Assembly: GCF_000017305.1 (NCBI RefSeq) | Contig: NC_009664.2 | Coordinates: 4,590,001 to 4,622,000 of the forward strand | DNA from: Kineococcus radiotolerans SRS30216 = ATCC BAA-149 | GTDB lineage: Bacteria; Actinomycetota; Actinomycetes; Actinomycetales; Kineococcaceae | Direction: 5' to 3' | DNA length: 32,000 nucleotides | In this document: positions 1 through 32,000 of the stretch, piece by piece | How the letters are laid out: every line of letters begins with the position of its first letter | How positions within the stretch are numbered: the first letter of the stretch is position 1 | Notes under the pieces: model-generated | Told to the model about the DNA's origin: nothing | Database searches by the model: none | What the model saw: the letters and a program-made list of their open reading frames with translations, nothing else | Translations under genes and position numbers: made by a program

Positions 1-26
1 AGCCGTTCTCCTACTACACCGCAGAG

Positions 27-335
27 ATGGTCCTGTGGCTGGCGGCGTGTCTGCTGCTGTGCGCGCCGCTGGGACTGAGCGGGGCGTGGTCTCGACGCCG
101 GGACCGGTGGGGGCTGGTGGCCGGGCTCGTCGTGCCTCTCGGGGCGGCGGTGCAGATGGCGGTCCTACCACCGGGCCTGGACGGGGTGATCGTGTACCCG
201 CAGGCGGTGTGGGCGCGGTGGACGGTGTGGGTGGTGGCGGCGGCGGCGGCGGCGGTGAGTGCGGCGCTGCTGCTGCGGCGCTGGAGACGCTTTCGAGTGC
301 GCGGCGCTGCGGCTGACGTCGGTGCCCTGTGGTGA
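27..335 (+). CDS. hypothetical integral membrane protein (frame open to window start, possibly 5'-partial)
   Basis: 102-aa ORF with G/C-rich third codon positions. Hydrophobic stretches LWLAACLLLCAPLGL and WTVWVVAAAAAAVSAALLL. No in-frame stop between nt 3 and the ATG at 27. Confidence 0.55.
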   Translation: MVLWLAACLLLCAPLGLSGAWSRRRDRWGLVAGLVVPLGAAVQMAVLPPGLDGVIVYPQAVWARWTVWVVAAAAAAVSAALLLRRWRRFRVRGAAADVGALW

Positions 336-435
336 CGGGCTGGGTGCTTGCCATGGCCGGGGTGTTCGGTCCTGGTGGTGCGGCTTACCAGTGGCGGAGG
401 TCGGTGCCGGCTCAGCGGTCGGTTCCGCGGCCGGC

Positions 436-789
436 TCAGCGGCGCCCCAGCACGCTGAGCAGCACCATTGGTACGCACAGCACGGTTTGTGGAACAGCGA
501 CCAGCAGCACGCTGACGCGTACGGCGGCGCGTTGCCGGGCGGCGATGGCGGCGGTCACCGCCGTCGGGGTGCACGCGGCTGCCGCGGCCATCAACACCAG
601 CACGGCAACGGGGACGGCGCCAGGGTCGAAGACCGGCCACATCACGGCCGAGAAGAAGACCGGTACGGCGATTACCAGCAGGCCACCGCCGATGCCGGCA
701 GCCAACAACGAGGCCTTGGCATTGTCGGCCAGGTTCAGGTGGTGATCGCTCACCTGCTCAGGATGCCGCCGCCACGGGGACTCGCGCAT
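436..789 (-). CDS. small integral membrane protein, hypothetical
   Basis: Part of the 436..846 ORF. ATG at 789 (alternatives: TTG 846, GTG 753). Three hydrophobic segments (LLAAGIGGGLLVIAVPVFF, AVPVAVLVLMAAAAA, VLLVAVPQTVLCVPMVLL). Confidence 0.55.
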   Translation of the reverse strand: MRESPWRRHPEQVSDHHLNLADNAKASLLAAGIGGGLLVIAVPVFFSAVMWPVFDPGAVPVAVLVLMAAAAACTPTAVTAAIAARQRAAVRVSVLLVAVPQTVLCVPMVLLSVLGRR

Positions 790-867
790 CACCTTCGGTG
801 GTCTCACTCGGTGTGGACATCGCCACGAGCGCGAAGTCGCAGCCAATTGTAGTCACGCCCGTATCGC

Positions 868-885
868 GGGATGACCGTGAGGTTG
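868..885 (+). repeat. GGGATGACC-core intergenic repeat
   Basis: GGGATGACCGTGAGGTTG, preceded by CGCCCGTATCGC. Lies 45 nt past the stop of the minus-strand gene at 931. Confidence 0.9.
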
Positions 886-930
886 GGCTGAGGTCGGGGG
901 CGGTGAGGCCTGCATGTTGATGGGACGCGC

Positions 931-1770
931 TCAGGCGAGCGACAACGTCTGCACCGCCTGGGAGCCGTCTCGGTAGGTGACGTCGACGTCCACGCCGTGG
1001 ACGGCGTCGAGGAGTTCATCGCCGGGGAACCACAAGGCGAACCGTCCCGCGTTGACAGTGGCGGTCACGTCCCCGTTCGAGGCGCTGCGGTAGACCACCC
1101 CCGTGACGTCATCTCCGGCGAAGCCAGCAGCCACCGACAGCTCTCCGGCGTCGAGGCTGCCGGTGCCCAGATCGGTCGCGCTCAGCTCCCGAGGCCCGGG
1201 AACCGGCACGTCAGGGACACCGATGGAGCCGAACACGTCGCCGGCGAAAAGTGCGCGCGAGTCGTCGGTGATGCACAGCGCCGAGAAGCCGTCTTCTCCG
1301 GTCAGCATCACGGTGGACCATTCCCCTCGGCGCTCGGCGACTGCGACCGCGGCGCCGGCCAGTTGGGGGTAGCGGTCGGCGAAGCCGTCGCTGCTCTGCT
1401 GCTCACGGCAACTGCTCGCCGCGGCGGCGCTGTCGGCGGCGCTGAGGCCAGCCGGGGCCGCGGTCCAGCTGGCGTAGGCACGGTCCCCGCCGAAGGGGGA
1501 GGGCAGGACGAAGACACCGGCGGTGGCTGCAGCTACCAGGCCTGCCGCTAGGACGATGCGCCGGCCCGTGCGCGGGCCCGTGCGCTGCCCGGTGCGCCGA
1601 TCGGGGACGGCGAGGGAACCGGGCAGGTCGCTGGTCAGGATGCGGTCCAGGTCGGCGCGGGCGCGGGCTGCGCCCCTGGAGTCGTCGTCGAGGTGGTCGA
1701 TGGGCGGAGCGGCGTCCAGCGTGCGCAGGGCCGTCTCGATGTCATGGGTCTTGGCGTCGGTGCGGGTCAC
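931..1770 (-). CDS. single-pass membrane protein, putative anti-sigma partner of the upstream ECF sigma
   Basis: GTG at 1770 overlaps the sigma gene stop (GTGA overlap at 1767-1770). Cytoplasmic N-terminus, one TM segment (IVLAAGLVAAATAGVFVL), extracytoplasmic C-terminal domain. Confidence 0.7.
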   Translation of the reverse strand: MTRTDAKTHDIETALRTLDAAPPIDHLDDDSRGAARARADLDRILTSDLPGSLAVPDRRTGQRTGPRTGRRIVLAAGLVAAATAGVFVLPSPFGGDRAYASWTAAPAGLSAADSAAAASSCREQQSSDGFADRYPQLAGAAVAVAERRGEWSTVMLTGEDGFSALCITDDSRALFAGDVFGSIGVPDVPVPGPRELSATDLGTGSLDAGELSVAAGFAGDDVTGVVYRSASNGDVTATVNAGRFALWFPGDELLDAVHGVDVDVTYRDGSQAVQTLSLA

Positions 1771-2348
1771 GGGATGCTCCTGAAGGCGGGGTCGGCGGAC
1801 GGTCGCCGACTGGTGAGCGGGGGGTGGTCCAGGTGCAGGCGCAGAGCGCGCCGGGCTCGGCTCAGCCGTAGGCGGAAGGCCACCGCGGAGATGCCCAGCA
1901 CGCTCGCGGCGCGGGAGGAGTCCAGACCGTCGAAGACGACGAGGCTGAGAGCTTCCTGGTGGACCGCCGACAGCCGTTGCCAGGCGCGGGTCAGGTCGAC
2001 GCGGTTCACGACCCCGTCGGCTTCGCTGCTGGCCTCGCTGCGGAACTTCTCGTCCCGGTCGTGGTGCTCGGCCAGACGAACGCTGAGGGCCAGGTGACGC
2101 CGTTGCCCGCGGGCCTGGTTGAGCAGCACGTTGCGGGTGATGCCGTAGGCCCACGCTCGGACGTCCTCCAGACCTGTCGGTGCCTGCTCCAAGCGGCGCC
2201 ACATCACCAGGAAGGCGTCGGCGACGACGTCTTCAGCTGCTGCGGTGCCCGTGGCGGCGTGGCGCCGATGCACGAAGCGCAGCAGCTGAGGACGAAGCTC
2301 GGCGTAGAGCGCCCGGAAGCGGTCTTCCCGGGTCGGTGGTGGGCTCAT
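1767..2348 (-). CDS. ECF-type RNA polymerase sigma-70 family factor
   Basis: 193 aa from the ATG at 2348. Region 2-like AEDVVADAFLVMWRR and region 4 HTH-like SRAASVLGISAVAFRLRLSRARRAL. Confidence 0.9.
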   Translation of the reverse strand: MSPPPTREDRFRALYAELRPQLLRFVHRRHAATGTAAAEDVVADAFLVMWRRLEQAPTGLEDVRAWAYGITRNVLLNQARGQRRHLALSVRLAEHHDRDEKFRSEASSEADGVVNRVDLTRAWQRLSAVHQEALSLVVFDGLDSSRAASVLGISAVAFRLRLSRARRALRLHLDHPPLTSRRPSADPAFRSIP

Positions 2349-2488
2349 GCTCCCTCCATGTCCGGCACGGAGCCGAGTGTGTCGCTGTTCTTCTCGGCCT
2401 GCTCCTGCACCACTCACCGCGGTCTTCGAGACGTCTGGAGATCGCCATGTCCGCGACGTCGCCAGCCATCGGCGACCGCGCACAACGC

Positions 2489-2506
2489 GGGATGACCGCG
2501 CGTTCG
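2489..2506 (+). repeat. GGGATGACC-core intergenic repeat
   Basis: GCGCACAACGC-GGGATGACCGCGCGTTCG. Lies 28 nt from the stop at 2535 and 140 nt from the sigma start at 2348. Confidence 0.9.
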
Positions 2507-2534
2507 CTAAGCGGTGGTCTCACGTGCAGGAGGC

Positions 2535-2792
2535 TCACGCAGCCTCGGTGCCACCCCGTGTCCGCCACGCGATCCAGGCCGTCGCCATCAGCCACGTCCC
2601 TCCGGCCAGGCCCGCCCCGAAGGCGATCCGAGACACCGGCCAGCTCAGGAAGGCGAGGTCCTCGTGGCCGGCATCTCTGAGGCTGGCCTTCAGGGACGGC
2701 CCGAAGAACAACAGCGCGGCGCACAGCACGACGAGCGACGCCCCACCGAGAGCACGAGCGGTGAGGTGGGGCGTGGACGTGGAAGAGGACAT
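2535..2792 (-). CDS. small membrane protein, hypothetical
   Basis: ATG at 2792 with GGAAAG upstream. 85 aa with two hydrophobic helices (LGGASLVVLCAALLFFG, FGAGLAGGTWLMATAWIAW). Confidence 0.55.
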   Translation of the reverse strand: MSSSTSTPHLTARALGGASLVVLCAALLFFGPSLKASLRDAGHEDLAFLSWPVSRIAFGAGLAGGTWLMATAWIAWRTRGGTEAA

Positions 2793-2910
2793 GCGGTGAT
2801 CTTTCCGCATCGGCTGCATCCAGACGCCTGCGTCGCTGCGGTTCAGGGCTCAACGAACTCATGGTCATCGGCACGAGCGGACGTGTCTGGCCGTCAGCGG
2901 CCGCCCGTAT

Positions 2911-2930
2911 CGCGCCACGACCGCGAGGTC
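2911..2930 (+). repeat. degenerate copy of the intergenic repeat
   Basis: CGCCCGTAT-CGCGCCACGACCGCGAGGTC. Shares its 5' flank with the copy at 868. A GGTCATCGG partner arm lies upstream at about 2863. Confidence 0.6.
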
Positions 2931-2980
2931 AGCACCGGGTGAGGACCCCGGCCAGCATCCGCCGAGGTGCCTACGAGGGT

Positions 2981-3553
2981 TCAGTCGTGGACGACCAGTG
3001 AGGTGGGGAAACCGCCGGGGTCCGGGCACACCCGCACCGCGGCCGGTGGTGGGATGCCCACCACCGCGCTCAGGCTGTAGTCGGTGCAGTCGGTGGTCTC
3101 CCACACCCCGCCCAGGGCGATGCCCAGGTGCGGTGCCGTCCACGGGCGTTCGTCGCGGATCTCGACCAGGACCAGGTGCCCGTGCAGCCAGCGCCCGGCG
3201 GGCAACCGCAGGTCCAGCGCCTGGCCGGCCTGGACGGTCTGCTCGCCGATGAACCACCGCCGGCCGTGCTCGGTGGCCCGTTCCTCCAGGACGGTGGCGG
3301 GGTCCGGGCCGACGAGGCGTTCCCAGTGCTCACGGGCCCACACCTCGTAGCAGGCTTCGTCCAGCTCCGGGGTCCACGGTCCGCGGACGACGTCAGACCC
3401 GGTCCAGCCGCAGGCGCACCGGGGGAAGAGCGGCGAGCCGTCGGTACCGGTGTCGTTATCGGTGTCGTTATTAGTGTCGGTGACACTGGCGGCGGGCTGC
3501 ACGGTGCCCGCGATGCGCACTCCGACCTCGTGGCTGTGGTCGTCCATGCCCAT
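2981..3553 (-). CDS. hypothetical protein
   Basis: 190-aa ORF. ATG at 3553 preceded by GAGGAGG at about 7 nt. High GC3. No family recognised. Confidence 0.7.
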   Translation of the reverse strand: MGMDDHSHEVGVRIAGTVQPAASVTDTNNDTDNDTGTDGSPLFPRCACGWTGSDVVRGPWTPELDEACYEVWAREHWERLVGPDPATVLEERATEHGRRWFIGEQTVQAGQALDLRLPAGRWLHGHLVLVEIRDERPWTAPHLGIALGGVWETTDCTDYSLSAVVGIPPPAAVRVCPDPGGFPTSLVVHD

Positions 3554-3616
3554 GCTGCGACCTCCTCGACGTCCTGCTGCAAGCCTAGGGACAGTGATCG
3601 CTGCGCGTCAGGTGAT

Positions 3617-3630
3617 CGATGAACCTCAAG
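3617..3630 (+). repeat. possible strongly degenerate repeat copy
   Basis: CGATGAACCTCAAG matches about 10/15 positions of GGATGACCGTGAAGT. It is the only candidate in this intergenic gap. Confidence 0.3.
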
Positions 3631-3744
3631 CACGCGGCGGACCATCTGCGATGCGTCCTGTGAGCGCGTTCGACACGGTCGTGGTCGTGGTCGTGGTCGC
3701 GCCCGCCGCGTTGCCCGTCGGGGCGGCGGCGAGGGGCTCGTGGC

Positions 3745-4410
3745 CTACAGCTCGCCTCGTGCGACGCGCCGTTGTCCCTCGTTGGCCTCCAGGGCGGCCA
3801 CGACGGCTGAGTCCTCATCCGCGGCGAGCAGGGCCACGACGTCATCGGGTAGGCGGTCATCACCGGCCAGGTACCAGCGCGCGATGGGCGAGCCCTCCCG
3901 AGCCAGGCGGTGGGCCCGCTGCAGGTCCAGGGGGAGTCTCTCGGAGGGGGTGTCGCCTCGCTCGATGGCCAGCTGCAGCAACGCGGGCAACCGGTACTTG
4001 CCCAGCTCGTCCAGCTGACGCTGTGGTGTCACGTTCAGGGAGAGGACCGCGTCTGTGCCGGACCAGGTGCTCCAGTCCGGGTCCGCCTCGCCGGGCTGCA
4101 CCGCGCCCGCCTGCCCGGAGTCAATCAGGGCGCGCAGTGCGCTGGCGAGGTGCAGTAGTCGCTGGTGGGCGTGCTCGTCGTCGCCGTGGGTGAAGATCGA
4201 CAGGTTCGGAGCGTGGTCGCCGGATTCCACCGTCCAAGAGGTGTCCGTGGCGTGGGACCAGGATCCGCTCGTCGTGCCACGTACCCAGCCGGTTTCGGTG
4301 AGAGCGGTGGCCATCGCCTCGACGCTGCTGAGCAGGCCGGTACCGGTGGCGCGCTGCAGCAGCAGCAGGACACCTGCGGGGACCTCGTGGGGCTGGGTGG
4401 CGATGGTCAC
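3745..4410 (-). CDS. hypothetical protein
   Basis: GTG at 4410 with AAAGGA 5 nt upstream. 221 aa. C-terminal part resembles helical repeats (DDVVALLAADEDSAVVAALEANE). Confidence 0.65.
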   Translation of the reverse strand: MTIATQPHEVPAGVLLLLQRATGTGLLSSVEAMATALTETGWVRGTTSGSWSHATDTSWTVESGDHAPNLSIFTHGDDEHAHQRLLHLASALRALIDSGQAGAVQPGEADPDWSTWSGTDAVLSLNVTPQRQLDELGKYRLPALLQLAIERGDTPSERLPLDLQRAHRLAREGSPIARWYLAGDDRLPDDVVALLAADEDSAVVAALEANEGQRRVARGEL

Positions 4411-4585
4411 GACGATCCTTTGAGAGGCGGCGGTGTGCGGACCCGATGATCGTGCAGGAGCCGCTGCGCCGATGTCGAGGCACGCTCGCTCTCCGGAGAT
4501 ACGGAGGTGATCGTCGTGCTCGGCTTGCATCCGGACATCGGCGAGACTGCAAGATCATCGATGACCGGGACCGCGCCTGGGTCGC

Positions 4586-4603
4586 GGGATGACCGTGAGG
4601 TTC
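4586..4603 (+). repeat. GGGATGACC-core intergenic repeat
   Basis: GGGATGACCGTGAGGTTC. A partial tandem copy CGATGACCGGGACCG lies at 4559-4573 and a GATCATCG arm at 4553-4560. Confidence 0.9.
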
Positions 4604-4780
4604 TGTATGCCGAAATGAGGCCGCGCGACCCGGTCGATCCAGCCCGGGCGAGCATCCCCCCGAAGCGGTGGGGGTGCTTGTTTGCGCTGACGCGCAGTCA
4701 CTTCTTCCGTTCAGGGTTATCTCATGCGGTTTAACCAGTGGCCTGGGCGCTGAAGTGCAACGCCGGAGCAGGCGGCTACT

Positions 4781-4864
4781 GGGGGAGGCTCACTGGGGGA
4801 GGCTCACTGGGGGAGGCTCACTGGGGGAGGCTCACTGGGGGAGGCTCACTGGGGGAGGCTCACT
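4781..4864. repeat. perfect tandem repeat, 14 bp x 6
   Basis: GGGGGAGGCTCACT repeated six times without mismatch. The unit is not a multiple of 3. Intergenic, ending 18 nt before the PP2C gene stop. Confidence 0.95.
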
Positions 4865-4880
4865 GATGAACGCGCAGGAG
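4863..4880 (+). repeat. degenerate copy of the intergenic repeat
   Basis: CTGATGAACGCGCAGGAG resembles the GGGATGAACGCGAGGTG variant at 10632. Ends 2 nt from the stop codon at 4883. Confidence 0.45.
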
Positions 4881-4882
4881 GA

Positions 4883-6085
4883 TCAGCGGCGCTGTTGTCG
4901 GTGTCGCGTGTCGGTGTGGGTCTCGGTGCCTTGGTTGGGCACGGTGCTTGCTGCGGGGGCGTATTCAATGGCGAGGATGGTGACGTCGTCGGTGGCGGGG
5001 CCTTGAACCCAGTCGGTGATGGCGTTGCGCAGCTTGGCCAGGCCCTCGGGCAGGGTTCCGGTGCCCAGGCTGGGGGCGGCGAGTCGGGTCAGGGGGAAGA
5101 AGGCGCCGTCGCGGGGTCGGCGGGCTTCGGTGACGCCGTCGGTGTAGAGCACGATGCGGTCCCCGGGTTCCAAGGCAATCTGGGTGGTGTCACTGTCGGT
5201 GGGGTCGCCGTTGGTGGGGTCGCTCTCGGTGGTCAGGCCCAGCGGGGGTGCGGGTCGAGCAGGGTCCAGGCTGATCGCGGCGCCGGCTCGGATCAGTAGG
5301 GCTGGCGGGTGTCCGGCGTTGAGGATGCGCAGCTGGCCTGCGTCGACTTCGGCGAGGAGGGCGGTGACGAAGTCCTCCTCCGCCCCTGCCCGCGCGACGG
5401 CCCGGTCGAGGTCGTGGGCCAGGTCGGTGAGGTCGTGTCGTTCGTGGGCGCGTTCGCGGAAGGAGCCCAGGACGGTGGCGGCGAGGTGAACAGCGTCGAG
5501 GCCGTGCCCGCGGACGTCGGCGAGGAGAAGGCGGATGCCGTGGGGGGTGGTGAAGGCGGCGTAGGCGTCGCCGCCGATGTCGGCTTCGGTGTCGGCGGAG
5601 TCGTAGGAGGCGGCGACGTTGAGGGGGCCCAGGCGCTTGGGGATGGGCGGCAGGATCGCGCTTTGGGCGATCGCGGCGATGCGGGTGACGCGCAGCAGGT
5701 GCTCCTCGCGCCCTGTACGTGAGTGGGCGGTGAAGGTGGAGAGGACGGTGCAGGTGACGATGATGGACAGGCGCACGAGCTGGGTGTCGAGCGCATCGGC
5801 GTACTGGCCTTGCGCCGCGCCCAGGGCGGCGCCTTCGGCGAGGGCAATCAGGCCGTAGGCGGCGGTGGTGCGGGCCGGTAGGGAGCTGGCGGCCAGCAGG
5901 GGCGCGATGATCACGAAGGCCAGCAGGACGACGGTGGGGCCAGTCAGCAGGTCGATCAAGGCGACGAGGACGAGCACCGCAGCGGGCAGCCACGCGCGGA
6001 GCCGCTGCGTCCATGCCCTGCGGGGCTGGTGCCTCCATCCCCCGCGGGGAGCAGGGTGCGGTCGCAGGGCCGGCTGCAGCACCAT
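4883..6085 (-). CDS. membrane-anchored PP2C-family (SpoIIE-like) serine/threonine phosphatase
   Basis: C-terminal PP2C/SpoIIE signatures (DVRGHGLDAVHLAA, LRILNAGHPPALL, IVLYTDGVTEAR, DDVTILAIE). Hydrophobic N-terminal half. Start set at ATG 6085, though the ORF is open to 6241. Confidence 0.85.
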   Translation of the reverse strand: MVLQPALRPHPAPRGGWRHQPRRAWTQRLRAWLPAAVLVLVALIDLLTGPTVVLLAFVIIAPLLAASSLPARTTAAYGLIALAEGAALGAAQGQYADALDTQLVRLSIIVTCTVLSTFTAHSRTGREEHLLRVTRIAAIAQSAILPPIPKRLGPLNVAASYDSADTEADIGGDAYAAFTTPHGIRLLLADVRGHGLDAVHLAATVLGSFRERAHERHDLTDLAHDLDRAVARAGAEEDFVTALLAEVDAGQLRILNAGHPPALLIRAGAAISLDPARPAPPLGLTTESDPTNGDPTDSDTTQIALEPGDRIVLYTDGVTEARRPRDGAFFPLTRLAAPSLGTGTLPEGLAKLRNAITDWVQGPATDDVTILAIEYAPAASTVPNQGTETHTDTRHRQQRR

Positions 6086-6334
6086 GCACGCAGTGTTACG
6101 TCTCCTAGAAGTCTGTGCAGGCTTTCGCGCGTCTTCGGCTGCGCTGTGCTCGGAGCACTCAAGCGTTCGCGGCGTCAGCTCGTCCCTGCGCCCAGCTCGT
6201 CTCTGGGTGAGGTGCACGTCAGCCGCAGCAGCAGAAGCCACCTGACCCGACCTGGCCTGGCCTGACTCGACGCTGGTGCCTCAACTCCGTGCTGCCTCAG
6301 CGGCCTGGCCGGCGGGGAGAGAAGCACGGATCGC

Positions 6335-6352
6335 GGGATGACCGTGAGGTCT
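6335..6352 (+). repeat. GGGATGACC-core intergenic repeat
   Basis: CGGATCGC-GGGATGACCGTGAGGTCT. Lies 30 nt from the stop at 6383. Confidence 0.9.
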
Positions 6353-6382
6353 TGACTGCGTTAAGCCGAGTCGGCTGAGCAG

Positions 6383-6874
6383 TCAGGGACGGGCGTCGGA
6401 GATGACGACGCGGTAGGCCGCTACGGGGCCACCGGTGATGTCGAGGGTGACAACCTCCGAGGGCGCGCCGTTGAGGGCGTAGGCCTGGCGCTTGCTCGTC
6501 GGCTGGCAGGAGCCGTCCGCGTGGTTGGCGCCGTCGACGATGGCGGCGGGAGACCATGGTCGCTGGTCGCGGTGCTGCACCGCGATGGTGCTGCTGGCCG
6601 GCCCGGCGCAGTCGATGACCACGAAAGCGTGGCCGCTGGTGGGCAGGGTTGCCGTCAGGGAGGTGCGCACGTCCTGCAGCGAGTCGGCGGTGTCAGCGTT
6701 CGTGGCGTCGGCGTTCAGCATCGTCGCGGTCAGCGTGGCGCCCGGGGGCATCGGAGGCAGCAGCACTGTTGGTTCGTCGGCTCCGGCTGAGCGGGTGGCC
6801 AGCACGGCGATGGCGAGACCAACGACCACGGTCCCGGTGAGGAGCAGGGGCCGTGGTGCACGACGAGTCGTCAT
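6383..6874 (-). CDS. secreted hypothetical protein
   Basis: ATG at 6874 preceded by GAGGAG. N-terminal signal-like MTTRRAPRPLLLTGTVVVGLAIAVLATRSAGA. 163 aa. Confidence 0.7.
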   Translation of the reverse strand: MTTRRAPRPLLLTGTVVVGLAIAVLATRSAGADEPTVLLPPMPPGATLTATMLNADATNADTADSLQDVRTSLTATLPTSGHAFVVIDCAGPASSTIAVQHRDQRPWSPAAIVDGANHADGSCQPTSKRQAYALNGAPSEVVTLDITGGPVAAYRVVISDARP

Positions 6875-7038
6875 CGGGTCTCCTCGGTGCGGGCTGCGGT
6901 GGGCGAGCGGTAGGCAGGTTCGCACGCCGGACCTGCTGGGCGCAGCCATTTGCGATCTTGCTGGAGGGTCCGTAGTGGTCGCGCGGTCATCGCCAGGACC
7001 GCGCTGTCGTTGGCCGCTGGCAGCAGCGCGCACAACGC

Positions 7039-7056
7039 GGCATGACCGTGAAGTCG
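7039..7056 (+). repeat. GGGATGACC-core intergenic repeat (GGCATGACC variant)
   Basis: GCGCACAACGC-GGCATGACCGTGAAGTCG. Partner arm CGGTCATCGCC at 6984-6994. Lies 13 nt from the stop at 7070. Confidence 0.9.
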
Positions 7057-7069
7057 TGCGCCGCTCAGA

Positions 7070-7756
7070 TCAAGGTCGGAGGCGCCGCTGGAGTGCCTTG
7101 ATGGAGTGGTCATCGAGGTGCAGCCAGCGCAGGTAGGCGTCGGTTGAGCCGTAGACGGCGCTGACGTGCTCGAGCATCTGCCGGATGTCGTCGCCACCTG
7201 TGCGGTGGTGCTCGGACCCGCCCGAGGTGCGGTCGGAGTCCTCTGGGAGCAGCGAGTAGTCGTCGATGATGACGTCGCGGTCCACACCGACGAGATCGAG
7301 CAAGAGGGCGATCACCATGCCGGTGCGATCTCGACCGGCGCGGCAGGAGAGCAGGACGGGGCCCGGCGCGGCATCGGCCAGGGCGGCAAAGATGGGCGCG
7401 ATGTGAGCGGCGTTGCGCTGCAGGCTGCTGCTGTAGATGTCCCCGAGGGTGTGGAACCGGCTGAAGTCCTCCTGGGCCTCGGCGACCGGGTCGATCAGGG
7501 GGAGTGACCGGTAGCCCGTCGATGTCGCCAGCGGGTGCGGGTGCGTCGACAGTTCGTGCTCGGAGCGCAGGTCCAGGACCGTGCTGAAGCCGAAGGAGGT
7601 CGCGGCGGTGAGCTCGTCCTGGCTCAGGTGCTGCGGGGTGTCGGCGCGGAGGATGCGTCGGATGGGTACCCGTTCGTAGCGAGGTAGCGGCAGGTCGGCG
7701 GAGTTCGCGAAGCCGGACAGCAGTCCGCGGGTACGGAGGGGGTTGCTCGCGTCCAC
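7070..7756 (-). CDS. protein tyrosine/serine phosphatase (CX5R, Y_phosphatase3-like)
   Basis: Active-site loop LLSCRAGRDRTGMV. Start uncertain: GTG 7756 chosen, ORF open to 7978. Confidence 0.8.
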   Translation of the reverse strand: MDASNPLRTRGLLSGFANSADLPLPRYERVPIRRILRADTPQHLSQDELTAATSFGFSTVLDLRSEHELSTHPHPLATSTGYRSLPLIDPVAEAQEDFSRFHTLGDIYSSSLQRNAAHIAPIFAALADAAPGPVLLSCRAGRDRTGMVIALLLDLVGVDRDVIIDDYSLLPEDSDRTSGGSEHHRTGGDDIRQMLEHVSAVYGSTDAYLRWLHLDDHSIKALQRRLRP

Positions 7757-7897
7757 GGTCTCGACCCTATGCAGAGGACCACTCCGGACGCATGAGGGTC
7801 GTGGGCCAGCGCATGGTGGTGATGACCAGGTGTCAGGTGCGAACCGCAATCGTCTGTCTTCCGAGACGATCGTGAGGTCCTCGACGTCCTGGCCAGC

Positions 7898-7915
7898 GGG
7901 ATGACCGTGAAGTCG
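7898..7915 (+). repeat. GGGATGACC-core intergenic repeat
   Basis: GGGATGACCGTGAAGTCG. Flanked by degenerate copies GACGATCGTGAGGTCC (7865-7880) and GGTACGACCGCGAGGGCG (7944-7961). Confidence 0.9.
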
Positions 7916-8083
7916 CAGCCCGCCGTGACCGCGTCTGCAGCGCGGTACGACCGCGAGGGCGACCCTGGTGGCCCCCACTACGTCCAGGCTGGATCTCGAC
8001 CTCGTTCCCGGCAGAAGGTTGCCCCTGCCGGGACCGATCCGCGCCGGTGGAAGCGCTTCTTCCTCCCCCTCCTGGTCGAGTTT

Positions 8084-8530
8084 TCACCCTTGTGACGGGA
8101 CATCGTGACGGGTGATGAGCAAGACCGCGGCGAGGAGTCCAGCGGTGGTACGTACGTGGTTCCAGCGCAACCACGCGCCGGCGTAGGCGCCGAACACCAC
8201 CTGCCCGTAGGCGAGGCGGTCGTTCAGCGGAACGTTGACGACGACGGTGACCGCCACGACGCCGAGGAGGTAGCTCGCACAACCGCCCACGACCAGGAGG
8301 TCGGAGTTACGAACGGCCAGCACCCCCAGCACCAGGCACGCGGCGGCAGTGCCGAACAGAACCACCATGAACGGCGGCCGGAGCGCGAGGACGTTGATGG
8401 AGCGCATCGCTCGTCCTGCCTCCGCCTCGGGCAGGCGCGCCAGCGCGGGTACGGCGAAGGTGGAGAAGGCGAAGAACACGCCACCGACCACCGCGCACCC
8501 GATTCCACTGGCCAGCGTCAGGGTCCTCAT
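8084..8530 (-). CDS. DUF1772-family (anthrone-oxygenase-like) membrane protein
   Basis: 148 aa with four hydrophobic helices. Motifs VFFAFSTFAVPALARLP and VNVPLNDRLA. The ATG at 8530 shares one nt with the TGA of the extended upstream frame. Confidence 0.75.
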   Translation of the reverse strand: MRTLTLASGIGCAVVGGVFFAFSTFAVPALARLPEAEAGRAMRSINVLALRPPFMVVLFGTAAACLVLGVLAVRNSDLLVVGGCASYLLGVVAVTVVVNVPLNDRLAYGQVVFGAYAGAWLRWNHVRTTAGLLAAVLLITRHDVPSQG

Positions 8531-9408
8531 CAGCCCCACGCCCCGCTGGCGGCGACTCGGCGGGCGTAGTCGTCGAAGGAGCGCGGTGCGCGGCCCAGCG
8601 CTTCCTGGACACCGGTACTCAAACACTCCCCCCGCCCGTCGAGGACCTCGGTGAACAGCTAGGTCAGCAGCGCCACCACGTCGGCGGGCACACCCTGCTC
8701 GCTCAAGGACTCCCGGTAGCTCTCAACGGAGACCTGCTCGTAGTCCACGCGCCGGTCCAGGGCAGAGGAGATCGACGTCAGCGCCGCGGGGAAGGTCAGC
8801 AGGTGCGGGCCGCTCACCTCATACGTCGCCCCGGTGTGACGGTGGTCCAGGAGGGCCGCGGCGGCGACGTCGGCGACGTCCTCGGCGTCGACGAATGGCT
8901 CGGCCACCGGCCCGACGGGCAGGCGCACCACGCCGGCGCGGACGTGGTCGCGGAGGAACTTCTCGTCGAAGTCCTGCATGAAGAAGCTGGCCCGCACCAC
9001 CACCGTGGCCGGGGCGACCTCGCGAACACGCGCCTCGGCACGCTGCGCCTCCTCCTCACCGCGCCCCGAGAGCAGCACCAGTCGCTGCACCCCGCGCTCC
9101 ACGGCGGTCCGGGCGAAGGCGGTGACGACCTCGGGGGCGCCGGGGACGGCGAGGTCTGGGGCGTAGGCGACGTAGGCCGCGCCCGCGCCGTCGAGGACCG
9201 CTCCCCAGGTGTCCGGGTCGCCCCACTGGAACGAGGGGTGGGCCGCCCGCGAGGCCACTCGCACCTCCCGTCCGCCGCGCCGAAGCCTTTCGGCCACCCG
9301 CCGCCCGGTAGTGCCCGTACCGCCGAGGAGGAGGACAGGTCGCGGGTCGGCGGCCGCGGCTGCGCCGGTCGTGCTGCTGGTGCCGGTCGTGCTGCTCGTA
9401 TCGGTCAT
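8530..9408 (-). pseudogene. NmrA-like / NAD(P)H-binding SDR-family gene interrupted by an in-frame TAG
   Basis: ATG at 9408. Rossmann motif LLLGGTGTTGRRV. In-frame TAG at 8659-8661. The same frame continues 43 codons (LFTEVLDGRGECLSTGVQEALGRAPRSFDDYARRVAASGAWG) to a TGA at 8530-8532 that abuts the next gene's ATG. Confidence 0.75.
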
Positions 9409-9501
9409 GGACCCAGCCAACGGCCCGCGGGTGCGTGCGCGACATGCTCCGGAACCGCACCCGGATGCGCGGGCGTCTCACACCGCGCCCACCCCCATCG
9501 G

Positions 9502-10530
9502 ATGCGGGGCTACGGTGGGGAGCCGTGGACCCCCTCGCGAACCTGCTCGCCGGCCCCCGTGCCCGCGGGGCGTTCGTGCTGCGCTGCGACCTGGACCCCC
9601 CCGTGGGCGCTGCGGGTGCACGACCGCGCCCCGCTGACCGTCCTGGCCGTCGTGACCGGGTCGGCCTGGGTGCTGCGCCACGGCACGGCACCGCAGCGGA
9701 TCGTCTCCGGGGACGTGGCGGTGGTCCGCGGCCCGGACCCCTACGTCGTAGCCGACGACCCGGACACCCCGCCGCAGGCGCTCATCGACGTCGACCAGCG
9801 CTGCACCACCCTCGACGGCGTCGGGGTGCCCCTGGGCTGGCGGGGCGCTGGGGTCTGGGGCAACAGAGACGGCGACGGCGGCACCCAACTGCTCACCGGC
9901 ACCTACACCGAGCACGGGGCGCTCAACCGGCGGCTGCTCGACGCCCTGCCGGCCCTGGTCGTCCTCCGGGCCGACGCCGCGACCGCCCCCGTCCTGACCT
10001 GGCTGACGCAAGAGGTCACCCACCACGCCCCCGGGCAGGAGGCGGTCCTGGACCGGTTGCTGGACCTGCTGCTCGTGACGGCGTTGCGGGCCTGGTTCGA
10101 CACCTCTCGTGCCACCGCACCCGGCTGGTACACCGCCGCCGCCGACCCCGTCGTCGGCCCGGCCCTGCGGCTGCTGCAGGACCATCCGGAGCACCCTTGG
10201 ACCATCGGCTCGCTCGCCGCGGCGGCCGCCACCAGCCGGGCGACCCTGGCCCGCCGCTTCACCGCCCTCCTCGGCCGGCCGCCCATGGGTTACCTCACCA
10301 CCTGGCGTCTCGATCTAGCCGCCGACCTCCTCCTCGAGCCCGGCACAACGCTCACCGCCGTCGCCCGCCGGGTCGGGTACGGGTCCCCCTACGCCCTCAG
10401 CGCCGCCTTCACCCGCCAATTCGGCATCAGCCCCACCCAGCACCGGGATGCCGGCACCCGTGGCGCCGGCCATGAGGCACTCAGCGGCACAACGACCCAC
10501 CACGCGCATGTGAGCACCGGGCGGCGGTAG
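9502..10530 (+). CDS. AraC-family transcriptional regulator (cupin-type N-terminal domain), probably frameshifted near its 5' end
   Basis: C-terminal AraC HTH (SRATLARRFTALLGRPPMGYLTTWRLDLAADLL, GYGSPYALSAAFTRQFGISP). The expected N-terminus VDPLANLLAGPRARGAFVLRCDLDPP is in another frame (GTG 9525) and joins the main frame at a C7 run, 9596-9602. Confidence 0.8.
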   Translation: MRGYGGEPWTPSRTCSPAPVPAGRSCCAATWTPPWALRVHDRAPLTVLAVVTGSAWVLRHGTAPQRIVSGDVAVVRGPDPYVVADDPDTPPQALIDVDQRCTTLDGVGVPLGWRGAGVWGNRDGDGGTQLLTGTYTEHGALNRRLLDALPALVVLRADAATAPVLTWLTQEVTHHAPGQEAVLDRLLDLLLVTALRAWFDTSRATAPGWYTAAADPVVGPALRLLQDHPEHPWTIGSLAAAAATSRATLARRFTALLGRPPMGYLTTWRLDLAADLLLEPGTTLTAVARRVGYGSPYALSAAFTRQFGISPTQHRDAGTRGAGHEALSGTTTHHAHVSTGRR

Positions 10531-10631
10531 CCGACAGGGTTGCTCGTTTACGCCCACCAGCACCCTCAGGTGCTGCTCGCTCTTCGTCATGTGCGGACGT
10601 CTCCAGTTCGCCGAGGTCGCGCACTGAGCGC

Positions 10632-10649
10632 GGGATGAACGCGAGGTGT
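10632..10649 (+). repeat. GGGATGACC-core intergenic repeat (GGGATGAAC variant)
   Basis: GGGATGAACGCGAGGTGT. Lies 46 nt from the stop at 10696. Confidence 0.8.
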
Positions 10650-10695
10650 CACCCAGAGCCGAGGACTTCGACCCAGACGGTGGTTGCCCGTGTCG

Positions 10696-11193
10696 TCACC
10701 GAGCCGGGAATGGCGCGATGTCGCTGCTCCACTGCTGCGCTGCCGTGAGCAGCTGGGCGCGGTCGACCCGAAACGGGATGCTGTACTCGTAGATGCGGGG
10801 CTTGGGACCCGCCGACCAGTCGGGCTTGCCGGCCACCGCTTCCAGGGACAGGTGCACGCGCAGCATCGTCTGCTCGCCCTCGACCGCGGCCACGCTGAAG
10901 GCCAGGTTGGGCTCAATGAACATCAGCGTGCTCGTCACCATGTCAGAGCCGGGGTCGTCACTCGGCTCAAGGCGTCCTTCGGCCGCGGCGTGCAGCCAGT
11001 CCAGCAGCTCCTGCGCCTCCCACGTGGTCAGGCTCGGGTCGTCGAAGGTCCATATCTCACCGGCGGCGGTGCGCACCCTGCCGTGCACTATGACCCAGTT
11101 GGCGTCCAGTTCGTCGGCAGTGGTGAGGTCTGGGTACTCGTAGCCGCTAAGACGCAGCTCGAAGGCGGCGCCGTCGGTGGAGGTGAGCTTCAC
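10696..11193 (-). CDS. hypothetical protein, WapI-like immunity-protein pattern (tentative)
   Basis: 165 aa, GTG start. FELRLSGYEYPD...DELDANWVIVHGRV...LTTWEAQELLDWL resembles the WapI-family layout from memory. No search was run. Confidence 0.6.
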   Translation of the reverse strand: MKLTSTDGAAFELRLSGYEYPDLTTADELDANWVIVHGRVRTAAGEIWTFDDPSLTTWEAQELLDWLHAAAEGRLEPSDDPGSDMVTSTLMFIEPNLAFSVAAVEGEQTMLRVHLSLEAVAGKPDWSAGPKPRIYEYSIPFRVDRAQLLTAAQQWSSDIAPFPAR

Positions 11194-11328
11194 CTGGTGA
11201 GTGTCCCGCGTCTGCGCTGGCGGGGAGGCTCGACGCGGGGCTTGGTCCCGCTCCGACCGGGTGCTCGAAACCGCTCGCTCTTCGCCATGACCGCAAGATC
11301 ATCGCCCGGCCAACTGCGCGCGGACGGC

Positions 11329-11346
11329 GGGATGACCGTGACGTCG
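11329..11346 (+). repeat. GGGATGACC-core intergenic repeat
   Basis: CGGACGGC-GGGATGACCGTGACGTCG. Partner arm GATCATCGCC at 11297-11306. Confidence 0.9.
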
Positions 11347-11409
11347 TGCGGTGCGCGGTCGAGCCCTCAGTGTGAACGGGTTCGGGGCATGGCCGGGTCT
11401 CGGGTGCGA

Positions 11410-12861
11410 TCAGGGCGCAGGAGGTCGCAGGTCGGGCAGGTGCTCCGCGACCCACGCGGTCAGGTCAGGGCGCGTCGCGGGCCAGCGCCTGCGCAACCGC
11501 TGGATCTCGACTGCCGCCGCGGACTGCTCCCGGTGGCCCCACAGGAAGGTGAGCAGTTCCGAACCCCACGGCGGGGCCACCACGAGTCCCGACGCGTCGT
11601 ACATCGGCTGAGGGTTGTGCTTGGACTTCCACGCCTGCCCCAGGGCGGTGATCGCAGCGGGGACGTCCTCGGCCCGCCCGTGGGTGGCGATGAGCTCACT
11701 GGCGTAGCGGCGGTTGGCGCTGGAGCGGTCCTGCAGGAGCCGCTCCCACAGGTTCTTGGCCACCGGGTAGCCCCCACGGTGGACGAGGTGCGCCATCGCG
11801 CCCAGGCGGACTTCGAGGCTTGCGGAGCGGCTCAGCACCTCCAGCGCCTGCTGCACCGCGGCGGTGTCGGGGCAGCGACCGAGAGCGTCGACGGCGTCGC
11901 TGGCCACGACCACCGCGTCGGGGCCCTTGATCCCGGCGTGGTGCACCCCGACGTCGGCCACGGCGGCCGCCGTCTGCTCGCTGAGGGGGGTGGGCATCAC
12001 CGCGAGGATCTGCAGGACCGGCCAGTGCAGGTCCCGGCACGGGCTGGTCAGCAGCTCGGTGAGCAGCTCCTGCGGCAGTCGCGGTACGGGCTGGAAGTCG
12101 GGGAACGACCAGGACGCGACCTGGTCAAGGGCGTCCTGCAGCGCCCAGAGCAGGGAGCTGACGGGCCGCGGTGCCCGGGTCCGGGTGGGCGAAGCCCGCA
12201 GGGCCGAGCGCAGCTCCTGCACCGCCGCATCCAGCACCTGCCGGCACAGGCGCTCCTCGGGGATGTTGCGCAAGGCAAAGAGGCACCCCTGGGCGGCGCG
12301 GTCGCGGAAGCCGGGGAAGGCGGTGGGGTCGGTGACGATGTCCAGCAACTGCTGCACGACCCGTGTCCCGCCGATGGCGAATAGGGCGCGGGGGTAGGGG
12401 CCGGAGATGTGCTCGTCTGGGCCGGGGCCGCCGATCAGCTCGTGCAGCCAGGCGTCGCTGACCGTCTCGGCGATGTCCAGCGGCTGGCTGAGCAGTACCG
12501 GTGTCCCGGCGTAGCGCAACCTCAGGGCGGTACCGACAGCGGTGGGGCGGTGGCTGCGGTCGATCTCGAGCCAGAACGTCGCCGCCTGTGCGTCGACCTG
12601 TTCGTCGATGATGGGGTCGGTGCGGTGCAGCACCTCGTCGGCGTCGGGGTCGTCGAAGACGGAGGCAGCTGCTGCGGCGTCGCTGGCGGCGACCTTGATC
12701 TGCACCCGGCACGGCGCGTCTGAACCCAGGAGCGAGGCAGCCCGTTCCTCTACCCACTCCTCTACCTGCTGTGCTGCCACTGGACCCTGAGTCACCACGC
12801 ACGCCCCTCTCAGCACCGCACGTCCAATTCCCGCAGGACCGGTGTGCTCCTCCACCACCAT
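11410..12861 (-). CDS. large hypothetical protein
   Basis: Long ORF with high GC3 over most of its length. Start uncertain: ATG 12861 or 12918, and the N-terminal about 40 codons have lower GC3. No family recognised. Confidence 0.6.
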   Translation of the reverse strand: MVVEEHTGPAGIGRAVLRGACVVTQGPVAAQQVEEWVEERAASLLGSDAPCRVQIKVAASDAAAAASVFDDPDADEVLHRTDPIIDEQVDAQAATFWLEIDRSHRPTAVGTALRLRYAGTPVLLSQPLDIAETVSDAWLHELIGGPGPDEHISGPYPRALFAIGGTRVVQQLLDIVTDPTAFPGFRDRAAQGCLFALRNIPEERLCRQVLDAAVQELRSALRASPTRTRAPRPVSSLLWALQDALDQVASWSFPDFQPVPRLPQELLTELLTSPCRDLHWPVLQILAVMPTPLSEQTAAAVADVGVHHAGIKGPDAVVVASDAVDALGRCPDTAAVQQALEVLSRSASLEVRLGAMAHLVHRGGYPVAKNLWERLLQDRSSANRRYASELIATHGRAEDVPAAITALGQAWKSKHNPQPMYDASGLVVAPPWGSELLTFLWGHREQSAAAVEIQRLRRRWPATRPDLTAWVAEHLPDLRPPAP

Positions 12862-12965
12862 GCCGGAGTGACGGTCACCGCTGAGAGGTGGGAGACGGCA
12901 AGGCACCCGTTCGCTCATCGTCGCGTGCGTGACGTCGCGACCGCCGACGCACCGTCCGGATCGCG

Positions 12966-12994
12966 GGTGACCAGGCGAACGATGGTGAGGTCCA
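12966..12994 (+). repeat. intergenic repeat copy, apparently split by a 12-nt insertion
   Basis: CCGGATCGC-GGGTGACC-aggcgaacgatg-GTGAGGTCC. Confidence 0.6.
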
Positions 12995-13291
12995 GCGGTG
13001 GGGTGCGGCGGCAGGGAGCGAAGGCCGGAGACGTCCACGTGGGCCTTTGCTGCGCTGGACGGGTCAAGCTGGTGCCCACCACCTCCACTGGGCCGATGTC
13101 GCGGGCACAGTGGTCAGCATGGACGTCGACCTCCCGATCAGCCGGGCGGGCACCGGGTGACGGCAGGTCGATCATCGTCATCGCCGAGCGGGACTGAGGT
13201 GTCCGCACGAAGCTCCCGCGCCCTGCGCCACCTTCGACCCCGGCAGGTGCCCGGATACGCCGAGGCGGTTGCCCAGCGGCGAACACCGCAG

Positions 13292-13777
13292 GTGCCGAGC
13301 ACACCACCTCAGCTGCTGCCTGGGCCGAGTGCGCACCGGTTGGAGGTGCGCCTGCTGCTGGGGGGTGTCCCGGTATTCGCGGTGAGCGTGTGGTTGATCT
13401 TCTTCCTCTCCAGAGGAGGACACGGCGGCTGGCTCGGCTCCGGCTTGGTGCTGCTGGTGGGGCTGGCGCCTTTCGCCTGGGTGGCGCACGGGTGGAAGGC
13501 CGTGGGCAGACGCAACATCGAGGAGCTGCAGCACGGTTACACGACCACGGTGATGAGGTTCGGGCAGTTCCACGTCGGTGGTGGGGGCCATGTCCGCGAC
13601 ACTGACGCCGGTCCGCCGTGGGATTACAGCGGCACGTGGGTGCTGCAGGGGGATGGACGGGTGAAGTCCGTGCCGCGGCCGGGAGTGGAGCCTCCGGGGA
13701 TGTATCCCTCGCCTGTGCGAGCGGGTGCTGAGGAGTTGTGGACCGGCGCTTCTTGGACGGGCTACTACCGCGCGTGA
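13292..13777 (+). CDS. membrane protein with C-terminal DUF2510-like motif
   Basis: Two TM helices (VPVFAVSVWLIFFL, LGSGLVLLVGLAPFAWVA). C-terminus PGMYPSP...ELWTGASWTG resembles the GWYPDP...RYWDG..WT motif. Start uncertain (GTG 13292 or 13346). Confidence 0.6.
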   Translation: MPSTPPQLLPGPSAHRLEVRLLLGGVPVFAVSVWLIFFLSRGGHGGWLGSGLVLLVGLAPFAWVAHGWKAVGRRNIEELQHGYTTTVMRFGQFHVGGGGHVRDTDAGPPWDYSGTWVLQGDGRVKSVPRPGVEPPGMYPSPVRAGAEELWTGASWTGYYRA

Positions 13778-13910
13778 ACGCCGGCGGGGGCCACGGCCTC
13801 ACCGCTGGGGGTCATCTCGGATGCGTGCTGAGGTTCCCGCTGAACGTCTATGCCCTTGTTCTGCCGGTGAGGTCGACCGCTCGGTCATCGTCAGGACCGT
13901 GCGACGTCTG

Positions 13911-13928
13911 CGGATGACCGTGCGGTCG
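13911..13928 (+). repeat. GGGATGACC-core intergenic repeat (CGGATGACC variant)
   Basis: CGGATGACCGTGCGGTCG. Partner arm CGGTCATCGTCAG at 13882-13894. Degenerate copies at 13818-13837 and 13891-13908. Confidence 0.85.
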
Positions 13929-14022
13929 TGGCTCGAGGTCCGGTATCAGGAGTTCATGTGGCGGGTGGGCTCTACGCCGGCTGGGGGTCCTGCGGCAGGC
14001 TGAGCGACCGAGGCCGCAGAGC

Positions 14023-14457
14023 GTGGCCCACCATGAAGGCGTGTCCAGCGCCGAGCGTGACCCGTCAAGCAGTCCGCCGCGCTCAGGGGCGCTGCGGAGG
14101 CGTGGTCTTCTTCGCGGATTCGGGGTCGTCGCCGTGATCATCGTGGGTGTCCTGGTGGGTCGTGTCCTGGGCGCCTCGACGCTCAGTACGACGGTAGGGG
14201 AGCTCCTGGTCTGGGGAGCCACCTGTGCTGGGCTCACCCTCGCTGTGATCGTGGGTCGCCTATTGGTTCATCCCTGGTGGGGAGCCGTGCTGGCGTGGGG
14301 GGCGTTCATGGCAGGTGTGGTGCCTCCGCTGTCGGATCAGGACGCCTTGTGGGCGGTTGGGGCGTTCGTGCTCGCTCTGCTGGCTGCGGGCTACGTCGCC
14401 GTCCTGAACTCGGTGGTCTCCGCGTTGGACGAGAGGCGTCGGCGGCGCCTCCGCTGA
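14023..14457 (+). CDS. integral membrane protein, hypothetical
   Basis: 144 aa, GTG start, four hydrophobic helices, high GC3. Confidence 0.6.
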   Translation: MAHHEGVSSAERDPSSSPPRSGALRRRGLLRGFGVVAVIIVGVLVGRVLGASTLSTTVGELLVWGATCAGLTLAVIVGRLLVHPWWGAVLAWGAFMAGVVPPLSDQDALWAVGAFVLALLAAGYVAVLNSVVSALDERRRRRLR

Positions 14458-14555
14458 TGGGGTGGGTCTCTGGGCGAGAAGGAGGCAGGAGCATCCGAGA
14501 CCGCTGGCATCTCCTTCAGAGCGGTTGTCGCCAGCAGCGCAACCGCGCGGACGGC

Positions 14556-14573
14556 GGGATGACCGCGAGGTCG
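14556..14573 (+). repeat. GGGATGACC-core intergenic repeat
   Basis: CGGACGGC-GGGATGACCGCGAGGTCG. Lies 8 nt from the stop at 14582. Confidence 0.9.
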
Positions 14574-14581
14574 CAGGCCGC

Positions 14582-14876
14582 CTACTTCGTCGCTGCCCGG
14601 TCACGATCGTGGTCGTCGAGACGCCCACCCCACGCGAGCAGCAGGGCAAACCCCGAGGAGATCAACGGCAAAGCGAAGTAGATCAGCAGAATCCACGACC
14701 TGCCGGCGACTGCGAAGACGAGCTGGGTGGCGATGACCGTCAACGGAACCGCGATGCGCGCCCAGAAGTTGGCCGTGAACAGCATCGGCCAGGGCGCGAT
14801 GAGGTGCACCATCCAAGGGATGCCGTAGACCGCTATCCAGCCCAGCGCCTGCAGCGGGGACCTCTCGACGAAGGGC
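14582..14876 (-). pseudogene. 3' part of a membrane-protein gene, probably truncated by the IS3-family insertion
   Basis: The annotated ORF starts at ATG 14812. The frame stays open, with no start codon, up to the IS end (…PPFVERSPLQALGWIAVYGIPWMVHLIAPW…). It could instead be an independent 76-aa gene. Confidence 0.45.
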
Positions 14877-14918
14877 GGGTCTGCCCCTACTTCAGTTGAC
14901 CCTCGTCAGTAGGGGCGG

Positions 14919-15791
14919 TCAGGCCGCGTGAGCGGCTTGCAGGAGTGTCTCGTACTCGATGGGTGTCAGTCGACCCAGCGCTTGCTGACGACGGCGGCGG
15001 TGATAGGTCCCCTCGATCCACGAGACGATGGCCAGGCGCAGCTCCTCCCGACTGGCCCAGCGCCGGCGGTTGAGGACGTTCTTCTGCAGCAGGCTGAAGA
15101 ACGACTCCATGGCGGCGTTGTCCGCGCAGGTCCCGACCCGACCCATCGACCCACGCGCTTGCCCTGCCGAAAGAGCGCGAAGGTAGCGGTGGGAACGAAA
15201 TTGGGCTCCGCGGTCCGAGTGGACCACGAGCTCAAGGACATCGGTCCCACCGCGCAGTGCCAGCGCGTTCGACAGGGCTTGGACGGCGAGGTCGGCAGTC
15301 ATGCGGGCATCGATGGAGTAGCCGACGATGCGGTTGGAGCAGGCGTCCTTGACCGCGCAGAGGTAGAGCTTGCCTTCGGCGGTGGGATGTTCGGTGATGT
15401 CGGTTAGCCAGAGGGCGTTCGGCTTCTCAGCGGTGAACTTACGGCGGACGAGGTCGTCGTGCACGGGTGGTCCCGGCCGGCGCCCGGCGCCGCGTCTGCG
15501 GGCGTGGGCTGAGAACAGCTTCTGCAGGCTGCACAAGCGCTGGACGCGGTTGCGCGAGGTCCTGACGCCCTGCTGCTGCAGCTCGTCGGCGATGAAGCGG
15601 TAGCCGAACTCGGGGTCGTCGTGGTGGATGTCGACGGCGGCGTTGAGGAGGTGAGCGTCGTTCCAGTCCCGGTCGGTGACCGGAGCGGCGCGCCACTTGA
15701 AGTAAGCCTGCTTGGAGAAGCCCAGCACCCGACAGGTCACCGCGACGGGGATCCCGTCGCCGGCAAGGTCACGGACCAGCGGGTAGATCAT
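14919..15791 (-). CDS. IS3-family transposase OrfB (DDE/rve integrase core)
   Basis: 290 aa. DDE context LWLTDITE, VHSDRGAQF, CADNAAMESFF. The ATG overlaps the orfA stop (ATGA) in the -1 frame. Confidence 0.9.
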   Translation of the reverse strand: MIYPLVRDLAGDGIPVAVTCRVLGFSKQAYFKWRAAPVTDRDWNDAHLLNAAVDIHHDDPEFGYRFIADELQQQGVRTSRNRVQRLCSLQKLFSAHARRRGAGRRPGPPVHDDLVRRKFTAEKPNALWLTDITEHPTAEGKLYLCAVKDACSNRIVGYSIDARMTADLAVQALSNALALRGGTDVLELVVHSDRGAQFRSHRYLRALSAGQARGSMGRVGTCADNAAMESFFSLLQKNVLNRRRWASREELRLAIVSWIEGTYHRRRRQQALGRLTPIEYETLLQAAHAA

Positions 15792-16096
15792 TTTGGCAAC
15801 GTGTCACGGGCGAAGTACGCCGTCGCCCGCCGCAGGATCTCGTTCTCCTGCTCCAGCTGCTTGGCCCGCTTACGCAGCTCCCGGTTCTCCGCCTCGAGGT
15901 CCACGCCCACGGCAGGCGTGCTGTTGGACGCCGTCTTGCCGTCCTCGCGGTCAGCGATCCTCAGCCAGCGACCCAGGCAGGACTCGGAGATCCCGAAGCT
16001 GCTAGCGATCTTCGCTCGGGTCTGCCCGCCTTGGCGGGCGACGGCGATCACGTCGCGGCGGAACTCGTCGGGGTAGCGCTTGTGCACGGTGCTCAT
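15788..16096 (-). CDS. IS3-family transposase OrfA (HTH)
   Basis: ATG at 16096 preceded by GGAAGG. MSTVHKRYPDEFRRDVIAV...RAKIASSFGISESCLGRWL followed by a leucine-zipper-like LEAENRELRKRAKQLEQENEILRRA. Confidence 0.85.
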   Translation of the reverse strand: MSTVHKRYPDEFRRDVIAVARQGGQTRAKIASSFGISESCLGRWLRIADREDGKTASNSTPAVGVDLEAENRELRKRAKQLEQENEILRRATAYFARDTLPK

Positions 16097-16155
16097 CCTT
16101 CCAGCGAGGACCATGATCCTCACAGGTCGGAGTCAACCAAAGCGGGGGCAGACCC

Positions 16156-16356
16156 GGGAGCCCCCAGCTGCTCCAAGGCGGTGTCGAGCAAGAGGCGCAG
16201 CTGGGTGGGGTCGTGATCGGGGACTGCCGTGGCCAGCTCGCGCACGGCTGGTGAGTCGTAGCCGCGGCTGAGCGCGGTGTTGGCCCATGTGCTCATGTGC
16301 TCGGCCGGCAGGTAGCCGAGCACGGTACGGGCACGGGCGCGCTGGAGAGGATCCAC
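16156..16356 (-). pseudogene. 5' fragment of a cassette gene disrupted by the IS; paralog of 25635..26162
   Basis: VDPLQRARARTVLGYLPAEHMSTWANTALSRGYDSPAVRELA...LEQLGAP aligns with VDPLYRARARAHLGDLPPEQMPDWAAHALARGYDSPALRELA...LDELGAP. The reading frame runs into the IS terminal repeat. Confidence 0.7.
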
Positions 16357-16463
16357 GGATGCAGTGTCGCTAAGGAGGGAAAGCTGGGCTTGCTCTGGGC
16401 GGGTGAGAACGCTGCCGGACTCATTCCTTGCCAGGGCTGCGACGTGATCATCGCCCGTAGGGC

Positions 16464-16481
16464 GGGATGACCGTGACGTCG
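16464..16481 (+). repeat. GGGATGACC-core intergenic repeat
   Basis: GGGATGACCGTGACGTCG. Compact hairpin with GATCATCGCCC at 16446-16456. Lies 19 nt from the stop at 16501. Confidence 0.9.
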
Positions 16482-16500
16482 GTGTGGGCCGTGCGTAGGG

Positions 16501-17262
16501 TCAGGTGGGGAGGTTGACCCCGTCCCTCAGCAGGGCGACCCCGGCGACAGGATCACCAGAGACGTTCACGCTGACGCCGAAGACGTGATCCGCCGCGGTG
16601 GCGCGCCAGGCCATGCGAGTGTCACCAGGATCCATGTATTGGACTCCGAGCACGTTGCCGTTGCGCCACTGCAACGTGGTGAAGTCCGAACTGGAGGGCT
16701 CGCTGGTCGCCGAAGCGGTGGGCGGCTGGGCGATGTCCCCGCCGTAGAGGATCGTCATCCACACCAGTCCCTGGCTGCGGGCCTCATCGAAAGACGTGCC
16801 GTCGGCGTCCACGCCCGGAGGTAGGTAGGCGATGTTCACGCCGTGGACGTCGGCCGCCGGGTCCGCCGGCGGTGCAGGTGGGTTGGCCGCTGAGGGCACC
16901 GGGTGCTCGAAGATGCCGGCGCCTTCGGAGCTGCCGCAGGTGAGGGTGAAGCCGCGTTCCTGCAGCGTCGGGAAGCTGGGGATGGGGATGCCGAGGTGCT
17001 CGGCGACCTCATCGCACGCCAGGGCGCCGCCTACGAGGTCTTGGGTGGTGCTGAGTAGCCCCAGGGGGTTGCCGCGGCGGGCGTACTCCGGGTGGGTCAG
17101 CGCCGCGACGGCGTCCTCTTGAGCGGGCGTCAGGACCAGCGCGGGCTGCTCGCCCTCTTCGGGGGAGGTGGCGGTGGTCGGGGTGTTGCCGCAACTGCAG
17201 AGGGCGTACAGCACGAGGGTCAGGCCGGCGACCCGCCGTGCCGCTCGTGTTCTCCTGCTCAT
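16501..17262 (-). CDS. secreted protein / probable lipoprotein, hypothetical
   Basis: ATG at 17262 preceded by GAGGGGA. Signal-like MSRRTRAARRVAGLTLVLYALCSCGN. 253 aa. Confidence 0.75.
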   Translation of the reverse strand: MSRRTRAARRVAGLTLVLYALCSCGNTPTTATSPEEGEQPALVLTPAQEDAVAALTHPEYARRGNPLGLLSTTQDLVGGALACDEVAEHLGIPIPSFPTLQERGFTLTCGSSEGAGIFEHPVPSAANPPAPPADPAADVHGVNIAYLPPGVDADGTSFDEARSQGLVWMTILYGGDIAQPPTASATSEPSSSDFTTLQWRNGNVLGVQYMDPGDTRMAWRATAADHVFGVSVNVSGDPVAGVALLRDGVNLPT

Positions 17263-17366
17263 GCTGTCCCCTCACTGGTGATCGCGTCGCTGCTGGGACG
17301 CACCAGCAGTCTTGCCGCCATCACGGGCCGGTGTCTCACCGGAGGGGCGATGACCACGCGGACGGC

Positions 17367-17384
17367 GGGATGACCGGTAGATCG
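17367..17384 (+). repeat. GGGATGACC-core intergenic repeat
   Basis: CGGACGGC-GGGATGACCGGTAGATCG. Tandem partial copy GCGATGACCACGCGGACG at 17347-17364. Lies 12 nt from the stop at 17397. Confidence 0.85.
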
Positions 17385-17396
17385 ACATCGTCAGCT

Positions 17397-17801
17397 TCAG
17401 GGCTGCTGCCAGGGTGCGAGGTGGTGGGCATCACCTGGGGCGACAGCTAGCTCCACGCGCAAGCCGTCGGTGAAGACCACGGTCCACACCTGCGCCCAGG
17501 GGTCCAGCCAGACCAGCTCGCTTTTCTGCGGCTTGCGCGGTTCGGAGCTTTCGAGTCGGCCGCCGACCAGCACTGCGCCACGCCAACGCAGATCACCCTC
17601 GTCGCTGATGACCGCACCTGCCGCGCCACCCCACGCCTGGCTGAGCCCATGAGGTGACGGCCCCAGGGACCGGATGCTGGCGTCGAAGACGCCCTCGCCG
17701 TAGAGGCCGCGTTGGCCGCGGCGACGTAGTCGGGGGGCGAGCAAGCCGATGGCGGTGCCGAGGATCGCCATGGCGATGACTGTCCAGATCCAGTGGGGCA
17801 T
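17397..17801 (-). CDS. membrane-anchored hypothetical protein
   Basis: ATG at 17801 preceded by AGGAG. N-terminal TM MPHWIWTVIAMAILGTAIGLLA. 134 aa. Confidence 0.6.
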   Translation of the reverse strand: MPHWIWTVIAMAILGTAIGLLAPRLRRRGQRGLYGEGVFDASIRSLGPSPHGLSQAWGGAAGAVISDEGDLRWRGAVLVGGRLESSEPRKPQKSELVWLDPWAQVWTVVFTDGLRVELAVAPGDAHHLAPWQQP

Positions 17802-17885
17802 GGAGCTCCTGAGTGCGGCGATGGGAGGGGTCTCAGCTCCCAGGTTGCCAGCTCCGCCGAGGCACTGAGCGATCATCCGGAATTC

Positions 17886-17903
17886 GGCATGACCGCGACG
17901 TCG
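17886..17903 (+). repeat. GGGATGACC-core intergenic repeat (GGCATGACC variant)
   Basis: GGCATGACCGCGACGTCG. Partner arm GATCATCCG at 17871-17879. Confidence 0.85.
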
Positions 17904-17929
17904 CCGGTCGTGTACGACCGCCCGGATCG

Positions 17930-17947
17930 CGGTATGACCGTGCGTCG
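17930..17947 (+). repeat. GGGATGACC-core intergenic repeat (GGTATGACC variant)
   Basis: CCGGATCG-CGGTATGACCGTGCGTCG. Second copy in the same gap, 44 nt after the previous one. Confidence 0.8.
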
Positions 17948-17982
17948 CCCATCCCCTTATCCCGGCTGCCTACGCTGGGCCC

Positions 17983-18686
17983 GTGGCTGACCTGCAGATC
18001 GTCGTCCTGCTCTTCCCCCAGGTGACGCAGCTGGACTTCACCGGGCCGCGCAGGTCTTCGACCGCCTCCCCGGCGCCCAAGTGCATCTGGCCTGGCACGA
18101 GACCGCACCGGTGGTCACCGACTGCGGCTGGTCCATCGTGCCCACCACCACCTTGGCTGACTGCCCACCGGCGGACATCCTGTTCGTGCCCGGTGGGGAG
18201 GGCGCCTTCGACCTCTTCGGCGACGACGTCGCCCTGGGCTTCCTGCGCCGCCAGGCCGCCTCCGCGCGGTGGGTCACCTCGGTGTGCACCGGCTCCTTCG
18301 CCCTCGCCGCGGCGGGCCTGCTGACCGGCAAACGGGCCACCAGCCACTGGGCCTCGTTGCCGATGCTGGCGGAGTTCGGCGTCGTGCCGGTGGCTGAGCG
18401 CGTCGTGGTCGATGGTGCGGTGGTCACCGGTGCCAAGATCACCTCCGGCATCGACTTCGCGCTGCACCTGGCGGCGTTGGAGTGCGGTGAGGATCTGGCC
18501 CGGTGGGTGCAGCTGGCCTTGGAGTACGACCCCGCTCCGCCCTTCAACCATGGCTCCCCACGGACCGCTGATCCGGAGACGGTGCGTCGGGGGCGGAAGC
18601 GGGCCCGAGCCAGTCGTTTGCTGCGGGTGCAGCAGGCAGCTGGTCGCCTTGCCCAGGACGCGGGTCAACGCGGCGTCGCGCCGTGA
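17983..18686 (+). pseudogene. DJ-1/PfpI-family (GATase1-like) gene with a -1 frameshift near codon 22
   Basis: N-terminus VADLQIVVLLFPQVTQLDFTGP (frame of 17983) continues as AQVFDRLPGAQVHLAWHETAPVVTD... only in the frame of ORF 18081..18686. The junction is at 18046-18050 (GGGCCGCGCAG). Nucleophile-elbow-like VTSVCTGSFALAAAGLL. Confidence 0.8.
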
Positions 18687-18749
18687 GACGAGCGGTCGTC
18701 TTGGCTCGACTCCTGACAGGTGGGTGACGGCTGCGACGTTTTGGTCAGC

Positions 18750-18767
18750 GGGATGACCGGGCGTCTG
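18750..18767 (+). repeat. GGGATGACC-core intergenic repeat
   Basis: GGGATGACCGGGCGTCTG. Lies 63 nt after the stop of the + strand gene. Confidence 0.85.
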
Positions 18768-18922
18768 ACGGGTGGGCTTAGGCACGGTGACACTGGGAAT
18801 GCTGCTGCCCAGCGACGGCTTGTAGAGGGTGGTTGATCTGCTGCATGTCCCCGGGCCTCACCTTCAGCCGCTTCGAGCGGCCTTTCGCCGAGAGGCGACT
18901 GCCGGATCGACCATCGCGCCAC

Positions 18923-18950
18923 GGCCGCCGGGCTACTCAGCCCGGCGGCC
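18923..18950. terminator. perfect 12-bp stem hairpin between convergent genes
   Basis: GGCCGCCGGGCT-actc-AGCCCGGCGGCC. No U/T tract on either side, so at best an I-shaped or bidirectional terminator. Confidence 0.45.
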
Positions 18951-18988
18951 GTCGTGCGTCCTGAGTGGGTCAGTGCCGCGCTGAACGT

Positions 18989-19006
18989 GGGATGGCCGCG
19001 CAATCT
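18989..19006 (+). repeat. GGGATGACC-core intergenic repeat (GGGATGGCC variant)
   Basis: GGGATGGCCGCGCAATCT (compare GGGATGACCGCGCGTTCG at 2489). Lies 11 nt from the stop at 19018. Confidence 0.7.
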
Positions 19007-19017
19007 CCAAATCCGTG

Positions 19018-19767
19018 TCAGCTTTCGTCGACGTCGAAGCGGACAAGGACGACGTAGTCGTCGCTGGACAGGTGCGGGTAGTAGTTCCGCAAGCCGGGCA
19101 GCACGCTGGCCGCGTCGGCGAAGCCGTCCTCTCGCGCTTCCTCGTCGCTGATCTCGGCGACAGTCTTGGCGGTGGTGGAGGTGATCCTGCCCGCCAGGGT
19201 GACCTCGTCGTCGACGTCACCGGCGTTGAGGTCACCGGCGGTGTCGGTCCTGGCGGGCTCGAAGACCAGCAGGGCTGGACCGACCTGCACGGGATCGTCG
19301 AGGCGCAGGGTGGCGCGCTTGCTGCCGTCGCGGACCGCGGGTAGGTGGGAGGCGCGGAAACGCAGGCGTTGAACCTGCTGCGCCTGCCAGCGGTAGGTGT
19401 GTGGCAGCAGCTCCTCAGCTCCTACTACCTGGGGACGGTCAGGGGTGGGGACGACGACGGAGATGGTCGGGTAGTAGTCGGCCAGGACTTGCCGGTCTCG
19501 TCCGCACGGGGCGAGCACCCCGCGGCCCTCGTCGCCGACGGCGACGATGAGGCGGGGGGCTTGCGCGCCGGCGGTGCGGGCGGTGGCGAGGGCGACGAGC
19601 TCGGCGCAGGGGCCGCCGGTGAAGTGGTAGAGGTTCAGCCCGACGTGGATGCGGTCGTGCTCGTCGAGGACGGCGGCGGCGACGGTGTGGATGTTGCCGT
19701 CGCCGTGCTCGCGGGCGGCGTCGATGAGCGCAGGTACGGCGTCTGGGCCTACCGGGTCGGTGATCAC
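19018..19767 (-). CDS. cytidine-deaminase-like domain fused to an ASCH-like domain
   Basis: HFTGGPCAELVAL (CAE zinc/catalytic motif) and APCGRDRQVL (PCGxCRQ-like, second Cys replaced by Asp). C-terminal half ASCH-like (LPAVRDGSKRATLR...EEAREDGFADAASVLPGLRNYYP). GTG 19767 chosen as start. Confidence 0.7.
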   Translation of the reverse strand: MITDPVGPDAVPALIDAAREHGDGNIHTVAAAVLDEHDRIHVGLNLYHFTGGPCAELVALATARTAGAQAPRLIVAVGDEGRGVLAPCGRDRQVLADYYPTISVVVPTPDRPQVVGAEELLPHTYRWQAQQVQRLRFRASHLPAVRDGSKRATLRLDDPVQVGPALLVFEPARTDTAGDLNAGDVDDEVTLAGRITSTTAKTVAEISDEEAREDGFADAASVLPGLRNYYPHLSSDDYVVLVRFDVDES

Positions 19768-19840
19768 GGGGGCAGCGTAGGGGCGGGTCGCGCAGGTCGT
19801 GATGTTCCTTGCCAGGCGCCAGCGACAGCGCTCACAACGC

Positions 19841-19858
19841 GGGATGACCGTGAGGTCG
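19841..19858 (+). repeat. GGGATGACC-core intergenic repeat
   Basis: CTCACAACGC-GGGATGACCGTGAGGTCG. Degenerate copy CCGATGACCTTGCCTTAG at 19884-19901. Confidence 0.9.
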
Positions 19859-19963
19859 TGGCTACCGTGATCCCGCCGATCGCCCGATGACCTTGCCTTA
19901 GGTGAACCGCCACTGCTGATCCCTTGTGCGGGTTCTCTAGAGCGGGGACAAGTGGTGGTGGGC

Positions 19964-20359
19964 TCAGTCCACGCGGGTGTGCAGGTGCCAGCCGTGGGTG
20001 CGGCACTGCTGCACCAGGTCAGCAGCTTCCTGCAGCGCAGCGAGCTGCGGGGGGCTGTCGGCGGCCAAGGTCTGAGCATGCAGCAGGTCATGCGCCAGCT
20101 GATCGAGGTCCTCGGGGCGGTAGCGCCGGTCGTACCAGGGGTGGAACTGGGCAAGCTCTGCTAGTCCGGCGGCGTAGCGCTCATCCGGGGAGTGGCTTCG
20201 GATGAACTCTTCGAAGGCGTCTTGGGTGTCGGCGTTGTCGGCCTTGACCTGTCGGTCGGCATGCAGGCGGTGGGCGCGTCGCTCCGCACGGGTCAGGTCC
20301 TTCAGTGGACGGGTGTGCTGCTCCCACGCCTCGGTGGTGGCGACGAGCGTGATGGCCAT
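19964..20359 (-). CDS. hypothetical protein
   Basis: 131 aa, ATG at 20359 with GGAG upstream, predicted helical. No family recognised. Confidence 0.7.
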   Translation of the reverse strand: MAITLVATTEAWEQHTRPLKDLTRAERRAHRLHADRQVKADNADTQDAFEEFIRSHSPDERYAAGLAELAQFHPWYDRRYRPEDLDQLAHDLLHAQTLAADSPPQLAALQEAADLVQQCRTHGWHLHTRVD

Positions 20360-20471
20360 GGTCAGTGCTCCAGGTCCTCGAGGATCGCGTCAGGGGCTGA
20401 GGAGCCCACCACAGCACATCGTCGGCTGGCAGGTGATCGTTCCCGCCCCCGTCAGTGATCACGCGGATGGC

Positions 20472-20489
20472 GGGATGACCGTGAAGTCG
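20472..20489 (+). repeat. GGGATGACC-core intergenic repeat
   Basis: GGGATGACCGTGAAGTCG. Lies 17 nt from the stop at 20507. Confidence 0.9.
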
Positions 20490-20506
20490 GTCAAGCCGCT
20501 CGTCGT

Positions 20507-20941
20507 TCAGAGCTGCGGCAGGGTGTAGCGCGCGATCCGCTGCTGGCCCCACCCGAAGCGGCTCTCGGTGATCCAGTCCTCGAGGTGGCTGGCCAGGCGC
20601 TGTGCGCACTCCTGGGCGGTGAAGGGGGAGTGCTGCTCGCCGTCGGTATCGCCGCCGTGCCACGACGGTGAGCTCAACAGGTCTTGGAACGTCTCGCCGG
20701 CGGCGGTGATGGTGATCCAGACGTCGCCGGGGTCGCCGTCGATGCCCCAGTGGAGAGTGAGCTGCTGCAGCTCTTCCTCGCGCAGCAGCGAGGTCACGAC
20801 GGGCAGAGCCACGGTGTTCTTGAGGGTGTGCAGGTGCTCGTCGTCGGCGTCGGTGATGTCGCCCGGCCGGGCATGGATGGGTCCGCTGGAGGCGCCGAAG
20901 TGGAGAGTCAGCTTGCTTGAGTAGGCCGATTCTTCGTCCAT
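20507..20941 (-). CDS. hypothetical protein
   Basis: ATG at 20941, 144 aa, acidic, high GC3. Confidence 0.65.
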   Translation of the reverse strand: MDEESAYSSKLTLHFGASSGPIHARPGDITDADDEHLHTLKNTVALPVVTSLLREEELQQLTLHWGIDGDPGDVWITITAAGETFQDLLSSPSWHGGDTDGEQHSPFTAQECAQRLASHLEDWITESRFGWGQQRIARYTLPQL

Positions 20942-20980
20942 AGTCAGCACGCTATGGGGCTGGGACTTCGCACCCAAGGC

Positions 20981-20998
20981 GGGATGACCGTGAAGTCG
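20981..20998 (+). repeat. GGGATGACC-core intergenic repeat
   Basis: GGGATGACCGTGAAGTCG. Lies 11 nt from the stop at 21010 and 39 nt from the start at 20941. Confidence 0.9.
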
Positions 20999-21009
20999 AG
21001 GTGTTCGGG

Positions 21010-21633
21010 TCAGTAGTGCGGCAGCCCCTCTTCTGGGACGTCGTCAGCGCACGCCACCCGCTGTTGCTGAACGACGTAGGCCGCAGGCTCGACGTGCAGT
21101 TGCAAGCAGGTGCGGCCCCACTCGGAGCTGTTGACGAAGCTGGTGTCCTGGGAGAGCAGGTAGACGGCCAGGACGAAGGTGGCCTCCGCCGGCGGGGTCG
21201 CCCCACCGGCAGTCGGGACGTCGCTGCTGAGCACTCGCCACGACCCCCTGGACCGGCCCGTCCAGTACGTGGCCGGCGGGTCCTGCAGCCAGTCTTGGAT
21301 GTCGTTGACGCGGATGTCGTTGATGCGGATGTCATTGACGTCGTTGACGCGGAGGGGTGTTGCTGCTGCGCCGTCCGGATCGAGCTCTCCGGGGATGCGC
21401 CCGGTCTGGACGTAGCCCTGCACGTCGTCGACGACTTGCTGCGCGACGTCCTGGGCCAGTTCGTCGGCAGCGGACAGGGGTGGCGCGGCGGGCTCGTCGC
21501 GCACCGCGAAAGCAGCGCCCGCCAGGACCAGGGTCGCGACCGCGGACAGGGCGAGGCGAGCACGTAGTGCGGGCCGGGCGCGCAGCGGCGAGTGAGCAGT
21601 GATCTGCGGCCCGTCCACGCTGCGACTGGTCAT
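21010..21633 (-). CDS. secreted/membrane-anchored hypothetical protein with a short internal repeat
   Basis: ATG at 21633 (alternative 21711). Signal/TM segment LALSAVATLVLAGAAFAV. 15-bp coding tandem repeat at 21297-21350 giving VNDVNDIRINDIRVNDIQ. Confidence 0.6.
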   Translation of the reverse strand: MTSRSVDGPQITAHSPLRARPALRARLALSAVATLVLAGAAFAVRDEPAAPPLSAADELAQDVAQQVVDDVQGYVQTGRIPGELDPDGAAATPLRVNDVNDIRINDIRVNDIQDWLQDPPATYWTGRSRGSWRVLSSDVPTAGGATPPAEATFVLAVYLLSQDTSFVNSSEWGRTCLQLHVEPAAYVVQQQRVACADDVPEEGLPHY

Positions 21634-21859
21634 GGTCGCGGTACCTGAGTCGTGATCACCTGGCGAGTCTTCCAGGAGGGTGAGGTGCGTCGAGGCCTCT
21701 GCATGGACCATCCCCGAGACCACCACACCGTGCCGCGGGGGATGGAGGGCTTGAGCGGTGTGGAGGGCTCGGGCGGATGATCGCCCGGCTTTCATCTCGC
21801 GCCTGGACACCTGCGGATGGGTGAAGCCGTCAGCCGCCGACGGTAACGGCGCACACCGC

Positions 21860-21877
21860 GGGATGACCGTGAAGTGC
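21860..21877 (+). repeat. GGGATGACC-core intergenic repeat
   Basis: GCGCACACCGC-GGGATGACCGTGAAGTGC. Confidence 0.9.
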
Positions 21878-21953
21878 TGGGGTCTTTGGTCCAAGGGTGT
21901 AACGACCCAGGCAGATGACGGCGCCGGTGCGCTGGGTGTAGCACGATGCAGGC

Positions 21954-22244
21954 GTGACGTGGGTGATCTGGGTGTTGTTGGGAGGGGCCCTTTCTGTGCT
22001 GTCGGTGAGGGCTGATGCGAAGAGGTCGCCAGGCCGTCGCCTCTCCTGGTGGGGCCAGCGCCCGCGTGGGCGAGGCTGGTTCGCTGCCCTCGACTTCGGC
22101 GCTGTCTTCTGCGTCATCATGGCTGGTACCTCCGCAGCAGAGACCGCGACGCCGACATGGGTGGTGGCTGCTGCAGTCGGCGCCGCCATCCTGCTGCCCT
22201 ACCTAGCCGGAGTGGGCCTGCACAATCGCTCGTTGAGCCGCTGA
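21954..22244 (+). CDS. small membrane protein, hypothetical
   Basis: 96 aa, GTG start, three hydrophobic segments. Confidence 0.5.
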   Translation: MTWVIWVLLGGALSVLSVRADAKRSPGRRLSWWGQRPRGRGWFAALDFGAVFCVIMAGTSAAETATPTWVVAAAVGAAILLPYLAGVGLHNRSLSR

Positions 22245-22292
22245 CACCAGCATTGCTGGCCTGCGTGCCCTCAGCGCCTGCGCAAGGTCTGC

Positions 22293-22310
22293 GGGATGAC
22301 GGTGAGTACG
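22293..22310 (+). repeat. GGGATGACC-core intergenic repeat (GGGATGACG variant)
   Basis: GGGATGACGGTGAGTACG. Directly abuts the stop codon at 22311-22313. Confidence 0.8.
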
Positions 22311-23510
22311 TCAATGGACGGCGGGCCGGTAGGCCCTGGCTGTGGTGTCCACCTCGTCGTTGCCCAGTTCGGGGGCACCACTGATGGCGCCCAGGGCGAT
22401 GAGTACGTCATCGGCCCACACGACGGCGCCGGGACTGCTCCCGCCCTTGTCCGGGGGTGGGGGTAGTGACGTCCAGGTGCGGCTGCGGTCGTCGTAGAGC
22501 AGGCCCTGGGTGGCGATCAGGCCCTCTCCAGCGGCTTCCACCCACTACCCCGGGGCGAGATCGGCCGCTTCTTCAGCGCCTGGCAACGTCGACCAGGCAC
22601 CCCCGGGGAGGGTCAGGACCCCGGCAGCCGGTAGCTGCCTCCCGGCATAGGGCCCGACCGCCGGGGTGAAGCCGGCGAGGGGGATGGCGTCGATGACGCG
22701 GTTGCCGTGCAGGGTGAGTTGCCCCCCTTCCAGTTGCTGGTAGTTCGGTAGCCGCCGCCAGGTGCCGGCCTCGACGTCGAGCAGGGCAGCAGCCAGTGGT
22801 CGTGGGCCGATGTCGTCGCGGGAGTAGTCGGGGTCGATGGCGATGAGCAGGAAGCCGTGGGGGGTGTTGATGGCGCGTCGCCCTGCCCGGCCCAGCGGGT
22901 CGGTCGGCACCAGCGACCACTGCTGGGTGCGGGTGTTCCACTGGAAGTCGGGGATTTCCTCGAAGCCGGTGGCGGTGAGGATCAGGTGGTCCCCAGCGGC
23001 GTGGAGCCAGTTACCGGTGGACTCGGCGGGAAGGTCGTGCCGGGTCCAGGTGTCGGTGGTGGTGTCGAACTGCATGAGGCCTTGGGGGGCGAGGAAGTAG
23101 ACACTGCCGTCGATGGTGGGGGCACCGGAGCTGGCGTCGATGGAGGCGACGGGTGCTTCGGGCAGGGTGCGCCAGGTGCCGGTGGCGGGGTCGGTGCCAG
23201 GGGTGAAGGCGATGCCGTCGCGGTGGCGGACGTCCTCGGGGGTGGCGGTGAGGGAGTCGCCCCAGGTGTCACCGCTGTGGGGGATGGTGGGCGAGCCGCC
23301 CAGGAACACCGCTTCGGTGCCCGTCCACGCTGACAGCGCCCGTAGGCGGGCCGGGCCTGGTGCCGGCGGAAGGATGGACCATCCTTCGGGCAGGGTCGGC
23401 TCCAGGGATGGACCGGCTGCGGCCTGCCGACCCCTGGTGCAGGCGCTGGTGGCAGCCAGGAAGGCAACGGCAGTCGCAGACAACGCTGTCCGGCGTGTCA
23501 GTCGGTGCAT
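22311..23510 (-). pseudogene. Kelch/beta-propeller-like secreted (lipo)protein gene interrupted by an in-frame TAG
   Basis: ATG at 23510. Signal MHRLTRRTALSATAVAFLAATSAC. Recurrent blade-like motifs (TWRTLPEAP, TWTRHDLP, QWSLVPTDP, TWRRLPNY, AWSTLPGAE). TAG at 22545-22547, after which the same frame continues with another blade (RTWTSLPPPP...AVVWADDVLIALG) to the TGA at 22311. Confidence 0.75.
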
Positions 23511-23687
23511 GATGATCGCCCTCTTCTCGGTGTCCCCTCGATCGTGGCGCGGTGACGGGCTTGCTGTCGCGGTGGTTCCTGTCGGCGGCATCGGCGACGG
23601 GTGTGATCTTAGGTCGGTGACCTGTAGAACCCTCCGCAACCCAGCAGATGAGTGAAGCCGCCAGCCCCCAACGACAGCGCACGATGC

Positions 23688-23705
23688 GGGATGACCGTGA
23701 GGTTG
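23688..23705 (+). repeat. GGGATGACC-core intergenic repeat
   Basis: GGGATGACCGTGAGGTTG. Lies 50 nt from the stop at 23756. Confidence 0.9.
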
Positions 23706-23755
23706 TGGAGCTGTCCCAATCGCGCCCGGATCGCGCACGTTTCGCACCTGCAGGC

Positions 23756-24799
23756 TTACGGAACCTCGAACTGGCCGATGACCGTACTGCCGTCGGAGGC
23801 GTAGACCGGGATGTCGTGGGGAGTGGCTGGGTGGTTCTGCGCCCAGGTGGCCGCCTCTTCAGGTGAGGTGGGCGTCGGCTGGCCCGCTTGGAGATCACGG
23901 GCGTAGACGTAGCCCTGCTCGCCGGTGCTGGTCTGAGCCGCCACAGCGATCAGGTCGGGATCGCCGCTGCCGTCGGTCTTGCTGACGCCGTAGGTGTCGC
24001 CGTTGGCGTTGGTGGCCCAGTCGGTGGGGGTGTGGGTGGAGTAGGCGGTGGTCAGGGCCCACCGGGTTCCGGCGGTGGCGGTGATGGTGGTACTGGTCTG
24101 CCCCGTCGTCAAGGGCAGGGTGTAGCCGGCGCTGCCGCGGTGCGGCAGCGCGAGACCGGGAGTGGGAGTCGCCGCGTTGGACGCGACATCTTCCGCAGCG
24201 ACATTTTCGACTGCGACGTCCTCCGCGACGACGTCCTCGGGTGCGCAGGTCAGACCGGCGCCGTCGTCGAAGGTGAGGCTGCCGACGCTTAGGCAGGTCA
24301 GGGTCAGCTCGACGCTGGTGACCCCCGATGGGCGCTCGCCGAGGTCGATGGTGGTGGTACCGGTGTGCACGACCGTGCTGGCCGGGGTGCGCAGGACGAC
24401 CTGGTCGGCTCCTGGCAAGGGGAGAACCCCGGAGGCGACCGCGGCCCCACCGCCGGCGAGGCCGACGGCCAGGACGGCGCTGAGGGTGAGGGTGCGACGG
24501 CGAGACCAGCGGCCCCAAGGACCATTGCCCCGGCGGTGCTCGGTCACGGTGGTGGCGACGGTGCGCTGCAGCTCCCTGCGCAGCGCCGCGCGGAAGACCG
24601 GGTCCGGAGGAGTGGAGCTTGTCGCGGTGAGACGGTCCCGTAGCCGCACGTCGAACGCAGCGTCGTCGCTGGCGTCGTGGCTGGCGTCGTGGCTGGCATC
24701 GCAGCTGGCGTCGTTAGCGCTGTAGCTGGCATCGAAGGACTGGCCATCGGCCGGGGAGGGGCTGCCGGTGGTGCGGGGGGTGCGCGGCTGATCGCTCAT
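23756..24799 (-). CDS. single-pass membrane protein, putative anti-sigma partner
   Basis: The ATG at 24799 overlaps the sigma stop (ATGA). TM segment LTLSAVLAVGLAGGGAAVA. 12-bp coding repeat at 24668-24715 (DASHDASHDAS). Confidence 0.75.
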   Translation of the reverse strand: MSDQPRTPRTTGSPSPADGQSFDASYSANDASCDASHDASHDASDDAAFDVRLRDRLTATSSTPPDPVFRAALRRELQRTVATTVTEHRRGNGPWGRWSRRRTLTLSAVLAVGLAGGGAAVASGVLPLPGADQVVLRTPASTVVHTGTTTIDLGERPSGVTSVELTLTCLSVGSLTFDDGAGLTCAPEDVVAEDVAVENVAAEDVASNAATPTPGLALPHRGSAGYTLPLTTGQTSTTITATAGTRWALTTAYSTHTPTDWATNANGDTYGVSKTDGSGDPDLIAVAAQTSTGEQGYVYARDLQAGQPTPTSPEEAATWAQNHPATPHDIPVYASDGSTVIGQFEVP

Positions 24800-25419
24800 G
24801 GATGCTGCCCTTCGGATGCGTGCAGGCGGCCAGCGGCGGGATGGTCGGCCAAGGCGGTGCGCAGGCGGGTGCGGGCCCGGTGCAGGCGGGTCTTGGCGGC
24901 CCCGGGGGTGAGGTCGAGAAGGTCCGCGGCCTCCGTGAGGGCGTACTCCTCCAGCACCACCAGCGTGATGAGCTGCAGGTCGACCGGCTTCAGTGACCGC
25001 AGCGCGCGTGTGAGTTCCTCATCGCCGAAGTCAGCGATGCCGGCGAAGTCGCTGGGGGCGGTGTGAGCTGTACGGGCCGCCTCGCTAGCGTCGGGAGTGC
25101 TGTCCTGGCGGGGCAGACGCTGCAGCAGGTCACGGTAGCGGCGGGTGCTGCGCTGGGTGTTGCGGGCGAGGTTGGTGGCGGTGACGAGCAGCCAGGGCAG
25201 AACGCTGTCGTGGACGAGGCGGACGTGCTCACGTCGCCGCCACAGTTCGAGGAAGGCAGCCGCGGTGACGTCGTCGGCGTCGGTGCTGCTACCGGTCGGG
25301 ACCAGGCGCAGGGTGTGGCGGTAGACACGGGCGTGGTGACGGTCGAAGAGGACCCCGAAAGCGTCGCTGTCTCCGCGCAGGCTGGCGGCCCAATGCTCGC
25401 CGTCGGTTGCGGTGTCCAC
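24796..25419 (-). CDS. ECF-type RNA polymerase sigma-70 family factor
   Basis: GTG at 25419. Region 2-like DADDVTAAAFLELWRRREH. Region 4 HTH-like LTEAADLLDLTPGAAKTRLHRARTRLR. Confidence 0.9.
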   Translation of the reverse strand: MDTATDGEHWAASLRGDSDAFGVLFDRHHARVYRHTLRLVPTGSSTDADDVTAAAFLELWRRREHVRLVHDSVLPWLLVTATNLARNTQRSTRRYRDLLQRLPRQDSTPDASEAARTAHTAPSDFAGIADFGDEELTRALRSLKPVDLQLITLVVLEEYALTEAADLLDLTPGAAKTRLHRARTRLRTALADHPAAGRLHASEGQHP

Positions 25420-25554
25420 GCCCTCTAGTGTCCGTAGGGGCCTGGATGGTTACAGGGGTGGGCCACCAATCTGGCGTGGAGGCGCCCGTCCCTGGTGCAC
25501 CCGCTGCTCGGCGCCACCCTGATGCCGCTGGCCACCAGCGACCGCCCGGACCGC

Positions 25555-25624
25555 GGGATGACCGTGCGCTCTCCCACCGCGGGATGACCGTGCGCCCTCG
25601 CACCGCGGGATGACTGCACACTCA
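25555..25624 (+). repeat. three tandem copies of the intergenic repeat (26-nt period)
   Basis: ACCGC-GGGATGACCGTGCGCTCTCCC / ACCGC-GGGATGACCGTGCGCCCTCGC / ACCGC-GGGATGACTGCACACTCA, with cores at 25555, 25581 and 25607. Ends 10 nt from the stop at 25635. Confidence 0.9.
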
Positions 25625-25634
25625 CGGCTGAAGG

Positions 25635-26162
25635 TCATGTCTGCACAGACGGTGTGCTGGCTTCGTCATCGAGGGTCATGAACCGGTCCGGGTCAGGTCG
25701 CTTGTCCAAGGTGTCCAGGGTCATGGAGGACAGGAGCTCATGGGCGTACTCGATGATCTGGCGCCTGCTCTGGTCGTGGTCGATCTCCCAGGAGTACTCC
25801 CAGTCGGTGGCTTCGTTGAGCAGGCCGTTGAGCTCTTCAGGGTCACCGAGGCTGCTGGAGATGCCCCAGATGAGCTCAGCTCCCTCCTCCGGGCTGATGA
25901 GGCCCTCGACGATGGAGCGGGCGTGGGTGTGGGCCATCACCCACAGCGCCTGGTGGTCGCTGAGCTGGGGGGCGCCGAGCTCGTCGAGGGCGGTGGTGAG
26001 CAGGTCGCGGCGGGCGCGGGGGTCTTGCGGGGCGCCGGCGAGTTCGCGCAAGGCGGGGGAGTCGTAGCCGCGGGCCAAGGCGTGGGCGGCCCAGTCGGGC
26101 ATCTGCTCGGGGGGCAGGTCGCCGAGGTGGGCGCGGGCTCGGGCGCGGTAGAGCGGGTCCAC
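25635..26162 (-). CDS. hypothetical protein; intact paralog of the IS-disrupted gene at 16156..16356
   Basis: 175 aa, GTG start. The N-terminal about 65 aa align with the 16356 fragment. Confidence 0.7.
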   Translation of the reverse strand: MDPLYRARARAHLGDLPPEQMPDWAAHALARGYDSPALRELAGAPQDPRARRDLLTTALDELGAPQLSDHQALWVMAHTHARSIVEGLISPEEGAELIWGISSSLGDPEELNGLLNEATDWEYSWEIDHDQSRRQIIEYAHELLSSMTLDTLDKRPDPDRFMTLDDEASTPSVQT

Positions 26163-26254
26163 GGTCTCAGTGTCGCCGAGCCGGCAGGTGCGGGGAGGTC
26201 CTTCTGGGGAGTCGGTGACGCTGCAGCGGTGGGAGCGTCACGTCACACCACCGC

Positions 26255-26272
26255 GGGATGACTGGAAGCTCG
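26255..26272 (+). repeat. GGGATGACC-core intergenic repeat (GGGATGACT variant)
   Basis: CACCACCGC-GGGATGACTGGAAGCTCG, in a divergent intergenic gap. Confidence 0.8.
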
Positions 26273-26773
26273 CCGCAGGTGCTGCGGGTGAGCGAGGATC
26301 CTCGAGTGCCTGATGCGCCGCTTCACGTCCGCGCGCGGGTGCGCCACGAGCCGGACCGCTCCTACGCGGTGCTGGTTGAGGGCCCTGAGGGGGAGGTGCT
26401 GGTGGGCACCACCCGCCGCACCGGTGAGGTGCTGTCGGTGGGACGTGAGGGCGCAGCCCGGGTGTTCGCGGTGGCGGTGGGGCAGATCGCGCGGGACTTC
26501 GACGTAGCGTTCCCGCGCCCGCCCTATGGGCGTGATGGGCAGTGGGTGCGCATCGTCGCGGTGGAGGATTCGAGCGAGGCTGAGGAGGTGGAGATGCTGG
26601 GGGTTGCGGGGCAGGCGCACTGGTTCGGGGCGGAGGCGGCGTGGTTCGTGACGGTGCCCGGGTACGGCACGGGCATCTACCCCGGTGAGCTGCTGGACTT
26701 CGAGGCGGTGATCAGTGCGGAAGAGGAAGCGGCGCTGCGGGCCTACACCAGCGGGGGCGCTGACCGGTCCTGA
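26258..26773 (+). CDS. hypothetical protein
   Basis: High-GC3 ORF. The first in-frame start is the ATG inside the repeat (26258). GTG 26279 or 26288 are equally possible. Confidence 0.65.
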   Translation: MTGSSPQVLRVSEDPRVPDAPLHVRARVRHEPDRSYAVLVEGPEGEVLVGTTRRTGEVLSVGREGAARVFAVAVGQIARDFDVAFPRPPYGRDGQWVRIVAVEDSSEAEEVEMLGVAGQAHWFGAEAAWFVTVPGYGTGIYPGELLDFEAVISAEEEAALRAYTSGGADRS

Positions 26774-26807
26774 CCCATCCTAATCCGTCTCCATCCGTCT
26801 CCATCCG

Positions 26808-26825
26808 TCCTGACCGTGCATGGCT
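26808..26825 (+). repeat. degenerate copy of the intergenic repeat
   Basis: TCCTGACCGTGCATGGCT retains TGACCGTG. Preceded by a small 10-bp tandem ATCCGTCTCC x2.8 (26786-26809). Confidence 0.4.
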
Positions 26826-26988
26826 GAGCGGTAGACCGCCCACGGCGCCAGGGCCACGGAGGTGCTGGACATGGGGAACCACCCCGTCCGCTGCAGCGAT
26901 TGATGGGCCGAGGACGTGGTGGTGCCCGTTGTGGGCTGGTGGGGTCGTACTGCGGGCCCCAGCATGCTGCTCGATCTAGCGTGGCGGG

Positions 26989-27363
26989 GTGACCGCTCTC
27001 CCCGACGATGCGCGAGGCCTCAGCGATGACGAGGCCGGCGTCCTGCAGCTGCTGCTGCGCGCGGACTTCCCCGGTGCGGTGCAGCTGCGGGCGCAGGCCG
27101 TGCACCTGCTCGCCGCGCGTGGCTGTACCTGTCCCTGCGGAAGCATCGATTTGTTCGTCACCGATCCGGCTGCTCCTCGGGCGTTAACGGTGGGCTGCAC
27201 GCCAGTGGAGGCCAGCTTCGACGCCGGTCAGGTGGGCCCCTGCTCTGTTGTGCTCTTCGTGCGTGATGGGCTTCTGGACCGGTTGGAGGTCGTCTACTAC
27301 GACGACCCGCTGGCGATGCCGAGTCCGGAGCAGATTGCGTCGATCTCGGTGCGACGTGCCTGA
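26989..27363 (+). CDS. hypothetical protein
   Basis: 124 aa, GTG start, high GC3. No family recognised. Confidence 0.6.
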   Translation: MTALPDDARGLSDDEAGVLQLLLRADFPGAVQLRAQAVHLLAARGCTCPCGSIDLFVTDPAAPRALTVGCTPVEASFDAGQVGPCSVVLFVRDGLLDRLEVVYYDDPLAMPSPEQIASISVRRA

Positions 27364-27443
27364 TGCGGGGTTGCCCGGTGGGAGATGGTCGTCTGCTTGC
27401 GTCGTGTTGGCGCTGTCCTTGAGGCCCTGATCGCGCACAACGC

Positions 27444-27461
27444 GGGATGACCGGACGGTTC
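27444..27461 (+). repeat. GGGATGACC-core intergenic repeat
   Basis: GCGCACAACGC-GGGATGACCGGACGGTTC. Confidence 0.9.
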
Positions 27462-27507
27462 ATCACCGGCGGTGCGTTGCAGAGGTCACGCTAGGCGTGA
27501 GGACGCG

Positions 27508-27726
27508 TCAGTTGGTCAGCCCCGCGTAGATGAACGCTGCTCCACCCGCCATCATCACGACACCGCCGCCTCGTTGGTAGGCACGGTGGTTGCCGGCCGC
27601 AGGTTCCCGATTTTGATGATCTTCGTAGAGCTTGAACCGGGACTTGTCGAGGAGCCCTACCGCTCCGGCCAGGCCGAGCAGGACGAGCAGCACCCCGATG
27701 ATGACCAGAGGGACACCTTTCAACAT
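27508..27726 (-). CDS. small membrane protein, hypothetical
   Basis: ATG at 27726 preceded by AGGACGAGGA. 72 aa. TM segments VPLVIIGVLLVLLGLAGAVGLL and VVMMAGGAAFIYAGL. Confidence 0.5.
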   Translation of the reverse strand: MLKGVPLVIIGVLLVLLGLAGAVGLLDKSRFKLYEDHQNREPAAGNHRAYQRGGGVVMMAGGAAFIYAGLTN

Positions 27727-27978
27727 TGCTTCGTCCTCGTCCTTCGTCGTTCGCGGCACCTGTGACGGTGAGAATGCCGAGCCGAGCCGCGTCTTGCTTC
27801 CTGAGTCCCCGGATGGGCCAGCGTCCGCGCCTCGGCGTAGCGGCGGGTGCTCTGTCCGTGAGCAGTGGCGGGTACGGCGTCGGCTTGACAGGGTGACGTG
27901 CTGGATCGCCGAACCAGCATCCGGCCGTGCAGGGCCCGTGTGGAGCCCGTGCGAGCGCTCGGCCGGCGGTGAGGTCGC

Positions 27979-28080
27979 CTACTTGCGGGTGGAGCGCCGG
28001 ATCATGAGGCCCACTACCAGGATGACGACGACCAGCACCAGCCAGACCGGGAAGGGAAGAGACCCACCACCTGTACCCAT
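27979..28080 (-). CDS. possible 33-aa single-TM micropeptide (speculative)
   Basis: ATG 28080 to TAG 27979 encodes MGTGGGSLPFPVWLVLVVVILVVGLMIRRSTRK. Below the ORF-track size cut-off. Only a weak RBS. Confidence 0.25.
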   Translation of the reverse strand: MGTGGGSLPFPVWLVLVVVILVVGLMIRRSTRK

Positions 28081-28296
28081 GGGTGGTGTCTACCTTGTGG
28101 GCGGGTCGGGGGCGCCCCGACGTCACACGTACGGCGGCAAGATCAGCCAGTGTCGGCCTGCGCGTCTGCTGACCGGGCGTCTTTCGCGAGCTACCGCATC
28201 TCAGCGACGTCCGGGTGATCCACGGGTTCCGCGACCACTGGGTCCTTAGCAGCTGAGTGAAGTCGCCCCCCCCGCCGGCGACAGTGCGCACAACGG

Positions 28297-28314
28297 GGGA
28301 TGACCGCGACGTCA
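28297..28314 (+). repeat. GGGATGACC-core intergenic repeat
   Basis: GCGCACAACGG-GGGATGACCGCGACGTCA. Lies 9 nt from the stop at 28324. Degenerate copies at 28166-28183 and 28213-28230. Confidence 0.9.
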
Positions 28315-28323
28315 CAGGTGTGG

Positions 28324-28896
28324 CTACTGGTCGTAGCCGCTGCCGTGAGCGAGGAGGGCACCGTCGGCTGCCACCGCACGCCAGCTGCTGTCCTTCACGG
28401 CCCACTCGCTGGCCTCGTCCAGGAGGGCAGGGGTCCACCAGATCCCGCCGGTGGCGGGGGCGTAGTGCTCGATTCCGTCGGGTGTGCGCACGAGGACGAC
28501 GGCGACGTCGGCGCGGGCGTAGCCGAAGAAGTGGCTGACCCCTCCGCCCGGTGCACCGGAGACTTCCGGATGACGCCAGGTGGCGGCTACGTCGTCGGCG
28601 GGTGCGGTGATCGTGGTGGTGAAGTAGCCGTGGCTGGCGCGGGTGCGCTGACTGGCGGTGAAGTACGTCGTCGCCGCGTTCGGTGCGCGGACACCCAACG
28701 CATCGGCGTAGGAGGTGCGGGCGGCGTAGACCGCGCGTAGGCCGGCGGGTGCGGGTGTCGCTAGCGGGCGGAAAGTGTCGTCTGCTGCTGCTGCTGCTTG
28801 GCGCAGGTGGGAGTTGGCGGCGGCGTGGAAGCAGCCGAGGATGGACTGCTCGGACACCGTTGCTAGGTCCAGCAGTCGGGGTGTCCTGAAGTCCAC
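28324..28896 (-). CDS. hypothetical protein
   Basis: 190 aa, GTG start, high GC3. No family recognised. Confidence 0.65.
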   Translation of the reverse strand: MDFRTPRLLDLATVSEQSILGCFHAAANSHLRQAAAAADDTFRPLATPAPAGLRAVYAARTSYADALGVRAPNAATTYFTASQRTRASHGYFTTTITAPADDVAATWRHPEVSGAPGGGVSHFFGYARADVAVVLVRTPDGIEHYAPATGGIWWTPALLDEASEWAVKDSSWRAVAADGALLAHGSGYDQ

Positions 28897-28992
28897 GGTG
28901 CGACCCTAGGACGGCGTGACCGAGACCCCTAGGATCACTCGCTCTTTGGCACGAGCGCGACGTCGCGACCCGTCGCTGACGGACCGGATCGC

Positions 28993-29010
28993 GGGATGAC
29001 CGGGCGTTCT
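28993..29010 (+). repeat. GGGATGACC-core intergenic repeat
   Basis: CCGGATCGC-GGGATGACCGGGCGTTCT. Lies 19 nt from the stop at 29030. Confidence 0.9.
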
Positions 29011-29029
29011 TCGTGGTGGGCTGTTCGGC

Positions 29030-29611
29030 TCAGAGCAGGGGAAGGACGGTGGAACTGAGGTTGTCCAAGCCATTGAGGGTGAGGTCGCTGCTGGTCTCGG
29101 GTAGGCCCCCTTGGGGCCAGGAGAGGGTGATGCGCAGCATGCCGTCGCGGGGGAGCTCGCCGATCCAGTAGGCGGCGTCTCGGGCCCACACCTGCTCGTC
29201 GTCGGATGCGTGCAGGGCGCCGGTGGTGGTGGCGACCCCGCGAAGGCCGTTCACCTCTACGACCACCCGCGGCTCCGAGTAGGGGGTGCTGCTCGCCTCT
29301 GCTGCCCGTTCGTCTGCTGGTGTCCTGAACGTGCCTTGCCGTGCGGCGAAAGTTCCTGGGGCGGGGGCGGGGGCGGGGGCGGGGGCCACGGAGGGGTAAC
29401 GGCGGATCTTGCCGTAGGACCAGGCTGCGGCGTCGTGGGCGCGCTCACCGTGGGCGCGGAAGGTCAGGGGTAGGTGCAGGCCGCTGGGGTGGGCGTAGAT
29501 GCAGCGCAGGCCGGCGCTGATGCCGGGGGCTTGGGCCAGTATGTGGGGGCCGTGGGCGAGGGCGCCCAGTTCGTGGGGTGGACGTTGGGCGGGCCACTCA
29601 TGCTTGGTCAT
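29030..29611 (-). CDS. hypothetical protein with an (AP)n linker
   Basis: ATG at 29611, 193 aa. GGGGGC hexamer run at about 29358-29386 encodes APAPAPAPAP. Confidence 0.6.
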   Translation of the reverse strand: MTKHEWPAQRPPHELGALAHGPHILAQAPGISAGLRCIYAHPSGLHLPLTFRAHGERAHDAAAWSYGKIRRYPSVAPAPAPAPAPGTFAARQGTFRTPADERAAEASSTPYSEPRVVVEVNGLRGVATTTGALHASDDEQVWARDAAYWIGELPRDGMLRITLSWPQGGLPETSSDLTLNGLDNLSSTVLPLL

Positions 29612-29658
29612 GGCTTGAGCATGGCCCTGATCATCTTCACCCGTCGCGCCACCATTGC

Positions 29659-29676
29659 GGGATGACCGTGAAGTCG
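29659..29676 (+). repeat. GGGATGACC-core intergenic repeat
   Basis: GGGATGACCGTGAAGTCG. GATCATC arm at 29629-29635. Confidence 0.9.
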
Positions 29677-29852
29677 GGGTGTTGTCGCCTCCGGGCGTGC
29701 AGCCACGCCGCCCCGTGGGGCAGGGTGAGGTCGTGTCCTTGACCCTGCCCGCGGGAGAGCCCGCTGCCGGCCCGTGGTGAGCCGCGCCTGAAGAAGAGCT
29801 CGTCCGCCTGCTGCTGCATGCGGCCGGGACGCCGACGGGACGGCCCCGGGTC

Positions 29853-30401
29853 GTGGCCGTGGACGGTCGTGGCGCGTCGGGGAAGTCCACGCTGGCCGAG
29901 CGCCTGCGCCGGAGGGTGAGCCGGTCGGTGGTCGTCCACACCGACGACGTCGCCTGGTACGAGTCCTTCTTCGGGTGGGGAGGTCTGCTGGCGGAGCACG
30001 TCCTGCGCCCCGTGCGCGGCGGGGAGGCGGTGTACTTCCGTCCGCCGGCGTGGACGAGGGAGGGACGAGAGGGAGCGATCGAGGTCCCTTCCGGCCTGGA
30101 CCTCGTCATCGTCGAGGGCGTCGGAGCCGCTCAACGGGAGCTGGCCGATGTCATCGATGCCACGGTGTGGGTGCAGTCCGACTTCGCTCAGGCCGAGGAG
30201 CGGGGCATTGCCCGTGACAGCGCGCTGGGCGTCAACGGGGATCCGGTGGAGACCGTTGCATTCTGGCATGAGTGGATGGCCGAGGAGTTGCGCTTCCTGC
30301 AGCAGCAGCGGCCGTGGGAACGGGCCTGTCTGATCGTCGCCGGAACCCCGCTCATCCCGTTGGACGATAACCAGGTCGCTGTCGCATCCGGCCCCCTGTG
30401 A
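29853..30401 (+). CDS. P-loop NTPase / uridine-kinase-like kinase
   Basis: Walker A GRGASGKST and Walker B-like LVIVEGVG. The first canonical start is GTG 29853, but the frame is open and protein-like from 29781. Confidence 0.75.
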   Translation: MAVDGRGASGKSTLAERLRRRVSRSVVVHTDDVAWYESFFGWGGLLAEHVLRPVRGGEAVYFRPPAWTREGREGAIEVPSGLDLVIVEGVGAAQRELADVIDATVWVQSDFAQAEERGIARDSALGVNGDPVETVAFWHEWMAEELRFLQQQRPWERACLIVAGTPLIPLDDNQVAVASGPL

Positions 30402-30461
30402 ACCACGCGGCCATCGACAGGTCAGGACGTTCAGGGCCGGCCATGATCGCGCGCTGAGTGC

Positions 30462-30479
30462 GGGATGACCGGATGTTGG
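30462..30479 (+). repeat. GGGATGACC-core intergenic repeat
   Basis: GGGATGACCGGATGTTGG. Lies 60 nt after the stop at 30401. Confidence 0.9.
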
Positions 30480-30587
30480 TGGGGGCGCGATCGCACCGCC
30501 CCTGCCACCCTGCAGGCGGGGACCGATGAGGTTAAACGACATGGGCAGTCTGCCCGTCACCACCACATCAACCCCCAGGAGTTCGAC

Positions 30588-30875
30588 ATGATCATCGTCG
30601 CTGGTCACCTCGGCGTCGCCCACGAGGAGCGCGAGGCGTACTTGGCTGGCTGCTGTGACGTGGTGCAGCGGGCTCGGGGTGCTGAGGGCTGCCTGGATTT
30701 CACCATCGCAGCGGACCTCGTGGACGCCGGTCGGATCAACGTCTTCGAGCGTTGGGCGTCGCAGGCAGCCGTGGAGGCCTTCCGTGGCAGCGGTCCGAGC
30801 GAGGAGCAGGGCGCGGCGATCCGGTCGGCCTCGGTGGCCGAGTACGACGTGTCCAGGGCACGCTTCTTGACGTGA
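30588..30875 (+). CDS. ABM-domain (antibiotic biosynthesis monooxygenase-like) protein
   Basis: ATG at 30588 preceded by CAGGAG. 95 aa. MIIVAGHLGV...CLDFTIAADLVDAGRINVFERWASQAAVEAF is typical of the ABM fold. Confidence 0.75.
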   Translation: MIIVAGHLGVAHEEREAYLAGCCDVVQRARGAEGCLDFTIAADLVDAGRINVFERWASQAAVEAFRGSGPSEEQGAAIRSASVAEYDVSRARFLT

Positions 30876-30949
30876 CGGCGTGCGCGTGGCCCACGCGGGC
30901 ATCGGCGAGACCGTGACGTCCCGGGCGGCGGCGAAAGCGCGCACAACGC

Positions 30950-30967
30950 GGGATGACCGGACATTCC
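30950..30967 (+). repeat. GGGATGACC-core intergenic repeat
   Basis: GCGCACAACGC-GGGATGACCGGACATTCC. Degenerate copy GCGAGACCGTGACGTCC at 30905-30921. Confidence 0.9.
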
Positions 30968-31029
30968 CCGTGCTGGTCCAGGCGCCGTTTCCCCAGCCGG
31001 AGGACGGCTGCCACGGTGGAGGGGTAAGC

Positions 31030-31701
31030 ATGCACAGCGAGGACTCCTTCCGATCCCGGCCTTTGAACGGCCTCCCGCTGCCGGCCTCGACCGCGGCCGC
31101 CGTGGAGTCGTTGCTGCCTCCGCGCGGGCGTCCTACCCGAGGTCCGGGCGAGCGGGGCCGGCTGGGGCACTTCGAGCCGATCCCGGAAGAAGCCGCAGCT
31201 GAGTGGCTGGGCTTCGCCCCGCCCACCTTGCCCAGCCTGAGCGGGTCCGGGTTCCGTCGGCACTTCGCACGCCAAGGTGGGCGCGACCTCGTCGCGCGGG
31301 CGGACCTGACTCGTGGGGAGAGTGCCGCGGTCTACGTCTTCTACTTGCCGGCGGGCTCGGCGTGGCGGGAGGAGACGAGGTTCGTCGAAGCACGCCGGGA
31401 GGGTCTGACGTTCTTGTGGCTGCGGGCGGGGTACGGGGTGCCCTGGCCTGAGGAGGAAGGAGGACCGGTGGGAGTGGAGGAGACCGCGACCATTGGTCGT
31501 GACCCTGCCAGTGGTGACTTCCTCACGCTGACGGTGGGCAGCACCCGGGTCGGGGTCCAGTACCAGCGAGGGGTGACTCGCCTGGCGTGGTCGTACCGTT
31601 CCCAGGACGCCGACTTCAACGTCACGGTGATGAGTGGGCGCTCACCGCGGGCGTCGGTGGAGATGCTGGTGAGCGACCGCGGCGCGCTCTACCTGGGCTG
31701 A
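31030..31701 (+). CDS. hypothetical protein
   Basis: ATG at 31030 preceded by GGAGGGG. 223 aa, high GC3. Confidence 0.65.
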   Translation: MHSEDSFRSRPLNGLPLPASTAAAVESLLPPRGRPTRGPGERGRLGHFEPIPEEAAAEWLGFAPPTLPSLSGSGFRRHFARQGGRDLVARADLTRGESAAVYVFYLPAGSAWREETRFVEARREGLTFLWLRAGYGVPWPEEEGGPVGVEETATIGRDPASGDFLTLTVGSTRVGVQYQRGVTRLAWSYRSQDADFNVTVMSGRSPRASVEMLVSDRGALYLG

Positions 31702-31761
31702 GACATGCTCCCTGCGTGAGGAGCTGTCGCATCACCGGTCACCGGAACCCGCCCAAATTGC

Positions 31762-31779
31762 GGGATGACCGTGAACTAG
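31762..31779 (+). repeat. GGGATGACC-core intergenic repeat
   Basis: GGGATGACCGTGAACTAG. Lies 60 nt after the stop at 31701. Confidence 0.9.
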
Positions 31780-31822
31780 CTCGACGAGGTCCAACTCCTC
31801 CTGCACGCGGCATGATGCGGTG

Positions 31823-32000
31823 ATGGCGACGACGTCGACCGAGCGAGCACGGCGTGGTTCCCGCTACCGCGGGGAGCGGCTGCTGTGTGCGCTGGCGGTG
31901 CTGAGTCTGTCGGTGGCGGCCTGGCAGGTGTGGGTGAGCTGGTGGGCCGAGGATGCCCAGGCGCCGGCCGCGGCGGGGTGGTTGTACCTCGGTGCGGGCC
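31823..32000 (+). CDS. membrane protein, 3'-partial (runs off the window)
   Basis: ATG 31823 (or GTG 31820). MATTSTERARRGSRYRGERLLCALAVLSLSVAAWQVWVSWW...; open to the window end. Confidence 0.4.
   Translation, partial: MATTSTERARRGSRYRGERLLCALAVLSLSVAAWQVWVSWWAEDAQAPAAAGWLYLGAG

What the first reader, a model, noticed from the sequence alone, without database searches (positions are those of the whole stretch)
868..31779. Uniformly oriented conserved repeat in almost every intergenic gap: an integron-like cassette array without canonical attC
I count 34 recognisable copies of GG(G/C/T)ATGAC(C)G followed by TGA(A/G/C)GTCG-like sequence (variants GCGAGGTCG, GGGCGTC, GGACGGTTC), plus at least 12 degenerate copies. 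All are on the + strand, and I found no full-length copy in the opposite orientation. All are intergenic, apart from the copy at 26255 whose ATG is the first in-frame start of ORF 26258. There is about one locus per kb. The copies delimit about 30 units, each holding one gene or one small operon of unrelated function. Gaps without a copy are operon junctions (1767, 8530, 24796), one convergent gap (335-436) and one divergent gap (9408-9502). A short oriented recombination-site-like repeat between small heterogeneous genes is the signature of integron cassette arrays. To my knowledge integrons are not established in Actinobacteria. The sequence also has no GTTRRRY/RYYYAAC attC ends, and cassette genes point both ways. 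It could therefore be a different gene-capture or shuffling system, or an unusually dense, oriented REP-like or terminator-like element.
Basis: partly seen in the sequence, partly recalled or inferred. Interest (0 to 1): 0.9.

Follow-up and report, generated by a model that had tools for sequence, protein, structure and literature searches.

The report
Oriented repeat bounding Kineococcus gene cassettes
A conserved 32-base site sits in one orientation between nearly all genes of this Kineococcus radiotolerans region, and gene units bounded by it turn up with different neighbours in other species. The region therefore behaves like an integron cassette array, yet it lacks every defining integron part, in a phylum where integrons are considered absent.

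Summary
The window, from the Kineococcus radiotolerans SRS30216 chromosome, carries 32 strong and 4 weak copies of an asymmetric 32-nt site. All are on the + strand and none on the - strand. The consensus is A.CGC.C..A.CGC-GGGATGACCG-TGArGTCG.

The site is specific to the genus Kineococcus. In 68 loci from more than 15 species there are 298 sites, about one per 0.6 kb, and no locus has a site on its minority strand.

Site polarity is independent of gene direction (116 genes on the site strand, 118 on the other). That rules out a promoter, terminator or ribosome-binding role. The site strand is the G-rich strand at third codon positions in 37 of 40 loci, which I infer to be the leading strand. 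In two genomes the array abuts the chromosomal dif site, with sites pointing toward it.

Homology blocks between species, and between distant arrays within one genome, start and end at the sites. About 55% of block ends lie within 40 nt of a site, against 9% expected. The neighbours of these blocks differ.

This is not an integron. There is no IntI integrase, no attC hairpin and no gene co-orientation. I identified no dedicated recombinase.

Best reading (confidence 0.5): these are recombination sites of a new, sedentary cassette-array system.

The parts
854..885 (+). cassette-boundary site, 37.4 bits
   Evidence: PWM scan; exact core
2475..2506 (+). site, 37.1 bits; degenerate second copy 45 nt upstream
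2900..2931 (+). weak/degenerate site, 7.9 bits
   Evidence: family D16
4572..4603 (+). site, 33.3 bits
6321..6352 (+). site, 35.5 bits
7025..7056 (+). site, 35.9 bits (core GGCATGACCG)
7884..7915 (+). site, 34.1 bits; degenerate copy at -35
7930..7961 (+). weak site, 8.7 bits
10618..10649 (+). site, 23.6 bits; left boundary of the WapI-immunity cassette shared with L085
11270..11301 (+). weak second copy, 5.1 bits, 45 nt upstream of the next site
11315..11346 (+). site, 37.5 bits; right boundary of the cassette shared with L085
14542..14573 (+). site, 38.8 bits
16450..16481 (+). site, 34.7 bits
17353..17384 (+). site, 32.4 bits
17872..17903 (+). site, 17.9 bits; tandem with the next at 45-nt spacing
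17917..17948 (+). site, 22.7 bits
18736..18767 (+). site, 18.8 bits; left boundary of a 250-nt unit that is multicopy in other species
18975..19006 (+). site, 16.6 bits; right boundary of the 250-nt unit and left boundary of the deaminase/ASCH cassette shared with L067 and L093
19827..19858 (+). site, 41.8 bits
19870..19901 (+). weak site, 5.6 bits
20458..20489 (+). site, 41.4 bits
20967..20998 (+). site, 36.6 bits; left boundary of the cassette shared with L085 (87% identity)
21846..21877 (+). site, 37.0 bits
22279..22310 (+). site, 21.5 bits
23674..23705 (+). site, 35.8 bits
25541..25624 (+). three tandem sites at 26-nt period (35.9, 24.7 and 16.9 bits)
26241..26272 (+). degenerate site, 13.0 bits; overlaps a possible start of ORF 26258-26773
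27430..27461 (+). site, 32.7 bits
28283..28314 (+). site, 28.4 bits
28979..29010 (+). site, 27.9 bits
29645..29676 (+). site, 37.5 bits
30448..30479 (+). site, 24.6 bits
30936..30967 (+). site, 33.1 bits
31748..31779 (+). site, 33.4 bits; last in the window. The array continues beyond both window ends
   Evidence: a site 1.9 kb left of the window start is seen in L121

Best explanation
The 32-bp asymmetric site is the recombination site of a Kineococcus-specific, chromosomally sedentary gene-cassette array. Its consensus is A.CGC.C..A.CGC-GGGATGACCG-TGArGTCG.

Whatever lies between two consecutive sites is a cassette that assorts independently of its neighbours. A cassette is 0.25-3 kb and holds one to three genes in either direction, with room for their own promoters.

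I propose that cassettes are excised and inserted by conservative site-specific recombination, with the crossover inside the invariant GCGGGATGACCG. This would explain three things. All sites in an array are direct repeats. The left flank of a site travels with the unit on its left. The right flank travels with the unit on its right.

The recombinase would act in trans. It is not encoded in the window and I did not identify it.

The arrays are co-oriented with replication, as large sedentary chromosomal integrons are. In at least two genomes they lie next to the terminus dif site.

Shown: the site, its polarity, its intergenic position, its restriction to the genus, cassette boundaries at sites, cassette reshuffling and duplication, and the link between site polarity and strand composition.

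Inferred: that the exchange is site-specific rather than homologous, and that an enzyme recognises the site.
For: (1) The window has 32 sites on the + strand and none on the - strand. Across 68 Kineococcus loci (461 kb) there are 298 sites and none on the minority strand of any locus. Median spacing is 610 nt.

(2) The site is genus-specific. A scan of 185,579 species genomes returned arrays only from Kineococcus, and only single matches elsewhere.

(3) Among 84 homology blocks of at least 200 nt between array loci, 56% of starts and 55% of ends lie within 40 nt of a site, against 9% for random positions. The modal start offset is -2 and the modal end offset is +9 to +17. DNA outside the blocks is unrelated.

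(4) The same cassettes occur with different neighbours. Window 10630-11338 and 20979-21809 are 10 kb apart here but 3 kb apart in L085. A 360-nt cassette occurs in L016, L022, L076 and L069.

(5) Within Kineococcus sp. DHX-1, units 92-95% identical are shared between arrays at 2.2 Mb and 4.7 Mb and are bounded by sites. Window genes also have paralogues roughly 115 genes away.

(6) Site polarity is independent of gene direction, 116 to 118. The site therefore works at the DNA level and not on transcripts.

(7) Content is typical of a cassette reservoir. 150 array ORFs hit 90 Pfam families, including APH, GNAT, methyltransferases, MST/DinB, GrpB, NUDIX, Phd/YefM, WapI immunity and ECF sigma factors.

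(8) The site strand is the GC3 G-rich strand in 37 of 40 loci. Arrays abut dif, with sites pointing toward it, in L106 and L131. Large chromosomal integrons are likewise polar with respect to replication (PMC5371416).
Against: No recombinase was tied to the arrays. The window has none apart from an IS3 transposase.

The Xer-like recombinase beside the DHX-1 array is linked to dif in six of six Kineococcus loci. It is also dif-linked in Longispora and Nocardiopsis, which show no arrays there. Three Kineococcus dif loci have no sites within 4-10 kb.

The breakpoint data cannot separate site-specific exchange from rare homologous exchange within the 12-32 nt of identity.

I observed no excised circle and no clean single-cassette insertion or deletion between near-identical strains.

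Tandem 26-28-nt units and the second copies at -35/-45 are not predicted by a simple one-site model.

The loci compared may descend from only a few ancestral arrays. The polarity statistics are therefore not 40 independent events.
Confidence: 0.5

Rival explanations
1. A polar, REP-like protein-binding element with a chromosomal role. The role could be terminus-region organisation, a permissive-orientation replication barrier, or guidance of a translocase. In this view the element itself is not mobile. The cassette-like mosaic arises because the many identical 12-32-nt copies support occasional homologous exchange.
For: The site strand matches the G-rich strand in 37 of 40 loci, and sites point toward dif. 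The site is short, linear and unstructured, like a double-stranded DNA binding site. No recombinase was found.
Against: The sites are confined to variable accessory arrays. They are absent from 10 kb of core DNA on the other side of dif, and absent around dif in three species. A chromosome-organising element should not be dispensable in this way. One site per gene junction, with block ends exactly at sites, is much sharper than homologous recombination on 30 bp would be expected to give.
Confidence: 0.22
2. Accretion at dif by the dif-adjacent Xer-like recombinase. Small circular elements would be inserted beside dif one after another, as happens with mobile elements that exploit Xer recombination (IMEX) or with tandem ICE/CIME accretion. 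The repeat would be the junction site left by each insertion.
For: In L106 (DHX-1) and L131 the array ends 0.3-1 kb from dif. The recombinase gene lies beyond dif and reads away from the array, the layout of intI-attI-cassettes. DNA to the left of dif is unrelated between six species right up to the dif edge, which marks it as an insertion hot spot.
Against: The repeat shares nothing with the dif-like site beyond the pentamer ATGAC (compared by eye using the and 59 sequences). DHX-1 has a second array 2.5 Mb from dif. The recombinase and dif occur without arrays in three Kineococcus species and in other genera.
Confidence: 0.1
3. Ends or targets of a single-strand (HUH/Y1) transposition system, like IS200/IS605, REP-RAYT or IS91. 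Its strand specificity would set the orientation relative to replication.
For: The replication-linked polarity is what single-stranded DNA transposons show. This is my own knowledge of the IS608 literature.
Against: There is no conserved hairpin. Flank complementarity equals that of random pairs. Fold z-scores scatter from +0.9 to -3.0 with different structures in each copy. Mutual information gives no helix. No inverted pairs occur. No HUH or transposase family is among the common array families.
Confidence: 0.07
4. [quoted passage not shown]
For: There is an array of direct-repeat sites between small heterogeneous genes.
Against: No IntI is present. The array-adjacent recombinase scores 46 bits against TIGR02249, whose cutoff is 265. 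There is no attC-type hairpin. The site is 32 nt, linear and asymmetric. Genes are not co-oriented. Rfam gave no match.
Confidence: 0.02
5. A transcription or translation signal: a promoter, an operator of the stoperator type, a terminator or a 5' leader.
For: The site is intergenic, with about one copy per gene.
Against: Site polarity is unrelated to gene direction, 116 to 118. The site lies 14-80 nt after stop codons and 80-250 nt before start codons whichever way the gene points. There is no T-tract or stable stem.
Confidence: 0.03

Closest known systems
Sedentary chromosomal integrons (e.g. the Vibrio superintegron) and CALINs
   Same: Long arrays of direct-repeat sites, one per small accessory gene unit. 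Cassettes are reshuffled and duplicated. Content includes toxin-antitoxin, immunity and modification enzymes. The array is polar with respect to replication (PMC5371416).
   Different: No IntI integrase. The site is a 32-nt linear asymmetric sequence, not a 57-140-nt folded attC with R''/L''-L'/R' boxes. Genes point either way in equal numbers. The host is in Actinomycetota, a clade reported as lacking integrons (bioRxiv 10.1101/2024.07.02.601686).
pdif / Xer modules of Acinetobacter plasmids and IMEX arrays at dif (from my own knowledge)
   Same: Gene modules are bounded by short recombination sites. In two genomes the array is physically next to dif and a Xer-family recombinase.
   Different: The Kineococcus site does not resemble the local dif-like site. 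All sites are direct repeats, not alternating XerC/D-XerD/C. Arrays also occur far from dif.
REP/BIME/REPIN elements with RAYT transposases (from my own knowledge)
   Same: Short, abundant, strictly intergenic and lineage-specific.
   Different: No palindrome and no inverted pairs. Polarity is uniform over more than 30 kb. The sites are clustered in variable arrays and coincide with the boundaries of shuffled gene units.
Stoperators of cluster A mycobacteriophages (from my own knowledge)
   Same: Asymmetric short sites in many short intergenic gaps of an actinobacterial genome, all in one orientation.
   Different: Stoperators are oriented relative to transcription and lie in a phage genome. 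Here polarity ignores gene direction, the context is chromosomal, and there is no phage match.
KOPS / architecture-imparting polar sequences (from my own knowledge)
   Same: On the G-rich (inferred leading) strand and pointing toward dif.
   Different: KOPS are 8-mers spread genome-wide, including inside genes. This site is 32 nt, intergenic only and confined to accessory arrays.

Membership tests
Integron | IntI-type tyrosine recombinase (TIGR02249, with the IntI-specific insertion) at one end of the array | tested here: not met
   No tyrosine recombinase is in the window. The only array-adjacent one (L106:5375-6400) scores 46 bits against a cutoff of 265, over the C-terminus only.
Integron | attC sites: imperfect inverted repeats (R''-L''/L'-R', GTTRRRY) that fold as a single-strand hairpin | tested here: not met
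   Flank complementarity equals that of random pairs. No common fold appears on either strand. No helix-type covariation is seen. The consensus is asymmetric and linear.
Integron | Sites in direct orientation, separating single-gene units | tested here: met
   298 sites, with none on the minority strand of any of 68 loci; median spacing 610 nt.
Integron | Cassettes promoterless and co-oriented for expression from the array promoter (Pc) | tested here: not met
   116 genes lie on the site strand and 118 on the other.
Integron | Cassettes are independently mobile units bounded by the sites | tested here: met
   Comparative evidence only: block ends fall at sites, 55% against 9% expected; neighbours differ; copies are shared between arrays within a genome. 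Mobility itself was not observed.
REP / RAYT | Palindromic REP hairpin, usually in inverted pairs, with a RAYT gene in the genome | tested here: not met
   No palindrome is present and no opposite-strand copies occur. No RAYT was seen in the fetched loci, but whole genomes were not searched.
Xer/dif-type site (pdif module, IMEX) | 28-nt site with an XerC arm, 6-nt spacer and XerD arm, resembling the host dif | tested here: not met
   The Kineococcus dif-like site is TGTCATAATGTnGATTATCGGCG. By-eye alignment to the repeat shares only ATGAC.
KOPS-like polar sequence | Short motif skewed toward dif on both replichores, genome-wide and including coding DNA | tested here: inconclusive
   Polarity toward dif, on the G-rich strand, is met. 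The length, the intergenic restriction and the absence from core DNA near dif argue against it. The other replichore could not be examined.
Transcription signal (promoter/terminator/operator) | Fixed orientation and distance relative to the regulated gene | tested here: not met
   Polarity is independent of gene direction.

The most novel reading that the evidence does not exclude
Kineococcus carries a previously undescribed class of gene-capture system. It would be functionally analogous to a sedentary chromosomal integron but built from different parts. The recombination site is a short, linear, double-stranded 32-bp sequence recognised by a non-IntI recombinase. Cassettes carry their own promoters and point either way. 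Arrays reach roughly 150 genes, lie near the replication terminus and are co-oriented with replication. This would be the first native cassette-array system in Actinomycetota.
Probability: 0.4. Interest if true: 0.9.

Novelty: new variant of a known kind. Interest (0 to 1): 0.8.

Why it matters
Integrons are the standard example of a bacterial gene-capture platform. They are thought to be absent from Actinomycetota, and all known examples depend on IntI and folded attC sites.

An array that shows the same population-level behaviour with an unrelated, much simpler site would have two consequences. It would show that cassette-array architecture has evolved more than once. It would also give a new, short recombination site, and eventually its enzyme, as a tool for high-GC actinobacteria.

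The finding also flags a large reservoir of accessory genes (kinases, acetyltransferases, immunity proteins, sigma/anti-sigma pairs) in a radiation-resistant genus. Tools based on attC and IntI models, such as IntegronFinder, would not be expected to detect such arrays.

Tried and rejected
- Phage or plasmid origin. Megablast of 25 kb found no phage match and only an IS3 element among plasmids. A viral-contig pattern scan gave two single chance matches. A distant plasmid search found nothing relevant.
- Known RNA family. Rfam at E up to 1 gave no match.
- Promoter or ribosome-binding reading, prompted by the mainly - strand genes of the window. Rejected once 45 loci showed a 116:118 gene orientation.
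- Hairpin or attC-like structure. Mutual information, cognate versus array-adjacent flank complementarity and single-stranded DNA folding of 10 sites on both strands were all negative.
- Recombinase at array ends. Clustering of flank ORFs found no recurrent boundary gene. The Xer-like recombinase next to the DHX-1 array looked like an intI analogue. It turned out to be a dif-linked gene that also occurs without arrays.
- A second tyrosine recombinase (L019, L009, L096). It lies inside a 4-kb unit with IS remnants and looks like a separate mobile element.
- An alternative repeat in the site-less variable regions left of dif. None was found.
- Walking to the ends of the K. radiotolerans array. 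The complete genome is not in the gene-position index, so only short Logan contigs were returned.
- Literature. The K. radiotolerans genome paper mentions neither repeats nor integrons. No paper links Kineococcus with an intergenic repeat.

Full report
**Source and observation.** The window is 70% G+C. Exact protein look-ups place it on the Kineococcus radiotolerans SRS30216 chromosome. It runs from about Krad_2372 (window 31030-31701, +) to Krad_2415 (window 436-792, -).

The pattern GGBATGACSG occurs 28 times, always on the + strand, against 0.71 expected. Anchoring on the core shows that conservation extends from -14 to +17. I built a position weight matrix (PWM) from 189 non-tandem copies taken from the window and related loci. 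It finds 32 sites of at least 12 bits and 4 weaker ones in the window, all on the + strand and none on the - strand. The consensus is A.CGC.C..A.cGC-GGGATGACCG-TGArGTCG.

**Genes and content.** Gene calling by GC content at third codon positions (GC3) shows that most window genes are on the - strand. Several + strand genes (17991-18686, 26258-27363, 29853-31701) are flanked by + sites as well.

The content is heterogeneous:
- two ECF sigma factors, each followed by an overlapping downstream gene that may be its anti-sigma partner (no family match)
- a SpoIIE phosphatase
- a tyrosine phosphatase
- anthrone oxygenase plus an NmrA-like protein
- a WapI-like immunity protein
- a DJ-1/PfpI protein
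- an ASCH-domain protein
- an antibiotic biosynthesis monooxygenase, a uridine-kinase-like protein and many proteins with no family

An IS3-family element interrupts the array at 14877-16155. There is no match to phages or plasmids and none to Rfam.

**Distribution.** A pattern scan of one genome per species (185,579 species) was truncated at 120 rows. It returned mostly Kineococcus contigs, from more than 15 species. These typically carried several matches per 8 kb, always on one strand within a locus. Other taxa gave single matches.

With the PWM, 68 Kineococcus loci (461 kb) hold 298 sites and none on the minority strand of any locus. Median spacing is 610 nt. 45 spacings are under 60 nt; these are tandem forms of 26-28, 35 or 45-47 nt.

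In the complete genome of Kineococcus sp. DHX-1, arrays lie at 2.176-2.204 Mb and at 4.704-4.719 Mb. In K. radiotolerans a site lies 1.9 kb left of the window. Paralogues of window genes sit about 115 genes away (Krad_~2257/8, Krad_2283, Krad_2358). From this I infer that the array is much larger than the window, but I did not show it.

**What the site is not.**
- Across 45 array loci, 116 genes lie on the site strand and 118 on the other. The site therefore has no fixed relation to transcription or translation. The - strand bias of the window is local.
- Mutual information gives no helix.
- The two flanks of a site are no more complementary than random pairs. This holds whether the flanks are taken as they sit in the array or as they would join in an excised circle.
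- Ten sites folded as single-stranded DNA on both strands give unrelated structures, with z-scores from +0.9 to -3.0.

The site is therefore not attC-like and not REP-like.

**Cassette behaviour.** BLASTN of the window against the other loci shows blocks that begin and end at sites and have unrelated flanks:
- window 10630-11338 and 20979-21809 match L085, but are 3 kb apart there instead of 10 kb
- window 17962-18641 matches L102
- window 18967-19819 matches L067 and L093
- a 250-nt unit at 18750-19000 matches two copies in L102, one in L069 and one in L101

I then compared all oriented loci against each other. Of 84 blocks of at least 200 nt, 56% of starts and 55% of ends lie within 40 nt of a site, against 9% for random positions. 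The modal start offset is -2. The modal end offset is +9 to +17.

The left flank of a site is inherited with the unit on its left and the right flank with the unit on its right. Any exchange must therefore fall within the invariant GCGGGATGACCG.

Within DHX-1, units 300-440 nt long and 92-95% identical are shared between the two distant arrays. Each encodes one small protein.

Pfam scanning of 150 ORFs from inside arrays gave 90 families. They include APH kinases, GNAT acetyltransferases, MFS transporters, methyltransferases, MST/DinB, GrpB, NUDIX and Phd/YefM. No recombinase is among the recurrent families.

**Polarity and replication.** Genes on the site strand have a mean GC3 skew of -0.006. 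Genes on the other strand average -0.207. The sign of the difference is the same in 37 of 40 loci. The site strand is therefore the G-rich strand.

A 341-aa Xer-like tyrosine recombinase lies next to the DHX-1 array end, and its gene reads away from the array. It scores 147 bits against XerC (cutoff 335) and 46 bits against integron integrase (cutoff 265).

It always has a dif-like site, TGTCATAATGTnGATTATCGGCG, 430-540 nt upstream. This holds in six of six Kineococcus loci. In DHX-1 that site is at 2.205 Mb of a 4.81-Mb chromosome.

The GC3 strand effect is negative to the right of the site in four of four loci and positive to the left in two of four. This is consistent with the replication terminus.

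In L106 (DHX-1) and L131 (a metagenomic Kineococcus-like contig), arrays end 0.3-1 kb to the left of dif, with sites pointing toward it. The site therefore reads 5' to 3' on the leading strand in the direction of fork movement. Large sedentary chromosomal integrons are also polar relative to replication (25 of 30; PMC5371416).

*Caveat.* The loci may descend from only a few ancestral arrays, so these are not 40 independent events.

**The recombinase question.** The dif-adjacent recombinase is not array-specific:
- K. rhizosphaerae, NBC_00420 and NPDC059986 have the recombinase and dif but no site within 4-10 kb, and no alternative repeat there.
- Homologues at 55-61% identity in Longispora and Nocardiopsis also sit near dif-like sites, among ordinary genes.

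DNA immediately to the left of dif is unrelated between six species right up to the dif edge. This marks the position as an insertion hot spot, but the repeat does not resemble dif. Another tyrosine recombinase, seen in L019, L009 and L096, lies in a 4-kb unit with IS remnants. No enzyme is therefore assigned.

**Interpretation.** The data fit a sedentary cassette array whose units recombine at a short, asymmetric, double-stranded site. It works like an integron or CALIN but fails the integron membership tests: no IntI, no attC and no gene co-orientation.

The main rival is a polar protein-binding element of the terminus-proximal chromosome, with homologous exchange at its many copies. It explains the polarity. 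It does not explain the restriction to variable DNA or the sharpness of the boundaries.

Accretion at dif by the Xer-like enzyme, a single-strand transposition system, a canonical integron and a transcription signal are progressively less likely. I give the site-specific cassette model a confidence of 0.5.

**Novelty.** The K. radiotolerans genome paper does not mention the repeat. My searches found no description of it. Actinomycetota are cited as a clade without integrons. I rate the finding as a new variant of a known kind. There is a substantial chance that it is a categorically new capture system once the enzyme is known.

Noticed in passing
window 14877-16155: An IS3-family insertion sequence sits inside the array, between sites 14542 and 16450. 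It has two overlapping - strand ORFs, 15788-16132 and 14919-15803. It is 78% identical to a region of Pseudonocardia plasmids (annotated there as alpha/beta hydrolase) and 72-83% identical to IS3 family transposases on Streptomyces plasmids.
   Followed up: partly
window 4764-4889: A perfect 14-nt tandem repeat, ACTGGGGGAGGCTC, in about 7 copies. It lies in the gap between site 4572-4603 and the stop codon of the SpoIIE phosphatase gene at 4883. Its function is unknown.
   Followed up: no
window 18750-19000 (also L102:1298-1556 and 1578-1829; oriented coordinates L069 2746-3000 and L101 ~3526-3751): A 250-nt site-bounded unit with no convincing ORF. It contains a strong conserved hairpin, GGCCGCCGGGC-N6-GCCCGGCGGCC. 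It is 80-90% conserved and multicopy in other Kineococcus species. It could be a non-coding RNA cassette. Rfam gave no match.
   Followed up: partly
L106:4865-6400; L125:9564-11029; L127:3793-5312; L129:9446-11017; L131:9467-11017; L132:390-1990: A conserved module: a dif-like site (TGTCATAATGTnGATTATCGGCG), a Xer-like tyrosine recombinase that scores below the XerC and XerD cutoffs, and a 157-172-aa ORF with no Pfam hit. The ORF is present in five of the six loci and absent in L132. Homologues in Longispora (L136) and Nocardiopsis (L135) are also near dif-like sites. This looks like a dif-linked third Xer paralogue in Actinomycetota, reminiscent of XerS/difSL.
   Followed up: partly
alignment A1 (400 nt left of dif in six Kineococcus loci): Sequence similarity between species stops exactly at the left (XerD-arm) edge of dif. 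In every species the DNA on that side is different accessory genes (APH, GNAT, methyltransferases, toxin-antitoxin, transposases). The position is a hypervariable insertion hot spot.
   Followed up: partly
L106:4220-4865; L129:9265-9446; L131 ~9380-9440: Repeated TGAGAC-containing motifs, such as TTGGACAGatcTGAGAC, cluster in the few hundred bases to the left of dif in several species. They are unexplained and could be accessory or orienting sequences.
   Followed up: no
window 25541-25624; L106:1442-1588 and 2840-2932; L074 and L101: Head-to-tail mini-units of 26-28 nt: the core plus a short palindrome such as TGCGC-TTC-GCGCA. Up to six copies occur in a row. They may be empty cassettes or slippage products.
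   Followed up: partly
window, e.g. 2434-2460, 7000-7020, 11270-11301, 28940-28965; 40 of 170 strong sites overall: A second, degenerate direct copy (consensus CATCGnCAnGACCGCGACGTCGCC) lies 35 or 44-47 nt upstream of about a quarter of the sites. It travels with the unit on the left.
   Followed up: partly
window 29853-30875 and 31030-31701: These genes have identical or near-identical paralogues elsewhere in K. radiotolerans. ABS03738/ABS03739 match ABS03853/ABS03854. The 223-aa protein has copies Krad_2283, Krad_2358 and about Krad_2372. This suggests cassette duplication across a region of roughly 150 genes.
   Followed up: partly
L019 (oriented coordinates) 952-2001; also L009 and L096: A second type of tyrosine recombinase lies in or beside arrays in three species, always on the strand opposite the sites. 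It is next to an IS fragment, an alpha/beta hydrolase and a MerR regulator. It is probably a separate mobile element.
   Followed up: partly
L115 (640-nt contig binned as Gammaproteobacteria) and L105 (binned as Limnocylindria): Both contigs carry three or four same-strand copies of the core. They are probably mis-binned Kineococcus-like contigs rather than true occurrences outside the genus.
   Followed up: no

Follow-up and report, generated by a model that had tools for sequence, protein, structure and literature searches.

The 32,000-nt window analysed here (the whole stretch of Kineococcus radiotolerans DNA under study) is an internal stretch, at least 32 kb long, of a chromosomal gene-cassette array in which a short repeat recurs throughout in a single orientation. 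We propose, at a probability of roughly 0.6, that this repeat is a directional recombination site bounding mobile cassettes, and thus that Kineococcus carries an integron-like array.

The repeat in the window and in the genus

Allowing at most one mismatch, we find 31 copies of the 12-nt core GCGGGATGACCG in the window between positions 866 and 31760, always on the + strand (Table 1), compared to 0.63 expected by chance and a maximum of 4 over 100 shuffles. A profile scan for the complete site recovered these copies and a few weak extras, all + at E<0.1. The consensus, CgCgCggAcC-GCGGGATGACCG-TGagGTCG, is conserved over ~28–30 nt and has an asymmetric centre with flanks forming a short imperfect dyad; 'empty' tandem units of 27–28 bp give the minimal full site, with dyad GCGCAC...GTGCGC. 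Among the matches listed the repeat is confined to the genus Kineococcus, where dense arrays are present in at least about 20 genomes and copies within a locus are co-oriented in a ratio of 332:5 by pattern or 262:1 by profile. The GC content of the window is ~70%, compared to 74.2% for the K. radiotolerans genome (PMC2587704).

Table 1. Site copies and cassettes in the window. Site copies are given as positions -10..+19 around the core start (e.g. core start 866 for 856..885); gene models in the window were scored by codon usage and then checked against Pfam.
Feature	Position	Strand	Remarks
Site copy	856..885	+	core and profile, 26.7 bits
Site copy	2477..2506	+	core and profile
Site copy	4574..4603	+	core and profile
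Site copy	6323..6352	+	core and profile
Site copy	7027..7056	+	stop of gene 7070-7756(-) 13 nt away
Site copy	7886..7915	+	core and profile
Site copy, left boundary of WapI-immunity cassette	10620..10649	+	
Cassette gene, WapI-like immunity protein	10696..11193	-	family F3
Site copy, right boundary of WapI cassette	11317..11346	+	
Degenerate, interrupted site copy	12961..12995	+	GCGGGTGACC ... TGAGGTCC
Site copy	14544..14573	+	stop of 14582-14812(-) 8 nt away
Cassette gene, 76 aa	14582..14812	-	no family match
IS3-family insertion sequence within a cassette	14919..16123	-	
IS3 orfB	14919-15791	-	rve domain
IS3 orfA	15788-16123	-	HTH_Tnp_1
Site copy	16452..16481	+	stop of 16501-17262(-) 19 nt away
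Cassette gene, 253 aa	16501..17262	-	no family match
Site copy	17355..17384	+	stop of 17397-17876(-) 12 nt away
Weak second site copy	17876..17905	+	12 bits, E=0.016; double site, 45 nt left of copy 17919..17948
Site copy	17919..17948	+	ahead of + strand cassette gene
Cassette gene, DJ-1/PfpI family	18081..18686	+	same strand as site
Site copy	18738..18767	+	61 nt past stop of + gene
Short cassette	18768..18976	.	family F1, no called gene
Weak site copy (GTGGGATGGCCG)	18977..19006	+	9.9 bits; stop of 19018(-) 11 nt away
Cassette gene, ASCH domain	19018..19767	-	
Site copy, top score	19829..19858	+	29.2 bits; stop of 19964(-) 105 nt away
Cassette gene, 131 aa	19964..20359	-	
Site copy	20460..20489	+	stop of 20507(-) 17 nt away
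Cassette gene, 156 aa	20507..20977	-	
Site copy	20969..20998	+	stop of 21010(-) 11 nt away
Cassette gene, 261 aa	21010..21795	-	family F18 (common to L088)
Site copy	21848..21877	+	core and profile
Site copy	22281..22310	+	abuts stop of 22311-22541(-), 0 nt
Two-gene cassette	22311..23510	-	22311-22541 and 22545-23510; no family match
Site copy	23676..23705	+	core and profile
Two-gene cassette	23756..25419	-	ECF sigma factor 24796-25419, overlapping 347-aa unknown gene 23756-24799 by 4 nt
Three tandem site copies	25543..25624	+	26-nt period, 'empty' units
Site copy	26243..26272	+	core GCGGGATGACTG
Site copy	27432..27461	+	core and profile
Site copy	28285..28314	+	stop of 28324(-) 9 nt away
Site copy	28981..29010	+	stop of 29030(-) 19 nt away
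Site copy	29647..29676	+	core and profile
Site copy	30450..30479	+	between two + strand genes
Site copy	30938..30967	+	among + strand genes; overlaps 5' end of ORF 30880-31701, whose called start is therefore doubtful
Site copy	31750..31779	+	58 nt past stop of + gene 30880-31701

Cassettes as units of exchange

Cassettes have a median length of 782 nt and contain a single gene in 97 of 179 cases. Their cargo is diverse: 372 proteins form 304 clusters, and 147 cassette proteins have matches in Pfam, to 103 families of which GNAT, APH, AAA_33, MFS and PIN come first and which include Phd/YefM, NUDIX and GrpB. Immunity proteins among the cargo are WapI and SUKH/SMI1_KNR4. The window itself carries WapI, DJ-1, ABM and ECF sigma factors.

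The initial annotation had taken the units for cassettes delimited by a one-directional site rather than genes with linked terminators or leaders, and recurrence across genomes, breakpoints in the core and fixed orientation all bear this out. From 256 cassettes we obtained 21 multi-member families, located among different neighbours, and pairs within families share their orientation relative to the site in 51 cases and are inverted in 1. In the window, the WapI cassette has a counterpart of 85% identity in K. sp. SYSU DK002 (L088), where the neighbours differ; the DJ-1/PfpI gene shares 86% identity with a cassette in L105 and the ASCH cassette 83% with L070 2695-3528; and the F1 cassette has homologous copies in L105 (two), L072, L104 and L070. 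The product of 16501..17262 is a member of a protein family that recurs in cassettes and also includes that of 30880-31701(+) and four proteins in L036, L037, L068 and L116.

Blocks common to two genomes start at core position 0 and extend to +11 to +23 relative to the following core. When block ends were scored for inter-locus blocks at ≥88% identity, 44/82 left ends lay at -21..0 of a site (mode exactly 0) and 31/85 right ends at +7..+23, with high-identity pairs having the left end at 0 and the right end at +11..+19. The clearest case is L070:3588-4566 compared to L055, from two different Kineococcus genomes: over 979 nt, from one core to the next, the two share 99.2% identity, and they diverge directly left of core position 0 and directly past +11. 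Similarly, homology to L088 at the window copy 20969..20998 starts exactly at core position 0, with 96% identity over the first 336 nt. At the junctions, two contexts have an identity of 0.98 in the core, compared to 0.27–0.32 beyond the cassette. We saw no circular intermediates, excision scars or cassette polymorphism within a species, and assemblies of K. radiotolerans reads are identical to the window over 20826-28378.

Crossover within an identical stretch of 12–30 bp is what site-specific recombination predicts, although it may also be compatible with recombination over short homology. The repeat would then be a portable 30-nt intergenic element, at which RecA-dependent or short-homology recombination and gene conversion shuffle cassettes without a dedicated site-specific recombinase. 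This is unlikely in our judgement, although it would fit both the very efficient double-strand-break repair of K. radiotolerans (PMC2587704) and the failure to find a cognate recombinase among the Xer-like orthologs and loci examined (see below). Homology-driven exchange would also place breakpoints in the most conserved 12–30 nt. However, identity at the junctions spans only about 12–20 nt with immediate divergence on both sides, which is at most the minimum length at which homologous recombination is usually efficient. Moreover, such exchange accounts for loss or replacement within an array but not for a 99%-identical single cassette lying among other neighbours in another species, and leaves the strict one-directionality (262:1) and the absence of ORF overlap unexplained. 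Site-specific exchange is thus the reading that we favour.

Uniform orientation over >30 kb independent of gene strand could also be produced by a replication-oriented REP/MITE or IS200/IS605-type small repeat, inserting itself on one template strand so that its orientation follows the fork. REP/BIME elements, like the Kineococcus repeat, are short, abundant and intergenic, and the position just past stop codons is their classical niche; but they are palindromes found in either orientation and dispersed over the genome, whereas the Kineococcus repeat has no palindrome or hairpin, is one-directional and is clustered in arrays. In the completely sequenced K. sp. DHX-1, for example, the exact matches listed fall in eight 8-kb chunks forming two regions of the 4.8-Mb chromosome. 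The arrays in these regions, near 2.2 Mb and 4.7 Mb, agree in site orientation even though they probably lie on different replichores. Furthermore, what recurs is a whole exchangeable gene module with its flanks, bounded by the repeat, and not the repeat alone. We therefore consider a self-inserting repeat very improbable.

Gene ends and gene direction

The stop-to-repeat gaps quoted in the initial annotation are all correct if the end of the repeat is taken as core+19: 0 nt at 22310/22311, 8 nt at 14573/14582, 9 nt at 28314/28324, 10 nt at 25624/25635, 11 nt at both 20998/21010 and 19006/19018, 12 nt at 17384/17397 and 13 nt at 7056/7070, with 105 nt at 19858/19964 as the exception it had named. 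Its further statement that stops hug the repeat in 20 of 21 minus-strand genes holds as a bias but not as an exact count. Counted per repeat, a stop lies ≤65 nt from the site for 18 of the 25 copies with a minus-strand gene next on the right (the other 7 lie ahead of multi-gene cassettes, a 14-nt tandem repeat or cassettes in which no gene was called), and the earlier figure therefore depends on the gene set chosen.

In all Kineococcus arrays retrieved, with genes outside K. radiotolerans called by the codon-score caller of this analysis, opposite-strand stops begin sharply at +21 and never fall inside the site, and ORF ends are absent from -10..+20, which suggests selection on the site. To its right, gaps are 38.5 nt when facing a stop and 79.5 nt when facing a start (p=3e-9), and to its left 61 nt and 105 nt respectively (p=7e-7); stops thus come only modestly closer on the tail side than on the other (38.5 vs 61 nt, p=3e-4). 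Proximity to minus-strand stops is therefore real, but the tie to one gene direction is not, since stops elsewhere approach both edges of the site. Stop-hugging is a form of compaction general to the arrays, in which a shorter spacer suffices at 3' ends than at 5' ends.

As the initial annotation had recognised, repeat orientation ignores gene direction, and copies in the window stay + beside the + genes 18081-18686, 26339-26773, 29853-30401, 30465-30875 and 30880-31701. Nor do copies elsewhere flip with the neighbouring gene: they are co-oriented 262:1, while genes in the other genomes lie opposite to the site in 97 cases and on the same strand in 80 (80/177, 45%). Including the window, the totals are 125 opposite and 86 same, the bias of 28:6 being limited to the K. 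radiotolerans array of the window.

These observations also bear on whether the repeat is an expression signal, namely a terminator, RNA-processing site or operator common to genes of a variable island. Its location 0–63 nt past many stops in the window and roughly 45–185 nt ahead of the following minus-strand start codon would suit such a role. However, a signal of this kind leaves the cassette-bounded homology unexplained, and the site does not flip with gene direction, folds no better than shuffled sequences, has no stable stem, palindrome/hairpin or T-tract, no Rfam match, and no terminator or promoter at its copies by consensus scan. We accordingly give this explanation hardly any weight.

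A candidate recombinase

The leading candidate enzyme for cassette exchange is a Xer-type tyrosine recombinase. One DHX-1 array, 29 kb long, has its end about 1.9 kb from a gene for a Xer-like tyrosine recombinase, and this gene points away from the array. Its product reaches 46 bits with the integron-integrase model (cutoff 265), matching only in the common C-terminal catalytic part and lacking the IntI-specific domain. Other Kineococcus species carry orthologs, but in four genomes (L124, L126, L131, L133) the 4–10 kb upstream of the ortholog contain no repeat copy, so that adjacency of array and recombinase is seen in only 1/5 genomes examined, and no K. radiotolerans protein is among the orthologs or matches. 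The AT-rich site adjoining the DHX-1 gene appears dif-like and is conserved as far as Nocardiopsis, and adjacency to the array may therefore simply reflect plasticity of the terminus region.

Relationship to known systems

The closest likeness is to sedentary chromosomal integrons (IntI/attC, as in Vibrio VCR arrays). These share with the Kineococcus loci extended chromosomal arrays whose near-identical sites keep to one orientation; cassettes of about 0.5–1.5 kb, mostly of one gene, with ORFs abutting the site; very diverse cargo including GNAT, APH, toxin-antitoxin and immunity genes; cassettes common to several genomes in changed order; and, in one Kineococcus genome, an outward-transcribed tyrosine recombinase gene at the array end. 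In the window ORFs also mostly precede the site (28:6), as in integrons, although gene orientation is near 50:50 elsewhere. A canonical integron or CALIN (attC cluster lacking an integrase) is nevertheless contradicted on two defining features and has a negligible chance of being correct: attC sites are structured palindromes of 57–141 nt, whereas the Kineococcus site is conserved in sequence over only ~28–30 nt, with no R''/L''-L'/R' palindrome and no excess folding, and the array-adjacent recombinase falls far below the integrase cutoff. Thus the comparison with attC-terminated cassettes made in the initial annotation survives for the cassette units and fails for the sites. The host is also actinobacterial, and an IntegronFinder survey found no complete integron in Actinobacteria (PMC4889954).

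Immunity-protein cassettes (WapI, SUKH/SMI1_KNR4) and array GC below genome GC recall rAID-1 of Bacteroidales (Ross et al. 2019; bioRxiv 10.1101/471110), in which genes are co-directional, downstream of the recombinase and mostly immunity genes. Kineococcus differs in its mixed orientation, its cargo (mostly small enzymes, toxin-antitoxin genes and unknowns), its phylum, its repeat sequence and a recombinase link in only 1/5 genomes examined.

In pdif modules of Acinetobacter plasmids and IMEX at dif, Xer-type recombinases mobilise small gene modules bounded by short double-strand sites of ~28 bp. The minimal full site of 27–28 bp, with its short dyad around an asymmetric centre, and the Xer-like gene and dif-like site at one array end resemble these systems. 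However, sites flanking pdif modules alternate in (inverted) orientation and are recognisably dif-like (AT-rich centre, CATAA arms), whereas those of Kineococcus are rich in GC, unlike dif and arranged strictly as direct repeats.

Proposed mechanism

We propose that the repeat acts as a directional double-strand recombination site of about 28–30 bp, and that cassettes of ~0.8 kb, mostly with one gene in either orientation and presumably its own promoter, would be inserted, lost and exchanged by crossover within the 12-bp core. The -10 flank would therefore move with the left cassette and the TGARGTCG tail with the right. A circular cassette inserting into an existing directional site would yield direct repeats only, which would explain both why all copies point one way and why their orientation ignores gene direction. 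Stop-hugging would follow from the smaller spacer needed by 3' ends, with ORFs reaching the site but never entering it. The Kineococcus arrays would thus represent integron-like behaviour in a phylum said to lack integrons, achieved with neither integron-type sites nor an integron integrase.

Repeat copies and anatomy of the site

The repeat is a directional element of about 30 nt built on a 12-nt core, GCGGGATGACCG, from the start of which positions are numbered. The core occurs 31 times in the window with at most one mismatch, spanning 866–31760, and all 31 copies lie on the plus strand, compared to a mean of 0.63 and a maximum of 4 core matches in dinucleotide-preserving shuffles of the window. 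A profile built from 329 copies recovers the same set together with a few weak or degenerate copies, also on the plus strand (see table). Information content across these 329 copies is restricted to -10 to +20, with nothing further conserved in fixed register, and the consensus reads CgCgCggAcC GCGGGATGACCG TGagGTCG. Folding energy of the 329 copies, calculated for three windows around the site, equals that of shuffled sequences (mean z of 0.08, -0.05 and -0.30), and the one fold that recurs is just a 3–4-bp CGG/CCG mini-stem within the invariant core.

Tandem repetition of the site with a period of 26–28 nt accounts for 41 of 220 spacings, the unit having the form GCGGGATGACCG-TGCGC(C/T)n-GCGCGCACC. 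These 'empty' units, which carry no cargo, demonstrate that 27–28 bp suffice for a complete site. They also reveal a short dyad, GCGCAC...GTGCGC, flanking a centre that is asymmetric and G-rich, a size and layout that would suit a double-strand core-type recombinase site. Only one site would be left behind by site-specific deletion, and the empty units may instead have arisen through slippage, unequal exchange or another route. Several cores have a degenerate second copy or half-site (..CATGACCGCGACGTCG..) about 45 nt to their left, sometimes with CTCGCTCTTCGCCAT further left again; among these second copies only 17876–17905 attains a weak profile score.

Three plus-strand ORFs in the window (at 26258, 26989 and 30465) begin exactly at an ATG or GTG within the core (GGG-ATG-ACC), which is probably coincidence or ORF over-extension; the ATG of the core was rejected as a start codon, as merely two predicted genes begin at +5 across 263 copies. 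A stretch of about 1.8 kb (12706–14543) has no confident gene and no Pfam match for any candidate ORF, holds two degenerate site copies (12961–12995 and 13912–13929) and may represent decayed cassettes. The motif GGTCTCA is present in the window at chance frequency. The G+C content of the window is about 70% (0.67–0.77 per kb), below the 74.2% of the K. radiotolerans genome (PMC2587704) and consistent with acquired DNA.

Probable exchange of cassettes between genomes

Five segments of the window have homologs in other Kineococcus species (10630–11338, encoding WapI; 17962–18641; 18748–18998; 18967–19819; and 20979–21809), in alignments that begin or end at repeat cores and with different neighbours. 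In an all-against-all comparison of loci, blocks shared at 88% identity or more tended to end at the site: among 82 left ends, 44 fell at -21 to 0, most often at 0 itself, and among 85 right ends, 31 fell at +7 to +23; high-identity pairs have their left end at 0 and their right end at +11 to +19. The clearest case is a stretch of 979 nt, running from core to core and 99.2% identical between two genomes (loci L070, 3588–4566, and L055), whose contexts diverge directly left of core position 0 (CGCACCGTCC versus CGCACAAC) and directly after +11 (AGCACTT versus TGAAGTCC). Over 30 left and 44 right junctions, mean context identity was 0.27–0.32 outside, about 0.5 over the semi-conserved positions -12 to -1 and 0.98 in the core. 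When the arrays were cut at cores, so that a cassette is the DNA from one core to the next, clustering of the 256 cassettes gave 21 multi-member families in different neighbourhoods, one of them (F3) with four different right-hand neighbours; family matches were in the same orientation in 51 cases and inverted in one.

Block ends, junction identity and cassette families therefore place the crossover within the 12-nt core, the pattern that independently mobile cassettes with crossover at the site would leave; the -10 flank would travel with the left cassette and the TGARGTCG tail with the right one. From these sequence comparisons we propose, with a probability of roughly 0.6, that the repeats are directional site-specific recombination sites bounding mobile cassettes. 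That the exchanges reflect short-homology recombination between repeats seems to us unlikely.

Among read-assembly contigs of K. radiotolerans (Logan), all three with the gene at 23756–24799 end at 20826, which falls inside the gene at 20507–20977 and not at a repeat, and may mark a strain difference or an assembly break.

Distribution of the repeat

A pattern scan for GCGGGATGACCGTGARGT, with one genome per species, listed at least 120 stretches. Among the matches listed, nearly all stretches with several copies belong to about 20 Kineococcus genomes; in other taxa the matches were single and attributable to chance. In 8-kb chunks with at least three copies, co-oriented copies outnumber the others by 332:5 when scored by pattern and by 262:1 when scored with the profile (E ≤ 0.01). 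K. sp. DHX-1 has a complete chromosome (CP170445), in which the eight matching chunks among those listed make up two regions only, at about 2.176–2.205 Mb and 4.704–4.719 Mb, and the repeat therefore forms local arrays and is not a dispersed family. Its orientation is identical in both regions. A mobile repeat oriented by replication is an improbable explanation.

Plasmid and phage collections yielded chance matches only, and neither Rfam families nor tRNAs matched the repeat or the window. A metagenome scan returned a few small arrays, all from one sample series and with no adjoining recombinase. Neither the repeat nor cassette arrays were found described in the literature on Kineococcus and Actinomycetota, and the word 'repeat' is absent from the K. 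radiotolerans genome paper (PMC2587704).

Gene direction and stop codons

Gene models for the window were derived from a codon log-odds score trained on long ORFs and checked against Pfam, and those for other genomes from our own codon-score caller. Cassettes in the window contain 28 minus-strand genes, opposite to the site, and 6 plus-strand genes in the same direction, compared to 97 opposite and 80 same in the other arrays; the end of the K. radiotolerans array is situated beyond the window. The sites are thus oriented independently of the direction of the genes, in line with the initial annotation, and the repeat keeps its plus orientation beside every plus-strand gene in the window instead of flipping with the gene.

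The same annotation held that the repeat hugs the stop codons of minus-strand genes, and the gaps it quoted are all correct if the repeat is taken to end at core+19 (see table). The stop lies within 65 nt in 18 of the 25 copies with a minus-strand gene as right-hand neighbour; the remainder involve cassettes with several genes, cassettes in which no gene was called, or a 14-nt tandem repeat (ACTGGGGGAGGCTC, about seven copies, 4764–4889). The latter sits between the site copy at 4574–4603 and the stop of a SpoIIE-phosphatase gene at 4883, and accounts for one long stop-to-repeat gap.

With all arrays pooled and gaps measured from the edges of the conserved 30 nt, hugging is real but is no minus-strand rule, since 3' ends are closer at both edges. 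At the right edge the median gap is 38.5 nt to a facing stop versus 79.5 nt to a facing start (p = 3e-9), and at the left edge 61 nt versus 105 nt (p = 7e-7), right-edge stops being somewhat nearer the site than left-edge stops (p = 3e-4). Predicted ORFs never enter -10 to +20, and opposite-strand stops begin abruptly at +21. Stop-hugging is thus the compaction expected of cassettes, in which ORFs are packed against a site that they cannot overlap, because 3' ends need less room than 5' regions; it resembles a minus-strand rule in the window because 82% of the genes in this array point that way. The unit read on the minus strand, namely ORF, stop, short spacer and the complement of tail and core, is essentially the one first drawn.

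That the repeat acts as an expression signal is very improbable. Intrinsic terminators are GC-rich stem-loops followed by a T-tract and oriented with the gene, and were rejected since the repeat does not flip with genes and a terminator scan found three terminator-like sites in 16 kb, compared to 4.0 expected, with none at any repeat. No promoter consensus was seen at repeat copies, in DNA so GC-rich that such a consensus is not scorable.

Cassette size and cargo

With tandem units left out, the median core-to-core spacing is 782 nt (interquartile range 508–1403 nt). Among 179 cassettes, 97 have one predicted gene, 31 have two, 14 have three or more and 37 have none. The cargo is very diverse: clustering of 372 predicted proteins, drawn from 42 array loci, gave 304 clusters, 252 of them singletons, and a sample of 147 cassette proteins matches 103 Pfam families. 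Commonest are GNAT acetyltransferases, APH phosphotransferases, AAA_33 kinases, MFS transporters, PIN toxins and methyltransferases, with Phd/YefM antitoxins, GrpB, NUDIX and nucleotidyltransferases also found. The window itself encodes two ECF sigma factors, SpoIIE and tyrosine phosphatases, a WapI-like immunity protein (with a near-identical paralog elsewhere on the K. radiotolerans chromosome), DJ-1/PfpI, ASCH and ABM proteins, an AraC regulator divergent from an NmrA-like gene, an IS3 insertion and many proteins without a family; PADLOC defence models gave no match to 10 unknown window proteins.

The ECF sigma factors occupy two separate two-gene cassettes (931–2348 and 23756–25419), and in each the sigma factor stop overlaps by 4 nt the start of an unrelated unknown gene; these downstream genes are possible anti-sigma partners. 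The IS3-family element lies within a cassette, with orfA at 15788–16123 and orfB at 14919–15791 overlapping by 4 nt. Adjoining it, and completing the stretch 14919–16356, a 78-aa ORF (16120–16356) is a truncated homolog of the cassette gene at 25635–26162, in agreement with a 74% repeat (D8) between 16231–16370 and 26037–26176; insertion of the element probably disrupted a paralogous cassette gene. One family of cassette proteins recurs, with members of 400–480 aa that carry a conserved C-terminal ..LFDE(L/V)G...DG.LD motif. It matches nothing in Pfam or NCBIfam, is found in either orientation to the site and does not resemble a recombinase, and was rejected as machinery on these grounds.

Search for a recombinase

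None of the Pfam-checked gene models in the window is a recombinase gene. The DHX-1 array at about 2.2 Mb terminates in locus L109, where the last site copies (3394–3447) are followed rightward by a tyrosine recombinase gene (see table). The best matches of its product are the XerC model (147 bits, cutoff 335) and the XerD model (131 bits); it scores 46 bits against the IntI model TIGR02249 (cutoff 265), over model positions 223–298 only. Orthologs are present in many Kineococcus species, and homologs with 55–60% identity in Nocardiopsis, Stackebrandtia, Phytomonospora and others; the homolog neighbourhoods in these three genera contain no arrays. Four ortholog neighbourhoods were examined (K. 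sp. NBC_00420, K. rhizosphaerae, K. sp. NPDC059986 and K. sp. G2); all keep the two conserved upstream sites, followed by variable DNA, and none has a repeat copy within 4–10 kb upstream. No K. radiotolerans ortholog was found among matches to the protein; the host XerC/XerD listed in the genome paper are Krad_3139 and Krad_1691 (PMC2587704). We therefore regard this Xer-like gene as a lead and not as the cognate enzyme, and reject it as a universal partner of the repeat.

An AT-rich dif-like site, CATAATGTAGATTATCGG, is conserved upstream of the gene and also upstream of the Nocardiopsis homolog, and a conserved palindrome, CGCATAACGACGAATATGCG, lies about 100 nt before the start codon with several TGAGAC-type direct repeats nearby. 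As the DNA beyond the AT-rich site differs between species, this looks like an integration hot spot or terminus. Another tyrosine recombinase of the Xer-like kind, about 313 aa long and sharing 29% identity with that of L109, is flanked by array segments in Kineococcus sp. SYSU DK025 and DK019; it was rejected as a partner, being generic Xer-like and not seen beyond these two.

Coordinates of features in the window and in array or recombinase loci (L-numbers) of other genomes
Feature	Location	Strand	Remarks
Weak or degenerate site copies	window 12961–12995, 13912–13929, 17876–17905, 18976–19005	+	profile of 329 copies
Degenerate second copies (double sites)	window 2429–2460, 11269–11300, 17876–17905, 28933–28965		left of cores 2487, 11327, 17929, 28991
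Tandem 'empty' units without cargo	window 25543–25624; L077 6593–6700; L104 3648–3790; L109 1440–1600, 2838–2945
Stop-to-repeat gap, 0 nt	window 22310/22311
Stop-to-repeat gap, 8 nt	window 14573/14582
Stop-to-repeat gap, 9 nt	window 28314/28324
Stop-to-repeat gaps, 10 to 13 nt	window 25624, 20998, 19006, 17384, 7056
Stop-to-repeat gap, 105 nt	window 19858/19964
Members of 400–480-aa family	L008 5421–6851; L079 2072–3496; L059 4384–5724; L064 2644–3870
DNA rightward of array	L109		two small opposite-strand genes, then about 1.1 kb non-coding with repeated TGAGAC-type motifs
AT-rich dif-like site CATAATGTAGATTATCGG	L109 4868
Palindrome CGCATAACGACGGATATGCG	L109 5268
Tyrosine recombinase gene, 341 aa	L109 5375–6400		transcribed away from array
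Upstream features of Xer-like gene	L109 4200–5375; L124 9500–10000; L126 9300–10000; L131 3790–4280; L133 9340–10000; L128 7426
Second recombinase	L012 7456–8000; L099 1–695		copies 96% identical where loci overlap

Comparison with known systems

Integrons are the standard example of gene-cassette capture. IntI is a tyrosine recombinase with an IntI-specific additional domain; attC sites are imperfect palindromes of 57–141 nt (R''-L''...L'-R') that fold as single strands; and cassette ORFs are mostly co-directional, promoterless and expressed from Pc next to attI. The Kineococcus arrays match sedentary chromosomal integrons in their architecture, in the size and cargo types of their cassettes and in the signs of shuffling, including co-oriented sites that separate cassettes (31/31 in the window; 262:1 in the loci; median spacing 782 nt). 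The layout of L109 resembles intI-attI-cassettes, but its protein is Xer-like and not IntI, and no recombinase lies in the window; nor is the site an attC, with conservation at -10 to +20 only, folding equal to shuffles and a full site of 27–28 bp. Because there is neither attC structure nor IntI, the array fails two defining tests of an integron, and a true integron is scarcely credible. The cassette interpretation of the initial annotation is largely right; its comparison with attC-terminated cassettes applies to function and does not extend to family membership. A survey with IntegronFinder reported no complete integron in Actinobacteria (PMC4889954).

Among published systems, the closest analogue may be the rAID-1 clusters of Bacteroidales, which are defined by a XerD-like recombinase at the 5' end, with at least 44% identity to BF9343_RS08045, and by low-GC genes that follow it in the same direction (10.1101/471110). 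Lower GC is common to the Kineococcus window (about 70% versus 74.2%), whereas rAID-1 genes are co-directional and mostly immunity genes, Kineococcus arrays are mixed outside the window, and taxon and repeat differ. Xer/dif sites are 28 bp long, with two inverted arms of about 11 bp (CATAA-type) and a 6–8-bp centre. A double-strand site of about 28 bp would be common to both, but the Kineococcus site (27–28 bp with the short dyad GCGCAC...GTGCGC) is not dif-like in sequence and is strictly direct in orientation.

REP/BIME elements are imperfect palindromes of 20–40 nt, dispersed in both orientations and accompanied by a RAYT gene; they were rejected given the absence of a hairpin signal, the uniform orientation and the clustering of copies, and no Y1-transposase family is among the Pfam matches of cassette proteins. 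REP/BIME, terminator and operator readings alike fail on orientation, structure, clustering and cassette-bounded homology.

A possible cassette-capture platform

We suggest tentatively, at somewhat less than even odds, that Kineococcus harbours an undescribed cassette-capture platform, independent of integrons, in which a recombinase acts on a short directional site of about 28 bp. Such a platform would build arrays of tens of kb on an unstructured double-strand site, using an enzyme that could belong to the Xer type or to a kind not yet recognised, and its cassettes would have their own promoters and lie in either orientation. If true, Actinobacteria would gain their first integron-like system: genus-wide, long one-directional arrays of exchangeable single-gene cassettes with integron-like genomic behaviour, a short unstructured site and no IntI, and a very diverse accessory cargo in which genes of the aminoglycoside-phosphotransferase type occur beside GNAT, toxin-antitoxin and immunity genes. 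Confirmation would mean that cassette platforms arose more than once, and that integron-finding software based on attC structure misses whole classes of such arrays. It would also provide a simple site of 28–30 bp, a possible tool for high-GC bacteria, and a new recombinase to seek.

What the first reader, a model, noticed from the sequence alone, without database searches (positions are those of the whole stretch)
16446..16481. The repeat is one arm of an imperfect hairpin with a recurrent unpaired base or bases next to ATGA
Many copies have an upstream partner arm 3-45 nt away. Examples: 16446-16456 GATCATCGCCC with 16460-16472 GGGCGGGATGACC; 11297-11306 GATCATCGCC with 11326-11337 GGCGGGATGACC; 6984-6994 CGGTCATCGCC with 7037-7048 GCGGCATGACCG; 13882-13894 CGGTCATCGTCAG with 13908-13920 CTGCGGATGACCG; 17871-17879 GATCATCCG with 17885-17894 CGGCATGACC. 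Folding these by eye pairs TCAT with ATGA. In four of the five it also pairs (C)GCC/CCG with GGC(G)/CGG, leaving 1-2 nt (GG or C) unpaired just 5' of ATGA; at 13882/13908 that position is a 2-nt internal mismatch instead. Only the right arm is strongly conserved in sequence. The left arm and the loop (3 to about 45 nt) vary. A structure with conserved extrahelical bases and one sequence-conserved arm is how attC sites and REP/RAYT substrates are recognised as folded single strands.
Basis: partly seen in the sequence, partly recalled or inferred. Interest (0 to 1): 0.7.

Follow-up and report, generated by a model that had tools for sequence, protein, structure and literature searches.

The report
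Integron-like gene cassette sites in Kineococcus
The "hairpin arm" is a 32-base, one-directional DNA site that separates about 36 small gene cassettes in Kineococcus radiotolerans; related bacteria share these cassettes in different neighbourhoods that break exactly at the site, which suggests an integron-like gene-shuffling system in a phylum thought to lack integrons.

Summary
Pairing of the conserved arm with upstream DNA is no better than in shuffled or random high-GC sequence. Only 5 of 33 copies fold that way as DNA.

The repeat is a ~32-nt asymmetric site, A.CGC.C..A.CGCG|GGATGACCGTGAGGTCG. There are 36 copies in the 32 kb, all on the + strand, whichever way the neighbouring genes point. 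The window comes from Kineococcus radiotolerans SRS30216, and the site is specific to the genus Kineococcus.

Comparison with 35 blocks from other Kineococcus genomes found 300-950 nt modules shared at 80-96% identity in unrelated contexts. Their ends fall on the site cores. The left arm travels with the left cassette and everything from GGATGACC onward travels with the right cassette.

A Xer-like tyrosine recombinase lies inside such arrays in several Kineococcus species. In five non-Kineococcus loci (Cellulomonas, Motilibacter, Jatrophihabitans, a Nocardioidaceae MAG) its homologues are surrounded by related sites, GCGG(C/G)ATGA, predominantly co-oriented.

Best reading: double-strand recombination sites of an integron-like cassette system. 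No recombinase is in the window, no close homologue was found for K. radiotolerans, and the mechanism is inferred.

The parts
854..885 (+). site copy (core GGATGACC at 869)
   Evidence: weight-matrix score 37.7
2475..2506 (+). site copy (core at 2490)
   Evidence: score 38.4
2900..2931 (+). degenerate site copy (CCACGACC at 2915)
   Evidence: score 14.3
4572..4603 (+). site copy (core at 4587)
   Evidence: score 31.8
6321..6352 (+). site copy (core at 6336)
   Evidence: score 33.8
7025..7056 (+). site copy (GCATGACC at 7040)
   Evidence: score 38.4
7884..7915 (+). site copy (core at 7899)
   Evidence: score 31.5
10618..10649 (+). site copy (GGATGAAC at 10633)
   Evidence: score 22.7
11270..11301 (+). 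degenerate site copy (CCATGACC at 11285); forms a 45-nt mini-cassette with the next site
   Evidence: score 15.0; spacing statistics
11315..11346 (+). site copy (core at 11330)
   Evidence: score 34.9
13897..13928 (+). site copy (core at 13912), with an inverted core-like sequence 22 nt upstream
   Evidence: score 14.5; hairpin z -3.7
14542..14573 (+). site copy (core at 14557)
   Evidence: score 37.2
   Evidence: score 35.1; sequence
17353..17384 (+). site copy (core at 17368)
   Evidence: score 31.7
17872..17903 (+). site copy (GCATGACC at 17887)
   Evidence: score 24.0
17917..17948 (+). site copy (GTATGACC at 17932)
   Evidence: score 26.9
18736..18767 (+). site copy (core at 18751); left boundary of a cassette shared with Kineococcus sp. 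SYSU DK003
   Evidence: score 18.6; alignment
18975..19006 (+). site copy (GGATGGCC at 18990)
   Evidence: score 16.8
19827..19858 (+). site copy (core at 19842)
   Evidence: score 42.9
19870..19901 (+). degenerate site copy (CGATGACC at 19885)
   Evidence: score 15.4
20458..20489 (+). site copy (core at 20473); left boundary of a cassette shared with L114
   Evidence: score 39.8
20967..20998 (+). site copy (core at 20982); right boundary of the same cassette
   Evidence: score 36.5
21846..21877 (+). site copy (core at 21861)
   Evidence: score 36.8
22279..22310 (+). site copy (GGATGACG at 22294)
   Evidence: score 18.5
23674..23705 (+). site copy (core at 23689)
   Evidence: score 37.1
25541..25624 (+). 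three back-to-back site copies (cores at 25556, 25582, 25608; 26-nt period)
   Evidence: scores 37.0, 27.2, 18.8; tandem repeat
26241..26272 (+). site copy (GGATGACT at 26256)
   Evidence: score 14.2
27430..27461 (+). site copy (core at 27445)
   Evidence: score 35.5
28283..28314 (+). site copy (core at 28298)
   Evidence: score 30.2
28979..29010 (+). site copy (core at 28994)
   Evidence: score 32.3
29645..29676 (+). site copy (core at 29660)
   Evidence: score 35.6
30448..30479 (+). site copy (core at 30463)
   Evidence: score 23.4
30936..30967 (+). site copy (core at 30951)
   Evidence: score 36.0
31748..31779 (+). site copy (core at 31763)
   Evidence: score 35.5
2863..2870 (-). inverted core-like sequence (CGATGACC) 45 nt left of the degenerate site at 2915
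   Evidence: - strand score 10.4
   Evidence: - strand score 10.9
   Evidence: - strand score 8.9
20473..20981 (-). example single-gene cassette (gene 20507-20977 on the - strand), 81% identical to a cassette of Kineococcus sp. SYSU DK001 (L114 4504-5031) in a different context
18751..18962 (-). example short cassette (23-codon ORF plus strong hairpin), 86% identical to L036, with unrelated flanks
14919..16123 (-). IS3-family insertion inside one cassette (not part of the system)
   Evidence: Pfam rve and HTH_Tnp_1; paralogue comparison

Best explanation
The repeat is a ~32-bp, directional, double-strand recombination site that bounds mobile gene cassettes. The 32-kb window is part of a long cassette array in the Kineococcus radiotolerans chromosome.

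The site reads [variable left arm A.CGC.C..A.C][GCG | GGATGAC C][G(T/C)GAGGTCG]. Strand exchange takes place at or next to the invariant, non-palindromic GGATGAC(C). This block is flanked by a short inner dyad, CGCG ... CG(T/C)G. Because the central block is asymmetric, sites in one array must point the same way. Two directly repeated sites would then excise the DNA between them as a circle carrying one hybrid site, and such a circle could integrate at any other site. This would give the pattern seen: one or a few genes per interval, genes in either orientation with their own 5' regions, and the same cassette in different neighbourhoods in different genomes.

The most likely enzyme is a Xer-like tyrosine recombinase (about 308 aa). 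It sits inside such arrays in other Kineococcus species, and its homologues in other Actinomycetota are surrounded by related GCGG(C/G)ATGA sites.

Shown: the site, its polarity, the position of cassette boundaries and junction, and the co-occurrence with the recombinase. Inferred: excision and integration, the identity of the enzyme, and double-strand rather than folded single-strand substrates.
For: - Polarity: 36 copies on + and none on -. Real genes lie on both strands: AraC, DJ-1, a kinase-like protein and an ABM monooxygenase on +, most others on -. Across all arrays, 91 genes are antisense and 59 sense to the site.
- Cassette-like spacing: median 704 nt; 70 of 153 intervals hold one predicted gene.
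- Clustering: sites form arrays with copy-free flanks, as in L130 and L116.
- Gene content resembles integron cassettes: GNAT, TetR, methyltransferases, APH, glyoxalase, immunity and toxin-antitoxin genes.
- Module boundaries: the window and 35 Kineococcus blocks share 300-950 nt modules at 80-96% identity in unrelated contexts. 36 of 84 left ends and 18 of 82 right ends fall on a core, against 1.5 and 1.8 expected; the maxima in 2000 randomisations were 6 and 7.
- Junction: sequences show unrelated DNA on one side of the core and homologous DNA on the other. Positions up to -4 are linked to the left flank and positions from 0 onward to the right flank (33 and 12 pairs).
- Recombinase: it has Phage_integrase and SAM-like domains and XerD is its closest solved relative. 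It occurs in 4 of 35 array blocks chosen only by the motif, plus K. endophyticus, and is always antisense to the site sense.
- Other genera: in five non-Kineococcus loci, CGG[GC]ATGA is mostly on the strand opposite the recombinase (my rough tally: about 23 against roughly 4 expected by base composition). A shared CACAACGCGG(C/G)ATG stretch links the Kineococcus and Nocardioidaceae sites; a Cellulomonas copy differs at two positions (CTCACCGCGGCATG).
- Composition: the window is about 70% GC against 74.2% for the genome (PMC2587704).
Against: - No recombinase gene lies in the window.
- No K. radiotolerans protein is among the 120 best homologues (at least 73% identity) of the array recombinase.
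- The recombinase family is more widespread than the exact Kineococcus site. It could be a selfish element that merely lands in arrays. In Kineococcus and Cellulomonas it sits on a unit that is itself flanked by sites.
- In Jatrophihabitans the sites occur in both orientations around the gene.
- The site has only a 4-bp inner dyad, not the two clear inverted binding arms of classical tyrosine-recombinase core sites.
- The junction mapping rests on few pairs (12 and 33).
- No excised circle, empty site or closely related strain pair differing by a single cassette was observed.
Confidence: 0.65

Rival explanations
1. Short selfish or structural intergenic repeat (REP- or MITE-like) that spreads on its own. 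Under this reading the cassette mosaicism results from homologous or short-homology recombination between the many copies, not from a dedicated site-specific recombinase.
For: High copy number in one genus and an extragenic position. No recombinase in the window and no close homologue on record for K. radiotolerans. Back-to-back copies could arise by slippage.
Against: There is no palindrome, no conserved GTAG and no stable fold. Copies are strictly co-oriented regardless of gene strand. They cluster in arrays with sharp ends. Junctions fall within a few bases of a 12-nt invariant block, which is too short for efficient RecA-type exchange. Related sites co-occur with one recombinase family in other genera.
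Confidence: 0.15
2. One reading: the site is one arm of an imperfect hairpin, with extrahelical bases next to ATGA, that is recognised as folded single-stranded DNA, as with attC and IntI or REP and RAYT.
For: Three of the five quoted examples fold as described, one of them strongly (13912, z -3.7). TCAT is enriched upstream (9 of 33 against about 3.3 expected). Inverted core-like sequences 41-80 nt upstream are enriched (18 against about 7 in 170 copies).
Against: 28 of 33 copies do not pair ATGA with an upstream TCAT. Arm-to-upstream pairing energy equals that of shuffled and random controls. Folding z-scores equal those of random segments on both strands. No compensatory changes were seen. 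The associated recombinase aligns to XerD without a large insertion and scores 53 bits against a 265-bit cut-off on the integron-integrase model.
Confidence: 0.05
3. A regulatory signal read on DNA or RNA (terminator, operator, promoter or processing site) that happens to lie between genes.
For: - strand gene stops lie close to the right edge of the site (9-60 nt in many window cases). A GACC-GUGA-GGUC mini-hairpin with a GNRA-type loop can be drawn at +4..+15 (read directly from the sequence).
Against: The orientation does not follow gene strand. There is no Rfam match and no fold beyond chance. The mini-hairpin partner positions +12 and +13 vary without compensation. A regulatory signal does not explain why homology between genomes breaks exactly at the core.
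Confidence: 0.07
4. A relic of protein-coding sequence (a conserved N- or C-terminal peptide, as in orphan toxin/immunity modules), or solitary CRISPR-like repeats.
For: Conservation in the left arm has a 3-nt period (-15, -12, -9, -6, -3). One - strand frame reads R-P-H-G-H-P-A-(L/I/V)-(R/C)-A. From memory, the core resembles the 3' part of type I-E CRISPR repeats. A WapI immunity gene is present.
Against: That frame has stops inside or right next to several copies, and there is no similarity beyond the motif. The putative CRISPR-type stem does not covary (-10/-4 are G/C, C/C or G/G). There is no repeat-spacer periodicity and there are no cas genes in the window.
Confidence: 0.03

Closest known systems
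Integrons, especially sedentary chromosomal integrons (IntI integrase, attI, attC-bounded cassettes)
   Same: Long arrays of co-oriented recombination sites spaced about 0.4-1.1 kb apart. Mostly one gene per interval. Accessory gene content (acetyltransferases, methyltransferases, toxin-antitoxin and immunity genes). The same cassette occurs in different contexts with boundaries at the site. Most of the conserved site lies at one end of the cassette. A tyrosine recombinase is associated. IS110-family elements sit next to sites.
   Different: The site is about 32 bp and not a 55-140 nt imperfect palindrome, with no R''/L''/L'/R' boxes, no GTTRRRY and no fold beyond chance. The recombinase is Xer-like without an integron-type insertion (53 bits against a 265-bit cut-off). 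About 40% of genes lie in the other orientation, and cassettes have 5' regions of their own. Each genome has several arrays. The recombinase sits inside arrays on a site-flanked unit. The host phylum was reported to lack complete integrons (PMC4889954).
Xer/dif-type core sites and pdif modules of Acinetobacter plasmids
   Same: Short double-strand sites for Xer-family tyrosine recombinases flank accessory-gene modules that turn up in different contexts. An invariant central region is flanked by arms of unequal conservation.
   Different: From background knowledge, pdif sites are 28 bp with two clear 11-bp inverted arms, alternate in orientation around modules, and use the housekeeping XerC/XerD. 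Here the sites are all direct, the dyad is only CGCG-N7-CG(T/C)G, and the candidate enzyme scores far below the XerC and XerD equivalog cut-offs (118 against 335 and 116 against 330).
Shufflon sfx sites and the Rci recombinase (plasmid R64)
   Same: From background knowledge, an asymmetric tyrosine-recombinase site in which only the core and one arm are conserved, present in many copies in one locus.
   Different: sfx sites are inverted and drive inversions within one gene's 3' end. Here the sites are direct and bound whole gene cassettes.
REP/BIME elements and RAYT transposases
   Same: Abundant short extragenic repeats restricted to a lineage.
   Different: No palindromic stem, no GTAG, no RAYT seen in about 300 kb of array DNA. 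The copies are co-oriented, and cassettes are exchanged at the repeat.

Membership tests
Integron (attC / IntI) | attC is an imperfect palindrome (R''-L''...L'-R') that folds as a hairpin with extrahelical bases | tested here: not met
   Pairing energy equals the controls. Fold z-scores are -0.35 and -0.63 against -0.24 for random segments. 5 of 33 copies pair ATGA with TCAT. No covariation.
Integron (attC / IntI) | Crossover in a conserved R' box, GTTRRRY | tested here: not met
   The junction maps to GCG|GGATGACC. GTTRRRY is not conserved on either strand.
Integron (attC / IntI) | IntI-type integrase (tyrosine recombinase with the extra I2 domain) next to the array | tested here: not met
   There is no recombinase in the window. 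The array-associated recombinase of related species scores 53 bits against the 265-bit cut-off of the integron-integrase model. It aligns over residues 41-290 to XerD residues 27-282 with no large insertion.
Integron (attC / IntI) | Co-oriented sites separating mobile, mostly single-gene cassettes | tested here: met
   36 sites on + and none on -. Spacing and gene counts. Shared modules end at cores.
Integron (attC / IntI) | attI site and Pc promoter at the integrase-proximal end | not tested
   Neither end of the array is in the window. A site lies 46-85 nt upstream of the recombinase start in three non-Kineococcus loci, but no conserved attI-like sequence aligned.
REP / RAYT | Imperfect palindrome forming a stem-loop | tested here: not met
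REP / RAYT | Conserved GTAG-type tetranucleotide beside the stem | tested here: not met
   No such conserved tetranucleotide in the -80..+47 profile. The GTAG at 16457-16460 is private to one copy.
REP / RAYT | RAYT (Y1 transposase) gene in the genome | not testable with these tools
   The whole genome was not available. No Y1 transposase appeared among the 25 most frequently matched families from 150 ORFs of array loci.
Tyrosine-recombinase double-strand core site (dif/lox type) | Invariant asymmetric central (overlap) region where exchange occurs | tested here: met
   Among the 25 exact GGATGACC copies, -3..-1 are 92-96% conserved and +8 is invariant. Across all 192 copies, pairwise identity at 0..+7 is 0.78-0.99. 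The junction maps to the left edge of this block.
Tyrosine-recombinase double-strand core site (dif/lox type) | Two inverted recombinase-binding arms flanking a 6-8 bp central region | tested here: inconclusive
   Only the inner four positions are symmetric (CGCG - GGATGAC - CG(T/C)G). The outer arms are unrelated (frequencies).
Tyrosine-recombinase double-strand core site (dif/lox type) | Cognate recombinase acting on the site | not testable with these tools
   Only co-occurrence is shown.
pdif modules | Sites alternate in orientation around modules and match the XerC/XerD dif consensus | tested here: not met
   All copies are direct. The core is GC-rich and, from my memory of dif sequences, unlike them.
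CRISPR array / solitary repeats | Regular repeat-spacer period, repeat stem with covariation, cas genes | tested here: not met
   Spacing ranges from 26 to 4694 nt. The stem positions do not covary. No cas domains were found.

The most novel reading that the evidence does not exclude
Actinomycetota carry a previously undescribed cassette-capture system that parallels integrons. It would use a conserved Xer-like tyrosine recombinase acting on short (~30 bp) directional double-strand sites with core GCGG(C/G)ATGA(C)C. It builds chromosomal arrays of tens of promoter-bearing gene cassettes and exchanges them between species and genera. K. radiotolerans holds one of the largest arrays.
Probability: 0.4. 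Interest if true: 0.9.

Novelty: new variant of a known kind. Interest (0 to 1): 0.78.

Why it matters
Integrons are the textbook system for capturing and reshuffling genes as cassettes. A survey of bacterial genomes found no complete integron in Actinobacteria (PMC4889954). If the Kineococcus arrays are real recombination-driven cassette arrays, three things follow.

- The cassette strategy has arisen, or diversified, with a different site architecture: a short double-strand site instead of a folded attC.
- Actinomycetota, the main source of antibiotics and resistance genes, would have a gene-exchange route not seen before. APH- and GNAT-type genes are among the cassettes.
- A compact directional ~30-bp site with its recombinase could serve as a tool for high-GC bacteria.

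The finding also explains why this part of the K. radiotolerans chromosome is lower in GC and full of small unrelated genes. The genome paper does not mention the feature.

Tried and rejected
- Protein-coding reading of the motif. The frame giving RPHGHPA(L/I/V)(R/C)A has stops in or beside several copies, and nothing is conserved beyond the motif.
- CRISPR I-E-like stem in CGCG-CACAA-CGCG. The -10/-4 positions do not covary.
- Rfam at gathering thresholds: no hit.
- Plasmid origin. The second half of the window (14000-32000) matches plasmids only through IS3 and one ASCH gene, and a 71-nt site query finds nothing.
- An upstream direct repeat ATGACCGCGACGTC as part of the element. It is present about 45 nt upstream in roughly 20% of copies. 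I reinterpret it as an adjacent degenerate site forming a very short cassette.
- Search for a recombinase at apparent array ends. L028 and L116 gave only an MFS transporter and an aldehyde dehydrogenase.
- A conserved attI-like sequence upstream of all recombinase genes: no convincing alignment.
- Defining the IS110 insertion point from four copies. The alignment is too noisy for more than a hint.
- Extending the window. Three look-ups failed because of wrong start codons. One added 2.4 kb on the left with three more sites. No long K. radiotolerans contig was returned.
- Literature searches for the motif, Kineococcus repeats, or integron-like arrays in Actinomycetota found nothing relevant. 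This does not prove novelty.
Full report
**1. The observation**

The window is about 70% GC. Exact protein matches identify it as part of the Kineococcus radiotolerans SRS30216 chromosome (ABS03894.1, ABS03873.1, ABS03872.1).

The repeat they belong to is real and strongly strand-biased. GGATGACC occurs 25 times on the + strand and never on the - strand. With one mismatch there are 84 matches against 34.5 expected, and no shuffle reached that number.

Anchoring on GGATGACC, conservation runs from -15 to +16, giving A.CGC.C..A.CGCGGGATGACCGTGAGGTCG. A weight matrix finds 36 + strand copies above 12 bits and none on the - strand.

**2. The hairpin claim**

- TCAT lies within 57 nt upstream in 9 of 33 copies. 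The two flank controls give 4 of 33 each, and about 3.3 are expected.
- In minimum-energy folds of -70..+12, ATGA pairs with an upstream TCAT in 2 of 33 copies with RNA parameters and 5 of 33 with DNA parameters.
- The best duplex between the arm (-6..+10) and the upstream 62 nt averages -16.3 kcal/mol for 192 copies from this window and other Kineococcus loci. Shuffled upstream sequence gives -16.1 and random window segments give -16.1.
- Fold z-scores of -80..+20 average -0.35 (top strand) and -0.63 (bottom strand), against -0.24 for random 100-nt segments.
- Mutual information within the core reflects subfamilies, not base pairing.

In about 10% of 170 copies, an inverted and degenerate copy of the core lies 41-80 nt upstream (18 occurrences against about 7 expected). 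In this window these are at 2863-2870, 6985-6992 and 13883-13890. The hairpin is therefore not a property of the family.

**3. Surroundings**

Pfam and NCBIfam place real genes on both strands.

- On the - strand: two ECF sigma factors, a SpoIIE phosphatase, a tyrosine phosphatase, an anthrone oxygenase, NmrA, a WapI immunity protein, an ASCH protein and an IS3 element.
- On the + strand: an AraC/cupin regulator, DJ-1/PfpI, a nucleoside-kinase-like protein and an ABM monooxygenase.

The site never flips with the genes. A codon-usage gene map puts one site in almost every intergenic gap. The stops of - strand genes lie just right of the site, and the stops of + strand genes lie 60-100 nt to its left.

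Across the window and 35 Kineococcus blocks:

- 91 genes are antisense and 59 sense to the site.
- Median site-to-site spacing is 704 nt (interquartile range 425-1134).
- 70 of 153 intervals hold one predicted gene.
- 19 intervals are shorter than 60 nt.

**4. Distribution**

An exact pattern scan of one genome per species found the motif concentrated in Kineococcus. Hits elsewhere were single, as expected by chance.

Within Kineococcus blocks the copies are clustered and, with few exceptions, co-oriented; L052 has 12 in 8 kb. Arrays also have ends. In K. endophyticus, nine sites lie within 7.8 kb and are followed by 8.7 kb with none. Rfam has no matching family, and plasmid collections do not contain the site.

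**5. Cassette behaviour (the key result)**

An all-against-all BLAST of the window and the Kineococcus blocks found dozens of 300-950 nt modules shared at 80-96% identity between different genomes and contexts. The module ends coincide with site cores.

- 36 of 84 left ends lie within -20..+5 of a core.
- 18 of 82 right ends lie within -5..+25 of a core.
- The random expectations are 1.5 and 1.8, with maxima of 6 and 7 in 2000 randomisations.

The junction sequences show the pattern directly. At a module's left core, the DNA to the left is unrelated between the two homologous modules, and the DNA from about +9 rightward is homologous. At its right core the reverse holds. Window examples are 20470-20996, which matches L114 4504-5031, and 18746-18960, which matches L036.

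A linkage analysis over all copy pairs shows that positions up to -4 follow the left flank (33 pairs). Positions from 0 onward, including core variants such as CCATGACC and GCAAGACC, follow the right flank (12 pairs). Exchange therefore happens at about GCG|GGATGACC.

The very short intervals can be read as empty cassettes or as slippage products. Examples are the 26-nt period at 25550-25614, the roughly 45-nt intervals, and a 34-nt unit repeated 17 times in Motilibacter.

**6. A candidate enzyme**

A motif search of six-frame translations found a tyrosine recombinase in K. vitellinus block L087.

- It has Phage_integrase (2.7e-24) and SAM-like N-terminal domains.
- It scores 118 and 116 bits on the XerC and XerD models, far below their cut-offs of 335 and 330.
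- It scores 53 bits on the integron-integrase model, against a cut-off of 265.
- Its closest solved relative is E. coli XerD, aligned without a large insertion. No integron integrase passes 1e-5.

The gene occurs in 4 of 35 blocks that were selected only by the DNA motif, and also in K. endophyticus. It is always antisense to the site sense.

Homologues at 73-92% identity occur in several other Kineococcus species and in Cellulomonas, Motilibacter, Jatrophihabitans, Actinotalea, Propionicimonas and Nocardioidaceae. Around five non-Kineococcus homologues, related sites occur mostly on the strand opposite the gene.

- Cellulomonas: six copies of GCGGCATGA(C/G)C on one side of the gene, the nearest 84 nt upstream of the start codon.
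- Motilibacter: several copies plus tandem arrays.
- Nocardioidaceae MAG: five copies, all on the opposite strand, one of them 85 nt upstream of the start.
- Jatrophihabitans: a 45-nt conserved site, in both orientations around the gene.
- Uncultured Cellulomonas (L134): three copies on the opposite strand and two on the same strand.

My rough tally is about 23 sites on the opposite strand against roughly 4 expected from base composition, and 5 on the same strand.

The stretch CACAACGCGG(C/G)ATG is shared by the Kineococcus and Nocardioidaceae sites. A Cellulomonas copy is related but differs at two positions (CTCACCGCGGCATG). The neighbouring genes in these loci are again small accessory, toxin-antitoxin and immunity genes.

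**7. Proposed mechanism**

The invariant block -3..+8 contains a non-palindromic GGATGAC flanked by a short inner dyad, CGCG ... CG(T/C)G (frequencies). This is the layout of a tyrosine-recombinase core site with a 7-bp overlap region. Such a region must be identical in both partners, and its asymmetry sets direction. That would explain both the invariance of the block and the uniform polarity of the arrays. The mapped junction lies at the left edge of this block.

I infer that two direct sites excise the interval between them as a circle, and that circles integrate at any site. This step is inferred, not shown.

**8. Caveats**

- No recombinase lies in the window.
- No K. radiotolerans protein appears among the 120 best homologues. 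This array may now be orphaned, or served by a divergent enzyme.
- In Kineococcus and Cellulomonas the recombinase sits on a unit that is itself flanked by sites. It could be a passenger element rather than the enzyme of the system.
- The outer arms show no dyad symmetry.
- The junction statistics rest on few pairs.
- No circle or empty site was observed.

**9. Comparison with known systems**

The system works like a sedentary chromosomal integron but fails the defining tests for one: no attC fold, no GTTRRRY box and no IntI-type integrase. It differs from REP/RAYT elements (no palindrome, no GTAG). It differs from pdif modules, which alternate in orientation and use the housekeeping XerCD. 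It differs from shufflons, whose sites are inverted.

A survey of bacterial genomes found no complete integron in Actinobacteria (PMC4889954). The K. radiotolerans genome paper does not mention repeats, integrons or cassettes (PMC2587704). Searches of the held literature found no description of the site or of such arrays.

**10. Verdict**

The repeat itself is a real, directional, genus-specific site that bounds exchangeable gene cassettes. It is most likely a double-strand recombination site of an integron-like system in Actinomycetota served by a Xer-like recombinase. My confidence in the cassette-site reading is about 0.65, and in the identity of the enzyme about 0.4.

Noticed in passing
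window 14919-16123 (and 16127-16370 compared with 25968-26176): An IS3-family element (rve and HTH_Tnp_1 domains) interrupts a cassette gene. That gene is a 71%-identical paralogue of gene 25635-26162. Short-read assemblies of the same strain break at this insertion.
   Followed up: partly
window 25550-25614; L100 3984-4041, 4335-4399, 5532-5584; L132 14980-15560: Back-to-back site copies. The window has a 26-nt period repeated 2.5 times, Kineococcus sp. DHX-1 has similar triplets, and Motilibacter peucedani has a 34-nt unit repeated 17 times. They could be empty cassettes or slippage products.
   Followed up: partly
window 18746-18962: A short cassette with no long gene, 86% identical to one in Kineococcus sp. 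SYSU DK003. On the - strand it carries a 23-codon ORF (MQQINHPLQAVAGQQHSQCHRA), a nearly invariant 54-nt stretch over its start, and a strong GC hairpin at about 18920-18960. It could encode a small protein or a small RNA.
   Followed up: no
window 4774-4865: A near-perfect tandem repeat, GGCTCACTGGGGGA repeated 6.6 times (98% matches), lies between a site and the 3' end of the SpoIIE phosphatase gene.
   Followed up: no
L129 2002-3240 and 6143-7213; L134 4930-6165; L135 10900-11898: IS110-family transposase genes lie a few hundred bases from a site in the Cellulomonas and Nocardioidaceae arrays. In two copies the IS sequence seems to begin inside the core (GCGGC|TGTTTG...). This recalls the IS1111 elements that target integron attC sites.
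   Followed up: partly
window 10696-11193; L132 9175-9819; L133 8001-8360; L135 673-1104; L129 11055-11578: Orphan immunity genes (WapI, SMI1_KNR4, Imm8, Imm5-like) and toxin-antitoxin pairs recur as cassettes. In Cellulomonas a PhdYeFM/ParE pair sits directly after the recombinase, inside the same site-flanked unit.
   Followed up: no
window, site positions -15 to -3 of every copy: Conservation in the left arm has a 3-nt period (-15, -12, -9, -6, -3). No reading frame is open through the copies, and the periodicity remains unexplained.
   Followed up: partly
window 1-32000: GC content is about 70% here against 74.2% for the genome. GC skew is positive on the + strand throughout, although most genes are on the - strand.
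   Followed up: no
L133 8738, 9811 (+) and 11249, 6532 (-): In Jatrophihabitans the site is a well conserved 45-mer (TCGGCAGATCAGTGCGTCGGAAACGATCACGTCAGCGGCATGAC). It occurs in inverted orientation on the two sides of the recombinase gene, like the ends of a small transposon. This differs from the direct arrays in the other genera.
   Followed up: no
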